From: an uncultured virus (IMG/VR IMGVR_UViG_2667527573_000005)
Taxonomy: Duplodnaviria; Heunggongvirae; Uroviricota; Caudoviricetes
Direction: 5' to 3' (one strand)
Virus record (IMG/VR): IMGVR_UViG_2667527573_000005
Coordinates: 62,001 to 126,000 of that record
Length of the DNA: 64,000 bases
Part shown: one piece after another, positions 1-64,000 of the stretch
How positions within the stretch are numbered: position 1 is the stretch's first letter
Layout of the letters: the number at the start of each line of letters is the position of its first letter
Position numbers and translations under genes: made by a program
Notes under the pieces: model-generated
Databases searched by the model: none
What the model was told of the DNA's origin: nothing
The model's input: the letters and a program-made list of their open reading frames with translations, nothing else

Positions 1-614
1 TCTTCATCCTCATCTGATGTGCCAAACCGTGCATTAAATGTAAACATAGACACGATTAAGTCGCCCTTTTTAAAAAGTTCTTTAATCTCTTCAACTGATT
101 TAGGATTAGTCTTTGGCACAGGTATTAAGCTTCCCTTAATGAATCTGCCTTCCCGTTGAGTATTATAGTTGTATTGTAGTATTGAGCTATTATATAGTTC
201 ACTTAATTCTTTCGCAGTAATTGAAGTCACATAATTATCTTCATTTATTTTTATTACGTTTTTAAATGTATAAGGAAGTGTTAGAACCTCTTCACCGGCA
301 AAAATTCTTCCGCCCTCTAACTCCTTAGCCAGCCTTGGTGGAAAATAACTCAAAGGGTCTAAAGCGGCTACGCCAGTAAGTTTGTGTAGTTCTTTAGAGA
401 AAATATAAACTTCCTTTTCATTCAAGCGTTGAATGTTATTATCATTGTTATTCAAAATTTCTTGTACATAACCAGGCAGCGTTTTATACTGCGCTCCCAT
501 GATTGCTTTTAATTCCTTTACTTTTCTGGAATCATGTTTAATATCAGACGCAACTTCTTCTATTTTATTTTTAAGCTTTAAAAGCTTATCTGTTGTCAAC
601 AGATCCTGAACCAC
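1..614 (-). CDS. yopQ: YopQ/SroE-like repression-module protein (partial, runs off window start)
   Basis: Hand-translated open frame from GTG at 614 (RBS GAGGTG): MVQDLLTTDKLLKLK...YNYNTQREG...; directly downstream of yopP; absent from ORF track because no stop in window. Confidence 0.75.
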   Translation of the reverse strand, partial: MVQDLLTTDKLLKLKNKIEEVASDIKHDSRKVKELKAIMGAQYKTLPGYVQEILNNNDNNIQRLNEKEVYIFSKELHKLTGVAALDPLSYFPPRLAKELEGGRIFAGEEVLTLPYTFKNVIKINEDNYVTSITAKELSELYNSSILQYNYNTQREGRFIKGSLIPVPKTNPKSVEEIKELFKKGDLIVSMFTFNARFGTSDEDE

Positions 615-698
615 AGTATCACCTCGCACATAATCATATTAAATTTATCATTACATTAACATACAAGTAAAGCATTTATATGATTATTTATATCACTT

Positions 699-1769
699 TT
701 ATTTTAATTCTAAAAATTTTTTGAGCTTTTTTAGAGTGGAAACATCACAATCTAAAAAGAACTGTCTAAACTGGTCTAATGTAACAGTATCCAGGAAATC
801 AATATCTATATCTTGATCAATTATAACACCAGGATCTTGAGAATAATCTCTTTCCTTATTTAGATAATGATCATTTAGCACATTGATGTTTTTATGTCCT
901 GAAAATGCTGCCACCTTTTTAATGTCTCCGCTTATATTATAAGAAAAATTAGTGGCTGTATTACGTAAACTGTGTGGCCTAAGATTTCTTTCCTGTGGAA
1001 TATTTAACACTCTGCAAACTCTGTGCCACATATCATTAATTGAGTCTACAGTTAATTTATGAAAGATCAGTTCATGCTCACCATACTCATTCTTGAGTGT
1101 TAACAACTCCTCATAAAAGGAGCTAGAAATACCTACTGGTCTCGCTTTCTTCTGTTTAGTCTTCTTGAAATTGACTAAGTAACAATCGTGCTTCGATGAA
1201 TACGTTATGTCTTCCCATTTTACTCGTAAGACTTCTGATTTTCTTGCTCCTGTGCGTACACTAAATAAAATAAAGAGCTTTTTCATTAACCTGTTCTGTC
1301 TCTCATGGATAAATGCAGCTTCTGCAAACTCTTCAGCTTCAGGAATCCCCTCAAATGAACCAGCTGGATTCTTCTCTGTCGGCAAGGGTCTAAAATTAAA
1401 AACGCTTGATTCACAATCGTGTTCTGACTCCAAGAATTTAATTAAACTTTTCAGTGCTGCGATTTTATTATTAATCGTAGCATTTGTATTATTTTTATTT
1501 TTAGCCAAATAAGTCCTATAATCCATTAAATCATTCTTTTTAATTATTACATCTTCTTCAGTTAAATATTCAATATCCTTACCAACTTGATAATTAAAGA
1601 ATTCTCTAATATGCCTTTCATAGGTGGTTCTAGTATTAGACTTTTCAATAAATCCTGATTTGTCATCCCTATTTCTCAAATCTAATTCATCAAACCATCT
1701 ATTTATGTCATTAAAAATGGAGTAATCCCTAACAGATGGTGTTTGCTTTTTCACTTCCAAGGTTTCCAC
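699..1769 (-). CDS. yopP: Tyrosine-recombinase-fold protein YopP/SroD
   Basis: RTGARKSEV, HSLR, SGH, HY motifs; 356 aa; position in sro operon. Confidence 0.85.
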   Translation of the reverse strand: METLEVKKQTPSVRDYSIFNDINRWFDELDLRNRDDKSGFIEKSNTRTTYERHIREFFNYQVGKDIEYLTEEDVIIKKNDLMDYRTYLAKNKNNTNATINNKIAALKSLIKFLESEHDCESSVFNFRPLPTEKNPAGSFEGIPEAEEFAEAAFIHERQNRLMKKLFILFSVRTGARKSEVLRVKWEDITYSSKHDCYLVNFKKTKQKKARPVGISSSFYEELLTLKNEYGEHELIFHKLTVDSINDMWHRVCRVLNIPQERNLRPHSLRNTATNFSYNISGDIKKVAAFSGHKNINVLNDHYLNKERDYSQDPGVIIDQDIDIDFLDTVTLDQFRQFFLDCDVSTLKKLKKFLELK

Positions 1770-1770
1770 C

Positions 1771-1935
1771 TCATTTAATTTTATCCATTAAATAAATATC
1801 TAACTCATACCACAATTTTAACCAATCAGTATCTTGCTTAAAGCTTCTTAGCAGCATAATATTTGTATTGCAGATTTCTATTTGCTCCAATAAGTCGTGA
1901 CCGTCTAGCAACTTAATCAAAATAGATAAATTCAA
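1771..1935 (-). CDS. Small sro-operon protein, YopO/SroC position (54 aa)
   Basis: Hand-translated TTG ORF MNLSILIKLLDGHDLLEQIEIC...MDKIK; stop abuts yopP start. Confidence 0.6.
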   Translation of the reverse strand: MNLSILIKLLDGHDLLEQIEICNTNIMLLRSFKQDTDWLKLWYELDIYLMDKIK

Positions 1936-1965
1936 TATAGCACCTACTTTAAGTATATTACTTGC

Positions 1966-2211
1966 TCAATGAACAGCTGAGTATTGTTTTGTCGCCTTAA
2001 TCTTGTCCCCTACATTTATCACAGGTTTACCAGTCAGTTCTTCAAAAAACTCATTTTCAAACCCTATCCATTCATCATTATGAACTTCTTCCTGCAAGTA
2101 ATTAAGATATGCTTCTGATATTCCTGGTTGCTCTAAAAATTTCAAGACAATCATATGCTTTTTCCAGACTTTCTTTTTATTTTCCTCGGTATAATATTTA
2201 TTGTTAGTCAT
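1966..2211 (-). CDS. yopN: YopN/SroB-like lysis-lysogeny protein
   Basis: 81 aa, RBS GGAG, second gene after aimX; resembles recalled SPbeta YopN. Confidence 0.65.
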   Translation of the reverse strand: MTNNKYYTEENKKKVWKKHMIVLKFLEQPGISEAYLNYLQEEVHNDEWIGFENEFFEELTGKPVINVGDKIKATKQYSAVH

Positions 2212-2227
2212 TTTATTTTTATTCTCC

Positions 2228-2434
2228 TTATATGCATTTAATTGTGTTATTTTGATCCTTAATAAGCATATGCTCTTTATGATTTCTTCTCATTGTAGTA
2301 ACATTATTAGGTGTAAACACATCTGGATCTTCCATATGAAGATTAACACGAGTAAAGCTCTTAAGTTGTTTTATGTATTGATACTGTCTTAATGAAGTAA
2401 CCTTATACTCTTCGTTTTTATTTGATTCTTCCAT
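2228..2434 (-). CDS. Small sro-operon protein, YopM/SroA position (68 aa)
   Basis: ATG at 2434 (MEESNKNEE) preceded by GGGAG; first gene after aimX. Confidence 0.6.
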   Translation of the reverse strand: MEESNKNEEYKVTSLRQYQYIKQLKSFTRVNLHMEDPDVFTPNNVTTMRRNHKEHMLIKDQNNTIKCI

Positions 2435-2584
2435 AGTCCCATCTCCCAACAACGTTATCTTATGTATCTTCATTATATCCGTTACCAATAGATTATGCAA
2501 TAATTAATTTTATTTTTATTCTAGACAAATAAACACATGTGCTCGATGTGTTTAAAATGTCTATTTTATTTAGTTTCAATATGC

Positions 2585-2740
2585 TCATGAAGCCAGGGTT
2601 TTATACCTTGTTTTAATCATTTCCGCTTCATTCTCAAGATGGTTGTCCTCTTGAGCAATTATTGAATTGATTGCAGCCATTTCCTCGTACCCTTTTGCCA
2701 TTTCTTCATAAGATATTGCTTTACCTAATGCTCTTTTCAT
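2585..2740 (-). CDS. aimX: AimX arbitrium effector (51 aa, MazE C-terminus mimic)
   Basis: Hand-translated MKRALGKAISYEEMAKGYEEMAAINSIIAQEDNHLENEAEMIKTRYKTLAS; MxxGYxEMAxIN resembles MazE/NdoAI; downstream of aimP. Confidence 0.88.
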   Translation of the reverse strand: MKRALGKAISYEEMAKGYEEMAAINSIIAQEDNHLENEAEMIKTRYKTLAS

Positions 2741-2753
2741 TCTAATAACCCCC

Positions 2754-2790
2754 ATGTTCTTATTTTTTGATTTTTGAATTTCTGGAACTT
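2754..2790. promoter_or_regulatory. Probable AimR operator
   Basis: ATGTTC-N25-GAACTT imperfect inverted repeat between aimP terminator and aimX; 6-bp arms with a 25-bp spacer is the known AimR-box architecture. Confidence 0.7.
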
Positions 2791-2804
2791 TCCCTTAAAA
2801 TTAG

Positions 2805-2837
2805 AAAAGACGCCTGATCCAATGGATCAAACGTCTT
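2805..2837 (-). terminator. Intrinsic terminator between aimP and aimX
   Basis: Minus strand AAGACGTTTGATCC-att-GGATCAGGCGTCTT followed by TTCT. Confidence 0.75.
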
Positions 2838-2861
2838 ACAAATATGTATTAAATTTTCTAA

Positions 2862-2993
2862 TTAGGCTCCTCGACTTGGAGACGCAACTTTAATTGGTTG
2901 ATCCACTGAAGCTGTTTCCATTGATTTTTGCCCACCTACAAAGCCAACTGCCAAAGCAATGACAATAATTAAACTATACAATACTTTTTTCAT
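2862..2993 (-). CDS. aimP: Arbitrium pre-pro-peptide AimP (43 aa), mature peptide predicted SPSRGA
   Basis: MKKVLYSLIIVIALAVGFVGGQKSMETASVDQPIKVA-SPSRGA; signal peptide, C-terminal RGA, RBS AAGGAGGTG, directly after aimR. Confidence 0.93.
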   Translation of the reverse strand: MKKVLYSLIIVIALAVGFVGGQKSMETASVDQPIKVASPSRGA

Positions 2994-3023
2994 TTTATTC
3001 ACCTCCTTTCAAGGTGAAAGAAG

Positions 3024-4199
3024 TTAAATAAGGATTAACTCAAGCAGATTCTCATCGCATCCCATTTTTCTGAGCTTTCCTAAGGGAAGGTTAATAAACA
3101 TTTTGTCCCCTGACTTTTTCAATTTTGCTGTACTTTCATAAAAATAAGACTTTTCTTGATAAATCAACCCCTTTATATAATCTAAAATTCCCGCATCATA
3201 AAGATATAAATCCCTTTTTTCAAGGCTGCTTATAACTGAAATTGCTTTATCGTATTGCTTTTTGTTTGTATAATAATATGCTACCTCAATTTGATCAGCT
3301 ACTAGATTAGAGTTGAAATCAACCCATTGATTTTCCTTATTCCACACATTATTTAAAAAACACAATGCTAAACGAAGCTTGTAGTCATGATGTGTATTCG
3401 TCTTAGCAAAAGTACGACCTAATTCATAGCTTTCTTTTGCCTTATCATAGCTTTCAAATATTAATGTATTACCATAAGTCAAATACCCAAAGACCTTTAA
3501 ACGTTCGATATCAGTGTTTGTTATTACCTCTTCAGAATAATACCTAGATTTCTCAAGATCATTATCATTCAGGTAAATATTTGCCTTTAATAAAGCAACT
3601 CTTGACGCATACGAGTCTTTTATAAAGCCATTTGGCAACTCATCCAAATCAAGCAGTTTTGCAGTGCTCTTCATTAATCCAAATTCACCAATGTTTAGAT
3701 ATTCATACATAAGCATTGCATTTGAAAAGAAAAGCATTTCAGGGGTCTTTATCTTACATTTACCAGTTTCTCTAATTGCATCATTTAAACCTAGTTCACT
3801 TTTGTTCAATTTCCTATGTATGCTGTAGATATTGCCCCATTCTTGGCTAGTTGCATTTTTAGAATTACATAAATTTAAAATGATTTTGTCTGTAAGTGAA
3901 TCCCATTGATTTATATCTGAGTATTCAACCGACTGCCTTGCACACTTTTTATTAGGGTCTAGCTGTAAAAAGTATTCGCTCAAAAGCTGTTCTTCTTTTT
4001 CTGAAAATAAGCTCTTAACAATCTTAATTAGACCACCCAAGTTTTCCATTTCTTTTTCTGGGGTGTTCACAAACTTATAAAAACCATTTACTTTTTCATA
4101 ACCAGCCAATTTAGCAAGTCGAGCTGCAAGCTGATTATCTTTTTCACATTCGTTCTTAATCATCTGCTTTAATTTCAACTTGTCCCCCCCTTTATTCAC
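3024..4199 (-). CDS. aimR: AimR arbitrium receptor (HTH + TPR); real start probably a few codons downstream
   Basis: MIKNECEKDNQLAARLAKLAGYEKVNGFYKFVNTPEKEMENLGGL matches recalled phi3T AimR N-terminus; followed by aimP. Confidence 0.93.
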   Translation of the reverse strand: MNKGGDKLKLKQMIKNECEKDNQLAARLAKLAGYEKVNGFYKFVNTPEKEMENLGGLIKIVKSLFSEKEEQLLSEYFLQLDPNKKCARQSVEYSDINQWDSLTDKIILNLCNSKNATSQEWGNIYSIHRKLNKSELGLNDAIRETGKCKIKTPEMLFFSNAMLMYEYLNIGEFGLMKSTAKLLDLDELPNGFIKDSYASRVALLKANIYLNDNDLEKSRYYSEEVITNTDIERLKVFGYLTYGNTLIFESYDKAKESYELGRTFAKTNTHHDYKLRLALCFLNNVWNKENQWVDFNSNLVADQIEVAYYYTNKKQYDKAISVISSLEKRDLYLYDAGILDYIKGLIYQEKSYFYESTAKLKKSGDKMFINLPLGKLRKMGCDENLLELILI

Positions 4200-4219
4200 T
4201 TATCACTTCCCTTGTTTAT

Positions 4220-4270
4220 AATATACCTCATAGTTATCAGAATTTCAAGTATATATTTTATTTTTACTCT
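4220..4270 (-). promoter_or_regulatory. SigA-like aimR promoter with upstream copy of the AGAATAAAAATAAAA repeat
   Basis: TTGAAA-17-TATATT on minus strand (4248..4220); one-mismatch repeat at 4256-4270. Confidence 0.55.
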
Positions 4271-4448
4271 TTATTTGTTGTTAAATCAATGAAATTCTTA
4301 TTTTAATTAGATACAATGAGGAATAGCTCCTCATTGTACAAAGTTAATTCTCCACCTTTAAACGCCATGTTTTAGATTGTGATAAACCTCTTCTGCGATA
4401 TCTTTTGCAAATTTGTCGCAGATTTCCCTATCAAAATTCCTTAAACAC

Positions 4449-4841
4449 TTAGCAAAACGTTAATACTCCCAAAATTATATAAATCAATATTCTTGAAAAT
4501 TTCACTTTAAAGAATAAAGCTCGGTAATTGTCTTTAAAAACATAGATGAAACTTAGAAGCAAGGGAAACGTCTGAAATACAGGCAACACCAAATTTGCTA
4601 TTAAGATGTTCCCTTGAGATATTCTCAGTATAAAATTGCCAACATGCTCAAAATAAATTACATAGGTGATCCATGATAAAGATACAGAAAAAAGCAAAAG
4701 AAGCTTCAAAAAACCTACTTTGTTTAATAATTGCTCTGTTTCAATTAATGTCCTCTTAATCGAGTTTATATTATACTTAATAAATTCTCTAAATGAATTA
4801 GTATCTTTTTGATAAGAAGTTGAAGTTTGATTTACTTTCAA
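4449..4841 (-). CDS. Membrane protein, probably C-terminally truncated
   Basis: RBS GAGGGG, three hydrophobic segments, stops inside the last one. Confidence 0.5.
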   Translation of the reverse strand: MKVNQTSTSYQKDTNSFREFIKYNINSIKRTLIETEQLLNKVGFLKLLLLFSVSLSWITYVIYFEHVGNFILRISQGNILIANLVLPVFQTFPLLLSFIYVFKDNYRALFFKVKFSRILIYIILGVLTFC

Positions 4842-4869
4842 TTTATACGTTCCCCTCAGATCCGCTCTA

Positions 4870-5171
4870 TTAGTGTTCCTCTCTCATCTTTTTGTTTAGT
4901 TTGAACCCAATTAAGATATTGACAATAGCTGCTGGAAGATATAAAACTCCTGCACCTATTATTCCTAATGCAGTACTTGAACTCACTATAAATATCTGCA
5001 TTTCTGTGTTTCTTGACTTCAAGCTAAGTAATACTAGAAGGCCAGCTAAAACCCCCATAAGACGTGCAATACCTGGAATAAAGAAATCTGTTAGGACTCC
5101 AAATAATTGCCCTATAATTGATAGCACAATCCCTAAAAAGCTGGACAATAAAACTAAATTTTTAATGGCAT
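4870..5171 (-). pseudogene. Small membrane-protein gene with apparent 1-nt deletion near the start
   Basis: RBS AAGGGGTG + ATG at 5171 reads MPLKI-stop; one extra A in the A5 run joins it in frame to ORF 4870..5148. Confidence 0.45.
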
Positions 5172-5182
5172 TTCACCCCTTT

Positions 5183-5314
5183 TCAAAGCCGCTTCCATTC
5201 CACATACTCAAACCGTTTATGATATAGGTCTTCAAGTATAGCAGCCCATTCAATCCAACCTTCTGCAACAATGTTTTTCTTTTCTCCATTCTCAATCCAC
5301 TCTATCCAATACAC
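5183..5314 (-). CDS. yopG: YopG-like small protein (43 aa)
   Basis: Hand-translated MYWIEWIENGEKKNIVAEGWIEWAAILEDLYHKRFEYVEWKRL; RBS AGGAG; size and order match yopE-F-G. Confidence 0.7.
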   Translation of the reverse strand: MYWIEWIENGEKKNIVAEGWIEWAAILEDLYHKRFEYVEWKRL

Positions 5315-5324
5315 CTGAACACTC

Positions 5325-5540
5325 CTAACGCTTTACGACTTGAATTTCCCTTACCTCACATTGCACATTACACTTCGTTTTAAGCTCACTTGCTACCTCG
5401 ATGACTTCTAACATATTATGCATTTTAGAAGCTTCATGGAGGTCGCTAGATGTCAAATAACCACTCTCATCTAATTTAAATGCTTTAAAGTATTCCTTGT
5501 TTTCAAACTGCAGTACATAAAAATAATCAATCAAAGGCAT
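5325..5540 (-). CDS. yopF: YopF-like hypothetical protein
   Basis: 71 aa, synteny. Confidence 0.7.
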   Translation of the reverse strand: MPLIDYFYVLQFENKEYFKAFKLDESGYLTSSDLHEASKMHNMLEVIEVASELKTKCNVQCEVREIQVVKR

Positions 5541-5543
5541 AAA

Positions 5544-5795
5544 TCAACCTCTTTTAAATAATTTTGTAATCCTCATTGCCAATGGCAGTAAACCAATTAA
5601 CATAAAAAAAGCAATCACATTAAGCTTATTTTTGAAAAACAGGCTGGCCAAATTCCTTTCCATGCCCGCTGCTGTTTCTTTATCCATGAGTTCTTTAAAC
5701 TCTTCATCATAGACCTGATCAACAAAAATAAACTTAATGCCGGTCAATAATCCAACTCCAAGCCAGATAATTAAAAAATAAGCTAATCCAATCAT
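5544..5795 (-). CDS. yopE: YopE-like membrane protein
   Basis: 83 aa, two TM segments, RBS GGGAGG, synteny. Confidence 0.7.
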   Translation of the reverse strand: MIGLAYFLIIWLGVGLLTGIKFIFVDQVYDEEFKELMDKETAAGMERNLASLFFKNKLNVIAFFMLIGLLPLAMRITKLFKRG

Positions 5796-5853
5796 TTGTT
5801 CCCTCCCTATATCGAACGAAATTTGCTATTCTTGAGTATGTTGAATAAATTAT

Positions 5854-6045
5854 GTGGGTGATCTTGTGGAAGAGAAGTTTGAAACAAACGGGTATGATAC
5901 TTCAATCGTTTATGATTACAAAGAATATCCAGATGTAAAATACGGACGCTGCGACAACTGTGATTACACACTGTTCAAAAGCTCTGTGAAGAGTGGAATA
6001 TTCTTGCGTGAATGCCGGCGTTGCGGTATGAAAAAGAGCATTTAG
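5854..6045 (+). CDS. Small zinc-ribbon protein
   Basis: CDNC...CRRC; followed by bidirectional terminator. Confidence 0.7.
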   Translation: MGDLVEEKFETNGYDTSIVYDYKEYPDVKYGRCDNCDYTLFKSSVKSGIFLRECRRCGMKKSI

Positions 6046-6061
6046 ATTAATGCTCTTTTTT
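6031..6061. terminator. Bidirectional terminator
   Basis: AAAAAGAGCATT-tagatt-AATGCTCTTTTT between convergent genes. Confidence 0.7.
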
Positions 6062-6082
6062 GTAATATTGAACCCTTAATCA

Positions 6083-6718
6083 CTAGTTATGATGGTATTC
6101 TTTAATTCCATCAGAAGATATCACAACAGAATAAGCTGTTTTACCAATCATTTCATCGTCTGCCCGCTTTATTGCTTTAAAATTAAGTCGTGCAAAGTTT
6201 CTCGGATTTTTATAATAGTGATCTCGCTTTAACACTTCTGCAGATATAAACCTTATAGCTTCTTTCTCTGCATCTCCGTTGCTGTTTGAGTTCAATTTTA
6301 CACTTAATTCTTCAATTTCTAGACCACTATAATCATCATCTGATGAAAAACCAAATAATTTTGGTTCGTGTTGTCGCATGAACCCGACATAAAATACAGA
6401 TACTGGTTTGATTCCAGGATAGACCGCTTGGAAATGTGCTTTCCCGTATTTAAATGAGTCTCTAAAAATACCAAGTGGGTCAATGCTATGCAGATTTAAA
6501 ACATCAACATTTTGATTTAGCAATTCAAATGCCTTTTCTGCTATTAGAGTGGATCCAGCAAACGAAACAATGTACTTATTGTCTATTATTTTTATCTTAA
6601 TATAGTCATCTGATTTAATTTTTAACAATTCACCAGAGCAGCTGTCTGTTTCTGTCTGTCTTTTATCAGCAGTCATTATTATGTTATTGCTCCATTTTAC
6701 TGCTACAATCATCGTCAT
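6083..6718 (-). CDS. Ntn-hydrolase / proteasome-beta(HslV)-like protein
   Basis: N-terminal (M)TMIVAV, ADKR at ~17-20, KIKII and SFAGS in the spacing typical of proteasome beta subunits. Confidence 0.6.
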   Translation of the reverse strand: MTMIVAVKWSNNIIMTADKRQTETDSCSGELLKIKSDDYIKIKIIDNKYIVSFAGSTLIAEKAFELLNQNVDVLNLHSIDPLGIFRDSFKYGKAHFQAVYPGIKPVSVFYVGFMRQHEPKLFGFSSDDDYSGLEIEELSVKLNSNSNGDAEKEAIRFISAEVLKRDHYYKNPRNFARLNFKAIKRADDEMIGKTAYSVVISSDGIKEYHHN

Positions 6719-6860
6719 TTATAAATTCAAACCTCCCTAATATTAAAAATAAGAATTACTGATACACCCTTACTCTTGGAATCTGAATAAAAGTACGATT
6801 TTATGTAGACCCAGAAAACTTGTAATTCCTTCCTATGCTTGTAACTTTAGTATACCATTT

Positions 6861-7097
6861 TCATCCTGAGTGATCGATATGGTTATGGCTTTTTTCGAAT
6901 ATCAGCAATTCCTGCAGCTCGATGTTTAGGTATGTACAGACTTTATCTAACAGATCTCTTGGATACCGCTCCATTTCGTCATTATAAAGCTTTCTGACAG
7001 TTGGATACTCATGATCAATATCCCTAGATAGCTTCCGGATACTGATCTTTCTTTCGTCTATTATGGGCTTTAAATTTGATTTAATGATTGTTGTCAC
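6861..7097 (-). CDS. yopB: XRE-family HTH regulator, YopB-like
   Basis: [31 protein letters not shown]...[15 protein letters not shown]. Confidence 0.75.
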
Positions 7098-7180
7098 CTC
7101 TTAGTTATTTCTGATCACTTAAAATGATCATTAACTAAATAATAATGGCCAAGGCTTTTTTCTCCTTGGCCTCGCTGAAT

Positions 7181-7618
7181 TTAATACTCATCAGGCTCTT
7201 CATGTTCAAATCCATAAATACCGTTTATCCAAACATCTCCACAACCTGGATTCTTTGTAATCTCTAACACGTGATTACGATTAGCATCTCCTTCTACTCG
7301 GTCTGTAGCAGTATAGTCTAAATAATTTCCGGTAAATTCTTTCTCACTACGTGGGAATACCCAGCCAGCAAGAGTAATTCTGCTGATTTTCATATTTAGA
7401 GTACAACCTTCAGCATTGCGAATTGTGAATTTGTAAAATAGCCAAGTACGGTCATAATCACGATCAAAATAATCTGCCATAGAAAAACTTTCTGAATCCT
7501 CACTCATGTGAAAGTTAACATTTTTGTACTCTAATGTAAGCTTTGCCTCGGCATTTGGAATACTAAAACTCGACATAAAGCCAAGGCAAATCATAGTTAG
7601 AGCGATTAATTTTTTCAT
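7181..7618 (-). CDS. Secreted hypothetical protein
   Basis: Sec signal peptide MKKLIALTMICLGF...AEA; RBS GGAGAGG; hairpin 7147-7171 downstream. Confidence 0.75.
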   Translation of the reverse strand: MKKLIALTMICLGFMSSFSIPNAEAKLTLEYKNVNFHMSEDSESFSMADYFDRDYDRTWLFYKFTIRNAEGCTLNMKISRITLAGWVFPRSEKEFTGNYLDYTATDRVEGDANRNHVLEITKNPGCGDVWINGIYGFEHEEPDEY

Positions 7619-7708
7619 TCCCTCTCCCCCTTTTATTCCAATTGTAATATAAATTGGTAATTAAAGGATAGTCTTTTTTCTTAATAAGGAAGAAATTTTA
7701 TGACGTTC

Positions 7709-8092
7709 TTACTTAGCTGCTTTCTTTGCCTTGTTTTGCAGAAAAACTGAATCCCAGATCCAAAAGATTACAGCAAAGGAAATGCTAAATAAGTAAATTT
7801 CATATCCCATTAGAAAGTCTATTGTGGTTTTTGGGTCAGTAGTTATAGCAAAGATTAACCACACTAAAAAGGAAAAGAATATGTATGTAAGCAAATAGTT
7901 CAGGCTAAACCTTTTTGGATTGCGATTCAAGAAATATTGAACAGGTGCAGCAAAGATTAAATAGAAGATAAAGAGAATAACACTTATTAAGAAGTACGGA
8001 ATATAACCATCATAATCAATGCCCAAAACATAAACAACAGCAGCTGATAACGCAGACAAGACATGAACAATAAAGATCCTTAAAATTTGCAT
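7709..8092 (-). CDS. UPF0715-like four-TM membrane protein
   Basis: Likely ATG 8092 (RBS AAAGGGG); FYLIFAAPVQYFL...KRFSLNYL...FWIWD pattern. Confidence 0.65.
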   Translation of the reverse strand: MQILRIFIVHVLSALSAAVVYVLGIDYDGYIPYFLISVILFIFYLIFAAPVQYFLNRNPKRFSLNYLLTYIFFSFLVWLIFAITTDPKTTIDFLMGYEIYLFSISFAVIFWIWDSVFLQNKAKKAAK

Positions 8093-8170
8093 GTTTATAA
8101 CCCCTTTCATGTTAAAAGCTTCTTCAACATTGTCTAGACGCCTCCTTAAAATCACTTTAAAATCCATGTT

Positions 8171-9133
8171 TTATTTAGATTTAGTTTTCTCTAAAGGTGA
8201 GTTTTCTTTTATACTGAACACACTAAATTCACCTTTAAAACCACATTCTTTAATTTTATTCTTAAATAATTCTCCAGTTTCTTCGTAATTAAAATCATTT
8301 AAAAACCATGTAATATTCTCTGTATCTAACCTTTTGCAAATTTCTCTAATGTATGGAAGGTCAACATCTGAAAAAGAAAAACCGTATGAGTATACTTTTT
8401 CTATATCACCAGACAGTAATTCATAGAATTCTTCTTGTGCACGTTCTATTATTTCTTTTGTATTTTTTCTTAATGCTGAATGAATTTGGGCCAATGAATA
8501 TTCAGATCCGACAAATGAATTTATTATTTCTTTATCATCTTCCCCGTGTCCAATTATTATTTCATTGTTTTGTTGCCCATGTATTGGGTATACGTCATAG
8601 GCTTCATATACCTCTTCTAACACTGGCGTGTAATTAAAAGTTAAAAAAGTGTCTTCTAAGGAGTTTATCAGAGATTCAAAAGAATCTTTTGGTTCTACAT
8701 CAGAGACATCAATAGTATTAATCCATTCCGAAAACAAGTCTTTTATTTTTAAACTTGCCAAGTAAAAGTTGGCGGCAGCATCTTCATTTCTATAAGCCAT
8801 TCTAAAAAGAGAAGAATCATCATTTTCATCTTCGAATAAAGTTTCCATAACGTATAAGTCGTTATCGAAATTTAGTCTACCTAGGCTAGATTCAAAGTCA
8901 TTCCAGTCTTCTCCACTAACTTCTGAGATGACATTGATAAGAAAAGCAACAAGTTCATCTGTGTTAAACTCCTCTGAACCATCAGGCATCTGGATCGTTT
9001 GAATACCAAATGAAGGATCTAAGCCTTCTGCATCAGGATATGTTTTCAATAAATAATTGTAGAAATCTTTATACCTTGTCGGTAAACCATGTGCTAAGTC
9101 GAAACCATTGCCTATAATAAATAAACTACTCAT
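8171..9133 (-). CDS. AbiH-family abortive infection protein
   Basis: LFIIGNGFDLAHGL, LTFNYT, IHG, IIGHG, GFSFSDVDLPY motifs. Confidence 0.88.
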   Translation of the reverse strand: MSSLFIIGNGFDLAHGLPTRYKDFYNYLLKTYPDAEGLDPSFGIQTIQMPDGSEEFNTDELVAFLINVISEVSGEDWNDFESSLGRLNFDNDLYVMETLFEDENDDSSLFRMAYRNEDAAANFYLASLKIKDLFSEWINTIDVSDVEPKDSFESLINSLEDTFLTFNYTPVLEEVYEAYDVYPIHGQQNNEIIIGHGEDDKEIINSFVGSEYSLAQIHSALRKNTKEIIERAQEEFYELLSGDIEKVYSYGFSFSDVDLPYIREICKRLDTENITWFLNDFNYEETGELFKNKIKECGFKGEFSVFSIKENSPLEKTKSK

Positions 9134-9192
9134 TTTTTCGCTCCAATTAAGTTTTATTAAAAATCTTCCAATGCTAGGGGAATATGTCCTCT

Positions 9193-9417
9193 CTAATCTT
9201 CAAAGTGATAAGAACAATAAACTGAGTTGCTATCTTCATCAATAAAATATGTATTCTGGATTAAGAAATTTGTAAAGCCAGCTGTTTTGAGTATCGCTTT
9301 ACTCATCAGAAGCATATCCATCTGGATATCATAATCAGTTAGAAGATCCAAATTTGTAGTAAACGCTGCATGTAATTCAAAGAAAGAATTATCAAATTTA
9401 AAGTTTAAGATTTTCAT
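9193..9417 (-). CDS. Hypothetical protein
   Basis: 74 aa, RBS GGTGGGGG, upstream TATAAT. Confidence 0.6.
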   Translation of the reverse strand: MKILNFKFDNSFFELHAAFTTNLDLLTDYDIQMDMLLMSKAILKTAGFTNFLIQNTYFIDEDSNSVYCSYHFED

Positions 9418-9483
9418 GACAATCCCCCACCTTACCGTTTCCTTTATTATACAGTGAGATCTTATCTAATTAAAACTGCTGTT

Positions 9484-9765
9484 TTATCCAGTTATTATCT
9501 CAGGATTTTTATCTGCTTTGTTTTCGACTTTTCCTATTCTTACAACCGAGATCAAATCCCCATCCCATTCAATAACACTAGCATAATAGAATAACTGACT
9601 GTCTTTTTCATAAAGCTCTGTTCTGATACGTTCATACCACTTATGACCAAGGTAAGGATAGTCATATTTAAACTGCCCTTTATATGTAAAACCCATCTGT
9701 TCCATTGCTTCGTCAAGTTTACCTACTGGGCTAACTAACCTTATATCTAACATTATTTCTTCCAT
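9484..9765 (-). CDS. Hypothetical phage protein
   Basis: 93 aa, RBS GGAGAG. Confidence 0.7.
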   Translation of the reverse strand: MEEIMLDIRLVSPVGKLDEAMEQMGFTYKGQFKYDYPYLGHKWYERIRTELYEKDSQLFYYASVIEWDGDLISVVRIGKVENKADKNPEIITG

Positions 9766-9800
9766 CGTTATTTCTCTCCATTCTGTTTAAAATTGTTGTT

Positions 9801-10004
9801 TTATTGAGAATACAGAAATTTCTTAGCCACTTCATCAATGTGCTTTTCAAGCCCTCCAATTGTAGCTCGTGTATTAGTTTTCGCACATTCACGAATATAG
9901 ATCGTTACGTTTTCTCCTAATTCTGTAAGCCAATCTATACCGCACTGTCCTTCATAAGCTTCTTTTTCATATGATTCTAGCTTTTCTAGAAATCTTTTTC
10001 CCAT
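9801..10004 (-). CDS. Hypothetical phage protein
   Basis: 67 aa, RBS AAAGGAG. Confidence 0.7.
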   Translation of the reverse strand: MGKRFLEKLESYEKEAYEGQCGIDWLTELGENVTIYIRECAKTNTRATIGGLEKHIDEVAKKFLYSQ

Positions 10005-10028
10005 TTCAGCCTTCTCCTTTCTGTTAAT

Positions 10029-10250
10029 TTAAGAAATCCCCAACTTCTTCAAACATACTTTGCAAGCCCATTCCTTATTTGCCATCAGCTCAGATTCTTC
10101 TATTCCAGTTTCGAAAAAATCTGTATTTTGACCATACTTTCCACAAATAGATTTGTTATCAACAAAGGCATGATATTTCGCTTTTGGATGAACCCATTCA
10201 TAATCTGTTTTATTGCTCTGGATTGGCAACTGCCAGACTATTTTATTCAT
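10029..10250 (-). CDS. Small His/Cys-rich putative zinc-binding protein (73 aa)
   Basis: Likely start MNKIVWQ overlapping upstream stop; KYHAF..SICG..CKVC. Confidence 0.65.
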   Translation of the reverse strand: MNKIVWQLPIQSNKTDYEWVHPKAKYHAFVDNKSICGKYGQNTDFFETGIEESELMANKEWACKVCLKKLGIS

Positions 10251-10374
10251 CCCTGCCCTCTTTATCATTCTCATATGATTCAATTTGCTGATTAACCAGA
10301 TCAATAACACTTGGTTGCTCTTCATTCAACTTCTTAACTGTATTCATCCATTCGTTGTGGCTAACTTCTTTCAT
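10243..10374 (-). CDS. Small hypothetical protein (43 aa)
   Basis: Hand-translated MKEVSHNEWMNTVKKLNEEQPSV...GRDE; RBS GGAGAGG; overlaps next start. Confidence 0.6.
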   Translation of the reverse strand: MKEVSHNEWMNTVKKLNEEQPSVIDLVNQQIESYENDKEGRDE

Positions 10375-10422
10375 TTTTAACCTCTCCATTCTGTTTTGAA
10401 TTGTTATTTTATTCATATTTCT

Positions 10423-10677
10423 TTAAGGTAATAAAGCTACACTTTCACCTGTTTGTATAAAGTATGCACGTTGTAAGAATGTTACAGTATGGTCGTGTTT
10501 ACCTTCCATATATTCTTTAGCTTCTTTATTTCTCCATGCAAAATAAGATTCACGATCATTCACATAAACTTTTCCACTTTTAACTTCTTCGATACAAACC
10601 ATAGCATTATCAGCAAACCATTTTCTTGTTTTTTGAATTGATTCATCTGTTAGTTGTACCCCATTAAATCTTGTCAT
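10423..10677 (-). CDS. Hypothetical phage protein
   Basis: 84 aa ORF, RBS-like GGTGATGG. Confidence 0.7.
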   Translation of the reverse strand: MTRFNGVQLTDESIQKTRKWFADNAMVCIEEVKSGKVYVNDRESYFAWRNKEAKEYMEGKHDHTVTFLQRAYFIQTGESVALLP

Positions 10678-10722
10678 ACTACCATCACCATTCTGTTTAA
10701 AATATGCATTTTATTTAGATTC

Positions 10723-12519
10723 TTAGCAAACAAGTTCATGTTTCCTATACTCATCAAAAAACATATTACAGTGACCAATTTGACTAAGATACAGGCTCTC
10801 CTTAGGTCTTGTTACGCCGACATAAAATAATCTTGCTTCGTCTAAAAGATCGCTTTTTCTATGAGGAAACTTACCATCTTCAACCCCAATTAAAAACACA
10901 TGTTTAAATTCTAGACCCTTGCTTGCGTGAATACTCATTAATCGCACCGCATTTTCATTTTTCTTTTTACTTGGCTTGCTGCCGTATACAAAATTAATGA
11001 ACTGCTCTAAGTTATTATTCTTAACAAATTTCTTCATGGTATTGAGAGATTCTTTTCTGTCAGTTATCTCATCTTCATCAAGGTATTTCTCTTCTATGTA
11101 ATCATTCATTCTGAAAGTTTTAACTACATTGTCGATCAATTCTTCCACTGCAATCCCTTTAAGCACTTGCATTTGGAGTTTATTAATCATACTTTGGAAT
11201 TTCAAGACATTATCGTTTTGAGTCGGACGATCAAATCTCATATTTAACATGGCCTCATATAAGGACATATTTGTTTGTCCGGCAAATGACTCAACATCTT
11301 TTAAATTCTTATTACTAAAATAACGAAATGGATCATTCCTTAGTGTGAAAATATCTCGAAAGGCTGCATCATCATGTGGATCACGAATTAATCTTAAATA
11401 AGCTACAATCCCTTTTACCTCTTTTCTCTTGAAAAAGCTCCCATTATTAGTAATATCATATTCAATTTCACGCCTTTTTAATTCATTCTCAACATAGCTA
11501 GAATGAGAGTTTAATCTATAAAGGACACAAATTTCTGATGGTTTTTCACCGGCTTTAAGCAATGTTTCAATTTTATCAGCTGTATTAAGACCTTCTGCTT
11601 CTCTGTCCTGATACGTTAGTGTTTGAATATCGCCATTGTTATGAATATTAGGGACGGAGTCTGCGTAATGTTCATAGTCACCATAGTATTCCTTGATAAA
11701 GCTGTTTGCGTTATCAACTATGTTTTTATTTGATCTATAATTTGTATCCAGGTTAATCACAGTGGCGTTTTCCCAATCCTTTTCAAACTCCATACAATAC
11801 TCAGTATTGCCGCCTCTAAATGTGTAAATAGCTTGTCTATAATCGAATAAGCAGAATATGTTACCAGAGGCGCAAAGTTCTTTTAAAATGAGATTTTGTA
11901 CTAAGTTAGAATCTTGATGCTCGTCTACAAGAATAAATTCATACGTATACTTATGTTTATTGTTTTTTAGCACCTTGTAACACTCCAATAAATAATCATC
12001 ATAATCGTACAGTCCGTTTTTGGATTTAAAAGCCTCATACTCCTTATAGAAGAGACGTAATTGCTCCTCGGTATATTTACTCTCTTTAATTAAAAACTCG
12101 TCTGTGTAGCCCCTTAAAAAGTTCTTTTGGTAGCTGATGAAACCCGTAATGTCTTTAATGTCTGGTTTCTCTTCAAGTGATTTAAAACAGTTTTCTCGCT
12201 GCCATTCTTTAATCGTATTTTTCTCGTTAATTTCAATTCCCTCTTTGAGAAGAATGTTGCGGCATACTGAATGAAATGTACCTACATTCACACTAGTTAA
12301 TTTCTGCTTATGTAATTTCTTCTTAAGCTCATTTGCAGTATTACGCGTAAAACTGATGGCTAAAATATCCTCTTGATCTTCACCGTAATCCCTCACCAAT
12401 GTTTTAACACGGTTAAGGAGAACGGTGCTTTTACCGCTCCCTGCCCCTGCAATGACTGCGCAAGCTCCTTTATAAAAATTAATCGCTTCTAATTGTTGTT
12501 TGTTAAATTTTACAGTCAT
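10723..12519 (-). CDS. UvrD/PcrA-like SF1 DNA helicase
   Basis: AGAGSGKS, ISFT, VGTFHS, LVDEHQD, QAIYTFRG, NYRS, SIHASKGLEF, RLFYVGVTR. Confidence 0.93.
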   Translation of the reverse strand: MTVKFNKQQLEAINFYKGACAVIAGAGSGKSTVLLNRVKTLVRDYGEDQEDILAISFTRNTANELKKKLHKQKLTSVNVGTFHSVCRNILLKEGIEINEKNTIKEWQRENCFKSLEEKPDIKDITGFISYQKNFLRGYTDEFLIKESKYTEEQLRLFYKEYEAFKSKNGLYDYDDYLLECYKVLKNNKHKYTYEFILVDEHQDSNLVQNLILKELCASGNIFCLFDYRQAIYTFRGGNTEYCMEFEKDWENATVINLDTNYRSNKNIVDNANSFIKEYYGDYEHYADSVPNIHNNGDIQTLTYQDREAEGLNTADKIETLLKAGEKPSEICVLYRLNSHSSYVENELKRREIEYDITNNGSFFKRKEVKGIVAYLRLIRDPHDDAAFRDIFTLRNDPFRYFSNKNLKDVESFAGQTNMSLYEAMLNMRFDRPTQNDNVLKFQSMINKLQMQVLKGIAVEELIDNVVKTFRMNDYIEEKYLDEDEITDRKESLNTMKKFVKNNNLEQFINFVYGSKPSKKKNENAVRLMSIHASKGLEFKHVFLIGVEDGKFPHRKSDLLDEARLFYVGVTRPKESLYLSQIGHCNMFFDEYRKHELVC

Positions 12520-12520
12520 T

Positions 12521-13138
12521 CTAAATAATCCCCCCTTTTGTTCCCTCTTCTGTTTTTTCTAAATATGTAAATAAAGCATTGACTTTCTCTTGTTGAAGTG
12601 AATTATTTTCATGCATAGCTATGTATTCGTTAATTTTCTTGTCAATATATTTTCTGCTCGGCGTCCATCTTTTAACAATTTTCAAAGCAGCTTCAAAGTC
12701 GTTAATGTTAATACTCGAAGTATTAGGTACATTTAGAGCTTCAGATACTTTTCCATAGCATTGCATCAACAACCCTCTATAAAATAAAAGGTGCTCTGGA
12801 CTGCCAATTGGCTTTACATAATCAAACACTTTACTTTTAGCAGCATTTTTAAACTCCATAAATTTTCCTGATTTATCATGTTGGAAGGTAAAGAATGTTT
12901 CATCATATTCTTTAAATTTGCCTTCCATCTTTGAAATTTCTTCTGCATTTTCACTTTCTTTTAAAGACAACTGCTCAACTTGCAGCTCCAGCTCTTTTTG
13001 TTTATCAGCCATTTTTATAAAATCTTCACTTAATCTATTCACTTTTAAGCTTAATACCTTGTCCATGAGCATATCAATTTCTCCATTTGACATCTTGTTC
13101 AATTCCAATTCATTAATCGCCATATTAAACCACCTCAA
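12521..13138 (-). CDS. Coiled-coil protein with ORF6C-like C-terminal domain
   Basis: LNVPNTSSININDFEAALKIVKRWTP resembles ORF6C. Confidence 0.6.
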   Translation of the reverse strand: MRWFNMAINELELNKMSNGEIDMLMDKVLSLKVNRLSEDFIKMADKQKELELQVEQLSLKESENAEEISKMEGKFKEYDETFFTFQHDKSGKFMEFKNAAKSKVFDYVKPIGSPEHLLFYRGLLMQCYGKVSEALNVPNTSSININDFEAALKIVKRWTPSRKYIDKKINEYIAMHENNSLQQEKVNALFTYLEKTEEGTKGGII

Positions 13139-14042
13139 TAATATTATTTTTATTCGTAATTTTTCTCATTTCTTTGCACCAGGATTCCACATGCCCGATT
13201 ACAGAATCAAGATTGTTCATTATAATTTGATTGTCACTCATATTCCTAATGGCCTTTGCATACTTTACAGGCGCTAAACTACCTTTTAGTAGTTTTTCAA
13301 TCTCCCAAACCATTTCAGAAAGCTCTGAAGTGGCCTCAACTTGTCTCCCTAGATCATCCTGTTCTCTTGTTACGGCCTTTAATTTGTTTGTTAGCTCCTC
13401 GTATTCTTTTACTTTCACATCACTCCTTTCAAGTTGTTGCTCTAAGATCATTTTTTGTTTTGATAAGTTTTCATATTTTTTATTTTTATACTCTAATTCT
13501 TTTTTTAATGTGTCTATTTGTTTGTAGTCAGTGTTATCAATGACTTTTTCAACAACTGTCTTGTTTTTCTTTTCTTGGTTTAATTCATAACTAAGATTCT
13601 TATTATCCTCTTCAGCTTTCCTCAACTTAGCTTCAAGTTCTTTGTATTCCTTTAATGTCTTAACTTCTCCATTTAAGACTGCTTCCTTAGCTTGTTTCTT
13701 TGATTCTGTTGATTCTGATGAAGGTTTTGCAATTTCGTAAGTTAAGGATACTGGCAGGTCTTCGATAATACTTTGATTGTCGGAATTTCCGACAATCAAA
13801 TCATAGCGTTGAATTAAACCATATGCTCTATCTTTTTTAAAGCCTATTGATTCCACCCATTCTCGGAAGCATCCATACCCATTCTTCGCTAAGGCATCCT
13901 GAGCCTCTTTCAACTCTTTTCCTAATTCTGTGTAAGCTTTACCTACAATCTCGCGCATATTAAATTCTTTTTGTTTAAGGAAATCAGCAGTTGATTGATC
14001 GACTAAATCATATTTGAACTCTGTTGATAATTCTTTTGTCAT
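13125..14042 (-). CDS. DUF3102-like DNA-binding/coiled-coil phage protein
   Basis: ELGKELKEAQ...YGCFREWVESIGF...AY pattern followed by long coiled coil. Confidence 0.6.
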   Translation of the reverse strand: MTKELSTEFKYDLVDQSTADFLKQKEFNMREIVGKAYTELGKELKEAQDALAKNGYGCFREWVESIGFKKDRAYGLIQRYDLIVGNSDNQSIIEDLPVSLTYEIAKPSSESTESKKQAKEAVLNGEVKTLKEYKELEAKLRKAEEDNKNLSYELNQEKKNKTVVEKVIDNTDYKQIDTLKKELEYKNKKYENLSKQKMILEQQLERSDVKVKEYEELTNKLKAVTREQDDLGRQVEATSELSEMVWEIEKLLKGSLAPVKYAKAIRNMSDNQIIMNNLDSVIGHVESWCKEMRKITNKNNIIEVV

Positions 14043-14047
14043 TGTCT

Positions 14048-14902
14048 TTACATCCTTTCCAAGTTGCCGTTCCGATCCATTTTTAACTTTATGTTCTTCA
14101 AAGGGTTGTCCTCTTTTTTAACTTTTGTTGATTTGGAACCCTCTTCATCATGATCAATCAACTCACTTGCTATAAGCTCTTGAAGCTTGTCTATTCTTTT
14201 CTTCTGGCTTTTAACTTTGTTGCTAAGTTTATTGATCTTGTCGTCTTTATCAGCTAATAGTTTGTTTGTTCCAGTCTTCTCATGTTTCAAGGACAAAATT
14301 TCGTTTTTAAGATCAAAGATTTCTTTTGTTGAGGTTTCTGACATTTTTTGCACAGATTGTTGCATATTAAAAATCGGTGTTAGCAATTTCTTTACCTCAT
14401 TTAGAATTTGTATATTGTTCGACTTCATCATTTCTTTAATCACATTTGTATTTGAAGCAGGAGCAACAACTTCTTTCCTTTCATGAAAAACCGATGGAAC
14501 AAACTCTTGTTGAGCACCGTCCTCCTCATCTGTGAGTTCTTTTCTTACCTTAATGGCTGTATCTGAATTTTTAAGGATCATTGCCAATCTTAAAGCTGCT
14601 CTTTTAGGAACGATATATAGCTTAATGAATTTCCCAGGCATATTATATTTATGCTTAAATCCTTCAAGCTCTAATCCTTCTAGTTTCTTTAGTCCATCTT
14701 CAACCAAAACCTCATTATTTCTGTGAATGTATGTAGTCAATGTAGGTACTTTCATTCCGAAATACTCTGACAAGAATTTAATTGAAGTATGTTTTTTGTC
14801 ACCTAGCATTTTTAACTTTTTCACTTTGTCCAAGACGTCAATTCGATCCATGTACTGCTCTCTTTCACTTTCTTTGATTAAATATAGATTGGTATTCTTC
14901 AT
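14048..14902 (-). CDS. Antirepressor-like N-terminal domain plus coiled coil
   Basis: DVLDKVK..LSEYF..YIHRN..LVEDG..KRAALRLAMIL..S..A..VR pattern; RBS GAGGAG. Confidence 0.55.
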   Translation of the reverse strand: MKNTNLYLIKESEREQYMDRIDVLDKVKKLKMLGDKKHTSIKFLSEYFGMKVPTLTTYIHRNNEVLVEDGLKKLEGLELEGFKHKYNMPGKFIKLYIVPKRAALRLAMILKNSDTAIKVRKELTDEEDGAQQEFVPSVFHERKEVVAPASNTNVIKEMMKSNNIQILNEVKKLLTPIFNMQQSVQKMSETSTKEIFDLKNEILSLKHEKTGTNKLLADKDDKINKLSNKVKSQKKRIDKLQELIASELIDHDEEGSKSTKVKKEDNPLKNIKLKMDRNGNLERM

Positions 14903-14958
14903 GTTATGTATTCTCCTCTTTAAATTTTTTAAGTTTAATGCGCCCTTAAAACATTATA

Positions 14959-15062
14959 TTTTATTTTTATTCTTAAAGTATATTCACTTCACTGTTGCTT
15001 TAACTTGATTAGAGTATAGCATGAGTATTTAAAATTAACAATAGTTATTTTATTTTTATTCT
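14959..15062 (-). promoter_or_regulatory. SigA promoter of helicase operon flanked by two AGAATAAAAATAAAA repeats
   Basis: TTGTTA-17-TATACT with extended TG (15041..15013); repeats at 14959-14973 and 15048-15062. Confidence 0.7.
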
Positions 15063-15261
15063 AAAAAAAGAAGAACATATTATCGAGGTTCAGCTTGCTG
15101 AAACGAGACGGCCGTAAAGTGCCCTTCTTTACGGACGTATGTACTTAAAATGTTCTCCTTTTTTAAAATTTATTTTTATACCCTTTCCCTAAAGACTTAG
15201 GCTCTGAAACCCTTGATATGACTGACTTTTTTTCAAAGTTTAAGAGGTTTGTTCTATTAAC

Positions 15262-16479
15262 CTATTCATTTAACCATTCTAAAAGCAGCTTCCTCATTCT
15301 TAAAGATGGAATGAATAATGTTATTTCTTTTCCATCTCTTATACCTGATCTCCATATCCACTGTACTAATTCAGATAAAGCAAACAAATCCTGATCAATT
15401 GTGATATTATATTTATTCTTAAAGTAACTATAAAGGATTGTATTAACGTATCTGTTTATTGTATAAGCTAAATGTTTCTTATGTTTAAATTCATTTGTAG
15501 CACGTGCATTACAGGAAACAAAACCTTTTGTATATCCATTACCTTTTATTTTATTCTTATGTTCTGAATAGGTCGTCCACATTGCTTCATCACTTGATGA
15601 CTTAACAATGTTGTTAAAGTAATTGAATACATTGTTCTTTACCTTCTTGATTGTATAAGGTGACTTATCTTTGTACCAGGTTGATGATAATGAATAATCT
15701 AACTGGCCTACAGCATTCAAGTTACCTTCATAAATTTTAATCTTATTACGGATCATTTTCTTAACGTTGTTCTCAAAGTCTTTATTGTATTGAGTAAATC
15801 GGTATTCCCCATCTACATAGGATGAGACATACTTTTCATAAGCAATATCATTTACATCATAATAATATCTTTGTATCTGAGCATCAAACATGTAAGTTAA
15901 TATGTAAACCTCTTTAAACAATTTGAATACCTCAGCTGGAAATTTCCAAATCAATATACTGTCTTTAAAATAAACAAGATTATTGTTCAATGCCATGTCT
16001 CTAATGTCATTGTAACGTGTCTCATAATCCCTTTTATCTTCGTTCCATTTAACAAATCCATCTTCAACATAGATAAGATTAGAATCAAATAGTGTTGTAA
16101 GATCATGTGTCTTCACTTGTAGCTGCTCAACTACTTCCATAACCTCATCTAATATTAAAGTATAGTTACCTGAAAGGATAAGCTCTTTTGTTTCATCGTT
16201 TGCGTTCTTAAATAGGTTATGAGTTGCAACAATGTTTTTATTCTGTGATAAGAGTTCATGAAGTGATTCAAATTTATATTGAGTCTTATCCCCTTTTGTT
16301 CTTACTTTAGGTTCATACATTTGTCTGTTGGTTACACTTTTCTTTATCCGCTCAACCTCATTAAGATAAGGTGTGACAAATATAAAGTTATCTTCTGGGT
16401 TAGCGTTGTTCATGTAGTTAATAGCTGCTGATGTCTTACCAGATCCCATTATGGAATCAACTACTTTAACCTTATTCAT
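15262..16479 (-). CDS. yonV: YonV-like P-loop helicase-like protein
   Basis: MGSGKT Walker A, LILDE Walker B, QWIWRSGIR; 405 aa; synteny after yonT-yoyJ-yonU. Confidence 0.75.
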   Translation of the reverse strand: MNKVKVVDSIMGSGKTSAAINYMNNANPEDNFIFVTPYLNEVERIKKSVTNRQMYEPKVRTKGDKTQYKFESLHELLSQNKNIVATHNLFKNANDETKELILSGNYTLILDEVMEVVEQLQVKTHDLTTLFDSNLIYVEDGFVKWNEDKRDYETRYNDIRDMALNNNLVYFKDSILIWKFPAEVFKLFKEVYILTYMFDAQIQRYYYDVNDIAYEKYVSSYVDGEYRFTQYNKDFENNVKKMIRNKIKIYEGNLNAVGQLDYSLSSTWYKDKSPYTIKKVKNNVFNYFNNIVKSSSDEAMWTTYSEHKNKIKGNGYTKGFVSCNARATNEFKHKKHLAYTINRYVNTILYSYFKNKYNITIDQDLFALSELVQWIWRSGIRDGKEITLFIPSLRMRKLLLEWLNE

Positions 16480-16566
16480 TTAGCATCTCCTTTTGATTTA
16501 ATTAAAATAAAGGAACGATAAATGTTTACCGCTCCTTATTTACAGTTTGATATTTAACTGGTGTGT

Positions 16567-16725
16567 TCAAGGTTCATGTTGTTTAACTTTGCTTATCTCT
16601 TCTCTGTACTCTAAAAGGTCTGAATCAATTCTGACAGTTGCTTCTTTGATGGAGTCAATATCTTTCTTGAGCATTTCCAATTCCTTTGTTAGCTGCTGAA
16701 TAGTATCCAGGAATTTTTTCTCCAC
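16567..16725 (-). CDS. yonU: YonU-like small coiled-coil protein (52 aa)
   Basis: Hand-translated MEKKFLDTIQQLTKELEMLKKDIDSIKEAT...; RBS GAGGTGA. Confidence 0.65.
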   Translation of the reverse strand: MEKKFLDTIQQLTKELEMLKKDIDSIKEATVRIDSDLLEYREEISKVKQHEP

Positions 16726-16769
16726 TCATCTCACCTCAATGATTTAATTATACCATGAGGCCTATAAGA

Positions 16770-17021
16770 TTAGTGAGACTTGTTTCTTAGATTAAGGAAT
16801 ACAAAATAGATGATCCACAACAATATGGCAATGATACATGTGACTATGAATATTATATTGATTAGTGTTTGTGCTTCGCTGCTGAAGTAATCATTGATGA
16901 GCTGAAACATTAAGAATAAGCCAATGAAAGTGATATGAGTAAACCATAGTGAGAATCGTTTCATGTTTACAATGTGCTTGATCATGTTATAATATGGGTA
17001 GGAACTAAAGGAGAAGTTCAT
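16770..17021 (-). CDS. yoyJ: YoyJ small membrane protein
   Basis: 83 aa, two TM segments, directly after yonT. Confidence 0.75.
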   Translation of the reverse strand: MNFSFSSYPYYNMIKHIVNMKRFSLWFTHITFIGLFLMFQLINDYFSSEAQTLINIIFIVTCIIAILLWIIYFVFLNLRNKSH

Positions 17022-17105
17022 TCCCCTTTAGCTTAGCTCTCATCGGCGTATACGTTGGCGTTGTCTCTTTGGTCGGAGCCGCTTGCGTATACGCTTTTTC
17101 TTTTT
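17000..17105 (+). ncRNA. SR6-like antisense antitoxin RNA (ends approximate)
   Basis: TTTACA 16966-16971 / TG-n-TATAAT 16988-16993; overlaps yoyJ RBS and yonT 3' end; GCGTATACG/CGTATACGC stem then T-run. Confidence 0.75.
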
Positions 17106-17216
17106 GCTTGTCCCATTCTTTAGGTTTCTTATCTTCTCAACTATTGTTAGACTGTTGATTGTAAGAACCGTTAAAGATATGAGGAAAGCAACTATGATAC
17201 CCACTTTCTCAAGCAC
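17040..17216 (-). CDS. yonT: YonT type I toxin (58 aa)
   Basis: GTG start with RBS AAGGAGG; MLEKVGIIVAFLISLTVLTINSL...KKKKRIRKRLRPKRQRQRIRR. Confidence 0.9.
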   Translation of the reverse strand: MLEKVGIIVAFLISLTVLTINSLTIVEKIRNLKNGTSKKKKRIRKRLRPKRQRQRIRR

Positions 17217-18223
17217 TATGTACACCTCCTTTCCTATGACTCTATTATAACACAATTCACCTATTAAGTCATTTTATTTTTATTCTAAATATGGATTTTT
17301 TAAAATTATTTTGGACTATTATTCATGGGTGTTTATAGGCTGTATAAGGCGTGTATGTGGATTGGATACCCAATGTACTATGATTCATTTAAAATTGATT
17401 CTAGGTGCATTAGAATGATTCTGATGATGCCTAGTTACTGTGTTATGGGATGGGTATATAATGATGTGTGGTGAAGATAAATGTGTTTTAGGTAAGATGA
17501 GGATAGGAAATGGTGGATGTAATGAGATGAAGGATGAGAAGGAATATTATTAGAGTGAATATAAAATAGGTGTATGAATTGATGAGTATAGAATAGATAA
17601 AAAATAAGACTTCGATTTGCTTCCTTTCGTTATATACACGATTATTTTTAATGAATGGGTATTCACTTTTAAATTGACCACTTAATTATTTTTTCAAAAA
17701 TAACTATTGTTTTTCATTTGAAATTGTGTTAGCTGTGCAAATTTATCAGCCAAATTATAAAAACCCTACATAACGTATCTTATATAGGGAATTCAATACC
17801 AATATATAGGGGTATATTAACATCTAAAGGTAAAATTAAGGGAACGAATGTACCCATAGCACTTCCATTTCCACACCCTATCCAAAATTTCATTTTCCCA
17901 ATTTCACATTAAATCGTCCTTTTTCACATCGTAATCGTTATCGTAAAATCCTATATTATCAGTGTTTTTCCCTCTTCAAATTTCTCCTTTTTCATCAATT
18001 TCTCCTTAAAACGACTTCTTTCCCCTACTCTCACTTACGTTTTACGATCGTTTGCCCCCTATTCACTAATTAAAGTATCAAATATCCTTATTTTTACTGT
18101 CTTTTTTAGCCCTTTATAAATTTTTACGATAAACATATTTTTCGTGCAAATAACATTACGATATGCAAACCAAATCCAAAATAAAAAAGGTGATCTTAAT
18201 TCGATCACCACCTTTTCTTGTGT

Positions 18224-18724
18224 CTATTCCCACTTTTCATCATCTGATATCCATTTATTTGCCCGTAAATCCAATGATTTATAATCATCATGAATAACAA
18301 AGTATGAAGGCAAGTTCATTTTATGACCTTGAGCTACTTTCCAACACTCACAAAACCACTCTGTGAATGCTTTATGTTCTTCCCTTTCTATTTCAATATC
18401 GTTGTTTTCATAAAACTCATCAAATTCCTTTTTATTCTCCCTAGATAGTTGAAAATATTTAATATCAGGTATAACTTGAGTGCTCCCTGAAAAAATTGTT
18501 TTGTCTTCTCCTTCATAAAACACTTCGCTTGCCTCTTTATCCATTGAAAACATTCTTATTGATATCTCAAATCTTGTTGGATCAATAAAGGCCATGTAGT
18601 CCACTAAATCAATATCAATATAAAAATTGTAGTTGATTGTTTTTTTGATTTCCCTTGCTAATAAAATTGAGTGTTGGTCGAGATTTTGCTTAACTGTTTT
18701 GATATAGTCTTCCAGTGAGAACAT
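18224..18724 (-). CDS. Acidic hypothetical protein
   Basis: 166 aa, RBS AAGGGG. Confidence 0.75.
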   Translation of the reverse strand: MFSLEDYIKTVKQNLDQHSILLAREIKKTINYNFYIDIDLVDYMAFIDPTRFEISIRMFSMDKEASEVFYEGEDKTIFSGSTQVIPDIKYFQLSRENKKEFDEFYENNDIEIEREEHKAFTEWFCECWKVAQGHKMNLPSYFVIHDDYKSLDLRANKWISDDEKWE

Positions 18725-18888
18725 TTAATTACCCCTTTTCTTATTTGTTTGCTTAATAAAGTAGTAAACCACCCATCCAATTAAGATGACAGACAGCCCC
18801 CAATACTTTTGCTCAGTTGGAAGCATGTTAAAATAGCTAAGACTAGTGACGGCAACATAATCATGTAGTATTTCTTTCTATTTTTCAT
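18725..18888 (-). pseudogene. Possible frameshifted small membrane-protein gene
   Basis: RBS+ATG MKNRKKYYMIML...; a second frame (YWGLSVILIGWVVYYFIKQTNKKRGN) stops adjacent to the next ATG; span 164 nt. Confidence 0.35.
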
Positions 18889-18984
18889 AATCTTCTTCCC
18901 CTTTTTATTAATAAACTTAATACGCATATATCGCCTATTAATTTCGATAATAAATCTCGAAATTAAAAATTTTTGAAATTAATG

Positions 18985-19070
18985 TTTACAAGAATAAAAA
19001 TAAAATATATAATCAAGTCACCTGCTAAACACAGGAATTTTTATTATTTTTATTTAGAATAAAAATAATA
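18985..19070 (+). promoter_or_regulatory. SigA promoter of yonP-yonO with operator-like repeat in the spacer
   Basis: TTTACA-17-TATAAT (18985-19013), spacer contains AGAATAAAAATAAAA; near-copy at 19056-19070. Confidence 0.8.
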
Positions 19071-19090
19071 TTACTAATGGAGGTGATTGA

Positions 19091-19270
19091 ATGAACAAAC
19101 AGTATATGTTTAGTAACTTAATTGGTTTTCTTGAAACTAAAGTTATTAATGAAACAGCAACACCAGAAGAAGAAAACCTTTATCAAGACTATTTGTGGTA
19201 CGGAACAGTTAATAAAAAAAGTCATACATACAGAAATTTAGTGTCTCAATATTTAAATAGTAGTTATTAA
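19091..19270 (+). CDS. yonP: YonP-like small protein (59 aa)
   Basis: RBS GGAGGTG; MNKQYMFSNLIGFLETKVINETATPEEENLYQDYLWYG...; precedes yonO. Confidence 0.75.
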   Translation: MNKQYMFSNLIGFLETKVINETATPEEENLYQDYLWYGTVNKKSHTYRNLVSQYLNSSY

Positions 19271-19314
19271 GAATAAAAATAAAATAGTTTATTAATTTAC
19301 AAGGGGAGAATTTA

Positions 19315-21843
19315 TTGAAAGGAAAAAAAGACGGTCTTAATAAGCAAGTACATATTTACAGTATTGATACTTCTGCTTTTTATAATGATCAAGAAAACAA
19401 ATTACATAACAAGATTTTAAAATCATATAGGTACAGAGATTATCTCAAAAAACTTGAACATGTTGATAAAAAACATAAGAAGTACATAATGCAAAGGATT
19501 ATTTCCTTAAAAGAAAAGCTTTATAGCGCCTTTAACAATCATAATCAAATAAGAACACTTAGAACAGATTCCCTGAAAGATAATAATGTGATTTCATTAT
19601 TTGATTCAGTCTTAACTCGAACGTTGGGAATCAAAGAAAATTCTCTCTCTGAAGAGATCATGGTTGTCCAAACTTATCACTTTCAAATTTTAAGGGACAT
19701 TATTGATAAAGGATTCATACATAACAATGAGAAATACGTTTATTTCACTAGCAGTGCCGGTCAAATACGAACCAAAAAGTCTTGTTTTATCAAGCAAGGC
19801 ACCTTAGATAAGTATCAAAATGCTTTAACTAGTGGCCTTAGTGTGGAGCAAATCAATGCTCAAGGTGGGAGTAGCATAAACAAATGGAATAGCTACATGG
19901 CCTTATCGAATAGCGCCAGCAGTCCATGGGAGATTGATATTGATAAAGCAATTGTCGTAAATGACTTAGAAACAAACGTTTCCAGCCTGGTTGATTATAT
20001 TGACCGTGATACATATGAAATCACTCGTAAGATTATGGATATTCCTATAGAACATACAGATGGTTGCGGAATGATGCTTCCCAGTTTGAGCCAGAAAAGC
20101 TTTATGGTCAGATTACCTTGGGTTAAGGGTCTGCTAGTTCCATTTGATTTTAGAAAGTTTGCTGAAAAACACAGTTCATTTATAGTTAAGGACGTCTACG
20201 GTAAAGAATGGGACATTATTAAAGATGATATCCAAATAATTTTTACGAAAAGCCAGTTTAAGATGTGGAAGTACTATGATTCTTGGGATGATTATCGCTA
20301 TAAATTTAAAAAGTATGGATGTTTAGGAGCTAAATTAAATGAAGAAGATCCATCTGTTGAGGGAAAACTGACTTACCAGATGCTACAAACACTCACGGAT
20401 ATCACAGATGAGGAATTGAAACAAATCAGCTCAAAGACTGTTAGTGAGATTACTCAATTAGGCACTGATAAAGAAACAATGATGAAAGTTTTAGGGGCTA
20501 CCGAGAAAAATAAACATAAGACAAGCCTTCAAGAAGCTCTACTAATATATCCTGAGCTGCTAAATGATGACCATACCAAAGAAATCATTAAGAATAAGAA
20601 GAAGAGTATGATTAAGGACGCCAAATCAGGGAAATTACTTGTCAGTGACGCCAGGTATACATATTTATGTCCTGATCTATATGCTTTTTGTGAAAGACTG
20701 TTTCTTGGAATTGAGAATCCAAAAGGACTTCTCACCGGCAGCAATGTTTATTGTTCTTTATATGATGAAGGGCATATTGATATCCTCCGCTCCCCTCACC
20801 TATACAGAGAACATGGAGTTAGATGGAACAAGAAAGACGAGGAATATGATAAGTGGTTCATTACCCCAGGTGTTTATACCAGCATTCATGATCCTATATC
20901 CAAGCTGCTGCAGTTTGACAATGACGGGGATAAGGCCTTAATTATTTCTGATGAGCTAATCGTCAATATTGCCAAACGTAATATGGAGAACATCGTTCCT
21001 TTGTATTATGAAATGTCTGTAGCCCAGAAACAAGAGATTAATAGCAGAAACATCTATGAAGCACTAACTCTTGCTTATGGAATCAATATCGGGGAGTACA
21101 GTAACAATATCACTAAGATATGGAACAGTGACAATATAAACCTGGACGTGATCAAATGGTTATGCATGGAGAATAACTTTACTATCGATTTTGCAAAAAC
21201 CTTATTCATGCCCACCCGCCCTGATCACGTTGATGAGAAAATCAAAGACTACATAAAAAATAAAGTGCCCCATTTCTTCATCAGTGCAAAGGATAAAGAA
21301 GAACATAGCGTAGAGTTGATTAATGAAAGTACAGTAAATAAGTTAGACTCAATTATCCCTAATGACCGAATCAACTTTAACACAGTTGCTGGAAAATTTG
21401 ATTACCGTTTCTTACTCAAAAACAAAAAGGTGAAGCTAGATGAAGTATTAATAAATGAATATAAACTGCTTGACCGCAACAAAAAATGGCTTATGAATGA
21501 TGAAGATTTAAAACCTGGGCAAAAGCTTTATGTCTACAAGATTATAAAAGATAGATTAATGGATTTACATGACAATGAGCATTATATTACAGATGTTTTG
21601 GTAAAGCATCTATATAAGAAAAAGAGCAAATTTAAATCTACTTTGTGGGAATGTTTTGGAGAGGTTATTTTAGAAAATATACGGGACAATTTTAAAAATT
21701 TTAAAGCTTGTTATAGTTGTGGAAGTATGTATAAGTCAGCCTCAAATAAATCTAAATACTGCACTAAATGTGCTTTAGAAACTGAAAAAAAGAACCATCG
21801 AGTAAGACAAAAAAAATACAGCAAGAAGAAAATGACGAAATAG
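19315..21843 (+). CDS. yonO: YonO single-subunit DNA-dependent RNA polymerase
   Basis: [18 protein letters not shown] catalytic DxDGD; 842 aa; C-terminal CxxC..CxxC. Confidence 0.95.
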
Positions 21844-22096
21844 AAAGTGCCTTGAGCCTTACTCCCCCAAGGGCTACAGCGTTTCTCGGCAAAAAAGAAT
21901 TAACAAAAAAGCACCTTGAACCCTTGGTACGACTGGGCTGAAAGCCCCTTTTGAGATAATCGCCATAAGGGAGAAAGAAAGCTAATTTCCACATAAAAGG
22001 GTGAGTAAGTCTCCCGTTTTTTTAAAAAAATCACAAACGTTACCGTAATTATACTTTAACACAGAAATAAACAAAATCACTAGGAGGAATTAAAAC

Positions 22097-22372
22097 ATGA
22101 ACAAAACAGAATTTGTTGGAGCAGTTTCAGAAAAATTAGGTGTTACTAAGAAAGAAGCTACTCCTAAAGTTGAAGCAGTATTTAATGTCATCGTTGAAAC
22201 ACTAGCAAAAGGTGAATCAATCAAGATTCCTGGAGTTGGTACATTTGAAGTTCGTGAACGTGCAGCTCGTAAAGGGAGAAATATCCAAACTGGCGAGGAA
22301 ATCGAAATCCCTGCTTCAAAAGCAGTGAAATTTAAACCTGCAAAAGCTTTAAAAGATTCAGTCAAACAATAA
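22097..22372 (+). CDS. yonN: HU-family DNA-binding protein
   Basis: MNKTEF...IPGVGTFEVRERAARKGRNIQTGEEIEIPASKAVKFKPAKALKD. Confidence 0.95.
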   Translation: MNKTEFVGAVSEKLGVTKKEATPKVEAVFNVIVETLAKGESIKIPGVGTFEVRERAARKGRNIQTGEEIEIPASKAVKFKPAKALKDSVKQ

Positions 22373-22437
22373 TAAAATAATGTGGTGAGTCAAGGAAGGG
22401 TAAGCTCCTTCCCCCACTCCATTCAAGGAGTGAGCGA

Positions 22438-23403
22438 ATGCTACTAATGCCATACGAAGAATACATTAAAGTCAACTTGTATTCCCATAGGAAAATTCCG
22501 TTTTCTTGTGACTATTGCAACAAGCGATTCTTTAGGAGAAAAATCAACCACACAAAAATCTCAAACAAAAATGACTGTCTCATTGAAAAAGACTGTTGTA
22601 AAGAATGTATCAAGTATAAAAATACTGAGGCATTGTTTAAAAGTTTAAACTGCCAAAATACTGACTTGATGATTAAACATATGGTAAATAAAAAAATAAA
22701 GACTTTATCTGGTGTGTATTCAATTAGAGATAAACAAAACAATAAGAAATATATAGGTTCTTCTAAAGACCTTGTTCAAAGGTTTAAAGCTCATCTTTTA
22801 GATATGAAAAATAAAGATCATCATATAAGTGAATTTAATTCCTTAGATCCAAAGCATCTTGAATTTAATATTATTGAATATGACACAGCTTTACCAGATT
22901 TAATAATCCGAGAATATCATTTTATTAACCTGTATAATTCTCATGATCCTCTTCATGGCTACAATACAATGCATACCAAAAGAAACACAGTAAGAAGTAC
23001 TTTAAAACCTTCTAAAAAAAGTATTGAAGCCAGACTCAATTCCTCAAAGTTTACACTTCAACAGATCAAATATATCAAAAAGGCACTTTATAATGGAGAA
23101 CGAATTAAAGATCTTGCACTTGAATTTAATTGTAAAGAAGCCACAATACATAGTATAAAAAGTTGCTCTACTTGGGAAAATGTTTTACCTGAATTGAATG
23201 AAAAACTAAGGAAATTAACATACGTTGGCATTCACAAAGGAGAAAATAATGCGTGTTCAAAACTAAATGAAACAATGGTTAAAGAAATAAAAACACTGAT
23301 TATTTCAGGACTCCCTCTGGTGACCATCGCTAAAAAATTCAACGTAAGCTCTACAACTATTGGACATATAAAAAGAGGTAAGCTATGGTCTCATGTAAGT
23401 TAA
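22438..23403 (+). CDS. Free-standing GIY-YIG homing endonuclease
   Basis: SGVYSI...KYIGSS...QRF..H; N-terminal Cys cluster; two C-terminal HTH-like repeats (IHSIK..TWENV, IGHIKRGKLWSHV). Confidence 0.85.
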   Translation: MLLMPYEEYIKVNLYSHRKIPFSCDYCNKRFFRRKINHTKISNKNDCLIEKDCCKECIKYKNTEALFKSLNCQNTDLMIKHMVNKKIKTLSGVYSIRDKQNNKKYIGSSKDLVQRFKAHLLDMKNKDHHISEFNSLDPKHLEFNIIEYDTALPDLIIREYHFINLYNSHDPLHGYNTMHTKRNTVRSTLKPSKKSIEARLNSSKFTLQQIKYIKKALYNGERIKDLALEFNCKEATIHSIKSCSTWENVLPELNEKLRKLTYVGIHKGENNACSKLNETMVKEIKTLIISGLPLVTIAKKFNVSSTTIGHIKRGKLWSHVS

Positions 23404-23447
23404 AGCAGTGAAAGCTTAATGTAGTATCCTTACTCCCTTTTCCCTAG

Positions 23448-23584
23448 AATGCGGTGGCGAAAAAGGTAAACGCGTAGATCGAGGTGGTATGACTGACCTT
23501 CGGGAATCTCGAGGCCAACCTTCAAGGAAAGACTAATAGTTGGCGAATTGTCATCCATGAGAGGTGCAAATCCTCTCCCGCATT
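23448..23584 (+). ncRNA. tRNA-like RNA with ~84-nt branched insert replacing the anticodon arm
   Basis: Acceptor AATGCGG/CCGCATT, U8G9, D arm GCG-AAAAAGGTAAA-CGC, T arm GAGAGG-TGCAAAT-CCTCTC. Confidence 0.6.
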
Positions 23585-23594
23585 TCATCTCCAG

Positions 23595-24500
23595 GTTTAT
23601 TAATTAGAGTTCTTTATTGATGGCATGGGGATGCCGTCAATAATTAGTTGATTACTGATATTTGGGATATCAGTTCTCGACTAATGTTCATTTATTAAGG
23701 TAAAGACTAATCTAAATGAATATTAGTGGAGATTCCTCTCCAGTGTGGACTAGCTTTTCTTGATTAAACAATATCTACTCCCCTATTTTCTGTATCATTC
23801 TGACTCAAACTGCGGTTGGTCATTGTAGTTAGTCGGATAATGGTCATTTATGAGGATGCGAGGTTAACTCGGATGTCTGTATCTAAAGGAGACAGGTAAA
23901 TGACTATTATCGGGCTAAACATGTTGGTAAGACCTATGCTACTCAAGCTGAAAAATTGCTGTTTTGTAGGGTGAATCCCATCACAGTCTTACTATGGGTG
24001 ACATGTAGCCTGAATATTAATTGCGGTGTAATGCTTCGGCTTGCACTTAGGTAAGGTAGATGCGTCTCCCTTCCCTTTAAATAATGCCCTTGTAAGCTTT
24101 GATGCTTATTATGCGGCCACATAAAAATTTTTCCGGGTTAGCGAGTCTTCTATACTCGTAAAATAAGTGAAATAGTGTTTGGGCGCTTGATCACCGCTCT
24201 CATTTCACAGAAAAGGATTATTTTCGGTCTTGTCTTTTCATTTTCACTTAGGAACATATTCACTATTTATTCGCTACTTCTCCTTCAATGTTCTGAATGG
24301 AGACTTACCTTTCCCATGCACATACCTCCTTACACGGGTCAGAGAAAACTGTGCAAAATAAATGGCGAGCGTTTGAGACGCTTTGTTTCTCAATAAGGCG
24401 TGTAACCTGACAAGAGAGACTGAAAATGCCATTGAGAAGGCTTATAATGGGTCTTTACTTCTCAACCATATAAAATAAGCCGCCCATGAAAGACGGCTTA
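23595..24500 (+). ncRNA. Candidate large highly structured non-coding RNA
   Basis: No RBS-supported ORF; many nested helices (up to 15 bp) whose mismatches are G-U on the plus strand. Confidence 0.6.
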
Positions 24501-24551
24501 ATCTTACAAGTTCAGTTAATATTATTTTAAATATTTTTTAGGAGGAATGAA

Positions 24552-24728
24552 ATGAAAATTGAAATTTTCACTAACAGACTATTCCTGGGTTGTTTTGACG
24601 CTGAAGATTTTTTTCTAAGCAATGAATCTCTTGCGGTTGGTACAATTATTCAGATTGCAGATAAAGATTACTGTATAGTAACAATCTCTATAATTGAACC
24701 TTCCAAGATGTTGATAGAGGTCTGTTAA
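24552..24728 (+). CDS. Small hypothetical protein (58 aa)
   Basis: RBS AGGAGG; MKIEIFTNRLFLGCFDAEDFF...LIEVC. Confidence 0.6.
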   Translation: MKIEIFTNRLFLGCFDAEDFFLSNESLAVGTIIQIADKDYCIVTISIIEPSKMLIEVC

Positions 24729-25079
24729 TCCACTCTCACTTTACATTATTCGACATTTTTCCGATTTTCCCTTCAAAAATTTTCAATCATCTTTAAAATA
24801 CACTCCTTGAGTATCTTTACAGATGAATAGCCAAGACTATTGGGTCAATTATGCAATTAGAACTAGGGCATATAAAAACATAGAGCCTTTTTACGCTTAC
24901 GAGCCTTCCGGTACGCAAGTATGTCAATCAATAATCTCCTTCGGGCGTTTCCCCAACGCCTATCCGACTTATCTTTCATCTCCTTTATATCCCCTTCTCG
25001 GACGTTACCGATGCTTCGGATCATCGGGCTTCCGAAGGAGCTTATTGTACGTAAATAGAAAATTATTGGAGGAATTTAA

Positions 25080-25271
25080 ATGGCAAGCAAAAAAGTGCAT
25101 CAAATTAATGTTAAAGGCTTTTTCGATATGGACGTAATGGAAGTTACTGAACAAACTAAAGAAGCTGAATATACATATGACTTCAAAGAAATTCTTTCAG
25201 AGTTTAATGGAAAGAATGTTTCAATTACTGTAAAAGAAGAAAATGAACTTCCTGTTAAAGACGTTGAGTAA
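25080..25271 (+). CDS. yonK: YonK protein
   Basis: MASKKVHQINVKGFFDMDVMEVTEQTKE; 63 aa; RBS GGAGG. Confidence 0.88.
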   Translation: MASKKVHQINVKGFFDMDVMEVTEQTKEAEYTYDFKEILSEFNGKNVSITVKEENELPVKDVE

Positions 25272-25287
25272 GGCGGTGACTGACTGA

Positions 25288-26505
25288 ATGATCGATCCTG
25301 TTCAAACTAAGCGTCACTCAGATGAAAACCTTAAAGAATGGAAAATAAGAATCTGCTCTAATAAAGACATTTATAATCTAAACTGGGAAGAAATCAAAGA
25401 GTTAATCAACAAGGAAACCGGCGAATCTAAAGGTGAATCAGCTTATAGAAAATGGTTCAACAACTTCATTGAGGGGGTTGAATACCAAAAAGAAAAGTCA
25501 GCTGAATCAAATAATTCTCTCCTTGAATTGGAACTGAAAAAGGTTGAAATCATGGAAGAGAGAAAAAAGCTTCAAGCTGTAAAGCATGAAATACATAAAA
25601 ATACACGTGTCAAAGGTCGAACAGAGCTTCTATATGAAAATGTAACTGAAGCAATTGAGAAAGTAGGTACTCTCCCTCCCCCTTCCTTCTATCCGTTAAA
25701 TAAGAGCGAAAGAAAAAGAGCTGCTGTTCTAGGGTTTGGAGATGAACACTTCGGGAAGCAATTTAAAAGCAACAACAATGAATACAACGAACAGATTTAT
25801 TTGCAGCGTATGAATCAGATTCTTTCTGAAACTGTTGAGTACATTCAAAAAGAAAATTTAGATGAGCTGGTCGTGTTAAATGGTGCTGACAGTGTTGAAG
25901 GTATGGCATTGCGCGTATCGCAATTAACTGCCCTTCAGTACGGTTTTATTGACCAAGTGATTAAATACTCTAGGTACAAAGCTGAATGGCTTTTAGAGCT
26001 TTCTAAGCACGTCAAAATTAAGTACATACATATCCCTTCTGCAAATCATACTGAACTAAGATTACATAATACAAATCGCTCGGAAATGCCTAAAGAAGAT
26101 GTAGAGCGTATTATCGCTACTTATATCCATGACGTACTCAAAGACAATGAGCGAATTGAAGTTCCTTTATACGACGAAGGAATTGTGGATTTTAAATTAC
26201 TTGAATTTGAAATTGTTGCTTGTCACGGACACCAGATTAAAAACAAAAAGAATGCCATTCGTGACATCTCACAGATGAAACGAAAATTCTACGATTACAT
26301 GTACATCTCCCACTTCCACCACGGGAATATGCTTACTGTAGGTGAAGCAGCCACTCATAATATCCAGGTAATACAACTTCCTTCTGTTATGGGTTCCGAT
26401 GAATACAGTGACAGCTTAATGACAGGTGCAAAAGCTGGAGCAAACCTATCAATTTATGAGTCTGGCAAAGGTCGGACTATTCAGTACGATTACATATTGA
26501 ATTAA
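25288..26505 (+). CDS. yonJ: YonJ metallophosphoesterase (calcineurin-like) with N-terminal helical domain
   Basis: GDEHFG, GADSVEG, ANH, CHGH, SHFHH; 405 aa. Confidence 0.85.
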   Translation: MIDPVQTKRHSDENLKEWKIRICSNKDIYNLNWEEIKELINKETGESKGESAYRKWFNNFIEGVEYQKEKSAESNNSLLELELKKVEIMEERKKLQAVKHEIHKNTRVKGRTELLYENVTEAIEKVGTLPPPSFYPLNKSERKRAAVLGFGDEHFGKQFKSNNNEYNEQIYLQRMNQILSETVEYIQKENLDELVVLNGADSVEGMALRVSQLTALQYGFIDQVIKYSRYKAEWLLELSKHVKIKYIHIPSANHTELRLHNTNRSEMPKEDVERIIATYIHDVLKDNERIEVPLYDEGIVDFKLLEFEIVACHGHQIKNKKNAIRDISQMKRKFYDYMYISHFHHGNMLTVGEAATHNIQVIQLPSVMGSDEYSDSLMTGAKAGANLSIYESGKGRTIQYDYILN

Positions 26506-26819
26506 TAAGAAGGAGTAAAATCAAATGAAGACAAAACGAATTAACTGGTCATTGGGTTAATTTCTCAGATGAATTTAAAACGGAGCTTTCCTTAATTATT
26601 GTCAGGTAATTTGTACAACTTAGCCTAATCGAAGTGTTAGGACATTATTTTTTCAACTAAGGGAGCCTCGATGTAGGCTCCTATAAACTTTGCTTAAAAC
26701 TTTAATTTTATCCAGATAAGCACCTTTTTAGAACGCCCAGCGAAGATTGTGGTACTCCCCTTCCACTCTATTGCTGGGCGTTCTAAAAAATGTGTTTACA
26801 TCAACTTTATGGAGGTGAA

Positions 26820-27815
26820 ATGGTGGGTCGAAAACCTAAAGACAAAGAAAAACTGTTATGTGCTGCATGTCAAAAAGAAAAAGACAAAGATTCTGGCTTT
26901 TATAATTCTCGCAGCAAGCTTTACGAAAAAATAGGAAAAGTACCAATTTGTAAATCTTGTCTCAAGAAAAATATAGATTACAACGACATGGACTCTGTAT
27001 ACACTGTCTTACAGCAAATTGATGTCAAATTTGATCCTCTATACTGGGAGCAAGCAGTTCAAAGAAAAACAGACACATTTAGCGCGTATATGACAATGGC
27101 AAATTCCCTAAAGCAGTTTAATGGAACTGGTTGGAAGGATAGTATTCTCGAAGAACAACAAGGAAAAGTTTCTGACACCGAAACTCAGCTTGATTCACTA
27201 GAAGAAGTCTCAGATGAAATAATTGATAAATGGGGAATTGGTTATACAGCCGATGAATACCGCCAGTTTGAAAGGAAGTACAACAAACTCATTCGAAATT
27301 ATGGAGAAAAAACCGCTCTCCATACTGAAGGATTACTCTCCTATATTCGCTTTCGTGTTAAAGAGGAACTAGCTACGGCTAAAGGTGAAGTAAAGGAAGC
27401 TAAAGAGTGGGGACAAATGGCTTCCAAAGCCGCTACTGATGCCAAGATCAACGTTTCTCAGCTAAGCAAAAGTGATATTAGTGGTGGTGTGGATGTGTTG
27501 TCGCAACTCTTCGAAGCAGTTGAAACTGAATTAGGCATCATCCCTCTCCTTCCCCGCCTAACCGCTCAACCTTACGATGATGCTGATTTAATCATTTGGG
27601 CTATAATCAATTATTACAGAAGACTCGAGGATAAAGAAAAAGTAGCTTATAAAGACATATATCATTTTTACGATGAGATGCTCGAAGAAGATTTCAAATC
27701 AAAAGGTCTAACTACAGAAGAAATTGAAAACTTGAAAAAAGCACGAAACAACGTTTTCCGTGACTTAGAAGATGTGTATAAAGAGCCACTTTACGATACT
27801 GGGGATGAAGAATAA
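26820..27815 (+). CDS. Putative terminase small subunit (yonG position)
   Basis: ATG 26820 after GGAGGTG; CAAC..CKSC; stop overlaps large-terminase start. Confidence 0.65.
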   Translation: MVGRKPKDKEKLLCAACQKEKDKDSGFYNSRSKLYEKIGKVPICKSCLKKNIDYNDMDSVYTVLQQIDVKFDPLYWEQAVQRKTDTFSAYMTMANSLKQFNGTGWKDSILEEQQGKVSDTETQLDSLEEVSDEIIDKWGIGYTADEYRQFERKYNKLIRNYGEKTALHTEGLLSYIRFRVKEELATAKGEVKEAKEWGQMASKAATDAKINVSQLSKSDISGGVDVLSQLFEAVETELGIIPLLPRLTAQPYDDADLIIWAIINYYRRLEDKEKVAYKDIYHFYDEMLEEDFKSKGLTTEEIENLKKARNNVFRDLEDVYKEPLYDTGDEE

Positions 27816-29563
27816 TGGCAAGCTACAAAAACTTCACCTCTAAGAACAATAAACATACAAAAAATCGAACAGATATTTATGAATCTTCATTTGAAACTCC
27901 AGTAAATCCTAATGATAGTTCTAACTTAATACAGAAAAACATTTCAAAATGGGCAGAATTCACCTCCTTCATTCGTTTTTATCCTGATATTTTTTATGAC
28001 ATGTTAAAACCCGAAGTTGGTGGAATTGAACTTGATTTATACCAAAGAGTTATGATGAGAACTCTAAGTCGCTTCCCTCAAAATTACTTCTGTATTCCTC
28101 GCGGTGGATCAAAAACCCTCACTCAAATCATGGTAGCGTACCATACAGCAATTTGTTTTCCAAATGTCACACTAGCTATAACCGCTTCAACCAAAGAATC
28201 TGCGGTTAAAATTTGGAAAGAAAAACATGATGAAATCCTAAGATTCTACCCTTCTATTGCAGATGAAATCAAAAGTGAAAGTTTTTCCAAAGACACTGGA
28301 AGAGTTGAATTTCAAAACGGCGCAATTATCGATAACCTAGCCAATGCCCAATCTTCTAAGGGTTTACGTAGAAGACGCGGCTCTCTGGAGGAATCTGCAT
28401 TAATCGATAAAGATCTATATGATGATGCCATTGAACCAATATTCAATATTCCTCGTACTACAATGACTGGTGAAATTGATCCTGCAGAATTAAATGGCCA
28501 AATAAACCGTTTTTCAACATCAGGATACAAAAACTCTGATGAATACGAAAAGATTCTTACTATGGTTAAAGAAACTGGTGACTTGAAAGGCTCTTTTGTG
28601 TTTGGATCTGATTGGCGAATTCCTATTCACTTTGGTCGTCAAAAAATGTCCACGATTAATAAAGCCAGACAAGGAAACGTTACCCGCTTTCGACAAAACT
28701 ATCTTTGCGATTGGATTGGTGCAAGTGACGGAGCTTTAATCAACATCAGTAAATTAATTAAAGCCAGAACTATTACACAACCAGAACTATCTTGTCCTCG
28801 GGATAAAAACAAAAACTTTTTGCTTAATGAGTATGTTATTGGTGTAGACGTTGCCCGTTCTTCAGCTGAGTCAAACAACAAAACAGCTATTATTGTTTTA
28901 AAAATTATCAGGAATAGTAACAACCTAATTAGACAAGTTCAAGTAGTCAACATCATTGAACCACCTAATGGATTAAGCTTTAAGGAGCAATCTATCATGG
29001 TGAAAAGAGTCTTTAAAAATTATGGCGGCAATCAAGACCTCTCACTCTCTAGAGTCAAAGCTGTTGTTGTTGATGGTAATGGAGTCGGCGGCGGATTAAT
29101 CGACCGATTATTGGAAGATGTTACTGATCCTGAAACAAATGAAGAGCTTGGATGTTGGGCTACAATTAATACTGATCAAAAACCAGACGTACCTAACTCA
29201 CCTGAAGTCGTTTACAATCTAAAATCACAGGGTATAAACCAGGATATTATCACTCAGTTTTTAGACTATGTTGAATCGGGCAAGCTAAAGTTACTCAAAG
29301 CTTTCGAAGATATTAAAAACCAAAAAGACATTGCAGATGATGTTATGGTTGAAGCAGCGTGTATTCAAACTCAGTTGTTTATTGACGAAGTGGCCAACCT
29401 ACGGATCAAGAAAAACCAAAATTCTTTTACTGTTGAACAGGTTGTAAAACGTATCGATAAAGACAGATATAGTGCGATTGCTTACGCCTTATATTACATT
29501 GCTCAATTTTTAGAGAAAGAGGAATCCGATGAAGAGTATTCATTTGGGTTCTTTTTTAATTGA
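27815..29563 (+). CDS. Terminase large subunit (yonF position)
   Basis: PRGGSKT Walker A, LEE Walker B, IGVDVAR, VVDGNGVG, KDRYSA nuclease motifs. Confidence 0.92.
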   Translation: MASYKNFTSKNNKHTKNRTDIYESSFETPVNPNDSSNLIQKNISKWAEFTSFIRFYPDIFYDMLKPEVGGIELDLYQRVMMRTLSRFPQNYFCIPRGGSKTLTQIMVAYHTAICFPNVTLAITASTKESAVKIWKEKHDEILRFYPSIADEIKSESFSKDTGRVEFQNGAIIDNLANAQSSKGLRRRRGSLEESALIDKDLYDDAIEPIFNIPRTTMTGEIDPAELNGQINRFSTSGYKNSDEYEKILTMVKETGDLKGSFVFGSDWRIPIHFGRQKMSTINKARQGNVTRFRQNYLCDWIGASDGALINISKLIKARTITQPELSCPRDKNKNFLLNEYVIGVDVARSSAESNNKTAIIVLKIIRNSNNLIRQVQVVNIIEPPNGLSFKEQSIMVKRVFKNYGGNQDLSLSRVKAVVVDGNGVGGGLIDRLLEDVTDPETNEELGCWATINTDQKPDVPNSPEVVYNLKSQGINQDIITQFLDYVESGKLKLLKAFEDIKNQKDIADDVMVEAACIQTQLFIDEVANLRIKKNQNSFTVEQVVKRIDKDRYSAIAYALYYIAQFLEKEESDEEYSFGFFFN

Positions 29564-29586
29564 ATTTTTTAATCAGGAGGTGAAAA

Positions 29587-31125
29587 ATGGATACTCAAAA
29601 AGAGCCGTCTTATGAATATAATACTGATTTGTCAAACCTGGATTCACTATTTTTCAATACCTCAAATACATCCGTTTCATATGATCGAGTGAAAACTTGG
29701 CTTAATAATCACAATCTTTACAACAAACAAATTCGAAATGCCTCAAAATTTCTTTATAATTCAAATGGTATTTACAGAAATGTAATTGACTATATGGTTT
29801 CTCTCCCTACCCTAGACAGAGTTGTCTACGGGAACTCAAATAATCATAGTCAATTAAAATTGGACAAACGAACATATGGAATCGCATTAAGAAAAATAAA
29901 TGACAAAAATATTGTTCGAGATTCACTTAGAAAATTAAGTCTTTACGGCACATCTTTCCATTATTTTGAATCAGTTGCAACCGACAGCTTTCCTAAAACA
30001 CTTAGTGATTATGAAGTTGATTCAATATCTGAAATCAACGATACACAAGAGTTCAATTGTTCTATCCTCCCTCTCCCTATCGATTACTGCAAAATTGTCG
30101 GGAGAAAAAATTCTTCATATTTAGTGGCTTTTGATGTATCCTACTTTGATCAATTCACAAGCAAAGGGCGATCTTTAAAACTTAAAAGGTGGCCAAAGGA
30201 ATTTAGACAAGGTTATGTTGAGTACAAAAAAGATCTCAATAAACGTTGGCTCGTATTAGACAACAATAAGACAGTCACCGTTAAAGGTAGCGCTGATATG
30301 GAAGATCAATGGGGACGACCGATTGGACTAGCTGCATTTGTTGATATGGTTTATGACGATTATTTTGTTGATACAAAAAGAAACATCCTTGATGATTTGA
30401 ACAGTACATTAATTTATCAAACATTGCCCGAAGGTGAAAAGAAAGGTGTTTCTTCCTTAACGCAAAAGCAACAAGAGCAACAGCACAACAGCATCAAAAA
30501 TGCCTTAGTTTCTAAAGGCGCTGTAAAAGGTATAAAATTCTTCTCTTTGGCCTCTGGCACTAAGCTTGACAAGCTTGAGACTAACGTTGATTTCCTTAAA
30601 GTCAAAGGTGAAGATGAATTAATAAAACGAATATCAACTAACTTAGGTTTTGCAGGTTCAGCGTTAAATGGACAAGACGGAAATTATTCCTCTCAATCTA
30701 CAAACATTGAAATGGTGTCCTCACAAATTTTCTCCTGGTTAGAACAAATCTCCTGTGAGTTTAACAAAGTCATTAATGCAAATATCATTAAAAATCCTCA
30801 GTCTTATGTTGAAGTCTATTATCTCCCCCTTACCCACGTTAACCGTAAAGAAAAAGTCCAAAATATGAAAGACTTGTACACGAGTGGTCGAGGAAGTTTG
30901 ACTGCTTGGATAGCAGCTACTGGGTGGAATCCTGATGCCTACTTGTCATTAATGGAATATGAAAAAGAAGAAGGATTCGATGAGAAGTTCCCTGTTCATG
31001 CAACTTCCTACACTATGAGCAAGAAAGATAAGTCTGTTGGTCGCCCTGAAGACGATAGTTCTCAAAACGAGAACACCATTAAGTCCAAAACAAATAATAG
31101 TAACGGTACGCCCTCTGGCTCATGA
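29587..31125 (+). CDS. Portal protein (yonE position)
   Basis: 512 aa directly after terminase. Confidence 0.8.
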   Translation: MDTQKEPSYEYNTDLSNLDSLFFNTSNTSVSYDRVKTWLNNHNLYNKQIRNASKFLYNSNGIYRNVIDYMVSLPTLDRVVYGNSNNHSQLKLDKRTYGIALRKINDKNIVRDSLRKLSLYGTSFHYFESVATDSFPKTLSDYEVDSISEINDTQEFNCSILPLPIDYCKIVGRKNSSYLVAFDVSYFDQFTSKGRSLKLKRWPKEFRQGYVEYKKDLNKRWLVLDNNKTVTVKGSADMEDQWGRPIGLAAFVDMVYDDYFVDTKRNILDDLNSTLIYQTLPEGEKKGVSSLTQKQQEQQHNSIKNALVSKGAVKGIKFFSLASGTKLDKLETNVDFLKVKGEDELIKRISTNLGFAGSALNGQDGNYSSQSTNIEMVSSQIFSWLEQISCEFNKVINANIIKNPQSYVEVYYLPLTHVNRKEKVQNMKDLYTSGRGSLTAWIAATGWNPDAYLSLMEYEKEEGFDEKFPVHATSYTMSKKDKSVGRPEDDSSQNENTIKSKTNNSNGTPSGS

Positions 31126-31143
31126 AGGGAGGTGAATTAATAT

Positions 31144-32292
31144 TTGAGAAGTGCAATCTTAGAGATTAATAATCAGCGAAAAGTAAGTGGACGAACCTTT
31201 GTAAAGTGGGTAGTTCTTGAAATACATGAAAACAATGCCCAATACAATAAAAACGGTATTACCTGGATCGAAAAATATGTTAATGCAAACTTAAATTCCA
31301 TTAAGGATATGCCGCTGTGTGTAGAATTTATTGATTGTGAAAACAGTGAGCCATTTGGTCATGGAATGACGGAAATTAAAGACGGGACTCCCCTGTTTGA
31401 AAACAGCACTGTAGTGGGCGTTACAACAAATGGATATATCGACACTATTGAAGTAAATGGTCAACAAAAGAGAGTACTAATTGGTGAGGGTTTTATTTAC
31501 AACCAAAGGTATCCTAAGTTTGTACAATGGCTTAAATCGAAAATGTTTGATGGAGATTTCCCAGAAACCTCAGTAGAAATTTCCGCAGTTGAAGGAAGCT
31601 CTTCAATTGAGTATGACGGTGGGTACAAAGAAAAAGGTCGTATACCTATGAGGTTTGATTTTACCGGCGACGCAATTCTAGGAATTGACCCAGCTGATGA
31701 TGCTGCTGTCTTACTGGAACTAAATAATAATCACAAGGAGGAACAGTCAATGGCAAAAACACATGATGAAACATTAGTTGAATTGAATAATAAGCTAAAC
31801 ATTGAGAATAAAGCACTGGAAACAAAAGTGGCTGAACTTAATGAGGCGATCAAGAAAAAAGATGAGGAATTAAATGCGGCTGTAAAAGCAGCTAAAGATG
31901 AGAAAGCAAAAGTTGAGGAGAAAGAAAAAGAAATCAAAAAAGCAAAAGAAGATAAAGAAAAAGCTGATGCCGAGTTGAATTCACTGAAAGAATTCAAACA
32001 ACGCGCAGAAAACGAAAAGCTAAAAAGCGAACTAAATCAAGATCTCACTAAATATACAGAGAAAGAAAAATCGGTAGCGAAAGAAAAAATCGAACTCTTC
32101 TCCAAATCTCCTTCTCTTGAGCTAAAGACACAAATTCTCTCGGAAATTAACTCCTCAATTGCTCAATCATTTATTGCTCAACGTCAAAAGAATCAATCGA
32201 CTGAAACAAATAGCACTATTGATAAAAACATTTATTCAGAAATTAATGATGCTGGACAAGAAAGCTCAGTATCTATTGATGATCTCTATTAA
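31144..32292 (+). CDS. Prohead protease/scaffold protein (yonD position)
   Basis: YNKNG, H, TSVEI, FTGDAILG protease-like N-half; K/E-rich coiled-coil C-half. Confidence 0.75.
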   Translation: MRSAILEINNQRKVSGRTFVKWVVLEIHENNAQYNKNGITWIEKYVNANLNSIKDMPLCVEFIDCENSEPFGHGMTEIKDGTPLFENSTVVGVTTNGYIDTIEVNGQQKRVLIGEGFIYNQRYPKFVQWLKSKMFDGDFPETSVEISAVEGSSSIEYDGGYKEKGRIPMRFDFTGDAILGIDPADDAAVLLELNNNHKEEQSMAKTHDETLVELNNKLNIENKALETKVAELNEAIKKKDEELNAAVKAAKDEKAKVEEKEKEIKKAKEDKEKADAELNSLKEFKQRAENEKLKSELNQDLTKYTEKEKSVAKEKIELFSKSPSLELKTQILSEINSSIAQSFIAQRQKNQSTETNSTIDKNIYSEINDAGQESSVSIDDLY

Positions 32293-32328
32293 GATAAAAT
32301 AACACTTTTATAGAAATGAGGAATTTAT

Positions 32329-32793
32329 ATGTTCAAGTTTGGAACTATTGGTGCCTTCAAACAGGTGCGAAATAACCCGCGTTGTAAAGCAACAAAAGAT
32401 TTAGTGCCTGGCTTGGTTGTGTTACCAGATGACTCTACTGGCCTGGCGCCTACCCCTGCCGATGCTACAGCAGCAAAGGGCGACATTTATGTTGTTGGCA
32501 ATATCATTGATAAACCTGAGGTTAGAAACAAAGCTGATTTTAAAGTATTGAAAGATGAATACGTTCGTGCTTTCCGTGTAACTGATTTGGCTGACCTACC
32601 AGTTGAATTGAGTCAAGATACAGTTCAAGGTTTTGATGCTCTCATTGTGGGCGATGTTATTGTCCCAGCAGGTGATGGAACTGGTCAATGGACTAAAGCT
32701 GGAGAAGATGTTGCTGATTATAAAGTTAAGCTTAAAGTTCTTGAAAAAACTACATTCGGTGGTAAAGGTCTGTACTTAAAAGTACAAGCCTAA
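32329..32793 (+). CDS. Capsid decoration/cement-like protein (yonC position)
   Basis: 154 aa between scaffold and major capsid gene. Confidence 0.6.
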   Translation: MFKFGTIGAFKQVRNNPRCKATKDLVPGLVVLPDDSTGLAPTPADATAAKGDIYVVGNIIDKPEVRNKADFKVLKDEYVRAFRVTDLADLPVELSQDTVQGFDALIVGDVIVPAGDGTGQWTKAGEDVADYKVKLKVLEKTTFGGKGLYLKVQA

Positions 32794-32818
32794 TCCCTAA
32801 CTTTTGGAGGTAAAACTT

Positions 32819-33922
32819 ATGAAAATTGAACTTAATAACGTAAAACGGGATTCAGATGTGTTTGCTAATCCCAAGTTAAATTCAAAATCGCCAATTATTG
32901 AGATCTTCTCTGCAATTGCAACAGGAAAAGATATTTCTAAATTCGGTAATAAAGCCGATACAGTTATGAAACATGTCAAAGATTTAGCAGCTCAAGCTGT
33001 ACTAGGAAACCCCGTGGCAAAAGCTGAAATAAATACAATTGTTAGATTGGCAATTGAACCTAAACTTATTTCAGCTGTTAAATTATTTGATTTCATGGGT
33101 ACTTTTAGACAAATCGGTTATGATCAACAACCAATGATGACTACATACGCACACGAATCAATTAGAAGTGGTTTCCAAGCTTCTCGTGGAGACGTTCCTT
33201 TTGCTACTACAACTTGGAACGAATACCCTATTGGAACACAGACTATTTCAGCAGGCTATGCTGTTAATTACCGTGAAATCCAAAGTGGAAACCTAGATAA
33301 AGTTGCTGAAGGTATGGAACAAGTTCAGACCGATATGATGAATAAAGCTATGTATTATGTCGTAAATGAAATGTACAACGCCATTAAGTCAGCTACCGGT
33401 GTTAAATATTTCTCGGAAAATGCCGGTATTCAAAAATCTGCAGTTGATGACACTATTAAGAAGGTTCGTAGATTCGGTCAACCATCTATCGTTGGTGATT
33501 ATTCTGTTGTTTCTCAGTTAAATGATTTTGCTGGATTCCAAGCAGTCGCCGGAGATGCGACTAGTACAAAATTGCCTGAATCAGTAATGGATGAAATCCG
33601 CAAGACAGGTTTACTGAGTACTTATAAAGGTTCTTCTGTTGTTGAATTACCTAATGCATACAACCTCACTGAACTTAACAAGACTGGAGATAACTTCAAA
33701 ACTTACCTTCCTGAAGGTCTCCTATTCTTCATTCCTCAAGGTGCAAAATCTCCTCTTCAAGTATTCCAACGTGGTGGATTAACTTCTATGACAGGTAACG
33801 ATATCGTGTCTGGTACAGAGATTACTCGATTTGACATGGAAATCGGTGCAGGTGTAGCTAAAGGACAAGAATATCAAATCGGATTAATCCGTGATGAAAA
33901 TTTCGAAATCACACCTGAATAA
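32819..33922 (+). CDS. Major capsid protein (yonB position)
   Basis: ATG after GGAGG; size and position typical of an HK97-fold capsid gene. Confidence 0.8.
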   Translation: MKIELNNVKRDSDVFANPKLNSKSPIIEIFSAIATGKDISKFGNKADTVMKHVKDLAAQAVLGNPVAKAEINTIVRLAIEPKLISAVKLFDFMGTFRQIGYDQQPMMTTYAHESIRSGFQASRGDVPFATTTWNEYPIGTQTISAGYAVNYREIQSGNLDKVAEGMEQVQTDMMNKAMYYVVNEMYNAIKSATGVKYFSENAGIQKSAVDDTIKKVRRFGQPSIVGDYSVVSQLNDFAGFQAVAGDATSTKLPESVMDEIRKTGLLSTYKGSSVVELPNAYNLTELNKTGDNFKTYLPEGLLFFIPQGAKSPLQVFQRGGLTSMTGNDIVSGTEITRFDMEIGAGVAKGQEYQIGLIRDENFEITPE

Positions 33923-33972
33923 AATCATTATGGAGGGCATTGTCCCTCCTAAGTAAAATTATGGAGGGTATT

Positions 33973-34446
33973 ATGTCAATTAATTTAGATAAGAAAATCG
34001 CTATTAAAAATTTGTGCTCGTGGGACTTATATTTCAAAAAATTAGAAAGCCATGGAGATTTCCGTTTACCTGCTAATGGCATTCGTCAAATTACAGTAGG
34101 TGAAGTTCAGTCTCAAGTTTTTGATAATGTGAAAATGTTTGTAGGCACTGATGGGCAAGGGTCTCATGCGAAAATTTTCATTGATGATAAAGAAACTAGG
34201 GTTCACCTTGGGTTTGAGGCTGCTGAAAATGACAGTGAGCAAGAAGTGATCACACCTGAAAGAATCAAGCAGATTTTAGCTTACAAAACTCAGAAAACAT
34301 TCGAAGAAAATGTAACTAAAGATATCAAACTAGAATCCGAAAAAGCTCAGTTATTTGAAATTGCAAAGAAAGAAAAAGTAAATGACTATAAAAAGATCAA
34401 GTTTATCGAAGAGTTTACTGGTTTTAAATTTGATACAGAATCATAA
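33973..34446 (+). CDS. Head-module protein (yonA position)
   Basis: ATG after GGAGGG; follows capsid gene. Confidence 0.6.
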   Translation: MSINLDKKIAIKNLCSWDLYFKKLESHGDFRLPANGIRQITVGEVQSQVFDNVKMFVGTDGQGSHAKIFIDDKETRVHLGFEAAENDSEQEVITPERIKQILAYKTQKTFEENVTKDIKLESEKAQLFEIAKKEKVNDYKKIKFIEEFTGFKFDTES

Positions 34447-34457
34447 GGAGTGATTTA

Positions 34458-34844
34458 ATGACGCCTTATGAAAAAATTATCAATGTTTTTCATTCTTTGT
34501 TTCAATCGAACGAAGTGTTGCCGGAGGGTCTTGAAAAACAGTTTTTGATTAATGCTATTAGCGATTACGAAACAGATCTTACAGATATTGGTTTCCACGA
34601 AGAAACTAATACGTTTGATGTCACACTTTCAAGAGCTCAAACCCAATTACTCGGAATGCTTATGTACAGAGGATATTTAGGCAGATACAGAGATAGAGCT
34701 CTCAAGTTGAATAACGTAATTGGACGAGATATTCAATTAACAGGCTTAGCAAACACAAAAGCACAAGTTAATAGAGCATATGAGAGCTTGTGTGATGATA
34801 TTGATCAAAAAATTAGCAAGCTTAAAACCAATAATTTCGAGTGA
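34458..34844 (+). CDS. Head-tail adaptor-like protein (yomZ position)
   Basis: MTPYEKI start, 128 aa helical, position. Confidence 0.6.
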   Translation: MTPYEKIINVFHSLFQSNEVLPEGLEKQFLINAISDYETDLTDIGFHEETNTFDVTLSRAQTQLLGMLMYRGYLGRYRDRALKLNNVIGRDIQLTGLANTKAQVNRAYESLCDDIDQKISKLKTNNFE

Positions 34845-34853
34845 GGTGCTTAG

Positions 34854-35516
34854 ATGTCAATAGATTGGTACCTTTCTTCCTCCTCGAATTATTTAAGTGG
34901 CTGGGAAAACGATGAATTTAATACAAACAAATATGAAATATTTAAAGAAATTCTTGCGAATTCACCCGAAACATATGATATTGAGCTCAATCATAAGTCT
35001 CAACAGGTAATTATCCAAACAACCCAAGACAGTGAAACTAAGAAAGTGCTTACCGTTTTAGGATTGCTTAATCGAGGCGACTTGATTAAATATGATGATA
35101 GTTATTGGATTGTTAATTCAAGACCTACAGACAATAAAATGAACGATAGTGCTACTATGAGACTTTGTAACACCTCATTTTTTCTAACCTCAGAAGACAA
35201 GTTAGTCGATACTGGCAAAATTAACGAAATCACTGGTAAGCCAATTTACGAAAAAGTACCTGGTGAAAAAACTGAAGTCCCCTGCATATTCGAAAGGACA
35301 ACTTCAATAAATGGCACTGAATTGGCGGTAAATCTTCCAGATGGTCAAGCAAACATTACAATTCCTTATCTTGTTCATGAAAAATTGAAAATCGGACTTA
35401 CCCTCACCTTCTTTGGCGAAGATTATCAAGTCGATGATATAGACTATTCTAAAGTTTATGGAGACCACGGAACAATAAAATTGGTTGCCAAAAAGAAAGT
35501 TGGTGAAAAGGCATGA
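34854..35516 (+). CDS. yomX: YomX-like head closure/neck protein
   Basis: Synteny and recalled sequence. Confidence 0.6.
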   Translation: MSIDWYLSSSSNYLSGWENDEFNTNKYEIFKEILANSPETYDIELNHKSQQVIIQTTQDSETKKVLTVLGLLNRGDLIKYDDSYWIVNSRPTDNKMNDSATMRLCNTSFFLTSEDKLVDTGKINEITGKPIYEKVPGEKTEVPCIFERTTSINGTELAVNLPDGQANITIPYLVHEKLKIGLTLTFFGEDYQVDDIDYSKVYGDHGTIKLVAKKKVGEKA

Positions 35517-36019
35517 GCATGACTGTTGAACAGATGACAAAAATCTTCAGATTAGTTATGGATGATGTTGAACTGAATCGGCTCTTGTATTACAAAACTG
35601 ATCCTCTCTCCCCTTCTCATCCAGATGTTCAATCACTCGAAAATTATTATGACTCCACAAATGACTCTCCCGCTATAATCAATACCATATTCAAGCGAGC
35701 ACCTAAAACAGATGATCTATCGGATTCACCGTTATGTAGGATGTGTGTTTATTTAGGGAACGCATTACCAAAACCATCCAACCAAAGTGCGATGCTTCTT
35801 GATCAAGACTTGATGATTGATGTTTTCACCCATATTAACACCTTTGAAGAAACCGAATTTAGAAATCTTAAGATTAATGACAGAATTAACAAGCTCTTGT
35901 TCAATCAGAATTTTGCTGGTATTGGTAAGACAAACTCTTATAAAAGATTGTTAATCACTAATCCACCTGACGGTTACCTTGGATATAAATTAATATATAC
36001 CTTTGGGGCAATGAAATGA
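35513..36019 (+). CDS. yomW: YomW-like tail terminator/neck protein
   Basis: 168 aa, synteny. Confidence 0.65.
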   Translation: MSMTVEQMTKIFRLVMDDVELNRLLYYKTDPLSPSHPDVQSLENYYDSTNDSPAIINTIFKRAPKTDDLSDSPLCRMCVYLGNALPKPSNQSAMLLDQDLMIDVFTHINTFEETEFRNLKINDRINKLLFNQNFAGIGKTNSYKRLLITNPPDGYLGYKLIYTFGAMK

Positions 36020-36744
36020 TTGATAGTGAATTCTTTATAACCGGTGAACCAATCCCTACTGAATTTGGCGATTGTCGATTTATAAAAGTTAAGGAATATG
36101 CTTTTTTAACTCCGTACCTCAGCTGGTTTAAGATGTCTAAGAAAGAGATTATTTATACTTACAGCAAAAAGGAAAATAATCAATTTGGCCAATTAGATGG
36201 TCTTATTGCCGAACTTAAAAAACTGTCATTATTTGAAATTACAAGTATCCTTCCGAATTTTAAAGAAGCGTATGAAGTAATATTTAGTACAGTTTTTAAT
36301 GGCGTTGAAATTTTAGAGAAACTTACACCGGAAAATTTTGAAGCCCTAAGAGAATTGGTCTTGAGAATGTCTTGTCTAAAAGAGGAAAAAATCAGCTCTA
36401 ACCCAGAGATACAGCGAGCTAACGAGCGCAGCAAAAGGGTGAAAAGTCAGGATTCAGATTTGGTTGATATGGCAGACATCATGAGCAGTGTTGCTACTCA
36501 CACTGGATATTTGTACAAAGATATAAATGAAATGACTCTGTTTCAGTTATACATGACTTACTACAGAGTTGGTCAATTCAAACAGTACGATACCTCCACC
36601 CTGTTTGCAACCGTTTCACCTGATGCAGCCAAACACATGGAAAGCTGGGGAAAACATATCGACTTATTTGAAGAAGAAAAACATTACATAAGCAGAGAAA
36701 GTTTCATGAAACAAACTAAAGGTTTTGGTAAAGGCAGCGCATAG
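36016..36744 (+). CDS. yomV: YomV-like tail module protein
   Basis: 242 aa, synteny. Confidence 0.65.
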   Translation: MIDSEFFITGEPIPTEFGDCRFIKVKEYAFLTPYLSWFKMSKKEIIYTYSKKENNQFGQLDGLIAELKKLSLFEITSILPNFKEAYEVIFSTVFNGVEILEKLTPENFEALRELVLRMSCLKEEKISSNPEIQRANERSKRVKSQDSDLVDMADIMSSVATHTGYLYKDINEMTLFQLYMTYYRVGQFKQYDTSTLFATVSPDAAKHMESWGKHIDLFEEEKHYISRESFMKQTKGFGKGSA

Positions 36745-36755
36745 CTGTCTTTTTT
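36731..36755 (+). terminator. Intrinsic terminator before tail tube gene
   Basis: AAGGCAGC-gcata-GCTGTCTT then T-run. Confidence 0.6.
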
Positions 36756-36779
36756 ATTATTTAAGGAGGCAACAATTAG

Positions 36780-37574
36780 ATGAAAACAGTTATTCAAGAT
36801 ACAGCTGACGTTTATTTTAAACGAAAATCTGACGGTAAGCTTGTATTCACAGCCGAGGCACAAACAGCATCATTCTCCCAAGCAATCTCCGAAGAAAAAC
36901 TTAGAGGTGGAATCGGAAATAAACCACTTTACATTCTTAAATCTGAGAAGGAAATTAACCTAACTGTCAAAAATGCTTTCTTTGATTTAGAATGGCTTGC
37001 AATGACACAGGGTGAAACAATTCAGGAAGAAACAAAAGTAAAGGTTTTCGATAGAGAACATGGGCTGATTGTAGATGATACAAACAAAGTTACTCTAAAA
37101 GGAAAACCTGTAAGCGATGTTACTTTCTATAACAAAAAAGGTTTAACATATAAGATTGCTGTTTCAACTGATGGCACATATACAATTCCAACAGCATTTG
37201 CGGCTGCTAAAGACAAACTAACAGCTGTGTATCAAATTGAAAAAGTCGGTAGACGTTTAGCCATTAAAGCCAGCAAGTTCTCAGAACGATATGAAGTTGA
37301 ATATCGTACTATTGCTTATAATCCTGATACAGAAGAAGTTTACAGTGACATCTATATCCAGTTCCCTAACGTTTCTCCTTCAGGGGAATTTGAAATGTCA
37401 TTAGAAAATGGAAATGCTTTAGCACCTGAAATTAAGTTTGAAGCGTTAGCAGATACAGATACAGACGAAATGGCTGTAGTAATCGAAGCAAGTAGAGATG
37501 AAAATACCGCAGCTCCGGTTGAGGATACAAAAGGTTCAACTCAAAGCTCAGATCTTGGCGGAACAACTGAATAA
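36780..37574 (+). CDS. yomU: Major tail tube protein YomU
   Basis: MKTVIQDTADVYFKRKSDGKLVFTAEAQTASFSQ; 264 aa. Confidence 0.8.
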   Translation: MKTVIQDTADVYFKRKSDGKLVFTAEAQTASFSQAISEEKLRGGIGNKPLYILKSEKEINLTVKNAFFDLEWLAMTQGETIQEETKVKVFDREHGLIVDDTNKVTLKGKPVSDVTFYNKKGLTYKIAVSTDGTYTIPTAFAAAKDKLTAVYQIEKVGRRLAIKASKFSERYEVEYRTIAYNPDTEEVYSDIYIQFPNVSPSGEFEMSLENGNALAPEIKFEALADTDTDEMAVVIEASRDENTAAPVEDTKGSTQSSDLGGTTE

Positions 37575-37591
37575 TTAAGGAGGCGTTTATT

Positions 37592-38203
37592 ATTGCTTTT
37601 TTAAACCAGGACGGTGATAAATACACCTCTGCAAAAGATGATGGGACAGGTAATCCCATAACAGCTGTATCAATTGAACGTTCCACTATCCCATTGGAGG
37701 TTGGTCTCAATAATGACCAGCCTCTTAATGTTAATGTGGCCAACACTGCACTTGATGTAAATTTAACTAATACGGCTTCTGTCCCTGTTTTGGTTAAAAA
37801 CACTGCAGCAATTAAAACCCAAGTTCAAAAATCCTATTCTGAATTTGTTGTTACTGATGCTGATACTGTAGCTACAGGTGCAACTAAGTCTTATACAGTT
37901 GATCTAATCGATACACTTGGTGTTTTCAGAACTTACGGTGTTGCTATGTACACAACACAAACAGACAGCTCAAACAGCAAAGTTTTAGCAAGTATTTATT
38001 CCGTACCGAAAAACATCCCATTTTATTCTGCAACTACATCAGGTAATGATAATTCTGTTCTATTCAACAGTATTTCTTTTGTTCAGAATTACCCCTTACA
38101 AAAACAATTAACTTTCACTGCTCCAAAAATTCATCTGACAGTTAAAGCAGCCGGTACAGTTGATCTAACTGGGTTAAAGATCGTTGTTTGGGGGATGGAA
38201 TAA
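37592..38203 (+). CDS. Structural/tail-associated protein with probable ATT start
   Basis: AAGGAGG at 37577-37583, in-frame ATT 8 nt later, open into ORF 37694..38203. Confidence 0.65.
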   Translation: MAFLNQDGDKYTSAKDDGTGNPITAVSIERSTIPLEVGLNNDQPLNVNVANTALDVNLTNTASVPVLVKNTAAIKTQVQKSYSEFVVTDADTVATGATKSYTVDLIDTLGVFRTYGVAMYTTQTDSSNSKVLASIYSVPKNIPFYSATTSGNDNSVLFNSISFVQNYPLQKQLTFTAPKIHLTVKAAGTVDLTGLKIVVWGME

Positions 38204-38430
38204 TGACATTTGATGAAGTATGTGGTCTGTTCAAACAATTTGATGGTTTGGAACAAAAATTCCTATTGCTATCAGATGGTTCCTATATCAGTGTTGATGA
38301 TTTCAAGCAACGGTTTGAAGGCGACTTCAATGAGTACGAACCTTTAAGTTCACTTCAGTCATCCCCTTCTTCTACCCCAGCTTGGGAAGGTATATGGAAT
38401 AAGCTACAAGAGGATGGGCTTTTTGAATAA
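38203..38430 (+). CDS. yomT: YomT-like small protein
   Basis: TAATG overlap, 75 aa, synteny. Confidence 0.65.
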   Translation: MTFDEVCGLFKQFDGLEQKFLLLSDGSYISVDDFKQRFEGDFNEYEPLSSLQSSPSSTPAWEGIWNKLQEDGLFE

Positions 38431-38484
38431 GTCCTCCCCTCTTATTTTTCTAGATAAAAGACAGTTTTTATTCAAATTAAGGAG

Positions 38485-38853
38485 GTGGAGTTGTTGACAG
38501 AAACGACTGAAAATGTCGTAATCACGATTCCAGACAAAACTTCATTTACTTTTCACGACTCTGCAACAACCGCATCAGAAGGTGAAGAATTTGTGGTGGG
38601 TCATTTTCGGGAACTTACTGTTAAGATCTCTGGTTCCTCTACTTCTAGGGAATTAAAATTCTTTTCTATTGATGAAAATGGTGAAAAAACGGAGTTGGGA
38701 GCAACGAACAAAACAGACTTTCAATTAGGAACAGGTACTCTAAGTACCAATGAGAATTGGGATATTGATATCGCTGGTCTGTATAAAATTATGGTTGAAC
38801 TGATCTCAGTTAATGGTGGAGATGTTACAGTGAAAGGAATTGCAGTTAGCTAA
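38485..38853 (+). CDS. yomS: YomS, XepA-related phage protein
   Basis: MTETTENVVITIPDKTSFTFH...GEEFVVGHFRELTVKISG. Confidence 0.75.
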   Translation: MELLTETTENVVITIPDKTSFTFHDSATTASEGEEFVVGHFRELTVKISGSSTSRELKFFSIDENGEKTELGATNKTDFQLGTGTLSTNENWDIDIAGLYKIMVELISVNGGDVTVKGIAVS

Positions 38854-40097
38854 TGAGTAGCAGCAAATTTGTAGGACAACTTAAACAAAACAACATACAA
38901 ATCAACAATCTTAAAGATTCCCTATCACGTACTGAAAAACATATGACTGATTATGAAACAGAATTGTCTAAAGAGATTAATTCGTTTATGGAAAGACAAA
39001 ATTTCGAGCTTAAATCACACACTGAAGATATAAACAATCCTCACAAGGTTACTAAAACACAAGTCGGCCTCGATAAAGTTTTAAATGTGGAGCAAGCTTC
39101 AAAAACAGAGTTTGACTTACATGCCTCAGACATTGAAAATCCGCATAATGTCACAGCTACTCAAATTGGACTTAGTAATGTTCTAAATGAAAAGCAAGCT
39201 ACAAAAGTTGAATTTGATGATCACGTTAAAAATTTATCTAACCCCCATTCTGTAACAAAAGAGCAGATAGGATTAGGGAATGTCACTAACGTTGAACAAG
39301 CCAGTAAAATAATTTTCGACAGTCATGCTTCTGATAAGACTATTCATGTTACAGTAGATGATCGAAACAAATGGAATACTGCCGAGGCTAATGCCAAAGC
39401 CTACACAGATGTCCATGCTGCGGACACTGTCAAGCACATTACTGCTGCTGAGCGTACGAAATGGAACGGTTCTCAATTATCAAAAATTACCTCAGATCTT
39501 GGCGGTGTGTCAATCGCCGCGAATGAAGGAGAGGACATACTCAAAAAAATAGTTGATCAAGGTCGGACAATGGGTACCTTCTACGCGCACGGAAAAGCGA
39601 TTAATGCTCCTTCAACAGCTTCTACAAGAGGAATATTTCATCTTACAGGCCTTGCTTCTGATGGGAAAGGTATGTATGGATGGGTTTATGCTACAGATTA
39701 CAAGAATAATGTCTTTACAAACTACTATGACGGCAGCACAACATATTGGCAGGGGTGGAAAAGATCTTTAAACACTGATGACTTATTGTATTCATACGCA
39801 AATATAACACTGAAGAATGGTGCGACTGCAGGCACGCGAACTCCAACTTACTCGAAGAATGGAGGAGTTTTATTATTAAGAGGGCATGTAGTAGCTCCGG
39901 CTGGAGGTATCTTCGGAACTATCCCGACCACACACGTCCCCACCGGTGGTGCAGTAGTTAACGTCTCAGTGAGTGGAACTTCAGGTTATGCGAAACTTAT
40001 TATCTATGAAAATGGGGACTTGAAAATCACGGATGTCGTCGCAACTGACTCTAACGCGATTACTGGCTATTGGTTGGACGTTCCTGTATCAATTTAG
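38853..40097 (+). CDS. yomR: YomR-like tail fibre protein
   Basis: Three NPHxVTxxQxGL repeats, HxxDxxxHxTxxER repeats, knob-like C-terminus. Confidence 0.8.
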   Translation: MSSSKFVGQLKQNNIQINNLKDSLSRTEKHMTDYETELSKEINSFMERQNFELKSHTEDINNPHKVTKTQVGLDKVLNVEQASKTEFDLHASDIENPHNVTATQIGLSNVLNEKQATKVEFDDHVKNLSNPHSVTKEQIGLGNVTNVEQASKIIFDSHASDKTIHVTVDDRNKWNTAEANAKAYTDVHAADTVKHITAAERTKWNGSQLSKITSDLGGVSIAANEGEDILKKIVDQGRTMGTFYAHGKAINAPSTASTRGIFHLTGLASDGKGMYGWVYATDYKNNVFTNYYDGSTTYWQGWKRSLNTDDLLYSYANITLKNGATAGTRTPTYSKNGGVLLLRGHVVAPAGGIFGTIPTTHVPTGGAVVNVSVSGTSGYAKLIIYENGDLKITDVVATDSNAITGYWLDVPVSI

Positions 40098-40110
40098 AAG
40101 GAGATTTGAC

Positions 40111-40401
40111 ATGCGCCAAGTCTATATGTATGACGAAAATTACATGTTTGTTCAGCCGGTAATTATCGAAGATATTGACGAAACTGGTAACTACACCATT
40201 CCAAATAATTGTACTACAATTCAGCCCCAATCATTATACAAAGCAAAATTTAATCCTGAAACCCAACAATGGTTTGAGTCAGCAACACAGGAGTATATTG
40301 ATAGTCTGAAGCCACCTCCCCCAGTTCCAACAGATTTGGATAAAGTTAAGCAGCAATTGGGCGACTTGACATTTCAACTCATGATGGGAGGCTTTATTTA
40401 A
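40111..40401 (+). CDS. yomQ: YomQ-like tail fibre assembly protein
   Basis: ATG after AAGGAG; MRQVYMYDE...CTTIQP..LYKAKF...WFESAT. Confidence 0.7.
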   Translation: MRQVYMYDENYMFVQPVIIEDIDETGNYTIPNNCTTIQPQSLYKAKFNPETQQWFESATQEYIDSLKPPPPVPTDLDKVKQQLGDLTFQLMMGGFI

Positions 40402-40553
40402 TGAATTGGTACGAAATAATTAAAGATTATTACAATGATGGAAACGGGGTTTGGGACGAATACCGAGTTAAGCAAGCTGTTATCAAAGGAAAAATCACAC
40501 CCGAAGAATACAAAGAAATAACCGGAAAAGATTACATTGAAGACGAGATGTAA
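40401..40553 (+). CDS. XkdX-family protein (50 aa), YomP position
   Basis: Hand-translated MNWYEIIKDYY...AVIKGKITPEEYKEITGKDY. Confidence 0.8.
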   Translation: MNWYEIIKDYYNDGNGVWDEYRVKQAVIKGKITPEEYKEITGKDYIEDEM

Positions 40554-40571
40554 ATGTGATAATTTGTATTT

Positions 40572-41411
40572 ATGAATATATTAAAAAACTTAATAATTGT
40601 ATTTCTAATCGTCCTAGGCGGATGTTCCACCACTTCCCACTCTTCTGTTAAAGGGTCGGCAAAAATTGAAAATCCTCCCATTAGTAATTACACCCCACTG
40701 ATTATTGCTCACAGAGGAGCGTCTGGTCTAGAACCAGAACATACCTTATTATCTTACAAACGAGCAATTAAAGATAAGACAGATTTTATAGAAATTGACC
40801 TGAGACAAACTAAAGATGGCAAGTTAGTCGCAATACATGATAAGGATGTTAAAAGAACAACTAATGGAAAAGGAAAAGTACAGGAACTGACTTTGTCACA
40901 ATTGAAAAAATTCAATGCAGGTAAAGGTCAAAAAATATTAACAATTGAAGAGATTATCAAAGAATTTGGTCTCTCGACCAATTATTACATTGAAACCAGA
41001 GAAGATAATAATGGCAATTTAGTAATGGAACAGGAACTTGTCGATATACTGAACAAATATAACTTAATCGTTAAACATAAAGTTGTCTTACAGTCTTTTA
41101 GCGAAAAGAGTTTAAAGAAGTTACACTCAATAAATAAAGATATTCCCCTTGTTCGTCTAATTGGTGATGAAGAGGTGAAAAGTTTAACAAGGGATACTCT
41201 AAAAGATATCAAAAAATATGCTTATGCAGTTGGCCCTAACGCTAAATTAGTTGATGAGTCAGTTGTAAAGAGAGCCCACGATGCAAATCTAAAAATACAT
41301 GTGTTCTTTGATGCAGAAAATGAGAGAAAGCTAACCAAGAAAATGCTTGGTTTAAAGGTTGATGGATTGTTTACCAATGATCCAGCTTATACTCTAAACG
41401 AGCTAAAATAA
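40572..41411 (+). CDS. Glycerophosphodiester phosphodiesterase lipoprotein (GlpQ-like moron)
   Basis: Lipobox LGGC; IAHRGAS, PEHT, EID, IHD, IETR, QSF, VDGLFTN. Confidence 0.92.
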   Translation: MNILKNLIIVFLIVLGGCSTTSHSSVKGSAKIENPPISNYTPLIIAHRGASGLEPEHTLLSYKRAIKDKTDFIEIDLRQTKDGKLVAIHDKDVKRTTNGKGKVQELTLSQLKKFNAGKGQKILTIEEIIKEFGLSTNYYIETREDNNGNLVMEQELVDILNKYNLIVKHKVVLQSFSEKSLKKLHSINKDIPLVRLIGDEEVKSLTRDTLKDIKKYAYAVGPNAKLVDESVVKRAHDANLKIHVFFDAENERKLTKKMLGLKVDGLFTNDPAYTLNELK

Positions 41412-41430
41412 AATCATATTGAAGTTTTCC

Positions 41431-41458
41431 AAGACACCCCTTCTTGCGGGTGTCTTTT
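41431..41458 (+). terminator. Intrinsic terminator after GDPD
   Basis: AAGACACCC...GGGTGTCTT-TT. Confidence 0.7.
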
Positions 41459-41489
41459 GTTATGAAGAGGATAAAAAGGAGGAAATAAA

Positions 41490-41978
41490 ATGGCATCAAA
41501 AAAATTGAATTTAGGTTTAATCGAGGAAAGCGTCAGTAAATATGACAAGAAAGAAAAAGTCCAATTAACTGATGAGACGCATGTGTTTATTTATCCACAC
41601 TTCTCCCCTTCTCGGTTAACAAAAATGTTAACAGGATTGATATCAGATCCACAAGAAGCAAAAGAAGCAGGTATCAAATCCTTCGAGGATATAAATCAAG
41701 TTCATTGGGCATTCTTTTCACTAATCAAAGAATTTACAGACCTAGGCATTCCAAATGACATTAAAAATAAAGTCAAATGGTATCTTAAACTGGTAGACTC
41801 AGAGTACTTCCCTTTGATTATTAATAGCTTCCCTAAAGAAAGCTTAGAAAAGCTGGGGGAAGCCACTGTAATGCTTCAACAAAATATAGATGAGCTATCT
41901 AAAAAATCTCAGGAAGAAGCAAATAATCTAATTCTTCAAAAGGTAGAAGAAATTGAAAGCAGTGCTGTCCCACAATGA
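41490..41978 (+). CDS. yomO: YomO-like putative tail assembly chaperone
   Basis: 162 aa, synteny. Confidence 0.65.
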   Translation: MASKKLNLGLIEESVSKYDKKEKVQLTDETHVFIYPHFSPSRLTKMLTGLISDPQEAKEAGIKSFEDINQVHWAFFSLIKEFTDLGIPNDIKNKVKWYLKLVDSEYFPLIINSFPKESLEKLGEATVMLQQNIDELSKKSQEEANNLILQKVEEIESSAVPQ

Positions 41979-42397
41979 TGGCGAGAAACATTAAGGAAAT
42001 CAAGACGATGATTGAAAAAAATGCAATTCAATCAATACATAAATCTTCCTCTAATGTGAAACAAATCATGATGGAAACAGGCCAAGAACATGTTGATGAA
42101 GATGTTTATGGTGCATATAATCCCCTTCTTTATGAACGCACAGGACAAATTAAAGATGCTTTTATAACCACCAATGAAAGCAACGGGGTGTCATTGGACA
42201 ATATTAGAGAGGATGACGGGAAAGACGTTGCTACAGTCATTGAAACCGGTCAGGGTTATACATACCCTGATTCATATGGGTATGGCTATGGTAAACCTCG
42301 TCCTTTTATGAAGAATACCGCTGAGACCCTAAAAGATGGACGATTAACTGCAGCGCTAAAAAAAGATTTAATGGCAGATGGAATTAAAACAGACTAA
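41975..42397 (+). CDS. yomN: YomN-like tail completion protein
   Basis: YERTGQ...IETG...KPRPFM (HK97 gp10-like pattern). Confidence 0.7.
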   Translation: MMARNIKEIKTMIEKNAIQSIHKSSSNVKQIMMETGQEHVDEDVYGAYNPLLYERTGQIKDAFITTNESNGVSLDNIREDDGKDVATVIETGQGYTYPDSYGYGYGKPRPFMKNTAETLKDGRLTAALKKDLMADGIKTD

Positions 42398-42410
42398 TGG
42401 CGGTGAATTA

Positions 42411-43412
42411 ATGGCCAAATCAATTGAAAAGAATATGCTCAGGTCTCGAGCAATAAAACTCCCCGAGATCACGGAGTCAATGTGGGAGCAAGTAGATGAA
42501 GAGCACAGAAGCTTGGTTCAAGAGTTTTTAGATGCTCACTCATTTAGAGATAAAACACGAAAACAGTATTACTCCTCCCTCCGCCAATTCTTTTGGTGGG
42601 TACATACCTCTCTTAACGGCAAAAAACTTTATAAGATCTCAAAGCGTGATTTCATTAGGTATCAAAGTTTCTTAAAAAATCGCGGAATGTCTTCCAGTGG
42701 GATTGCATTAAAAAAAGCTGGTGTATCATCATTAAACAACTATATTGAAAATGTTGTTGCAGAAGATGATGAGAATTATGAGAAATTCAGAAACTTCACC
42801 CGTGGACTCCCAGCTATTCCAAAAACCACAACATATGAAAAAGTAAAGGTTACATATGATGATTATAAACTGATGATGGACGCCCTAAAAGAGGACGAAA
42901 ATTATTTGGGGATGGCATGGCTTGCTACTGCCTTTAATGTTGGCGGGCGAAGAGCAGAACTCATACAGCTAAAAACAGAAATATTAGATTATCCTATCCC
43001 CGAAGGTCAGTCATATGTGATGAGTCATAAGGTATTCGGAAAAGGTAAAGGTGAAGGAAAGCCTCTTGAGTACATGATTAACACAGAAGCATTGGAGTAC
43101 CTTCGATTGTGGCATGAAAAACGCGGTTATGACCATGAATACCTCTTCACTACTCAGTATGGCGGAGAGCCTAAACAGATGTCAGAGTCTTGGGCTGATT
43201 ATTTTTGCTCGGACGTTTTATCAGACATTCTTGGCCGGCGTATTAACCCTCACCTCTTCAAAGCTTCATGCATCACTTATCTCCTAGAAGTTAAGAAAAT
43301 CAAAATTGAATTGATAAGTAAATATGTAGCTCATCATGAAGATGTCTCAACAACAATTAAACATTATGATTTACGGGATTTTGAAGAAGAAAAGAATCAA
43401 ATATTTGTTTAG
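42411..43412 (+). CDS. yomM: YomM tyrosine recombinase/integrase-family protein
   Basis: SAM-like N-domain; GGRRAEL, GKGK, NPHLFK, AHH, KHYD. Confidence 0.85.
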   Translation: MAKSIEKNMLRSRAIKLPEITESMWEQVDEEHRSLVQEFLDAHSFRDKTRKQYYSSLRQFFWWVHTSLNGKKLYKISKRDFIRYQSFLKNRGMSSSGIALKKAGVSSLNNYIENVVAEDDENYEKFRNFTRGLPAIPKTTTYEKVKVTYDDYKLMMDALKEDENYLGMAWLATAFNVGGRRAELIQLKTEILDYPIPEGQSYVMSHKVFGKGKGEGKPLEYMINTEALEYLRLWHEKRGYDHEYLFTTQYGGEPKQMSESWADYFCSDVLSDILGRRINPHLFKASCITYLLEVKKIKIELISKYVAHHEDVSTTIKHYDLRDFEEEKNQIFV

Positions 43413-43622
43413 TTAAAATCCCTCTTTTATGCAGAATCAAAATCCTTCAGTTGAGGGATTTTGCTTATGTTTAAAAATCATGGGAAGAACTTTCATCTGC
43501 TTCATTCGCTAGCGCTCATCATTTTTCATCAGTTAAGACTTGAATTTTGTATTATTTTGGTATAAAATTTTTGTATACACAAAACCTATTCACAATTAAT
43601 ATGGTGTTAGAGGTGGTTTATT

Positions 43623-43805
43623 GTGAATAGAAAAAAGGAGAATGAGGACATGAACGCCACAGTATTTAATCATTGTAGTCCTTCTGAATCTTTAGAGCAA
43701 TCACTTAAAGAAATGAAACTTATGCGCGAAGGAAAAACAAAAAAGCGCAGCTATAAAGAAATTAGAGCGCAGATGAAAAAAGATATGGATGAGGGTCGAT
43801 TATAA
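43623..43805 (+). CDS. Putative antitoxin of RelE-type TA
   Basis: Small ORF (ESLEQSLKEMKLMREGK) immediately before toxin; own promoter-like region. Confidence 0.6.
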   Translation: MNRKKENEDMNATVFNHCSPSESLEQSLKEMKLMREGKTKKRSYKEIRAQMKKDMDEGRL

Positions 43806-44162
43806 TTGGACTATGAGGTAATCCCAACACAAGAATTTAATAAAAGACTAAGATTTTATATCAACAAAAAGAAATACAGAAAAATTTACGACGACATCGA
43901 TCCGATTATCGATGAACTCGCTAATGGCAACTTCTTAGGTGATGAAATTAATGGACTGGGATTACCAGATGAAGAATACAACTATAAAGTCCGAGTTGCA
44001 AATACTAGCGCTAAAGTTGGAAAATCCAATGGTTTTCGACTAATATATTATGTGGTCAAAGATGATAAAGAAATATATCTTTTAACAATTTATTCAAAAA
44101 AGGACAAAGAAAACATAACGAATAGAGAATTGAGAGACTTAATAAAGCTATATGTTGCTTAA
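43806..44162 (+). CDS. RelE/ParE(HigB)-family toxin
   Basis: YKVRV..GKSNGFRLIYY..IYLLTIYSKKDKENI. Confidence 0.85.
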   Translation: MDYEVIPTQEFNKRLRFYINKKKYRKIYDDIDPIIDELANGNFLGDEINGLGLPDEEYNYKVRVANTSAKVGKSNGFRLIYYVVKDDKEIYLLTIYSKKDKENITNRELRDLIKLYVA

Positions 44163-44193
44163 GTTGCTTTTGCTCCCTCTTCAGACTGAACTT

Positions 44194-44223
44194 AGAAAAC
44201 CCCACTGTGATGTGGGGTTTTCT
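44194..44223. terminator. Bidirectional terminator
   Basis: AGAAAACCCCAC-tgtgat-GTGGGGTTTTCT. Confidence 0.75.
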
Positions 44224-44225
44224 TA

Positions 44226-44636
44226 TTACCTTCCTTTACTATTGTTGTTTGAAAAGAATATGTAACCGATAGCTACAAATAATAAAATTCCTCCAATAAT
44301 CCCTACAAATTTCCCTAAAAAAAGATTTAATATTGTTGGAATTATAATCATTCCAATTAAGACAGTTCCAAAATAAAAAATACAGTCTCTCAGCTCTCCA
44401 TATTGAATCGCTCTAATTCCTTGTTTAAAAAAGTAATAAACGTTAAAGCAAGTAAGTCCAAATGCCAACACGAATGCTAATAAGGGTGGTAAGAAAAACG
44501 AGGAATCTTGAGATAGTTGATCCATAAAATCAGGAACTGAATTTATGGAAAATGCAGTGTAATGAATATACAAGAAGATTACGAATGCAACTAAATTTGC
44601 CAAACCAAGATAAAACGCCTTCTTATTGTTTTCCAT
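44226..44636 (-). CDS. Four-TM membrane protein (moron)
   Basis: RBS AAGGAGG, hydrophobic segments, opposite to late operon. Confidence 0.75.
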   Translation of the reverse strand: MENNKKAFYLGLANLVAFVIFLYIHYTAFSINSVPDFMDQLSQDSSFFLPPLLAFVLAFGLTCFNVYYFFKQGIRAIQYGELRDCIFYFGTVLIGMIIIPTILNLFLGKFVGIIGGILLFVAIGYIFFSNNNSKGR

Positions 44637-44821
44637 ACCTACCCTCCTTCCTTCAAAAGAACCTATGTTTGTATTACATCCAAGAAATTCACTTACAATT
44701 CTGCAATTTTCGACATTTTTCTAATAAATCTATTTCAGAAATAGAAAAGCTCCTTCTCCCTCCCTTTCATTAATAAATTTCTGTATTTCTGTGCTTGGAA
44801 ACCATGGTATAATGTAGGAAA

Positions 44822-45469
44822 ATGATACCGGTGGTGGCTATTATGGATCCAATGTATTGGTTTATCTTATTCTTATTATGTATTGTATTGCCAATCTCAA
44901 TTATTTGGGCAATTACATCTTCAATAAAGCAGAAAGAAAATAAAACAGCACATCAATATTCGAAATATAATTTACAGAAGCATGATATTGAGTTTCAAGC
45001 TGATCGTTACTATATTTCACCAGAAAATAATACTAAAATCTCTTTTAATAAAGACAAACAACTTTTCAAGCTTTATTCCAAAAATGGCGAAAATATTAGT
45101 GAGACATGTATACCATTCTCTAATGTAATTGAATCAACAGTTATTATCGATGATCAAACTATAGCTAAGGCTGAACGAGGTAACCAGATAGTCGGAGCTC
45201 TAATCGGTGGAGTAGTTGCTGGTGGAATAGGTGCTATAATAGGTGGGTCATCAGCCAATACAGTAAATCATAAGTATATCAAAAAAGTAGTACTTAAAAT
45301 AATTAATGACGATTTTAATTGTCCAAATTACTATATAAATTTCTTGCCTTTTAATGAAAAAGGATTTTTAAATTCTGATCCTGTTTGTATAAACGCTATT
45401 AAGGAAGTTGAATATTGGCAAAGTGTTTTTGAATTAGCTATTCATAAAGCAAGTAAAGTCGCTCAATAA
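44822..45469 (+). CDS. N-terminally anchored membrane protein (moron at yomJ position)
   Basis: TM helix, GALIGGVVAGGIGAIIGG glycine zipper, own TGGTATAAT -10, terminator 45455-45483. Confidence 0.75.
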   Translation: MIPVVAIMDPMYWFILFLLCIVLPISIIWAITSSIKQKENKTAHQYSKYNLQKHDIEFQADRYYISPENNTKISFNKDKQLFKLYSKNGENISETCIPFSNVIESTVIIDDQTIAKAERGNQIVGALIGGVVAGGIGAIIGGSSANTVNHKYIKKVVLKIINDDFNCPNYYINFLPFNEKGFLNSDPVCINAIKEVEYWQSVFELAIHKASKVAQ

Positions 45470-45522
45470 TTGGGTGACTTTTTATTTTGCCCTCTCCCCT
45501 ACTGAAAGGAAGTGATTCTTAC

Positions 45523-48500
45523 TTGAGTCAAAACCTCAAAATTATACTAACCCCACAAGCTGATACCTCATCTAAAACTGTCGAACAGTTAAATCAGCAA
45601 ATTAAATCTCTGGAAAAGAAACTCAACTCCCTCAAGCTCAATACGAATATTGATTCTACAACCTTAAAAGCTCTGCAAGAATTCTCCTCAGCTGTCGATG
45701 CATATCAGAAAAACCTAAAATCCTATAATCAAACAGTTAGAGAAACCTCAACAGTAATTAAGAATGCTGACGGATCGGTTGAAAAACTCACCCAGCAATA
45801 TAAGAAGAATGGTGAAATACTTCAACGCGAAACGAAAATAATCAATAATCGTAATACAGCATTAAAGCAAGAAACTCAAGAGGTTAACAAGCTTACACAG
45901 GCCACTGAGAAACTAGGACAGGTTCAAAAAAAGACTGTGCAGAGAAATCTGCAAGGACAACCAACAAAGGTTGTGCAGAAAAATCGCCACGGATTCGATG
46001 ATATTGTTTATACAACTGATCCTAAAACTAATTCGACCTCTTCAAAAACTACAACTAATTATGACCAACAAAGGAGAGCAATTGAGCAGCTTAAGCAAGA
46101 TTTAGAGAAGCTTAGACAGCAAGGTATTGTTACCGATACGACCATCTCATCTCTTGGTCGAAAAATAAACACAGCTCAATCTGCTCAACAAATTGAAGCA
46201 CTGCAAAATAGGATAAGGATGTTAGATGATAAATCTGCGGCAGTTGCGAAGAACAATGAATTAAAGAAAACTATTGAATTGTATCAGCGACAGGCGCAAG
46301 TGAATGTCCAAAACCTAAATACACGGTATGGCAGTTCAATGGGCTCTAGTAATAGACAAGCTGTTCAAGATTATTTGAATGCAGTAAATAGTCTTAATGT
46401 AAGCACTGGAAGCAATAATGTCAGATCACAAATTCAAAGCTTGAATATGCAATTTAGAGAATTAGCCTCCAGCGCTCAAGCAGCTGCTAACCAAGCCTCT
46501 TCTTATGGAGCAGAACTAACCCAAACCTTCAAAAGCATGTCTACCTATTTAATCTCCGGTTCTTTATTCTATGGGTCTATCTCTGGACTTAAAGAAATGG
46601 TATCCCAGGTTGTTCATATTGATACCCTAATGACGAATATTCGCCGTGTTATGGACGAACCTGATTATAAATTCAATGACCTTCTTCAAACTTCAATTGA
46701 TTTAGGGGATACCCTCTCAAATAAAATTTCAGATATCCTTCAAATGACAGGTGACTTCGGGAGAATGGGCTTTGATGAGAGTGAATTATCAACTCTTACT
46801 AAAACTGCTCAAGTTCTTCAAAATGTCTCCGATTTAACTCCCGATGATACAGTTAATACTCTTACGGCAGCAATGCTCAACTTTAATATTGCAGCTAATG
46901 ATTCAATATCAATTGCAGATAAATTAAATGAGGTTGATAATAACTATGCTGTTACAACCCTCGATCTAGCGAATTCTATCCGTAAAGCAGGTTCAACTGC
47001 TTCTACATTCGGGGTCGAGTTAAATGATCTTATTGGTTACACAACCGCAATTGCTAGTACAACACGTGAATCAGGGAATATCGTTGGTAACTCTCTAAAG
47101 ACAATTTTCGCACGAATTGGGAATAATCAAAGCTCAATTAAAGCGTTAGAACAGATCGGTATTTCTGTCAAAACAGCTAGTGGAGAAGCTAAATCAGCAA
47201 GTGATTTAATTAGTGAAGTTGCTGGTAAGTGGGATACGCTTACTGATGCTCAAAAGCAAAATACTTCAATTGGAGTAGCTGGTATTTATCAGTTATCCCG
47301 TTTTAATGCAATGATGAACAACTTCTCTATTGCTCAAAATGCAGCTACAACTGCTGCTAATTCTGCTGGCAGTGCATGGAGTGAACAAGAAAAATATGCT
47401 GATAGCTTGCAAGCAAGGTTAAATACACTTCAAAACAAGTTCACAGAGCTTGCTATAGCTGCTGGTGATGCATTTATTTCGGATGGGCTAATCGCTACTA
47501 CATCAGCTTTAGGTGATCTTCTTGGAGCTATTAGTTCTGTGGTCAAAGGTATTGGGTTCCTTCCAACTGCTTTTATGACAGCCAACTTTGCATTAGTTGC
47601 CTTTAATAAGAATATGAGACTCCTCCAGACTGCAATGGTATTTGGAGCAGGCTCACTAACTGAGACACAACGAGCTGCAATTGGGTTAGAGGCTGGAATG
47701 TCTAGAGCTACTATTGCCACAAGAGTCTTTTCAGTTGCCTGGAAAGGGATGCTTGCCTCCACTGGAGTAGGATTAGTATTTGCAGCGATTGGATTCGCTT
47801 TGGAAAAAGTCATTTCAATGTACTCCGAAGCTAAACAAGCTAGAGAAGAATTTGAAGCCAGTCAGAATACAAGCGTTGAGGCTATAACAACAAACAAAGA
47901 CTCGACTGATAAGTTAATTGCTCAATATAAAGAACTTCAAAAAGCAAAAGAATCAGGTACTTTAAGTTCTGAAAAAGAACAAGAATACCTTCAAGTAACA
48001 CAACAACTAGCTCAGACTTTCCCAAATTTAGTTGCAGGATACGATTCACAAGGGCAAGCAATTATTAAAAATAATGACGCCTTACAAGATGCCATCAAAT
48101 ATACACAAGAACTAGCCGATCTTAAAAAGAAAGATATTCAAACAGGTGCAAAAGACACTTTTTCTGATAGTTTGAAAGAAATTAAGAGTCTTCAGGGAGA
48201 AATTGATCAATATAAAAAGATGGCTGATACCTACTCCAAAGGTAAAGATTTCTGGTCATACTTCGAGTATCCCTTTGCAGATGACAGTTCAATTAAAAAT
48301 AAAGGAATTAAAGCTGAGCAAGAAGTTGTGAATACTTCACAGAAACTAGCTAGCTCACAGTCAAAAATTCGTGAGCAAGTGCTCCAAACTGTTGATGCTT
48401 TCAATTCAGTAAAGATCAATCCAAACCTCTCTAAACAAATTAATGATGCATTTAATAAAATTGATTTTAGCAAGATGGATCCTACAGAACTTGAGTCTTT

Positions 48501-51500
48501 TTCCATTAATGTAGCAAAATATATGGATGAGATACAAAAGGCTCTACAATCAGGAAACAAAGATAACTTCTCAAGAGCTTCACAAGGACTAGAACAGCTT
48601 ATAAATCAAGCTATGAGCGGCAAAGACAAAAATAATGGGCTTGTGCTTTCTTATGGAGATTTAAAGGATGCTATTGACTCAACTAACAGCTCTGCAAAGA
48701 GTGCAAAAGTTACCTGGGATGAAAACGGCGAAGGTGTAGATGCTTTAGGTGAACAAGTAGGCGATCTATCAGATAAGCTCAATGAGGCAAAAGGCGATTT
48801 TGAAGCAATAAAAGGGATCATTGATGAGCTAATTGATTCAAAACAAAACGATGCTGCGATTTCAGTAATGCAAAATGAAGCATATGACACGATGGCAGAT
48901 AACATCTCTCCTTTAAATGAATTGCTTGAGAAAATGGCAGAAGGTAAGAGTATTTCAGCTTCTGAAGCTATGAAGCTAATTCAGAAGGAAAACGATCTTG
49001 CAGACGCTATTTCAATTGAAAATGGTGTTGTGAAAATCAACAGAGATGCAGTTGTTAAGCTACGTGACGCCAAGCTAAAAGCGTACAGTGACATGCAGCA
49101 GTCTGTTAAGCAGGATCTAATAAATCAAGCTAATGCTTTAAACAAGAAGATTAATATGTATAAATCTGAAGTTAAAGCGATCAAAACTGTTCAAGATGCT
49201 TATAATTTGAAATCAGATCTTGAAAAACAAAAGCAGAAAATTCTTGAGGAAATGAAAAAAGGTAATGGCGGAGCAATTCAATACCTTCCTAAAACCCAAG
49301 AAGATTTAAATCAAGTTACTGACATTACTGATCAACTTGATGAACTTGATAAATTAGCTGATTTAGCCTCCTCTTCTCTATCAGAGACTGGTACATCAAT
49401 GGAAGATATGTCTTCATCTGCAGAAAAAGCTTCTGAAGAAGTAAAAACTTCCATGTATGTTGTTGATAAATACAAGGAAGCATTAGAAAAAGTTAATGCT
49501 GAGATTGACAAGTACAACAAGCAGGTCAATGATTATCCAAAATACTCTCAGAAATATCGAGATGCAATTAAGAAAGAAATTAAAGCACTTCAGCAAAAGA
49601 AAAAGCTTATGCAGGAACAAGCTAAGTTGCTTAAAGATCAAATTAAATCCGGTAACATTACTCAATACGGTATTGTAACCTCTACAACTTCTTCTGGCGG
49701 AACCCCCTCCTCAACTGGTGGTTCCTATTCAGGCAAGTACTCAAGCTACATAAATTCAGCAGCTAGTAAATACAATGTTGACCCTGCCCTTATTGCAGCT
49801 GTAATTCAGCAAGAATCAGGGTTTAATGCTAAAGCACGATCTGGTGTAGGTGCCATGGGATTAATGCAACTGATGCCAGCAACAGCGAAAAGCTTAGGAG
49901 TAAATAACGCTTACGATCCTTATCAAAATGTTATGGGTGGAACAAAGTACCTCGCCCAACAGCTTGAAAAGTTTGGCGGTAATGTTGAAAAAGCATTGGC
50001 TGCATATAATGCTGGGCCTGGTAACGTAATTAAATATGGTGGTATCCCTCCTTTTAAAGAAACACAGAATTACGTCAAGAAGATCATGGCCAACTACAGC
50101 AAATCCCTCTCCTCTGCCACTTCTTCAATCGCCAGCTATTATACAAATAATAGCGCTTTTAGGGTAAGCTCCAAATATGGACAGCAGGAATCCGGTCTCC
50201 GCTCCTCCCCACACAAAGGAACTGATTTTGCTGCAAAAGCAGGTACAGCAATTAAATCTCTTCAAAGTGGTAAAGTCCAAATTGCTGGCTACAGTAAAAC
50301 TGCAGGTAACTGGGTTGTTATTAAACAGGATGATGGAACAGTTGCCAAGTACATGCACATGCTTAACACTCCTTCTGTAAAAGCAGGTCAATCAGTTAAA
50401 GCCGGTCAAACTATTGGTAAAGTTGGTAGCACAGGGAACTCGACTGGGAACCACCTTCATTTACAGATCGAACAAAATGGAAAAACAATCGATCCTGAAA
50501 AGTACATGCAAGGTATTGGAACTTCTATTTCAGATGCGTCACAAGCTGAGGCAGAACGGCAACAAGGGATAGCTCAGGCTAAATCTGATCTTCTCTCCCT
50601 CCAAGGAGATATCAGTTCAGTCAATGATCAGATTCAAGAACTTCAGTATGAACTAGTTCAATCCAAACTCGATGAGTTTGATAAAAGAATTGGGGATTTT
50701 GATGTTCGGATAGCTAAAGATGAATCAATGGCTAACCGATACACTTCTGACAGCAAGGAATTCCGCAAATACACCTCTGATCAGAAAAAAGCTGTTGCAG
50801 AACAAGCTAAAATCCAACAACAAAAAGTTAATTGGATTCAAAAAGAAATAAAAACAAATAAAGCATTAAACTCCGCTCAACGTGCCCAGCTTCAAGAAGA
50901 GCTTAAACAAGCCAAGCTAGATTTAATTTCTGTTCAAGATCAGGTTCGTGAGCTACAGAAGCAACTTGTCCAATCTAAAGTTGATGAGACGCTTAAGTCA
51001 ATTGAAAAGTCATCTTCTAAAACCCAAGGGAAAATTAAAGATGTTGATAATAAAATTTCAATGACTGAAGAAGATGAGGACAAGGTTAAGTACTATAGCA
51101 AGCAGATAAAGCTCATTCAGCAACAACAAAAGGAAGCCAAAAAATATATCAAACAGCTTGAAGAGCAAAAGAAAGCTGCGAAAGGTTTCCCTGACATCCA
51201 GGAACAGATCACTGAAGAAATCGAAAACTGGAAAGATAAACAGAAAGATTTTAACCTTGAGCTTTATAACACCAAGAAGTCGATCAAGGATATCTATAAA
51301 TCATTGGCTGATGAAGTTGTATCCATCTACAAAGAGATGTACGAAAAAATGCGGGATATTGAGTTAGAAGCCCATCAGAAAGCGACACAAGATAAGATTG
51401 ATGAGATCGACAAAGAAGACGAAGAAGCTAAATATCAAAAGGAATTGAAGGAGAAAAACCAAGCAATACAGGAAACAAAAGATAAGATCAGTAAACTTTC

Positions 51501-52365
51501 CATGAACGACTCCTCTGAGGCTAAATCGCAAGTCAAAGACCTAGAGAAACAACTTCAAGAACAACAGGAAGCTTTGGATGAGTATATAAAAGATCGTAGC
51601 AACACAAAACGGAAAGAAGCCCTTCAAGATCAGCTTGATAAAGATGAAGAATCAATTAACAACAAGTACGATGACCTGGTAAATGATGAACGAGCATTCA
51701 AAAAGCTTGAAGATAAGCTTATGGATGGTAAAATCACTGATATCGCTAAACAGCTTAATGAATTCACCAAGTTCATTAACGAGAATATGAAGTCGATTGG
51801 GAAAAGTATTTCCAATAACTTGATTGATAAGCTTAAGGACGCTGCCAGTGCATTAAATACCGTTACAACTGGAAATACAACAGGTAAAAAGGTGTCATCA
51901 TTTGCTTCTGGTGGATATACAGGCACAGGACTTGGAGCAGGAAAGCTTGCATTCTTACATGACAAGGAACTTATTTTAAACAAGACAGATACTGAAAACA
52001 TGCTGGAAGCTGTGAAACAAGTTCGTCAAACGTCCACTGATAATTCAGTAAAGACTACCTCTAAATGGGGTCAACCTGGTAAAATTTCAGATGTTTTAAG
52101 TAAGAGTATTTCTCTTGTTACACCAGCAATGAACGCTGCAGTTACTAGTCAAACAAGTCTAACTAAAGGCTTAATTCCAACTCTTAAGAACTTCTCGACA
52201 CCTACTGTAACCCCTTCTACACCTCAAGGAAATACATCAAACAATCAGAACTCATTCACAATTAATGTAACAGAAGCTAGTAATGCTAAAGAAACTGCAA
52301 GCTTAGTGTACAAACAATTAGCAAATGGTCTTAAAAATACTGGACTGAATTTCAACATAACATGA
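45523..52365 (+). CDS. cwlP: Tape measure protein with lytic transglycosylase and M23 peptidase domains (CwlP/YomI)
   Basis: TP901-type TMP core; [41 protein letters not shown]23; TTG start MSQNLKIIL after AAAGGAAG. Confidence 0.95.
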
Positions 52366-52388
52366 GTCGGCTAAAGCCGGCTCTTTTT
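52364..52388 (+). terminator. Intrinsic terminator after tape measure gene
   Basis: GAGTCGGC-taaa-GCCGGCTC-TTTTT. Confidence 0.7.
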
Positions 52389-52405
52389 ATATTGGGGGTG
52401 AAAAA

Positions 52406-53167
52406 TTGATTAGACAGAGCCAATATTTCCTGTTTGACAACGAAAAGTCCATTGACTACGGAGTGGAAAACGTTAATACAGAGTCTGGGTTAGTTGAGGA
52501 ATCTTTTTTGGGTTCACGATCAGTTAATGAAACTTATGTAAAAGGAAGATCAGAGCCGTACACTGAAGGTGTCAAAAGAGAAGCAAAACAATTTCCTTTA
52601 AACTTTTATGTTGGTGAAAATTATGATGAGAAAAAAATAAGAGCAATTAAGCGCTGGCTAGATGTTGATGATTACAAGCCCTTAGCTTTCAGTGAAAATT
52701 TAGACATTGTGTATTATGCAATGCCCGTAGATACCAGTGATCTAGTCCATAATGCGGCTAGACATGGATATGTTCGTTTGACAATGAAATGCAACTCCCC
52801 TTATGCATATAGTCGAAACACAAGTACTCATTCCTTTGATATATCATCAGGAATGAAAACCATTGAACTCCATAACAAAGGCGATGTTGCGATTTACCCT
52901 ACTGTTGAAATTCTTAAAATTGGCGACGGCGATGTAAAAATCGAGAACCTGAGTGATTATACTGATCCCTTTATATTCAGCAATCTAAAAGACAGAGAAA
53001 TTGTTAAAGTGAATGGTGATAAAGAAATAATCGAGTCGACTTTATATGGGAATGAAAGATATGATGATTTCAATGACAATTATATTAGATTGGATTACGG
53101 AAAAAACCGATTAAAAGTGACTGGAAAATGCAAACTGAGACTCACTTTCAGATTTAAGTATCGGTAA
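52406..53167 (+). CDS. yomH: Distal tail protein YomH
   Basis: Follows TMP; CNSPYAYS, NKGDVAIYP, LDYGKNRL. Confidence 0.85.
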   Translation: MIRQSQYFLFDNEKSIDYGVENVNTESGLVEESFLGSRSVNETYVKGRSEPYTEGVKREAKQFPLNFYVGENYDEKKIRAIKRWLDVDDYKPLAFSENLDIVYYAMPVDTSDLVHNAARHGYVRLTMKCNSPYAYSRNTSTHSFDISSGMKTIELHNKGDVAIYPTVEILKIGDGDVKIENLSDYTDPFIFSNLKDREIVKVNGDKEIIESTLYGNERYDDFNDNYIRLDYGKNRLKVTGKCKLRLTFRFKYR

Positions 53168-53179
53168 GAAGGTGAAAAA

Positions 53180-55822
53180 TTGATAACTATTCGCAAGGAT
53201 ACAGAGATAAAAAACATACGCTTATCCCTTGCTAAGCCAGATAAGACTAAAATAGCCAACATTGATGAAGTTCTGAATCCAACTGTAACTTTAAATCATG
53301 GGAGCAGCGTTCACGAACTCTCCTTCTCTATTCCGCTTAAGGCCACCTATGATGGGGTCATTAAAAGGAATCATGTTGTAGATTTACTAAAACCCTGGTA
53401 CCTAATTAAAACTGAGTTTTATGGGCTTTCGATTTGGTTTATTATCACAAAAAGAACCAAGTCTTTCAGCAGTGAAATGGATACTGTACAAGTTGAGTGT
53501 AGATCTCTTCAACATGAATTGAGCAGAATAAGCGTTCTTAAATATGAGGAGACATCTAAAAATCTCCAGGAAGTAGTTACAGATTGTTTAAAGAATACCA
53601 GTTGGACGGTTGGATACATAGATACTCTCTTTAACGTAAAACGAAGACAGTTTGATGTATCATCAACTAACAAGCTTGATTTTTTATATTCAATCTGCGA
53701 GAAGTTCGATGCAGTTCCAGTCTTTGATACAGTAAAAGAAACTGTAAGCTTTTATAAAGAATCAGACATTTCGAAATACAAAGGCCTTAAACTGAACCCT
53801 CGGCAATATATGATTAGCATGGACGATTCTGATGATGCAGACGAATTGGTAACAAGACTGTATGCTACTGGAAAAGATGGAATAAGTATTAATTCAGTGA
53901 ACCCGACTGGCCAATCGTACATTGATGATTTCTCTTATTTCCTCTTCCCCTTTCAACGTGACGAACAACGAAATGTAATTTCCCACAGTGCCTATATGCC
54001 AGATGAACTTTGTCATGCAATTCTTGATTATAATGATCTTGTTAATAGCGAAGGAAATGCGTTTAATAAGCTTCTCACCCAAAAGAACGAAGCTGAAACT
54101 GGTTTAACCGAATTGAATAATGAGCTTTACACACTTGATCTAGAAGTCCAAAAGTTATTAGATCGAATTGAAGTTGCGAAGAAAGCTGGAGATGACACAA
54201 GTCAACTAAAAGCTCAACTTGCCGTAAAGCAGAAAGCAGTTGCAGAAAAGAAAAACCAAATTGCTACGATTGAATCAACAATTTCTCAAATATCTGCTTC
54301 AATTTCTAAGCTTAAAGAAAAGCTTTCTTTTGAGAACAATTTTAGTGAAAATCAGCAAAAACTGCTCTCACGTTTCATTTCGACAACTGAGTGGTCAAAT
54401 GACAGCATCTATGATGAGAATGAACTTTATGATGATGCCAACGAAGAACTTGAAAGTCGTAATACACCACCAGTGAATGTAACACTCGATATTGTTAACT
54501 TTTTTAACTGTATTAGTGAAAAACATAACTGGGATAGGTTCAGTTTAGGAGACATAGTACGAGTTCAACAGAATGATTTAAATACCGATATTAAAGCCAT
54601 ACTTTCAGCAATAACAATTGATTTTGAGCAATCAAATATTAGTGTCACAGTTACAAATGGAAAAAGAGTTCAATCTGATTTTGAGAAAATCATTAAGACT
54701 GTTTACAGAACAAACAAAATAAGTACTGAATTAAACAAAAGAAAGATTGAATGGGACAAAGTCACTGAAAACTTCAATATCCGAAATGACAGAATCTCAG
54801 TACAGCCGGCCCCTCCTGCCATTGCTTCTGATGGCACTGCAATTACCCACAAGGTAAATGATAACGGTTCAGTTGATATTACCATTCAGTGGGACTATGT
54901 TTATTCCGATGAGGACAAATACAACATTGATGGATTTGAGGTTTATTTGCATGGCAGTGATGACAATGAGGAGTACACATTTGGCTCTGTGCAAGCTAGT
55001 GAGAACTTACAAAATGTTAAATATGACAGACGTACAGCCACTTTTACCGGATTACCTTCAAATATGTACTACACTATTGGTGTCCAAGCATATCGAAGAG
55101 TAGATGCAGATATAGATATAAATCAGATTCTTCTTTCGGATATAGTTAAATCAAGCCATCCTTCTGAAAACCCCTACCTCCCTTCTCCTTCAATTGAAGT
55201 AAAAGGAAGCCTTAGTGGAAAAGTTAACGGTCTCTATACAATCTCCACGGAAGCTAAGCCAGAAGATCCAGAAACTGGGACAATTTGGATTGACCCAAAG
55301 ACTAATAAACAGGAACTGTTTAACGGAGAGGAATGGATTGTCTCATCTGCAGGATCAGCAGACTCCTTGAATGGTTTTCCTGCTTCTACATCAACTTCCC
55401 CAAACTCAATCCCCGTTCGAAATGAATCAGGGATAATTAGTGGTTCAATAGATGGTAATGCAGAGATGTTAGGTGGACGGGCAGCATCTGATTATGTATT
55501 AGTTGAAGATATCCTCACTCCCCCAAAGTTTGCAAAGGGTTCTTATATAGGTGACGGTACTCCAAGTAAAGCAATCCCACTCACCTTTACTCCCGATTTG
55601 GTAAAAATAACTCCAATTTCAACCGAGGACAGTCAACTTGTTATTGAAAGCACTTCGGGCGGTTATACCTATCAGGTAACTTCAACCGGATTATCCTTAA
55701 AAGGCGGAGATACAGGTTACGGCGCTTTAGGCAACTTCATGTTTATTACAGGAGCAGATAGCAATTTTAGGGGCAATAAATTAAACGTTAAATATATCTG
55801 GGAAGCTTATCAACAAAATTAA
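53180..55822 (+). CDS. yomG: Tail spike/baseplate hub protein YomG with FN3-like domain
   Basis: [11 protein letters not shown] tail-endopeptidase motif, coiled coil, [17 protein letters not shown]. Confidence 0.85.
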
Positions 55823-55827
55823 CGGAG

Positions 55828-56658
55828 GTGATTAAACTGGCGGATTTTGCTGAATTATACAATGACCCGATACTAAGTAAAAAGAGAATAGGTTCAGTTG
55901 AAGACCCGTACCTAACTTACAATGAAACATTAACAATATTTAATGGAAGAGCACTCCTAACTGAGATTCCGAACAGAGAATTTCGTGTTGAAGTTACTGG
56001 GGACAATAAGGAATGGCGAGAGATTGAAGATGGAGAACTTGACGACAACTATTTTAAGGTTGATTACCTTATGGGAGTGGTCTTTTTTAATGCCTCAAAC
56101 GAAGGAAAATCGCTTACCTTCAATTACAGTGGCGAAGGAGCTTCCTTCTTTCCCGCCTCTCGAATTTGGATAAAGCGTCAAGGGAATATGGTAATTGAAA
56201 CTCTACAAGGGCTTATTGATGAAGCTGAAGATGCAATAATTCGAATGAATGAACGGATTGCTGAATGTGAACGTGTTACAAAGCGATGTATTGAAATAAC
56301 TAAATGGTGCAGAGAAGCTACATCCGATTATGAATATGTTGTTGAAAACACAAGGAAAATTTATAAGCCTTCAGTTTATACATACGCCGATATTATTACA
56401 ACATATCCAAACCCGCTCATTGGCTGGACTGTTGCAGTTAAAGAAACAAAAACAGTCTATAGGTGGGATGGATTTGACTGGGTAGACATTGGTACTTCAG
56501 AAGTATATGAAGGTTTCAATATTTTATTAAGTGCTGTCGAACCGTTTAGTACAAATTATATATGGTATCAAGATGAAGGCTTGGTACCTGAAAAACAAAG
56601 AGTAATCATATCAAATGTTGCACCTGAATCAGGTATGGTTTGGTATGAAATTGATTAG
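55828..56658 (+). CDS. yomF: YomF-like tail/baseplate protein
   Basis: 276 aa, synteny. Confidence 0.7.
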   Translation: MIKLADFAELYNDPILSKKRIGSVEDPYLTYNETLTIFNGRALLTEIPNREFRVEVTGDNKEWREIEDGELDDNYFKVDYLMGVVFFNASNEGKSLTFNYSGEGASFFPASRIWIKRQGNMVIETLQGLIDEAEDAIIRMNERIAECERVTKRCIEITKWCREATSDYEYVVENTRKIYKPSVYTYADIITTYPNPLIGWTVAVKETKTVYRWDGFDWVDIGTSEVYEGFNILLSAVEPFSTNYIWYQDEGLVPEKQRVIISNVAPESGMVWYEID

Positions 56659-56700
56659 AAGGAGAATCTACTAGTCTCTTTTTTAACTTGGAGGAATTAG

Positions 56701-59256
56701 ATGGGATTTAAATATTACGATAAAAATACCGGTTCCTATGTTCCCATGTCGATTGAATTACTTAAATCAGATGGCGTTTCTTACACTGCACCCTCGATTA
56801 AGCAGACTTTCGAGGATATCTTAAAACAAGTAAGCAGTGTTTCAAGTAGCGTCACTGAGAAAGTTGATGGGCTATCAAATCAAATTGGGAACATAGATGA
56901 TTTTCATATTACGGGTACAAACCTTGTTGAGAAGATATTAAATGCATTAATTCAGCGTAGAGTTAGCGTTACGGATTTTGGAGCTAAAGGCGATGGTGTG
57001 ACTGATGACACTGCAGCCTTTAACAAAGCTTTTGAAATGGGAAATGCAGAAGTATTTGTGCCAGCCGGAACATACATGGTTAAAGGCTTGAAAGTCCCAT
57101 CCTACACTAGATTATATGGAACAGGTAAACTCTCAGTTATTAAACTTCATAAAGATGCCCCCGCATACAGCCACGTCATCACAACTGTTCAAAATTCAAA
57201 GTACATTATTTTTGAAAACCTCTTGCTTGACTGGAACCTTCAGAAGACTAACAACAGCATTTCCTCTGGCCCCAACTCAAGTTGCTTAAACATTACCAAT
57301 TCACAATTTGTATGGGTAAATAATGTTCATGCCAAAGATGCAGGATTACACGGGTTTGATGTAACCTCTCCTTCTTATAACTCCCTTACAGATACAGAAG
57401 ATGTTTATCAACCAGGTGGAAGTAAATACGTTTGGATTAATAATTGTACAGCAACGAACTTTGGCGACGATGGTTTCACAACCCACTTCTCAGAGTATGT
57501 TTTTATAACAAATTGTTATTCATATGATGGAAACGGATCAGCTCATACATCAGGTGCCAGCAACACAAATGGATTTGAAATTGATGATGGTTCAATGAAA
57601 GTTTGGCTGATCAACTGTGTCAGTAAGAATAACTGCCGAGGATTTGAAGCTAAGGCTCATGAACATGCACCAGCAGCACAGAATGTCACCTTTTTAAATT
57701 GTGTATCTGAAAATGATATTCGAAGTTTTGATTTTAGACACATTGGATTCCATAAAGCTAGTGACCCAGAATCTAAAACTGCAAGAAATATTATGGCTTC
57801 TAACTGCACAGCAATAAAACCAATTTTCAACGATAGGTTATACGCTGGAATGACACCAAGAGCTTTGGTTATTTCTGCTTACAAAAATGTTAACATTTCT
57901 AATTTCACAGCTATCGGTGACCCTTCTTATGACTATAAAGGTAATCCAGCTATTGCAACTCAATATAAAAGCAGGAACATTACTTTTAATAATGTTTCTT
58001 CATCTGGATTTAAAACAGCTGGAGCAGATATTTATATTTATGGAGGAAGTCAAAAATCTGACTTTGTGTCCTTATCAAATATAAATGTTCTTGAATCTGC
58101 ATTAATTGGCATCAGAATTGGCAGTGCTATTAAGAACGCTAGTGTAAATCAAGCAAGTTTAATTGGTTACAGCAAAGAAGGGTCTATTGGCTTGTATTGT
58201 ACAAATTCTCAAGTTGACATTAACGCAGTCAATTGTGATAAATACGCTATCCCCTCGAAGATTGCCGGAAAAGCCTATACATCCTTTGTACCAAAAAATA
58301 TTAAAGGTGGCACAAGGATTGCGACAACTTCTGGCTACGCTGCTAAAAATACTAGTCTTGTAGCTGCTTCTTCTGGTGGTGGACAAGCAACGGGTACTGC
58401 TTCTGCTGTTATAGCAACAACTGGTGGATCTAAAGCCGATGGCCCTCGTAACGTAGTAATCGCTTCATCTGGCGGTTCTAAAACCACATCTGAAGGCAGT
58501 CGTTCAATGGTTGCCGCTTCAAATAACTCTTCTATTGAAGGCACTGGATCATCTAGGATGGTCATAGCTTCCCAAGGTGTTGCCAATAAAACAGGTTACA
58601 CAGTTGCTTTAGGATATGCTGCTACAGGTGCACCCTCTACAGCAAATACAAAGATTCAATTAGATGCAAAGAATGGGAATATTAATCTTACCGGTCAAGT
58701 TAAAGGTGCCTCAACTTTCTCAGATTACGCCGAGTATTTCGAATCGATTGATGGTAAAGCCATTCCTTCTGGTTATTTTGTAACTCTAGAAGGTGACAAA
58801 ATCAGAAAAGCCAACGCAGGAGATAAAGTTTTAGGAGTGATTTCTGAAACAGCTGGTGTAGTTTTAGGTGAAGCAGCTTTTAACTGGCAAGGTCGTTATT
58901 TAAAGAACGAATTTGGCGGATTGATTTACGAAGATATTGATGTAACAGTTACCAATGAAGACGGTACACAAAGAATCGAAACTAAAACAGTTCCGAAAGA
59001 AAATCCTTATTATGAACCTTCTGAAGATTATATTGCTCGGTCTGATCGGCCTGAATGGAATATCGTAGGAATGTTTGGCCAGATATTTGTACGTATTGAT
59101 GGGACTGTTGCAGCTGGTGATCGTATAATTCCCAAAGCCGGTAAAGGGTCAAAATCTGAGGATGGTTCAGGTTACTACGTAATGCGTATCACAACCCCGT
59201 ATTCACAAGAACGAGGATATGGTGTAGCGCTATGTCTTATCACCCCTACAATCTAA
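56701..59256 (+). CDS. yomE: YomE-like beta-helix tail spike with C-terminal peptidase G2 chaperone (phi29 gp12-like)
   Basis: VTDFGAKGDGVTDDTAAF, beta-helix repeats, DYAEYFE, RPEWNIVGMFGQ. Confidence 0.88.
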   Translation: MGFKYYDKNTGSYVPMSIELLKSDGVSYTAPSIKQTFEDILKQVSSVSSSVTEKVDGLSNQIGNIDDFHITGTNLVEKILNALIQRRVSVTDFGAKGDGVTDDTAAFNKAFEMGNAEVFVPAGTYMVKGLKVPSYTRLYGTGKLSVIKLHKDAPAYSHVITTVQNSKYIIFENLLLDWNLQKTNNSISSGPNSSCLNITNSQFVWVNNVHAKDAGLHGFDVTSPSYNSLTDTEDVYQPGGSKYVWINNCTATNFGDDGFTTHFSEYVFITNCYSYDGNGSAHTSGASNTNGFEIDDGSMKVWLINCVSKNNCRGFEAKAHEHAPAAQNVTFLNCVSENDIRSFDFRHIGFHKASDPESKTARNIMASNCTAIKPIFNDRLYAGMTPRALVISAYKNVNISNFTAIGDPSYDYKGNPAIATQYKSRNITFNNVSSSGFKTAGADIYIYGGSQKSDFVSLSNINVLESALIGIRIGSAIKNASVNQASLIGYSKEGSIGLYCTNSQVDINAVNCDKYAIPSKIAGKAYTSFVPKNIKGGTRIATTSGYAAKNTSLVAASSGGGQATGTASAVIATTGGSKADGPRNVVIASSGGSKTTSEGSRSMVAASNNSSIEGTGSSRMVIASQGVANKTGYTVALGYAATGAPSTANTKIQLDAKNGNINLTGQVKGASTFSDYAEYFESIDGKAIPSGYFVTLEGDKIRKANAGDKVLGVISETAGVVLGEAAFNWQGRYLKNEFGGLIYEDIDVTVTNEDGTQRIETKTVPKENPYYEPSEDYIARSDRPEWNIVGMFGQIFVRIDGTVAAGDRIIPKAGKGSKSEDGSGYYVMRITTPYSQERGYGVALCLITPTI

Positions 59257-59420
59257 ATGCATTAAAAATTAAGGAGGTGTTTACGTTCTAAATAAAATAT
59301 AGATTTTATTCAAAATACATACTTAAAAAACAGAGATAACAAGAGCATATGTAAGATAAAGAGAGATTGGGATTTGTCCCCTTCTCTCTTTTTTGTGCTC
59401 AAATTTAATTTTTAGGAGAG

Positions 59421-60479
59421 ATGTTTAATATGGCTATTAAAGCGAGACAAATGTTAGTATCCCCAGAGAAATATTCAATCAAATGTCCTTATGCATTATC
59501 CGCTTCATTCATCACTTTTCACAATACATACAACGACGCACCAGCGCAAAATGAAGTAAGTTATATGATCGGCAACAATAATGAAGTTTCTTTTCACTTT
59601 GCTGTAGATGATAAAGAGGTTGTTCAAGGGATTCCTACAAATCGTAATGCATGGCATACAGGTGATGGATCAGGTGTGAATTCAGGAAACCGGACTTCTA
59701 TCGGTATTGAAGTTTGCTACTCTAAATCAGGCGGAGAGCGCTATAGAAAAGCTGAAGCGTTGGCTATTAAATTTATTGCACAACTCCTTAAAGAACGTGG
59801 TTGGGGCGTGGATCGAGTTAAAAAACATCAAGACTGGTCTGGCAAATACTGTCCGCATCGAGTTCTTGATGAAGGACGTTGGAATGCTGTTAAATCTGCT
59901 ATTGCTGCTGAATTGAAAGCACTCGGCGGAAATACTTCTTCCTCATCTTCAAAGCCACCAACAAAAGTCGTTAAAACAAATGGTTCTTATGTTAAGAACA
60001 CGGTTATCGCAGACAGTCTTAATGTGAGAACCCAGCGCAATGCAAACTCCTCTATTGTACTTACTCTTCCTAAAGGCTCCACTGTTCAATACCAAAAAGG
60101 ATCAACTCAAAATGGTTGGGGTTATATCAAATATACAAACTCCAAAGGTGCTACATACAGCGGATATGTAAATGTGAAATACATTAAAAGTGATGCTGAG
60201 ATTGGACAATCAGCCCCTAAGCCTAAATCCACTTCTAAGCCTAATAGCAGTGGAATCAAATCTGTAGGCAAGATTAAAGTTGTCGGAGTAAAAAGCGCTG
60301 CTATCGTAATGGACAGACCTGATAAAAACAAAGCGAAGAATCTCGGCACTGTGGATCTGGGCGATACTGTCAGCATTTCTGGATCAGTGAAAGGGTCAAA
60401 CAATGCTAAGGGTTACTGGGAAGTTATCTACAAAGGTAAACGTGGATACATCTCAGGACAATTCGGTTCAAAGATTTAA
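59421..60479 (+). CDS. Endolysin: XlyA/CwlA-type N-acetylmuramoyl-L-alanine amidase with SH3b-like domains
   Basis: ITFHNTYNDA, SFHFAVDD, NAWHTGDG, KHQDWSGKYCP; LNVR SH3b. Confidence 0.92.
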   Translation: MFNMAIKARQMLVSPEKYSIKCPYALSASFITFHNTYNDAPAQNEVSYMIGNNNEVSFHFAVDDKEVVQGIPTNRNAWHTGDGSGVNSGNRTSIGIEVCYSKSGGERYRKAEALAIKFIAQLLKERGWGVDRVKKHQDWSGKYCPHRVLDEGRWNAVKSAIAAELKALGGNTSSSSSKPPTKVVKTNGSYVKNTVIADSLNVRTQRNANSSIVLTLPKGSTVQYQKGSTQNGWGYIKYTNSKGATYSGYVNVKYIKSDAEIGQSAPKPKSTSKPNSSGIKSVGKIKVVGVKSAAIVMDRPDKNKAKNLGTVDLGDTVSISGSVKGSNNAKGYWEVIYKGKRGYISGQFGSKI

Positions 60480-60594
60480 TTATATTCAATAATCTCGGAG
60501 GATTTTTGCTGCTCTATTCATATCAGCGAATATCCTCTTAATTTAGGAGGTGATGTAAAGTCACCTTCCTATATTCATTAAAGGTTGGTGACAA

Positions 60595-60987
60595 ATGGAT
60601 AACTTTGAGCAAAGCACCATTTCAAGATTAAGTGCACTAGAAGAAAAAGCAAAACACACTAATAACAAGATTGATTCTCTTGAAGAAAGAACAAATGTTA
60701 TCGGTCGTATAGCTACGCTTGTTGAGCAACAAGTCGAAATTAATAAAGACTCTCAAGCACAATCAAGAGAACAGTTCAGTACTCTTAACGAAATGAGCAA
60801 CAGTTTAAAAAATCTAAGCAAATCGTATGAAAAACTGGACAATCGAGTTGAAATATTGGAACGCTCTGATTCTACTCGCAAAATTGATCCCTCACAATTT
60901 ACAAAAGACCTTGTATTCAAGGTGCTGCCAAGTGTAATTGCCACTATTATCGGTGCATGGTTGCTCATACATTTTGGCCTTAAATAA
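60595..60987 (+). CDS. Holin-associated coiled-coil protein with C-terminal TM
   Basis: Between endolysin and holin. Confidence 0.7.
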   Translation: MDNFEQSTISRLSALEEKAKHTNNKIDSLEERTNVIGRIATLVEQQVEINKDSQAQSREQFSTLNEMSNSLKNLSKSYEKLDNRVEILERSDSTRKIDPSQFTKDLVFKVLPSVIATIIGAWLLIHFGLK

Positions 60988-61008
60988 AAATGAACAGGAG
61001 ACGATTAA

Positions 61009-61260
61009 ATGACTAAAATTAACTGGAAAGTAAGATTGAAAAAGAAAACATTTCTTGTCGCAATTTTCTCTGCAACGCTGTTATTCGTACAAGCAATTGC
61101 CTCTGCTTTTGGATATGACTTGACTGTATTTGGTAACGACTTAACAGAGAAATTTAATGCCCTTCTAACTTTTTTATCAGCAATGGGAATTGTGGTTGAC
61201 CCAACAACTCAAGGTATTTCTGATAGTGAACAAGCAATGGATTATGATTCACCGAGATAA
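61009..61260 (+). CDS. Phage holin
   Basis: INWKVRLKKKTF...GIVVDPTTQGISDS. Confidence 0.92.
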   Translation: MTKINWKVRLKKKTFLVAIFSATLLFVQAIASAFGYDLTVFGNDLTEKFNALLTFLSAMGIVVDPTTQGISDSEQAMDYDSPR

Positions 61261-61265
61261 ACCCC

Positions 61266-61299
61266 ATACCCTTCTCTTGATTGAGGAGGGTATTTTTTT
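61266..61299 (+). terminator. Late-operon terminator
   Basis: ATACCCTTCTC...GAGGAGGGTAT-TTTTTT. Confidence 0.8.
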
Positions 61300-61413
61300 C
61301 GTTTTTTCAAATGAAAAAATCGCAGAAAACTTTACATCCTTTTACATTTTTTCAATGACTATGTTATGATTGTTTTCGAGAGATTTTTGAAATTTTCAGA
61401 AAGAGGGGTTTAA

Positions 61414-62529
61414 ATGAGTAAGATCGCTTCTGAAGTTGTCGCTACTACACTGAATGACTGGTACATTGCTATAAAAAAACAAAAGGTTGATGAATCAATA
61501 AAATATTATTCAGAGATAAAAAAACTTTTTGATGAAATGGAAGAAGATCAAGAAGTTCTTGCGTATTATAGTCTATTAGAAGAAAGACATAAAATGTTGC
61601 TGCATTCTTCACGAGGAGAGCCTTTACAAAAGCACACCTATTTTACTGAAGACAATCAAAACTTCATAAAAAAAACAAATGATAAATTAGAATACAACTT
61701 TTATTTATTTGAAGCAATGTACGAGGCATACAACAAAAACTATGATCGAGCAATTAACCTATATGGATTAGCTGAGAAAAAGCTTGCAGAAATTCCAGAT
61801 GAAATTGAAGCAGCTGAATTTTACTCTAAAGTCTCTTACTTATATACTCTTGTTAAACAAAGCATTGTGGCACAACATTATATAAAAAATGCAATTTCAA
61901 TATATAAGCGACACCCTGATTATAAATGCAAACTAGCTACATCAACAATGATTGCAGCTGCAAACTATGCTGATATGAAACGATTTGAGGAAGCAGAAAA
62001 ATATTACTTAGAAGCAATTGATATTGCAAAAGAAACAAAAGACGAATTTTTGAAAGCTCAATTACTTCACAATCTTAGCATCGTATATTCTGATTGGAAC
62101 AAACCTGATAAATGCATTGAATCTCTTGAAAAAGCAATAGGAAATGAATCTTGGTTACATTCGATTTATTATATAAATTCTTTATTCATGATGATTAAAG
62201 AACTCTTTAAAATTGACGAAAAAATGAAAGCCATTAATTTTTACAATAAAGCACAGGAAAGACTCATATTAATGGAGAATAAAGTATACGAAGCCAAAAT
62301 CAGCATCCTGTATAACCTTTATTGTGGGGAGTTAAAAAATAATTTCAATAATTGTATTAGTAATATTGAGTTTTTAAAACAGCAAAATGAACTTGAAAGT
62401 GTAGATGAATTGTCCTACATAGCTGCAAAAAGGTTTGAATCAATAGGTGCTTTTGAAGAAGCAACGAGCTTTTTCAATGCGAAAATTTGGGCTGAACAGA
62501 AAATGAATCAGGTGGAGGGAATCTTATGA
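61414..62529 (+). CDS. rapK: Rap-family TPR regulator RapK
   Basis: MSKIASEVVATTLNDWY...MEEDQEVLAYYSLL; 371 aa; matches recalled B. subtilis RapK. Confidence 0.88.
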   Translation: MSKIASEVVATTLNDWYIAIKKQKVDESIKYYSEIKKLFDEMEEDQEVLAYYSLLEERHKMLLHSSRGEPLQKHTYFTEDNQNFIKKTNDKLEYNFYLFEAMYEAYNKNYDRAINLYGLAEKKLAEIPDEIEAAEFYSKVSYLYTLVKQSIVAQHYIKNAISIYKRHPDYKCKLATSTMIAAANYADMKRFEEAEKYYLEAIDIAKETKDEFLKAQLLHNLSIVYSDWNKPDKCIESLEKAIGNESWLHSIYYINSLFMMIKELFKIDEKMKAINFYNKAQERLILMENKVYEAKISILYNLYCGELKNNFNNCISNIEFLKQQNELESVDELSYIAAKRFESIGAFEEATSFFNAKIWAEQKMNQVEGIL

Positions 62530-62648
62530 AAAAACTTGTGCTTTGCGTATCTATTTTAGCTGTGATTTTAAGTGGAGTAGCTTTAACGCAATTGAGTACA
62601 GATTCACCATCTAACATCCAGGTAGCTGAAAGGCCTGTCGGAGGTTAA
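62526..62648 (+). CDS. phrK: PhrK signalling pre-peptide (40 aa)
   Basis: Hand-translated MKKLVLCVSILAVILSGVALTQLSTDSPSNIQVA-ERPVGG; ATGA overlap with rap. Confidence 0.9.
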   Translation: MKKLVLCVSILAVILSGVALTQLSTDSPSNIQVAERPVGG

Positions 62649-62669
62649 AAAAGGTTGATTAATTTATTT

Positions 62670-62700
62670 AGCCCTACTCAAACATTTGAGTGGGCTTTTA
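62670..62700. terminator. Terminator between phrK and convergent uvrX
   Basis: AGCCctACTCAAA-ca-TTTGAGTgGGCT-TTT. Confidence 0.65.
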
Positions 62701-62702
62701 TT

Positions 62703-63953
62703 TTATGATTTATGTCCACCGGTCAGCCCTGCTCTGTGAAGCGCAGTACCAGCAGATGTATAAGAAACTGCTCTAAGAATCGCTTTTGATCCGTATTTAC
62801 TTCTAATCCCATCCATTACAAACCCAAGTTTCCTTCTCTTTTCATTATCCACTTCAAATAAACTCAACTGTTGATTAACATCATCCTCAATATTTGATAA
62901 CGTAACTGAGATACTTCTTACTGTTTTACCCGAGTAAAACTTATCAAACAGCATCAAGCAACATCTATATATGTCCATCGTGATATTTGTGGGAAGATCT
63001 ATTGTTTTGGCTCGGTGAAATCCACCACCAAGATCATCCTTACTGTATCCAATACCCAGGCTGATTGTTCGACCAGCTTTGTTGTGTGTACGTGCCCTTC
63101 TTGCGACTTCCTCGCAAATTTCCAAAAGAACAGCCTTAATCTCTTCTCTCCTTATATAATCCCTCAGTAAAATCTGACTCTTACCAAAACTAATCTGCCC
63201 TTGCATCAAAGGAGCTCCTATTTCTGATAAATCGATTCCATGAGCATGATAATACAACTGGTTTCCCATTATTCCGAACTTCTTTTCAAGCAGCTCTAAA
63301 GGAAATTTAGCTAACTGACCTACAGTTGATATTCCCATCCGATTCAGATTTCTTTCCATCCTCCCTCCTATCCCCCACATTTTAGACAACGGGTGAACCT
63401 TCCAGAGTTTATTTGGCACATCTTCATATCTCCAACGTGCAATGCCACTTTTCGTTTTCTTACTCTCCAGGTCAAGTGCAAGCTTACTAAGCAACATATT
63501 GTCACCAATTCCAACTGTACACATCAGGCCAAACTCTCTCCGCATACTACTTTGAATTGCTTTGGCCATTTCTTCAGGATTTTCTTTTCCTGCATCTAAA
63601 AAAGATTCATCAATTGAATACGTATGGACACATTTTTCAGGAACAAATCTGTAAAACAGCTTTGTAATTTCAGTTGAAACTCTGATGAAAAGCTTCATTT
63701 GTGGATTTACAATGTGTATCCTTGGATCTTCAGGTATCTCAAAAAGTCTCGATCCTGTTTTGATTCCAAAATCTTTTTTAAGTGCAGGAGATGCAGCTAA
63801 TACTACACTTCCCTGTCTCTCCGTATTCCCTACAACAGCAAGATAACATGTTAAAGGGTTAAGCCCCATTGTTACAGCCGATACAGAAGCATAAAAGGAT
63901 TTCATATCGACACAAAGTATATTCTTACGTGGAAATTGTGAGTAATCAATCAT
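62703..63953 (-). CDS. uvrX: UvrX Y-family (UmuC-like) DNA polymerase
   Basis: CVDMKSFYAS, YSIDESFLD, MWGIG; 416 aa. Confidence 0.95.
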   Translation of the reverse strand: MIDYSQFPRKNILCVDMKSFYASVSAVTMGLNPLTCYLAVVGNTERQGSVVLAASPALKKDFGIKTGSRLFEIPEDPRIHIVNPQMKLFIRVSTEITKLFYRFVPEKCVHTYSIDESFLDAGKENPEEMAKAIQSSMRREFGLMCTVGIGDNMLLSKLALDLESKKTKSGIARWRYEDVPNKLWKVHPLSKMWGIGGRMERNLNRMGISTVGQLAKFPLELLEKKFGIMGNQLYYHAHGIDLSEIGAPLMQGQISFGKSQILLRDYIRREEIKAVLLEICEEVARRARTHNKAGRTISLGIGYSKDDLGGGFHRAKTIDLPTNITMDIYRCCLMLFDKFYSGKTVRSISVTLSNIEDDVNQQLSLFEVDNEKRRKLGFVMDGIRSKYGSKAILRAVSYTSAGTALHRAGLTGGHKS

Positions 63954-64000
63954 TGTATGTAACTCCTATGATGTTATTCATGTTGATGTAAACTGTATTG
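63946..64000 (-). CDS. yolD: YolD-like protein, C-terminal end only
   Basis: ...NTVYINMNNIIGVTYND-stop overlapping uvrX start; yolD-uvrX synteny. Confidence 0.6.
   Translation of the reverse strand, partial: NTVYINMNNIIGVTYND

What the first reader, a model, noticed from the sequence alone, without database searches (positions are those of the whole stretch)
2553..59314. Directional TAAAA-N6-TTTTA-NN-CAGA repeat at gene junctions across the genome
Seen: exact TAAAA-N6-TTTTA at 2553, 6788, 9471, 9788, 10698, 26695, 32295, 38455, 43414 and 59293, plus a degenerate copy at 10396. All are intergenic or overlap a stop codon. Read in the local transcription direction, they continue with NN-CAGA or a close variant (CACA, TAGA, CAAA, GAAA). 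The 6-nt spacers all differ. A rough estimate gives about one chance copy of the 10 fixed bases in 64 kb. Inverted arms around a 6-bp spacer is the layout of tyrosine-recombinase core sites, and one copy sits right after yomM. Several copies lie where gene content appears to differ from SPbeta (before the terminase genes, before the TA moron, before the endolysin). Alternatives: promoter or activator site for YonO, an antitermination site, or an RNA-processing signal.
Basis: partly seen in the sequence, partly recalled or inferred. Interest (0 to 1): 0.78.

Follow-up and report, generated by a model that had tools for sequence, protein, structure and literature searches.

The report
Barcoded gene-swap joints in phage genomes
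This Bacillus phage and its relatives carry about thirty short palindromic sites between genes, each with its own six-letter barcode, and related phages appear to swap genes exactly at sites with matching barcodes, which would be a built-in mechanism for the patchwork evolution of phage genomes.

Summary
The motif is real (12 exact cores, 1.0 expected) but not directional. It is the core of a 28-bp palindrome, 11+6+11, the geometry of tyrosine-recombinase sites. Fifteen SPbeta-type genomes carry 31-40 copies each. The 6-bp spacer is an address: never repeated within a genome, kept in order between genomes, and kept where both flanks are unrelated. Where one flank is shared and the other is not, the spacer is identical in 295 of 373 pairs, the near arm in 285, the far arm in 53, so the join is at the spacer. 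Half of sites (272/535) carry a sharp mosaic boundary against 4-8% of start codons, stop codons and three other repeats. The only DNA shared with the unrelated phage FADO is two site-to-site cassettes. Best reading: addressed crossover sites for module exchange between phages, cut by a phage tyrosine recombinase. YopP/SroD fits better than YomM, because complete relatives lacking YomM keep the addresses. No enzyme activity is shown, three quarters of sharp boundaries lie elsewhere, and lab hybrids are uninformative. This scan noted the same sites on other DNA before; my literature searches found no description.

The parts
2547..2574 (.). 28-bp site, address TAGACA (read on - strand), in the aimX/sro region
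   Evidence: 4 genomes, one flank type each side
6782..6809 (.). 28-bp site, address TCGTAC
   Evidence: 12 genomes, 4 left and 5 right flank types, 10 combinations; hard breakpoints at it
8152..8179 (.).
   Evidence: 7 genomes, 4 left and 3 right types
8171..9133 (-). AbiH-family abortive-infection gene inside the CAGCAG-CATGGA module
   Evidence: Pfam PF14253, E 1.8e-55
9465..9492 (.). 28-bp site, address CAGCAG
   Evidence: 12 genomes including FADO, 6 left and 6 right types
9782..9809 (.). 28-bp site, address CAACAA; stop of ORF 9801-10004 is the TAA of the arm
   Evidence: 13 genomes including FADO, 8 left and 10 right types
9782..10719 (-). three-gene cassette shared with the otherwise unrelated phage FADO at 94.5-99.6% identity, ending at the two sites
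10390..10417 (.). degenerate site, address TAACAA, also in FADO
   Evidence: score 6.5; homology boundary with Goe11
10692..10719 (.). 28-bp site, address TGCATA, after the helicase gene
   Evidence: 14 genomes, 9 left and 9 right types, 14 combinations
26689..26716 (.). 28-bp site, address TTAAAG, before the terminase region
   Evidence: 13 genomes, 3 left and 4 right types; both flanks differ from SPbeta
32289..32316 (.). 28-bp site, address GTGTTA, in the head genes
   Evidence: 5 genomes, flanks invariant; also in G016
38449..38476 (.). 28-bp site, address ACTGTC, in the tail genes
   Evidence: 15 of 15 genomes, flanks invariant
43408..43435 (.). 28-bp site, address GAGGGA, overlapping the yomM stop codon
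   Evidence: 14 genomes, 10 flank combinations; the alternative recombinase of G016/G020 rejoins at a degenerate copy
59287..59314 (.). 28-bp site, address TCTATA, before the endolysin
   Evidence: 15 of 15 genomes, 2 left and 2 right types
5143..5170 (.). exact core with poor outer arms; probably chance
   Evidence: score 8.8, found only inside one shared block
699..1769 (-). yopP/sroD, tyrosine recombinase with R, K, HSLR, H, Y intact; favoured enzyme
   Evidence: Pfam PF00589; clade alignment; co-occurrence
42378..43412 (+). yomM, tyrosine recombinase in the tail operon with R, K, HxxK, H, Y; second candidate
   Evidence: absent from G016, G020, G021

Best explanation
The 28-bp palindromes are crossover sites of a phage-encoded tyrosine recombinase. 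Two identical subunits bind the two 11-bp arms; strands are exchanged across the 6-bp spacer, which must match between partners. Each site in a genome has its own non-palindromic spacer, so a genome does not delete or invert itself, but it can recombine in register with a co-infecting phage or resident prophage that has the same address. One crossover joins two genomes; a second crossover at another shared address (or packaging from the joined molecule) leaves a hybrid in which the module between the addresses is replaced, with no flanking homology needed. Sites sit between a stop codon and the next ribosome-binding site, so swapped genes stay expressed. Rare reactions between neighbouring near-matching addresses drop a module. 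SHOWN here: geometry, unique ordered addresses, joins at the spacer, enrichment of mosaic boundaries, site-to-site cassettes between unrelated phages, intact catalytic residues. INFERRED: that a recombinase makes the joins, the two-step route, and the enzyme. My split for the enzyme, given a recombinase: YopP/SroD clade about 0.55, tail-operon YomM-slot enzyme 0.2, both together 0.15, host enzyme 0.1.
For: 11+6+11 palindrome. 31-40 sites in each of 15 SPbeta-type genomes, no spacer repeated directly or inverted in 16 of 16 genomes, 7 order flips in 31,424 address pairs, all from one spacer. No duplicate (1.8 expected) and no palindromic spacer (4.1 expected) in 10 distant genomes. 1045 of 2670 same-spacer pairs have both flanks unrelated. 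Selection-free test: far flank unrelated n=373, spacer identical 295, near-arm outer six 285, far-arm outer six 53; far flank shared n=329: 280, 268, 245. Sharp boundaries within 20 bp: 627 of 2661 (1.1% by chance), 230 of 645 non-redundant; ends peak at +8..+10 and -8..-10 from the centre. Anchors with a boundary: sites 272/535; stop 7.7% of 2491, start 8.4% of 2548; SPBRE word 9/119, an AT-rich 14-mer 4/104, strong RBS 17/486. 16 of 55 addresses show all four left/right combinations. G000 and FADO share only two site-bounded cassettes. phi3Ts and SPbeta share a 100% identical 3213-bp block from address TGTAAG to GTAAAA. Median perfect match on offer at doubly unrelated sites is 19 bp. Core is the top spaced palindrome de novo in 9 and second in 1 of 11 genomes with these recombinases, absent in EZ-2018a. 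YopP clade in 10 of 10 site-rich and 0 of 5 weakly enriched genomes of a reverse screen.
Against: No binding, cleavage or recombination assay. 2034 of 2661 sharp boundaries are not at sites; 49 of 120 near-identical blocks have no end at a site. In four laboratory phi3T x SPbeta hybrids 8 of 9 main switches fall in long identical blocks and cannot be placed; the one narrowed to 39 bp has no site. The ends of the phi3Ts 's' fragment are not at sites. Several addresses in structural genes never show a flank change. Many YopP and YomM members have Lys in place of the HxxR arginine, which from recall lowers activity in other family members. Lactococcus phage 949 has both recombinases but only 7 cores. 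Every complete genome examined has some recombinase in the tail-operon slot, so that slot is not excluded; G028 and G029 lack portal and tape-measure genes and say nothing on YomM. SroD is recalled as an auxiliary repressor. The 15 genomes are related, so pair counts are not independent; uniqueness alone is weak (about 0.6 duplicates expected per genome).
Confidence: 0.72

Rival explanations
1. The palindromes are binding sites of a phage regulator (SroD as a repressor or elongation roadblock, like mycobacteriophage stoperators), and modules are swapped there by ordinary short-homology recombination (phage Sak4-like YorG or RecA) using the 15-26 bp the sites share: 'boundary sequences'.
For: Sites lie between stop codon and RBS; the recombinase-fold paralogue MrpR is a proven repressor (PMC10516654 passages); SPbeta encodes a Sak4-like annealing protein; a join inside the shared core gives the same sequence outcome; the boundary-sequence idea is in print (PMC3029335 passage).
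Against: Three other repeated words of similar length are not hotspots (4-8% against 51%). An operator does not need a unique, ordered, non-palindromic 6-bp centre. YopP-clade catalytic positions are kept across 19 aligned members.
Confidence: 0.17
2. The sites are redundant dimer- or concatemer-resolution sites (dif/lox-like) acting between sister copies of one genome; exchange between different phages is a by-product.
For: Same geometry as dif (PMC6449649 passage); sister copies always match at every address; invariant addresses in head and tail genes; dimer resolution is proposed for Tyrovirus recombinases (PMC9703825 section 12).
Against: One site suffices for resolution; the sites crowd in the variable early region (204 of 632 intervals under 1 kb) and bound single small genes. 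It does not exclude the best reading, it only changes what selection acts on.
Confidence: 0.08
3. Promoter or activator site for YonO RNA polymerase, antitermination site, or RNA-processing signal.
For: Junction placement only.
Against: Symmetric arms; spacers kept across unrelated flanks; the core is shared by G016, whose YonO match is only 28% identical; it is a different word from SPBRE.
Confidence: 0.03

Closest known systems
pdif modules of Acinetobacter plasmids (XerC/XerD)
   Same: Many 28-bp 11+6+11 sites with a variable centre, conserved inner and variable outer arms, flanking small accessory modules found nearly identical in other replicons (PMC6449649 abstract and passages).
   Different: Here the arms are symmetric, the candidate enzyme is phage-encoded, each address is unique and holds a fixed place on a colinear map that includes core genes, and modules are replaced rather than strung together on a plasmid.
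Heterospecific lox/FRT sites and recombinase-mediated cassette exchange (engineered; recalled)
   Same: Spacer identity decides the partner; two different spacers around a segment allow replacement without excision.
   Different: A natural system with at least 76 addresses in 15 genomes.
Boundary or linker sequences of the modular theory of phage evolution
   Same: Short conserved sequences at gene boundaries where modules are exchanged (PMC3029335 passage).
   Different: That model invokes general recombination and was set aside because such sequences are not found at most mosaic boundaries; here they are strict palindromes with addresses, at a quarter to a third of sharp boundaries.
Integron attC cassettes
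   Same: Promoterless small genes, including defence and counter-defence genes, each bounded by a site with stop codon and RBS close to it.
   Different: No duplicated spacer around a module, no array growing at one end, order conserved, no long imperfect hairpin.
SPBRE, the MrpR/SroF (YopR) operator of SPbeta
   Same: Repeated intergenic element bound by a recombinase-fold phage protein (PMC10516654 passages).
   Different: Different word (AATATGTATA in 9 of the 10 named promoters), 15 bp, at promoters, not a breakpoint hotspot.
Putative attP after gp50 of Tyroviruses
   Same: An 11+6+11 inverted repeat directly after the YomM-like gene (PMC9703825 section 12).
   Different: Described as a single site; the hairpin after the gene in Izhevsk and FADO is not the TAAAA core, while those genomes hold 22 and 33 TAAAA cores elsewhere that the section read does not mention.

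Membership tests
Tyrosine-recombinase core site | Two inverted 11-13 bp arms around a 6-8 bp spacer | tested here: met
   11+6+11; spacing 6 is the only enriched one among 3-9
Tyrosine-recombinase core site | Crossover in the spacer; arms travel with their flanks | tested here: met
   identity profiles (comparative, not biochemical)
Tyrosine-recombinase core site | Partners need the same spacer | tested here: met
   295 of 373 pairs, or 295 against 306 with a site in register; 14 differ by one base; a few fuse neighbouring addresses
Tyrosine-recombinase core site | Asymmetric spacer giving polarity | tested here: met
   no palindromic spacer in 16 genomes or in 10 distant genomes, 4.1 expected
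Tyrosine-recombinase core site | Cognate enzyme with R-K-H-R-H/W-Y | tested here: inconclusive
   window YopP has the full set; other YopP and most YomM have HxxK; which enzyme is cognate is not shown
Tyrosine-recombinase core site | Binding, cleavage and strand exchange | not testable with these tools
   needs bench assay
pdif module (XerC/XerD) | Distinct XerC and XerD arms resembling host dif | tested here: not met
   both arms share one consensus; comparison with host dif rests on recall only
pdif module (XerC/XerD) | Near-identical accessory modules bounded by two sites in unrelated replicons | tested here: met
   two cassettes shared by G000 and FADO
pdif module (XerC/XerD) | Dependence on host XerC/XerD | not testable with these tools
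   strict core is concentrated near the prophage in two host genomes, 5 of 7 and 4 of 5, which does not test dependence
Integron cassette array | Insertion at one attI with variable cassette order | tested here: not met
   order conserved, 7 flips in 31,424 pairs; no duplicated spacer
SPBRE (MrpR operator) | [quoted passage not shown] | tested here: not met
   a different word is shared by those promoters; three have no site within 1.7 kb

The most novel reading that the evidence does not exclude
Large temperate Bacillota phages (SPbeta-like, Tyrovirus-like, staphylococcal and Geobacillus relatives) run a natural, genome-wide cassette-exchange system: one phage tyrosine recombinase (YopP/SroD, which also sits in the lysogeny operon) acts on some 20-55 barcoded sites per genome, giving programmed in-register gene shuffling with co-infecting phages and resident prophages, even between phage genera, and moving defence and counter-defence genes as addressed modules. 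This would be the dedicated linker machinery that the modular theory of phage evolution proposed and that was thought not to exist.
Probability: 0.55. Interest if true: 0.95.

Novelty: categorically new. Interest (0 to 1): 0.88.

Why it matters
Phage mosaicism is usually put down to illegitimate or short-homology recombination filtered by selection, because dedicated boundary sequences were not found (PMC3029335 passage). Here a model phage family shows strict addressed sites at a quarter to a third of sharp boundaries, and the claim can be tested at once with SPbeta, phi3T and two named genes. It would explain how counter-defence and defence genes move: phi3T nip lies in the GATAGT-TATTTA interval and an AbiH gene in the CAGCAG-CATGGA interval. 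It would give YopP/SroD or YomM a function, bear on the 'phage mating' method, and offer a recombinase with dozens of naturally orthogonal spacers. The nearest known kind, pdif modules, shares the chemistry but not the one-address-per-locus map; if the joins turn out to be made by general recombination the rating falls to a new variant of boundary sequences.

Tried and rejected
Directional motif: rejected. SPBRE identity: rejected. YomM as the obvious enzyme: my first reading, weakened by the reverse screen. G028 and G029 as YomM-free evidence: dropped, they lack portal and tape-measure matches. Laboratory hybrids Hyb1-3 and PP526179: 8 of 9 main switches unresolvable, 1 not at a site; four short runs of 21-30 bp were treated as noise. 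phi3Ts 's' fragment: ends not at sites. Journal version of the Dragos paper not held; bioRxiv supplements (Dragos Suppl. Table 1, Garb File S1 with 32 hybrids) are closed, and they bear directly on the claim; the two Loyo spreadsheets were listed, not read. Metagenome contigs laid on window 2000-13500 (4 of 24 listed runs): 9 of 15 joints shown have both ends at or within 20 bp of sites and loose ends fall at 6787, 9783 and 10720, but sides are 22-43 letters at 90% likeness and 10 joints were not shown, so I count it as a weak hint only. YomM model is low confidence (pLDDT 66.6) and only confirms a XerA/Cre-like fold. Two cassette proteins had no PDB match. Host genome G012: 151 cores against 104 control, list cut before the prophage, inconclusive. 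A both-ends count had a logic slip and was redone. Literature searches with no description of these sites: SPbeta+SPBRE, SPbeta+YomM+recombinase (8, none), phi3T+SPbeta+hybrid+recombination, yomM+Bacillus+phage (54, none), six-term mosaicism search (55, none), SroD/E/F (58, none relevant), Tsamsa, pdif, yopP+SPbeta, boundary sequences; most subscription papers, including Lazarevic 1999 and Brady 2023, are outside the library.
Full report
OBSERVATION. The window is part of a 127,190-bp SPbeta-like phage genome (G000). TAAAA-N6-TTTTA occurs 12 times against 1.02 expected: the ten listed copies plus 5149 and 8158. The whole genome has 33. The NN-CAGA tail is on both sides: the element is a 28-bp palindrome, TCTAAATAAAA-N6-TTTTATTTAGA, with an invariant inner five bases and a looser outer six. 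A matrix trained on G000 finds 32 sites in G000 and 34 in SPbeta at score 12, with at most 2 in shuffles. Oriented by transcription the arms share one consensus, so the element is not directional. 496 of 535 sites lie at gene junctions; the upstream stop codon is inside the site in 128 of 308 co-directional cases and the next start is a median 22 bp away. It is not SPBRE: the promoters named in the MrpR paper (PMC10516654, passages) share another word.

THE SPACER IS AN ADDRESS. I assembled 14 named SPbeta-type genomes (of the 32 records; L7, Goe13, whole phi3T, PJN02, 2S-4 and the Clostridium records were not taken), plus FADO and EZ-2018a. The 15 SPbeta-type genomes including G000 have 31-40 sites each, FADO 21, EZ-2018a none. 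They use 76 different spacers. No spacer occurs twice, directly or inverted, in 16 of 16 genomes, none is palindromic, and the order of shared spacers flips in 7 of 31,424 pairs, all through one spacer. In 10 more distant genomes there is no duplicate (1.8 expected) and no palindrome (4.1 expected). Among 2670 pairs with the same spacer both flanks are unrelated in 1045, one flank in 868, neither in 537, unclear in 220.

THE JOIN IS AT THE SPACER. To avoid selecting on the spacer I anchored on an exact 25-mer outside one arm and read on in the other genome. Where the far flank is unrelated (373 non-redundant pairs) the partner has a site in register in 306, the spacer is identical in 295, the outer six bases of the near arm in 285 and of the far arm in only 53. 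Where the far flank is shared (329) the figures are 292, 280, 268 and 245. The 78 misses include 14 one-base variants, off-register cases, partners with no site, and a few where the left arm of one address is joined to the spacer of the next, which deletes the module between. Genome-wide, 627 of 2661 sharp boundaries lie within 20 bp of a site centre (1.1% by chance; 230 of 645 non-redundant), peaking at the far edge of the invariant core. 272 of 535 sites carry such a boundary, against 7.7% of stop codons and 8.4% of start codons away from sites, 9 of 119 SPBRE words, 4 of 104 copies of an AT-rich 14-mer and 17 of 486 strong RBS words. 16 of 55 addresses show all four left/right flank combinations. 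Of 120 blocks at 99% or more, 19 end at sites on both sides, 52 on one, 49 on neither. Clear cases: a 3213-bp block 100% identical between phi3Ts and SPbeta runs from address TGTAAG to GTAAAA; the only DNA similarity found between G000 and FADO is two cassettes, TGCATA to CAACAA (window 9782-10719) and TTCTAA to TGTTGA (357 bp, 99.7%), each ending at the sites. The perfect match on offer where both flanks differ is a median 19 bp.

AGAINST. Three quarters of sharp boundaries lie elsewhere, so this is one route among several. Four laboratory hybrids do not test it: 8 of 9 main switches fall in long identical blocks and the one resolved to 39 bp has no site. The phi3Ts 's' fragment described in bioRxiv 2020.05.06.055103 (passages) does not end at sites. 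That paper reports one non-homologous junction after yosA; SPbeta and phi3Ts share address TATTCC there with no flanking homology, a prediction I could not check because the supplement is closed. The genomes are related, so pair counts overstate independence.

RANGE. The same core with a 6-bp gap is the top spaced palindrome found de novo in G000, SPbeta, G001, G004, G007, G008, Izhevsk, a staphylococcal and a Mammaliicoccus phage, second in FADO, weak in Lactococcus phage 949 and absent in EZ-2018a. In two host genomes 5 of 7 and 4 of 5 strict cores cluster near the prophage (the match of contig numbers to the loci is my assumption); a third was inconclusive.

WHICH ENZYME. YomM (42378-43412) has a XerA/Cre-like fold (low-confidence model), keeps R, K, HxxK/R, H and Y in 23 aligned members, and its stop codon overlaps a site. 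I first favoured it. A reverse screen changed that. From 61 viral loci with a strict site I took the 16 long contigs not found by the YomM scan; 15 were held. Ten are strongly enriched (12-55 cores against 0-3 control), five weakly. All 10 carry a YopP-clade recombinase and none of the 5 does; YomM is found in 5 of the 10 and 1 of the 5. G028 and G029 are truncated and do not count. G016 and G020 are complete SPbeta-like proviruses whose yomM slot holds an unrelated recombinase (31 bits to YomM), rejoined at a degenerate copy of the yomM address; G016 has 25 cores, 16 of them SPbeta addresses in the same order. YopP-clade members keep R, K, HSx[R/K], H and Y in 19 aligned proteins, and the window's YopP has the canonical HSLR. 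Limits: every complete genome has some recombinase in the tail slot; phage 949 has both clades and few cores; the Arg-to-Lys change is recalled to reduce activity elsewhere; YopP is known only as an integrase-domain gene of the yopM-R operon (PMC8612738, passages) and, from recall of Brady 2023, as an auxiliary repressor.

MECHANISM. Most likely a phage tyrosine recombinase pairs two sites with the same spacer on two different phage genomes in one cell; two such crossovers replace the module between the addresses. Unique, polar spacers protect each genome from self-deletion and inversion and keep exchange in register. Stop codon before and RBS after the site keep incoming genes expressed. Cargo includes an AbiH gene here and, in phi3T, nip and phi3T_121 between GATAGT and TATTTA, where similarity to SPbeta resumes exactly at TATTTA; these are the two genes common to all 10 hybrids in PMC11984713 (passages), though flanking homology there allows ordinary recombination too. 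The main rival is operator sites used by short-homology recombination; the control repeats argue against it but do not exclude it.

KNOWN SYSTEMS AND NOVELTY. It works like heterospecific-site cassette exchange (recalled) and looks like pdif modules (PMC6449649, abstract and passages), but fails pdif, integron and SPBRE membership. The Tyrovirus paper (PMC9703825, passages and section 12) notes one different 11+6+11 repeat after the YomM homologue. Ten literature searches found no description of the dispersed sites; key subscription papers were out of reach. Earlier notes of this scan on other genomes reached the same reading of the sites and named YomM and YopP as candidates; I had the address reading before and the YopP result. 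Papers seen only as passages: 10.1101/2021.12.14.472415, 10.1101/2021.11.22.469490 (passages and section 21), 10.1101/2025.11.23.689978, PMC3029335.

VERDICT. A real, precise and widespread feature. That the sites are addressed crossover points is well supported (about 0.9); that a site-specific recombinase makes the joins is likely (about 0.72); the enzyme is open, YopP/SroD favoured.

Noticed in passing
window 42378-43435; L355, L356: The yomM gene is itself exchangeable: G016 and G020 carry an unrelated 352-aa tyrosine recombinase in the same tail-operon slot, joined at a degenerate copy of the same address. Why every such phage keeps a recombinase just before the tape-measure gene is unexplained.
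   Followed up: partly
window 43440-43475: A second inverted repeat follows the yomM site; Izhevsk and FADO have a different hairpin right after their yomM homologue, published as a putative attP. It could be the real YomM target or a terminator.
   Followed up: partly
window 8171-9133: AbiH-family abortive-infection gene carried by the phage on an addressed module.
   Followed up: partly
window 43623-44162: Small ORF plus RelE/ParE-like gene (below Pfam cut-off) directly after the yomM address: a toxin-antitoxin moron.
   Followed up: no
window 22438-23403: Homing-endonuclease-like gene after yonN; its boundary at about 23400 is a sharp breakpoint with no site.
   Followed up: no
window 17250-17290, 24460, 24930, 37540, 49450: Recurrent sharp homology boundaries with many relatives that are not at sites.
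   Followed up: no
G000 and relatives, next to several sites: An AT-rich 14-mer of the AATAAAAATAAAAT type recurs, often just after a site; 104 copies away from sites are not breakpoint hotspots. Role unknown.
   Followed up: partly
FADO (L144-L152): A second strong spaced palindrome, CGTTG-N1-CAACG, 13 copies against 0.05 expected.
   Followed up: no
Lactococcus phage 949 (L223-L228): Has both recombinase clades but few TAAAA cores; TATA-N7-TATA and ATTAT-N3-ATAAT are enriched instead.
   Followed up: partly
G012 contig 1, 229,267-249,476: Seven cores within 20 kb of a host chromosome far from the YomM-bearing prophage; possibly another element using the same sites.
   Followed up: no
G016 82,720-85,961; G028, G029: The YonO RNA polymerase region differs strongly (28% match in G016/G020; split in G028/G029) although the address map is kept.
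   Followed up: no
window 6083-6718: 211-aa ORF with a weak proteasome-subunit Pfam hit (E 0.0026, below cut-off) inside a variable module.
   Followed up: no

Follow-up and report, generated by a model that had tools for sequence, protein, structure and literature searches.

The late-operon leader between yonN and yonK is a mosaic of folded RNA modules with an orphan AbiD-linked RNA, a possible anti-defence decoy, at its centre

The 64,000-nt stretch analysed here (positions 62,001 to 126,000 of IMG/VR record IMGVR_UViG_2667527573_000005; hereafter the window) comes from an uncultured caudoviricete, an SPbeta-like Bacillus phage. YonO, the phage RNA polymerase, transcribes the late operon from position 23839, and the gap between yonN and yonK at 23595-24500 forms the long non-coding leader of that operon. 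A YonO-dependent start site has been published at position 2225998 (Forrest et al. 2017). Genome G041, whose coordinates match the published position, holds a 100% identical copy of the word GTCGGATAAT at 2225991-2226000, and the published nucleotide is the bracketed A of GTCGGAT[A]AT, i.e. window position 23839, the 8th base of GTCGGATAAT at 23832-23841 on the plus strand. The primer-extension primers of Forrest et al. 2017 bracket this position. GTCGGATAAT was invariant in 37/37 distinct sequences, an invariance that is partly by construction as the sequences were partly chosen for containing that word; the sequence upstream of it is unrelated between phage groups. The word is a candidate for the core of the YonO promoter, left undefined in the available text of Forrest et al. 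2017, or for the initial transcribed sequence. A first-pass annotation had placed an undescribed ~0.9 kb ornate RNA on the plus strand here, at the head of the late region. Strand and place are borne out. As for its extent, 23596-23838 (~240 nt) precedes the published start, and as for its novelty, an unannotated ncRNA between the start site and yonK is mentioned by Forrest et al. 2017.

The gap is non-coding, as had been supposed, its five ORFs of 32-73 codons being frameshifted or stopped in close relatives. It also folds better than dinucleotide shuffles on both strands: for 23585-24505, the plus strand reached -260 kcal/mol versus -225.8 ± 5.6 for 20 shuffles (z -6.1) and the minus strand -229.6 versus -198.4 ± 5.7 (20 shuffles, z -5.5), so that folding energy alone cannot pick the strand. 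Covariation and an excess of G.U pairs identify the plus strand as the RNA strand. Counted as G.U versus A.C cells in four alignments (161 v 37, 46 v 25, 48 v 10 and 37 v 1), the expectation that mismatches be mostly G-U on the plus strand held true across relatives, and the same counts disfavour reading the gap as a set of DNA palindromes. A tRNA-like stretch just upstream (23420-23600) folded no better than shuffles (z 0.30), and ARAGORN found no tRNAs in the window or in 7 loci. Among 24 listed RNA runs, four data sets were compared with the SPBc2-type stretch: a raw RNA run yielded 0 reads and a Ribo-seq run 2, and two contig sets spanned it completely with 22-26 kb pieces, in which RNA and DNA are indistinguishable.

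The individual helices proposed in the first pass fared unevenly once relatives were aligned. All 10 helices with equal-length arms, the only ones covered by the checking script, are present in the sequence, with every position Watson-Crick or G.T and one G.T each on the plus strand in four of them; the 11th (23912-23933/23986-24011, with unequal arms) was recovered as P2-P4 of a covarying 5′ domain. Comparative support extends to 23836-50/23897-911, the 23912-24011 multibranch and 24330-36/24399-405, and not to the four long-range helices. Of these, 24049-55/24304-10 and 24064-69/24299-304 compete with a strongly covarying local hairpin (24049-24056/24069-24076), and SPBc2 lacks part of their 3′ partner. 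In place of 24139-46/24269-76 and 24164-72/24242-50, whose 3′ partners are deleted in some relatives, the consensus fold has local hairpins.

Searches of Rfam 15, comprising a gathering-level scan of the whole window and a scan of 23300-24700 at E<=10, returned no relevant match for the gap. SR6 at 17002-17105 is the sole gathering-level match in the window, and the best weak match in the gap reached 23.4 bits, the gathering score being 60. In particular, no covariance model of GOLLD, ROOL or another large Rfam RNA matched the gap at or near its gathering score, and no Rfam match was found there to the antitermination families put and EAR.

The richness in RNA structure seen in the first pass is conserved across relatives, in which three domains covary (the 5′ domain, the two-hairpin motif H12 and module F), and the module structures are established. 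At the upstream edge, module A consists of three near-perfect hairpins on the plus strand (23614-23643, 23654-23674 and 23680-23727), which lie upstream of the transcript given its start at 23839. This module is conserved within the SPbeta group, to which it is confined, and shows little covariation (4/44 predicted pairs); its third hairpin is a paralogue of the start-site hairpin, with which it has a TAATGnTCATTTA arm in common. The 5′ end of the late transcript falls in P1, a 15-bp plus-strand helix (23836-23850/23897-23911) that encloses two small hairpins, is paired in 98.2% of cells and shows G.U variants on the plus strand and two pairs with both sides changed. It is followed by a pseudoknot domain on the same strand (23912-24011), built from P2 (23912-15/24008-11), P3 (23919-26/23999-24006), P4 (23927-33/23986-92), P7 (23971-74/23981-84) and a pseudoknot pairing 23977-80 with 23995-98. 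Covarying pairs number three in P3, two in P4 and three in P7; the pseudoknot is 100% paired, with one compensatory pair in 5 sequences that probably reflects a single event. Taken as a whole, the 5′ domain (23836-24011) has 93.9% of its cells paired, versus 35-45% with slid partners, and 15/57 pairs changed on both sides.

Downstream of H12 (24019-24086), module D (24087-24298, plus strand) is a variable insert with local hairpins, many indels and covariation at 3/42 predicted pairs; it is missing from B. pumilus-type relatives and elsewhere partly present or deleted. Module F (24318-24465, plus strand) is a second pseudoknotted domain, in which Fb (24330-36/24399-405) crosses Fa (24318-22/24350-54) and is accompanied by Fd (24373-78/24388-93) and Ff (24432-40/24457-65). 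Between the Fa and Fb strands lies ACCUCC (24324-24329), which we take to resemble the anti-Shine-Dalgarno tail of 16S rRNA. In this module 88.7% of cells are paired, versus 30-56% with slid partners, and 16/34 pairs changed on both sides. Module F occurs in Herelleviridae as well, upstream of the portal operon, and a third phage group has it flanked by a repressor-like gene on one side and genes of unknown function on the other. Among 151 bacterial genomes of the order, its model (R2) matched only the lysogen G001, and no bacterial partner gene was found for it. A minus-strand ORF (24274-24432) is open in 6/8 relatives, but it lies within the conserved F domain. The last structure of the gap is a terminator-like hairpin (24476-24500), whose T-run a terminator scan placed on the minus strand. 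It is real and lineage-specific, SPBc2 being without it at that place, and gives weak minus-strand Rfam matches to terminator parts.

Which modules are present varies among relatives: some have C but no F, others F but no H12, and in some C is joined directly to F. Rather than one ornate RNA of ~0.9 kb, as first suggested, the leader is thus a mosaic of separately evolving folded RNA modules. It resembles GOLLD and ROOL in being phage-borne and non-coding with several covarying helices and pseudoknots, and some relatives of the two-hairpin motif lie near tRNA genes. It differs from them in lacking an Rfam match and in being a chain of separable modules, as opposed to one conserved fold.

The central module, H12, is a 68-nt plus-strand motif recognized by covariation, by linkage to Abi_2 genes and by a covariance model. 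The window copy opens with a 5′ AAUUGCG, followed by hairpin 1 (24025-24047) with a UUCG loop, hairpin 2 (24049-24076) with an apical GA[UGCG]UC and a U-rich tail, so that both hairpins are capped by UNCG-type tetraloops. The class as a whole is defined by covarying stems, the UUCG loop, the apical GA[UGCG]UC and a 5′ AAUWGCGG; the window copy keeps all invariant positions and has one U.C mismatch in hairpin 2. Across the alignment, 86.4% of cells are paired, versus 41-60% when partners are slid, and in hairpin 2 both sides changed at 8/9 pairs. Model R3, built from 13 AbiD/Abi_2-linked copies only, scored 24019-24086 at 60.8 bits (E 2e-16), its sole match in the 64-kb window, and other phage copies at 50-74 bits. 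The window copy of H12 therefore belongs to an AbiD-linked RNA family. A 6-codon mini-ORF with its AUG in the hairpin 2 loop recurs in many copies; we read its conservation as acting at the RNA level, because the second codon is nucleotide-invariant and the preceding stem is not kept Shine-Dalgarno-like.

Outside phage leaders, H12 accompanies toxin genes. Pfam Abi_2 adjoins stand-alone H12 copies in three loci. Homologues of the Abi_2 protein of locus L141 were found in 9/401 genomes of the order, and in eight of the nine H12 follows ~50 nt downstream on the same strand; the ninth holds an N-terminal fragment of the protein only. The same linkage was seen in 5/5 Enterococcus or Streptococcus plasmid, phage and satellite loci examined, with proteins 35-47% identical. 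The H12-linked proteins match PADLOC AbiD, and the linked copies have a conserved promoter (-35/17 nt/-10). The downstream placement has an exception in the viral contig L104, in which H12 adjoins both an Abi_2 gene and a YolD-like gene. Two further copies depart from the pattern: L135, a bacterial copy behind gyrA with no Abi_2 gene within the 1.8 kb examined, and L147, a degenerate copy in which both loops are mutated. RF03085, the Rfam abiF motif, was matched neither in the window nor in the stand-alone H12 loci (E<=0.1) nor in 11 AbiD loci (E<=1).

The window copy is found 180 nt into the late leader; no convincing -35/-10 precedes it, and there is no Abi_2 gene at ~50 nt upstream. In a search that returned positive controls in 2/14 genomes, Abi_2 (PF07751) was absent from the phage record (99% complete; 0/1) and from the other records and lysogens (0/5 and 0/5). 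With neither an Abi_2 gene in the phage nor a convincing promoter of its own, the copy is an orphan without a toxin gene. Orphan copies occur in at least five phage lineages, namely SPbeta, the B. pumilus and glycinifermentans/licheniformis types, SIOphi-type Herelleviridae and large tRNA-array phages. On the bacterial side, surveys with one genome per species, in which strain-level defence islands are undersampled, found an Abi_2 gene in 3/49 genomes of the genus of G001, none with H12 beside it (best 10.6 bits), and a linked AbiD and H12 pair in 1/91 genomes of the family (G078). Among the texts available to the literature searches, no paper describing the H12 motif or orphan AbiD/F RNAs in phages was found.

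Toxins of the AbiF type have RNA partners of their own. In two AbiF systems of the type III toxin-antitoxin kind, the linked ncRNA is described as binding and neutralizing the toxin (Saunier et al., preprint; PMC12737573; PMC13064643), and AbiD/F systems are often located on prophages and satellites (Saunier et al.). In the AbiD/F systems covered by the available texts, the ncRNA precedes the toxin gene and contains the abiF motif of Rfam. As portrayed there, AbiFr of the Prevotellaceae AbiF system and RCd22 of C. difficile phi027 resemble H12 in being short RNAs with two stable hairpins and a terminator, driven by a sigma-A promoter and encoded beside an Abi_2 HEPN toxin gene, in many cases on a prophage or plasmid. 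H12 differs from both in lying downstream of the gene rather than upstream, in giving no RF03085 match, in its UNCG-type loops and invariant GAUGCGUC, and in being known here from sequence alone; the window copy differs further in having no adjoining toxin gene. Given the downstream position and the absence of RF03085, the antitoxin role of H12 rests on analogy only.

Phage RNAs that counter such toxins have precedents. Pseudo-ToxI of phage PhiTE is an RNA antitoxin mimic against ToxIN (PMC3475682; cited in PMC13064643). In the available accounts it is a phage RNA homologous to a host type III antitoxin, unaccompanied by a toxin gene and proposed to inactivate the toxin during infection. Phage H12 is likewise a phage-encoded homologue, without a toxin gene, of a host AbiD-linked RNA that is a putative antitoxin. 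The PhiTE mimics reportedly are escape mutants that arose under selection and consist of repeats of 36 nt; H12, in contrast, is fixed and conserved in the late-operon leader of several wild phage lineages, and its decoy activity is putative. A second precedent is a cos-region hairpin of the lactococcal phage sk1 that protects against AbiF (Rince 2000; Zilberzwige-Tal 2025; both as cited in PMC13064643). It shares with H12 its phage origin and a location near the packaging or late region, and it inhibits an AbiD/F-family toxin; as summarized there, the sk1 hairpin is unlike the AbiF ncRNA, whereas the homology of phage H12 to the linked ncRNA is clear (60.8 bits).

As the most likely reading, we propose that the late-operon leader is a string of separate RNA modules of which the central one is an orphan AbiD-type antitoxin RNA serving as an anti-defence decoy, a proposal we regard as evenly poised between right and wrong. 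Such a role was absent from the list drawn up in the first pass. Under this proposal, H12 would be produced in bulk with the late transcript that YonO starts at 23839. Its relatives in bacteria, plasmids and satellites, each apparently with a sigma-A-type promoter of its own and sited ~50 nt downstream of an AbiD/Abi_2 (HEPN) abortive-infection toxin gene, would be the antitoxins of their AbiD subfamily. The phage copy would then bind the toxin and, provided that hosts of the phage carry the cognate toxin, hold the host AbiD-type toxin off while the phage completes its cycle. The view of phage H12 as an orphan antitoxin RNA draws on the neutralization of AbiF-type toxins by their linked ncRNA. 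Several observations count against the proposal: the downstream position of H12 and the lack of RF03085, the surveys at one genome per species in which the likely hosts of the phage did not have the cognate toxin, the L135 copy with no Abi_2 gene nearby, the U.C mismatch in hairpin 2 of the window copy, and the suitability of hairpin 2 with its U-tail as an ordinary terminator or attenuator. The other modules are structured RNA and may be transcript stabilizers, a scaffold or further decoys.

Alternatively, the leader might be an attenuator or antitermination leader, in which hairpin 2 and the U-tail stop most transcripts and the surrounding structures or a bound phage factor allow read-through into the 35-kb late operon, in the manner of put, nut or EAR. 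H12 does end in a stable stem with a U-rich tail in most copies, it forms the end of the small RNA in stand-alone genes, and in phages it heads long operons or tRNA arrays; like the put RNAs of phage HK022 and EAR of B. subtilis, it comprises two promoter-proximal hairpins of ~70 nt. Yet the window copy has a weak tail (UUUAAAUAAU), some phage copies have none (L108, L111 and L020), and the motif has neither a sequence nor an Rfam match to put, EAR or any antitermination family. Unlike these, H12 is also found beside AbiD as a small RNA gene that stands alone and ends in a terminator, a tight linkage that attenuation leaves unexplained, and it occurs with unrelated polymerases. Indeed, both H12 and the F domain are found in Herelleviridae, where a search run without a positive control detected YonO in 0/4 records. 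We consider this explanation unlikely. A YonO-specific role, as cofactor or antiterminator, is likewise unlikely for these two best-conserved modules, since both occur where YonO was not found and H12 as small RNA genes beside AbiD. A packaging RNA, which had also been suggested, finds no support: the pac site of SPbeta-like phages is mapped in the available literature between yonR and yonP, ruling out the gap as the packaging site.

Somewhat less probable still is that the 5′ hairpin and compact domains merely armour the long late mRNA against 5′-end-dependent decay by RNase J1 and RNase Y, with no specific partners for the modules. The transcript begins inside a conserved 15-bp helix, UNCG-type tetraloops cap both H12 hairpins, and 5′ stabilizers are known in B. 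subtilis and its phages. Stability as such, however, needs no invariant loop and single-strand sequences (AAUUGCGGUG, GAUGCGUC and UACCUCCUUACAC) kept across unrelated phages, and it too leaves the AbiD linkage unexplained.

A further reading, which we deem quite improbable, takes phage H12 as a decaying remnant of a complete AbiD system that an ancestral phage used for superinfection exclusion before losing the toxin gene. Prophages and satellites often bear AbiD/F systems, and the viral contig L104 has H12 beside an Abi_2 gene and a YolD-like gene. However, at least five phage lineages have kept orphan copies whose loops are invariant and whose hairpin 2 shows compensatory changes, none of the searched phage records contains Abi_2, and decay looks different, as in the L147 copy with both loops mutated. 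Finally, a single ~0.9 kb RNA folding and working as a unit in the manner of GOLLD or ROOL is very unlikely: the dense structure over the whole stretch, the energy well below that of shuffles and the two covarying pseudoknotted domains would suit it, but the modules come in different subsets, conservation is lacking for the helices that would join them, transcription begins only after the first 240 nt, and neither GOLLD, ROOL nor any other Rfam family matches.

The decoy proposal could be widened to the entire leader. One YonO transcript would then string several decoys ahead of the structural genes as an anti-defence RNA array, of which the AbiD-type antitoxin mimic would simply be the first member identified, with the 5′ pseudoknot domain and the F domain (through its exposed 16S-like ACCUCCUUA) as mimics of, or sponges for, other RNA-binding defences or Shine-Dalgarno-directed factors, and the modules would be shuffled as cassettes between unrelated Bacillus phages. 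We offer this wider version as a speculation that is improbable as it stands.

These results give the unannotated non-coding RNA of SPbeta an anatomy and pin the YonO start to the invariant GTCGGATAAT, located at the base of a conserved hairpin, a lead for the YonO promoter. H12 represents an RNA class without an Rfam 15 entry; its members go with one branch of the AbiD/F (Cas13-related) toxins and flank the toxin gene on the side opposite to that of the known abiF RNAs. Several wild Bacillus phage lineages, the SPbeta model group included, carry it as an orphan in a late-operon leader; if the decoy proposal is true, these phages would have an RNA counter-defence against AbiD/F systems that became fixed in nature.

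The window belongs to a 127 kb provirus record of an SPbeta-like phage, and its large ORFs follow the SPbeta gene order, with yonO at 19315-21843, the HU-type yonN at 22097-22372, yonK (Pfam YonK) at 25080-25271 and yonJ at 25288-26505. Between yonN and the leader lies a 321-codon ORF (22438-23403) that combines a GIY-YIG nuclease domain with an HTH at its C-terminus; it is extra compared with SPBc2 and looks like a homing endonuclease. In the annotation of phage BUCT083, two pieces of yonO flank a GIY-YIG gene. No conserved ORF is present in 23404-24551, all five ORFs of 32-73 codons being broken in close relatives. A stretch at 23420-23600 resembles a tRNA, with a D-arm-like part, a T-arm-like part and paired ends, and recurs in a B. 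pumilus-type prophage (L006, about 5425-5575), but downstream of the leader there. ARAGORN called no tRNA in this stretch, which folds no better than shuffles (z 0.30). Window 24476-24500 forms a strong terminator-like hairpin with its T-run on the minus strand, the genes to its right being on the plus strand; the hairpin is missing from the same place in SPBc2. Further upstream, at 17002-17105, the window encodes the SR6 antitoxin RNA (Rfam RF02892, 128 bits), which forms a type I toxin-antitoxin pair with yonT and is expected in an SPbeta-like phage.

The first-pass annotation had read 23595-24500 as one ornate RNA of ~0.9 kb. The region is indeed real and structured, but the single RNA gives way to a modular late-operon leader. 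Relatives carry differing subsets of its modules (BLAST and nhmmer against 55 loci). The upstream hairpins (module A, 23584-23730) are confined to the SPbeta group, while module C (23823-24067), which includes the 5′ domain and hairpin 1 of a two-hairpin unit, occurs in all groups. The variable insert D (24068-24310) is partly present in some relatives and missing from prophages of the B. pumilus type, in which C directly adjoins F. Module F (24311-24470), the 3′ pseudoknot domain, is shared by SPbeta and pumilus types, SIOphi-type Herelleviridae (within a gap of 1.5 kb that precedes the portal operon) and a third phage group, where it stands without the remaining modules. In glycinifermentans/licheniformis-type relatives, C is followed by an ORF and F is absent. 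One locus of the third group (L053; G008:C43, reverse complement of about 1470-1640) has a permuted helix, the partner of the UUACACG strand of F lying upstream instead of downstream, and a shortened Fd hairpin; its relatives L191 and L194 retain the usual strand order.

All ten equal-arm helices of the first-pass annotation pair as described, and the region folds ~6 sd better than dinucleotide shuffles. As this is true of both strands, energy is silent on RNA versus DNA. The mismatches, held to be mostly G-U on the plus strand, bear that description out: among paired cells, G.U exceeds A.C in all four alignments (161 v 37, 46 v 25, 48 v 10 and 37 v 1), and the RNA strand is the plus strand. 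Rfam 15 contains no family matching the region. Covariation was evident in two domains, with counts that refer to cells in related sequences and not to independent events: the 5′ domain (alignment A3; 37 sequences, 57 pairs) had 93.9% of cells paired, compared with 35-45% when partners were slid, and 15 pairs with changes on both sides (matched by 8 of 500 shuffles), and the F domain (alignment A4; 22 distinct sequences, 34 pairs) had 88.7% paired, compared with 30-56%, and 16 such pairs (matched by 0 of 500). A 4-bp pseudoknot in the 5′ domain is paired in all sequences, with one compensatory pair in five of them, probably a single event. Within F, helices Fa and Fb cross and thus form a pseudoknot. 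Four pair types occur in Fa when phage groups are compared, and the sixth helix, Fg, is weak (70.6% paired). Covariation was detected at 4 of 44 predicted pairs in module A and at 3 of 42 in module D, which has little diversity.

The long-range helices proposed for D did not hold, the consensus fold having local hairpins instead. Two further long-range helices of the first-pass annotation (24049-55/24304-10 and 24064-69/24299-304) share bases with local hairpin 2 (24049-56/24069-76). Where relatives carry substitutions, the stem of the local hairpin has compensating changes and the long-range helices do not; part of the 3′ partner of the latter is lacking in SPBc2.

The YonO-dependent late start, at the position given by Forrest et al. 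2017, maps onto the SPBc2-type gap. Genome G041, reached via a lysogen, has the SPBc2 gap with 100% identity at 2225616-2227296, and GTCGGATAAT lies there at 2225991-2226000. Presuming one coordinate system common to Forrest et al. and G041, the published start is the A following GGAT in GTCGGATAAT, corresponding by alignment to window 23839. This placement is supported by the forward primer of that study, which equals window 23718-23741, and by its extension primer, which anneals 94-120 nt downstream of the start. Consequently, the first three hairpins of the first-pass annotation (23614-23727) lie upstream of the late start, and the transcript begins within the 15-bp helix 23836-50/23897-911. 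Conservation sets in abruptly at (A/G)GTCGGATAAT, of which GTCGGATAAT is window 23832-23841, in 37 distinct relatives. These were picked for containing GTCGGATAAT, so that its invariance among them is in part built in; the same pattern appeared in an nhmmer-anchored alignment of 22 sequences. The sequence upstream is unrelated between phage groups. Hairpin 23680-23727 (5′ arm 23680-23694) and the start-site hairpin are paralogues, the former having CTCGACTAAT where the latter has GTCGGATAAT, as shown by a deletion in one relative (L014) that fuses the 5′ arm of the former with the 3′ arm of the latter. Together, the invariance of GTCGGATAAT and the paralogous hairpin could reflect a YonO promoter associated with a hairpin, or a second initiation site.

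Searching with a pattern from hairpin 1 of module C returned 47 viral and 31 metagenome loci. About half of the metagenome matches were GC-rich chance matches and were removed by requiring a downstream GATGC[G/T]TC word, which left 60 sequences (46 distinct). Common to these is a 68-nt unit (24019-24086 in the window) that begins with AAUUGCG, comprises hairpin 1 with a UUCG loop and hairpin 2 with an invariant GA[UGCG]UC at its apex, and usually ends in a U-rich tail. The stem of hairpin 2 is free to vary yet paired, with changes on both sides in 8 of 9 pairs; this is independent evidence, whereas the invariance of hairpin 1, included in the search pattern, is by construction. In many copies, an AUG in the hairpin 2 loop opens a 6-codon mini-ORF with a UAA stop (24061-24081 in the window), encoding MRLPSL in the window and MRLTFF, MRPIFF or MRLVLF in other copies, which we read as a by-product of RNA constraints. 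On contigs of large phages (L068, L108, L111 and L096, viral and metagenomic), the unit heads tRNA gene arrays near skipping-rope and cow-rumen-3 RNAs, and G-rich TTAGGG-like repeats lie ahead of it in phages of the SIOphi type.

Outside late leaders, the unit is a stand-alone gene, adjoined in three loci (L141, L134 and L104) by a Pfam Abi_2 protein. Homologues of the L141 protein (48-96% identity) were present in 9 of 401 genomes from the order of a lysogen; in eight, model R1 placed the unit on the strand of the gene, ~50 nt past its stop codon, and the ninth retains protein residues 4-94 only. Remoter homologues (35-47% identity) reside on Enterococcus and Streptococcus plasmids, in a satellite phage and in a prophage, and in all five Enterococcus/Streptococcus loci examined the unit occupied this position, its scores dropping from 71 to 23 bits. 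In L104, by contrast, the unit precedes the Abi_2 ORF. The unit-linked proteins match PADLOC AbiD, and the Rfam abiF motif was found in none of 11 unit-linked AbiD loci. Linked copies share a conserved promoter (-35, 17 nt, -10) ending ~10 nt before AAUWGCGG. The unit is therefore a small RNA gene, ~70 nt long, that has a promoter and a terminator to itself. Against model R3, built from 13 linked copies only (96.7% paired, with changes on both sides in 10 of 21 pairs), the window copy reached 60.8 bits (E 2e-16), and the scores of the other phage copies ranged over 50.7-74.2 bits. Within this AbiD-linked RNA family, the central module of the leader is an orphan.

PF07751 was not found in the phage record (99% complete), five lysogen genomes, two Herelleviridae records and three further viral records, in a search whose control set was positive in 2 of 14 genomes. 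None of 49 genomes of the lysogen's genus had a linked pair of AbiD and unit; three carried some Abi_2 gene, with the unit beside none. Matches to R1 in bacterial genomes were sporadic (10 of 91 in the family, mostly in SPbeta-like prophages) and included two false ones, inside a 571-codon ORF, and a weak, terminator-only one. Metagenome contig L135 has a unit with an AbiD-type promoter, flanked by the 3′ end of gyrA and by a gene for a flavin reductase, and no Abi_2 gene in the 1.8 kb examined; this unit may be an orphan carried on a bacterial chromosome.

A YonO-specific mechanism, such as the YonO cofactor of the first-pass annotation, is disfavoured for F and the unit, since both occur in Herelleviridae records, in which a search without a positive control found YonO in 0 of 4. 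F carries ACCUCCUUA (window 24324-24332), with ACCUCC(UUA) exposed between the strands of its pseudoknot; ACCUCCUUA resembles the 3′ end of 16S rRNA. In the copies from Herelleviridae, UAAGGAGGU, which forms the 5′ strand of hairpin 2, is a perfect 9-nt complement of ACCUCCUUA (L056, 5899-5907 and about 6004-6012), so that local hairpin 2 and long-range pairing with the F strand may alternate there.

Precedents exist for AbiF. According to the preprint by Saunier et al., a C. difficile prophage AbiF is toxic, and the ncRNA RCd22, encoded upstream of it, neutralises the toxin whether supplied in cis or in trans. RCd22 has two hairpin abiF motifs, a terminator and a sigma-A promoter and binds the AbiF protein. 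Two reviews (PMC12737573, PMC13064643) describe the same neutralisation for a Prevotellaceae AbiF, with the complex solved, inhibition of AbiF by a cos-region hairpin of phage sk1, and RNA antitoxin mimics that let phages escape ToxIN. RCd22 lies upstream of its toxin gene and bears the abiF motif, whereas the unit lies on the other side and bears another motif; from such relatives we infer a putative antitoxin role for the unit's RNA class. By analogy, mimicry would be the simplest mechanism for the central module: the late transcript would supply the RNA, and an AbiD-type toxin would stay bound and inactive. The best-defined module of the leader suggests that AbiD toxins have a new class of RNA partners, and hints at a possible phage decoy.
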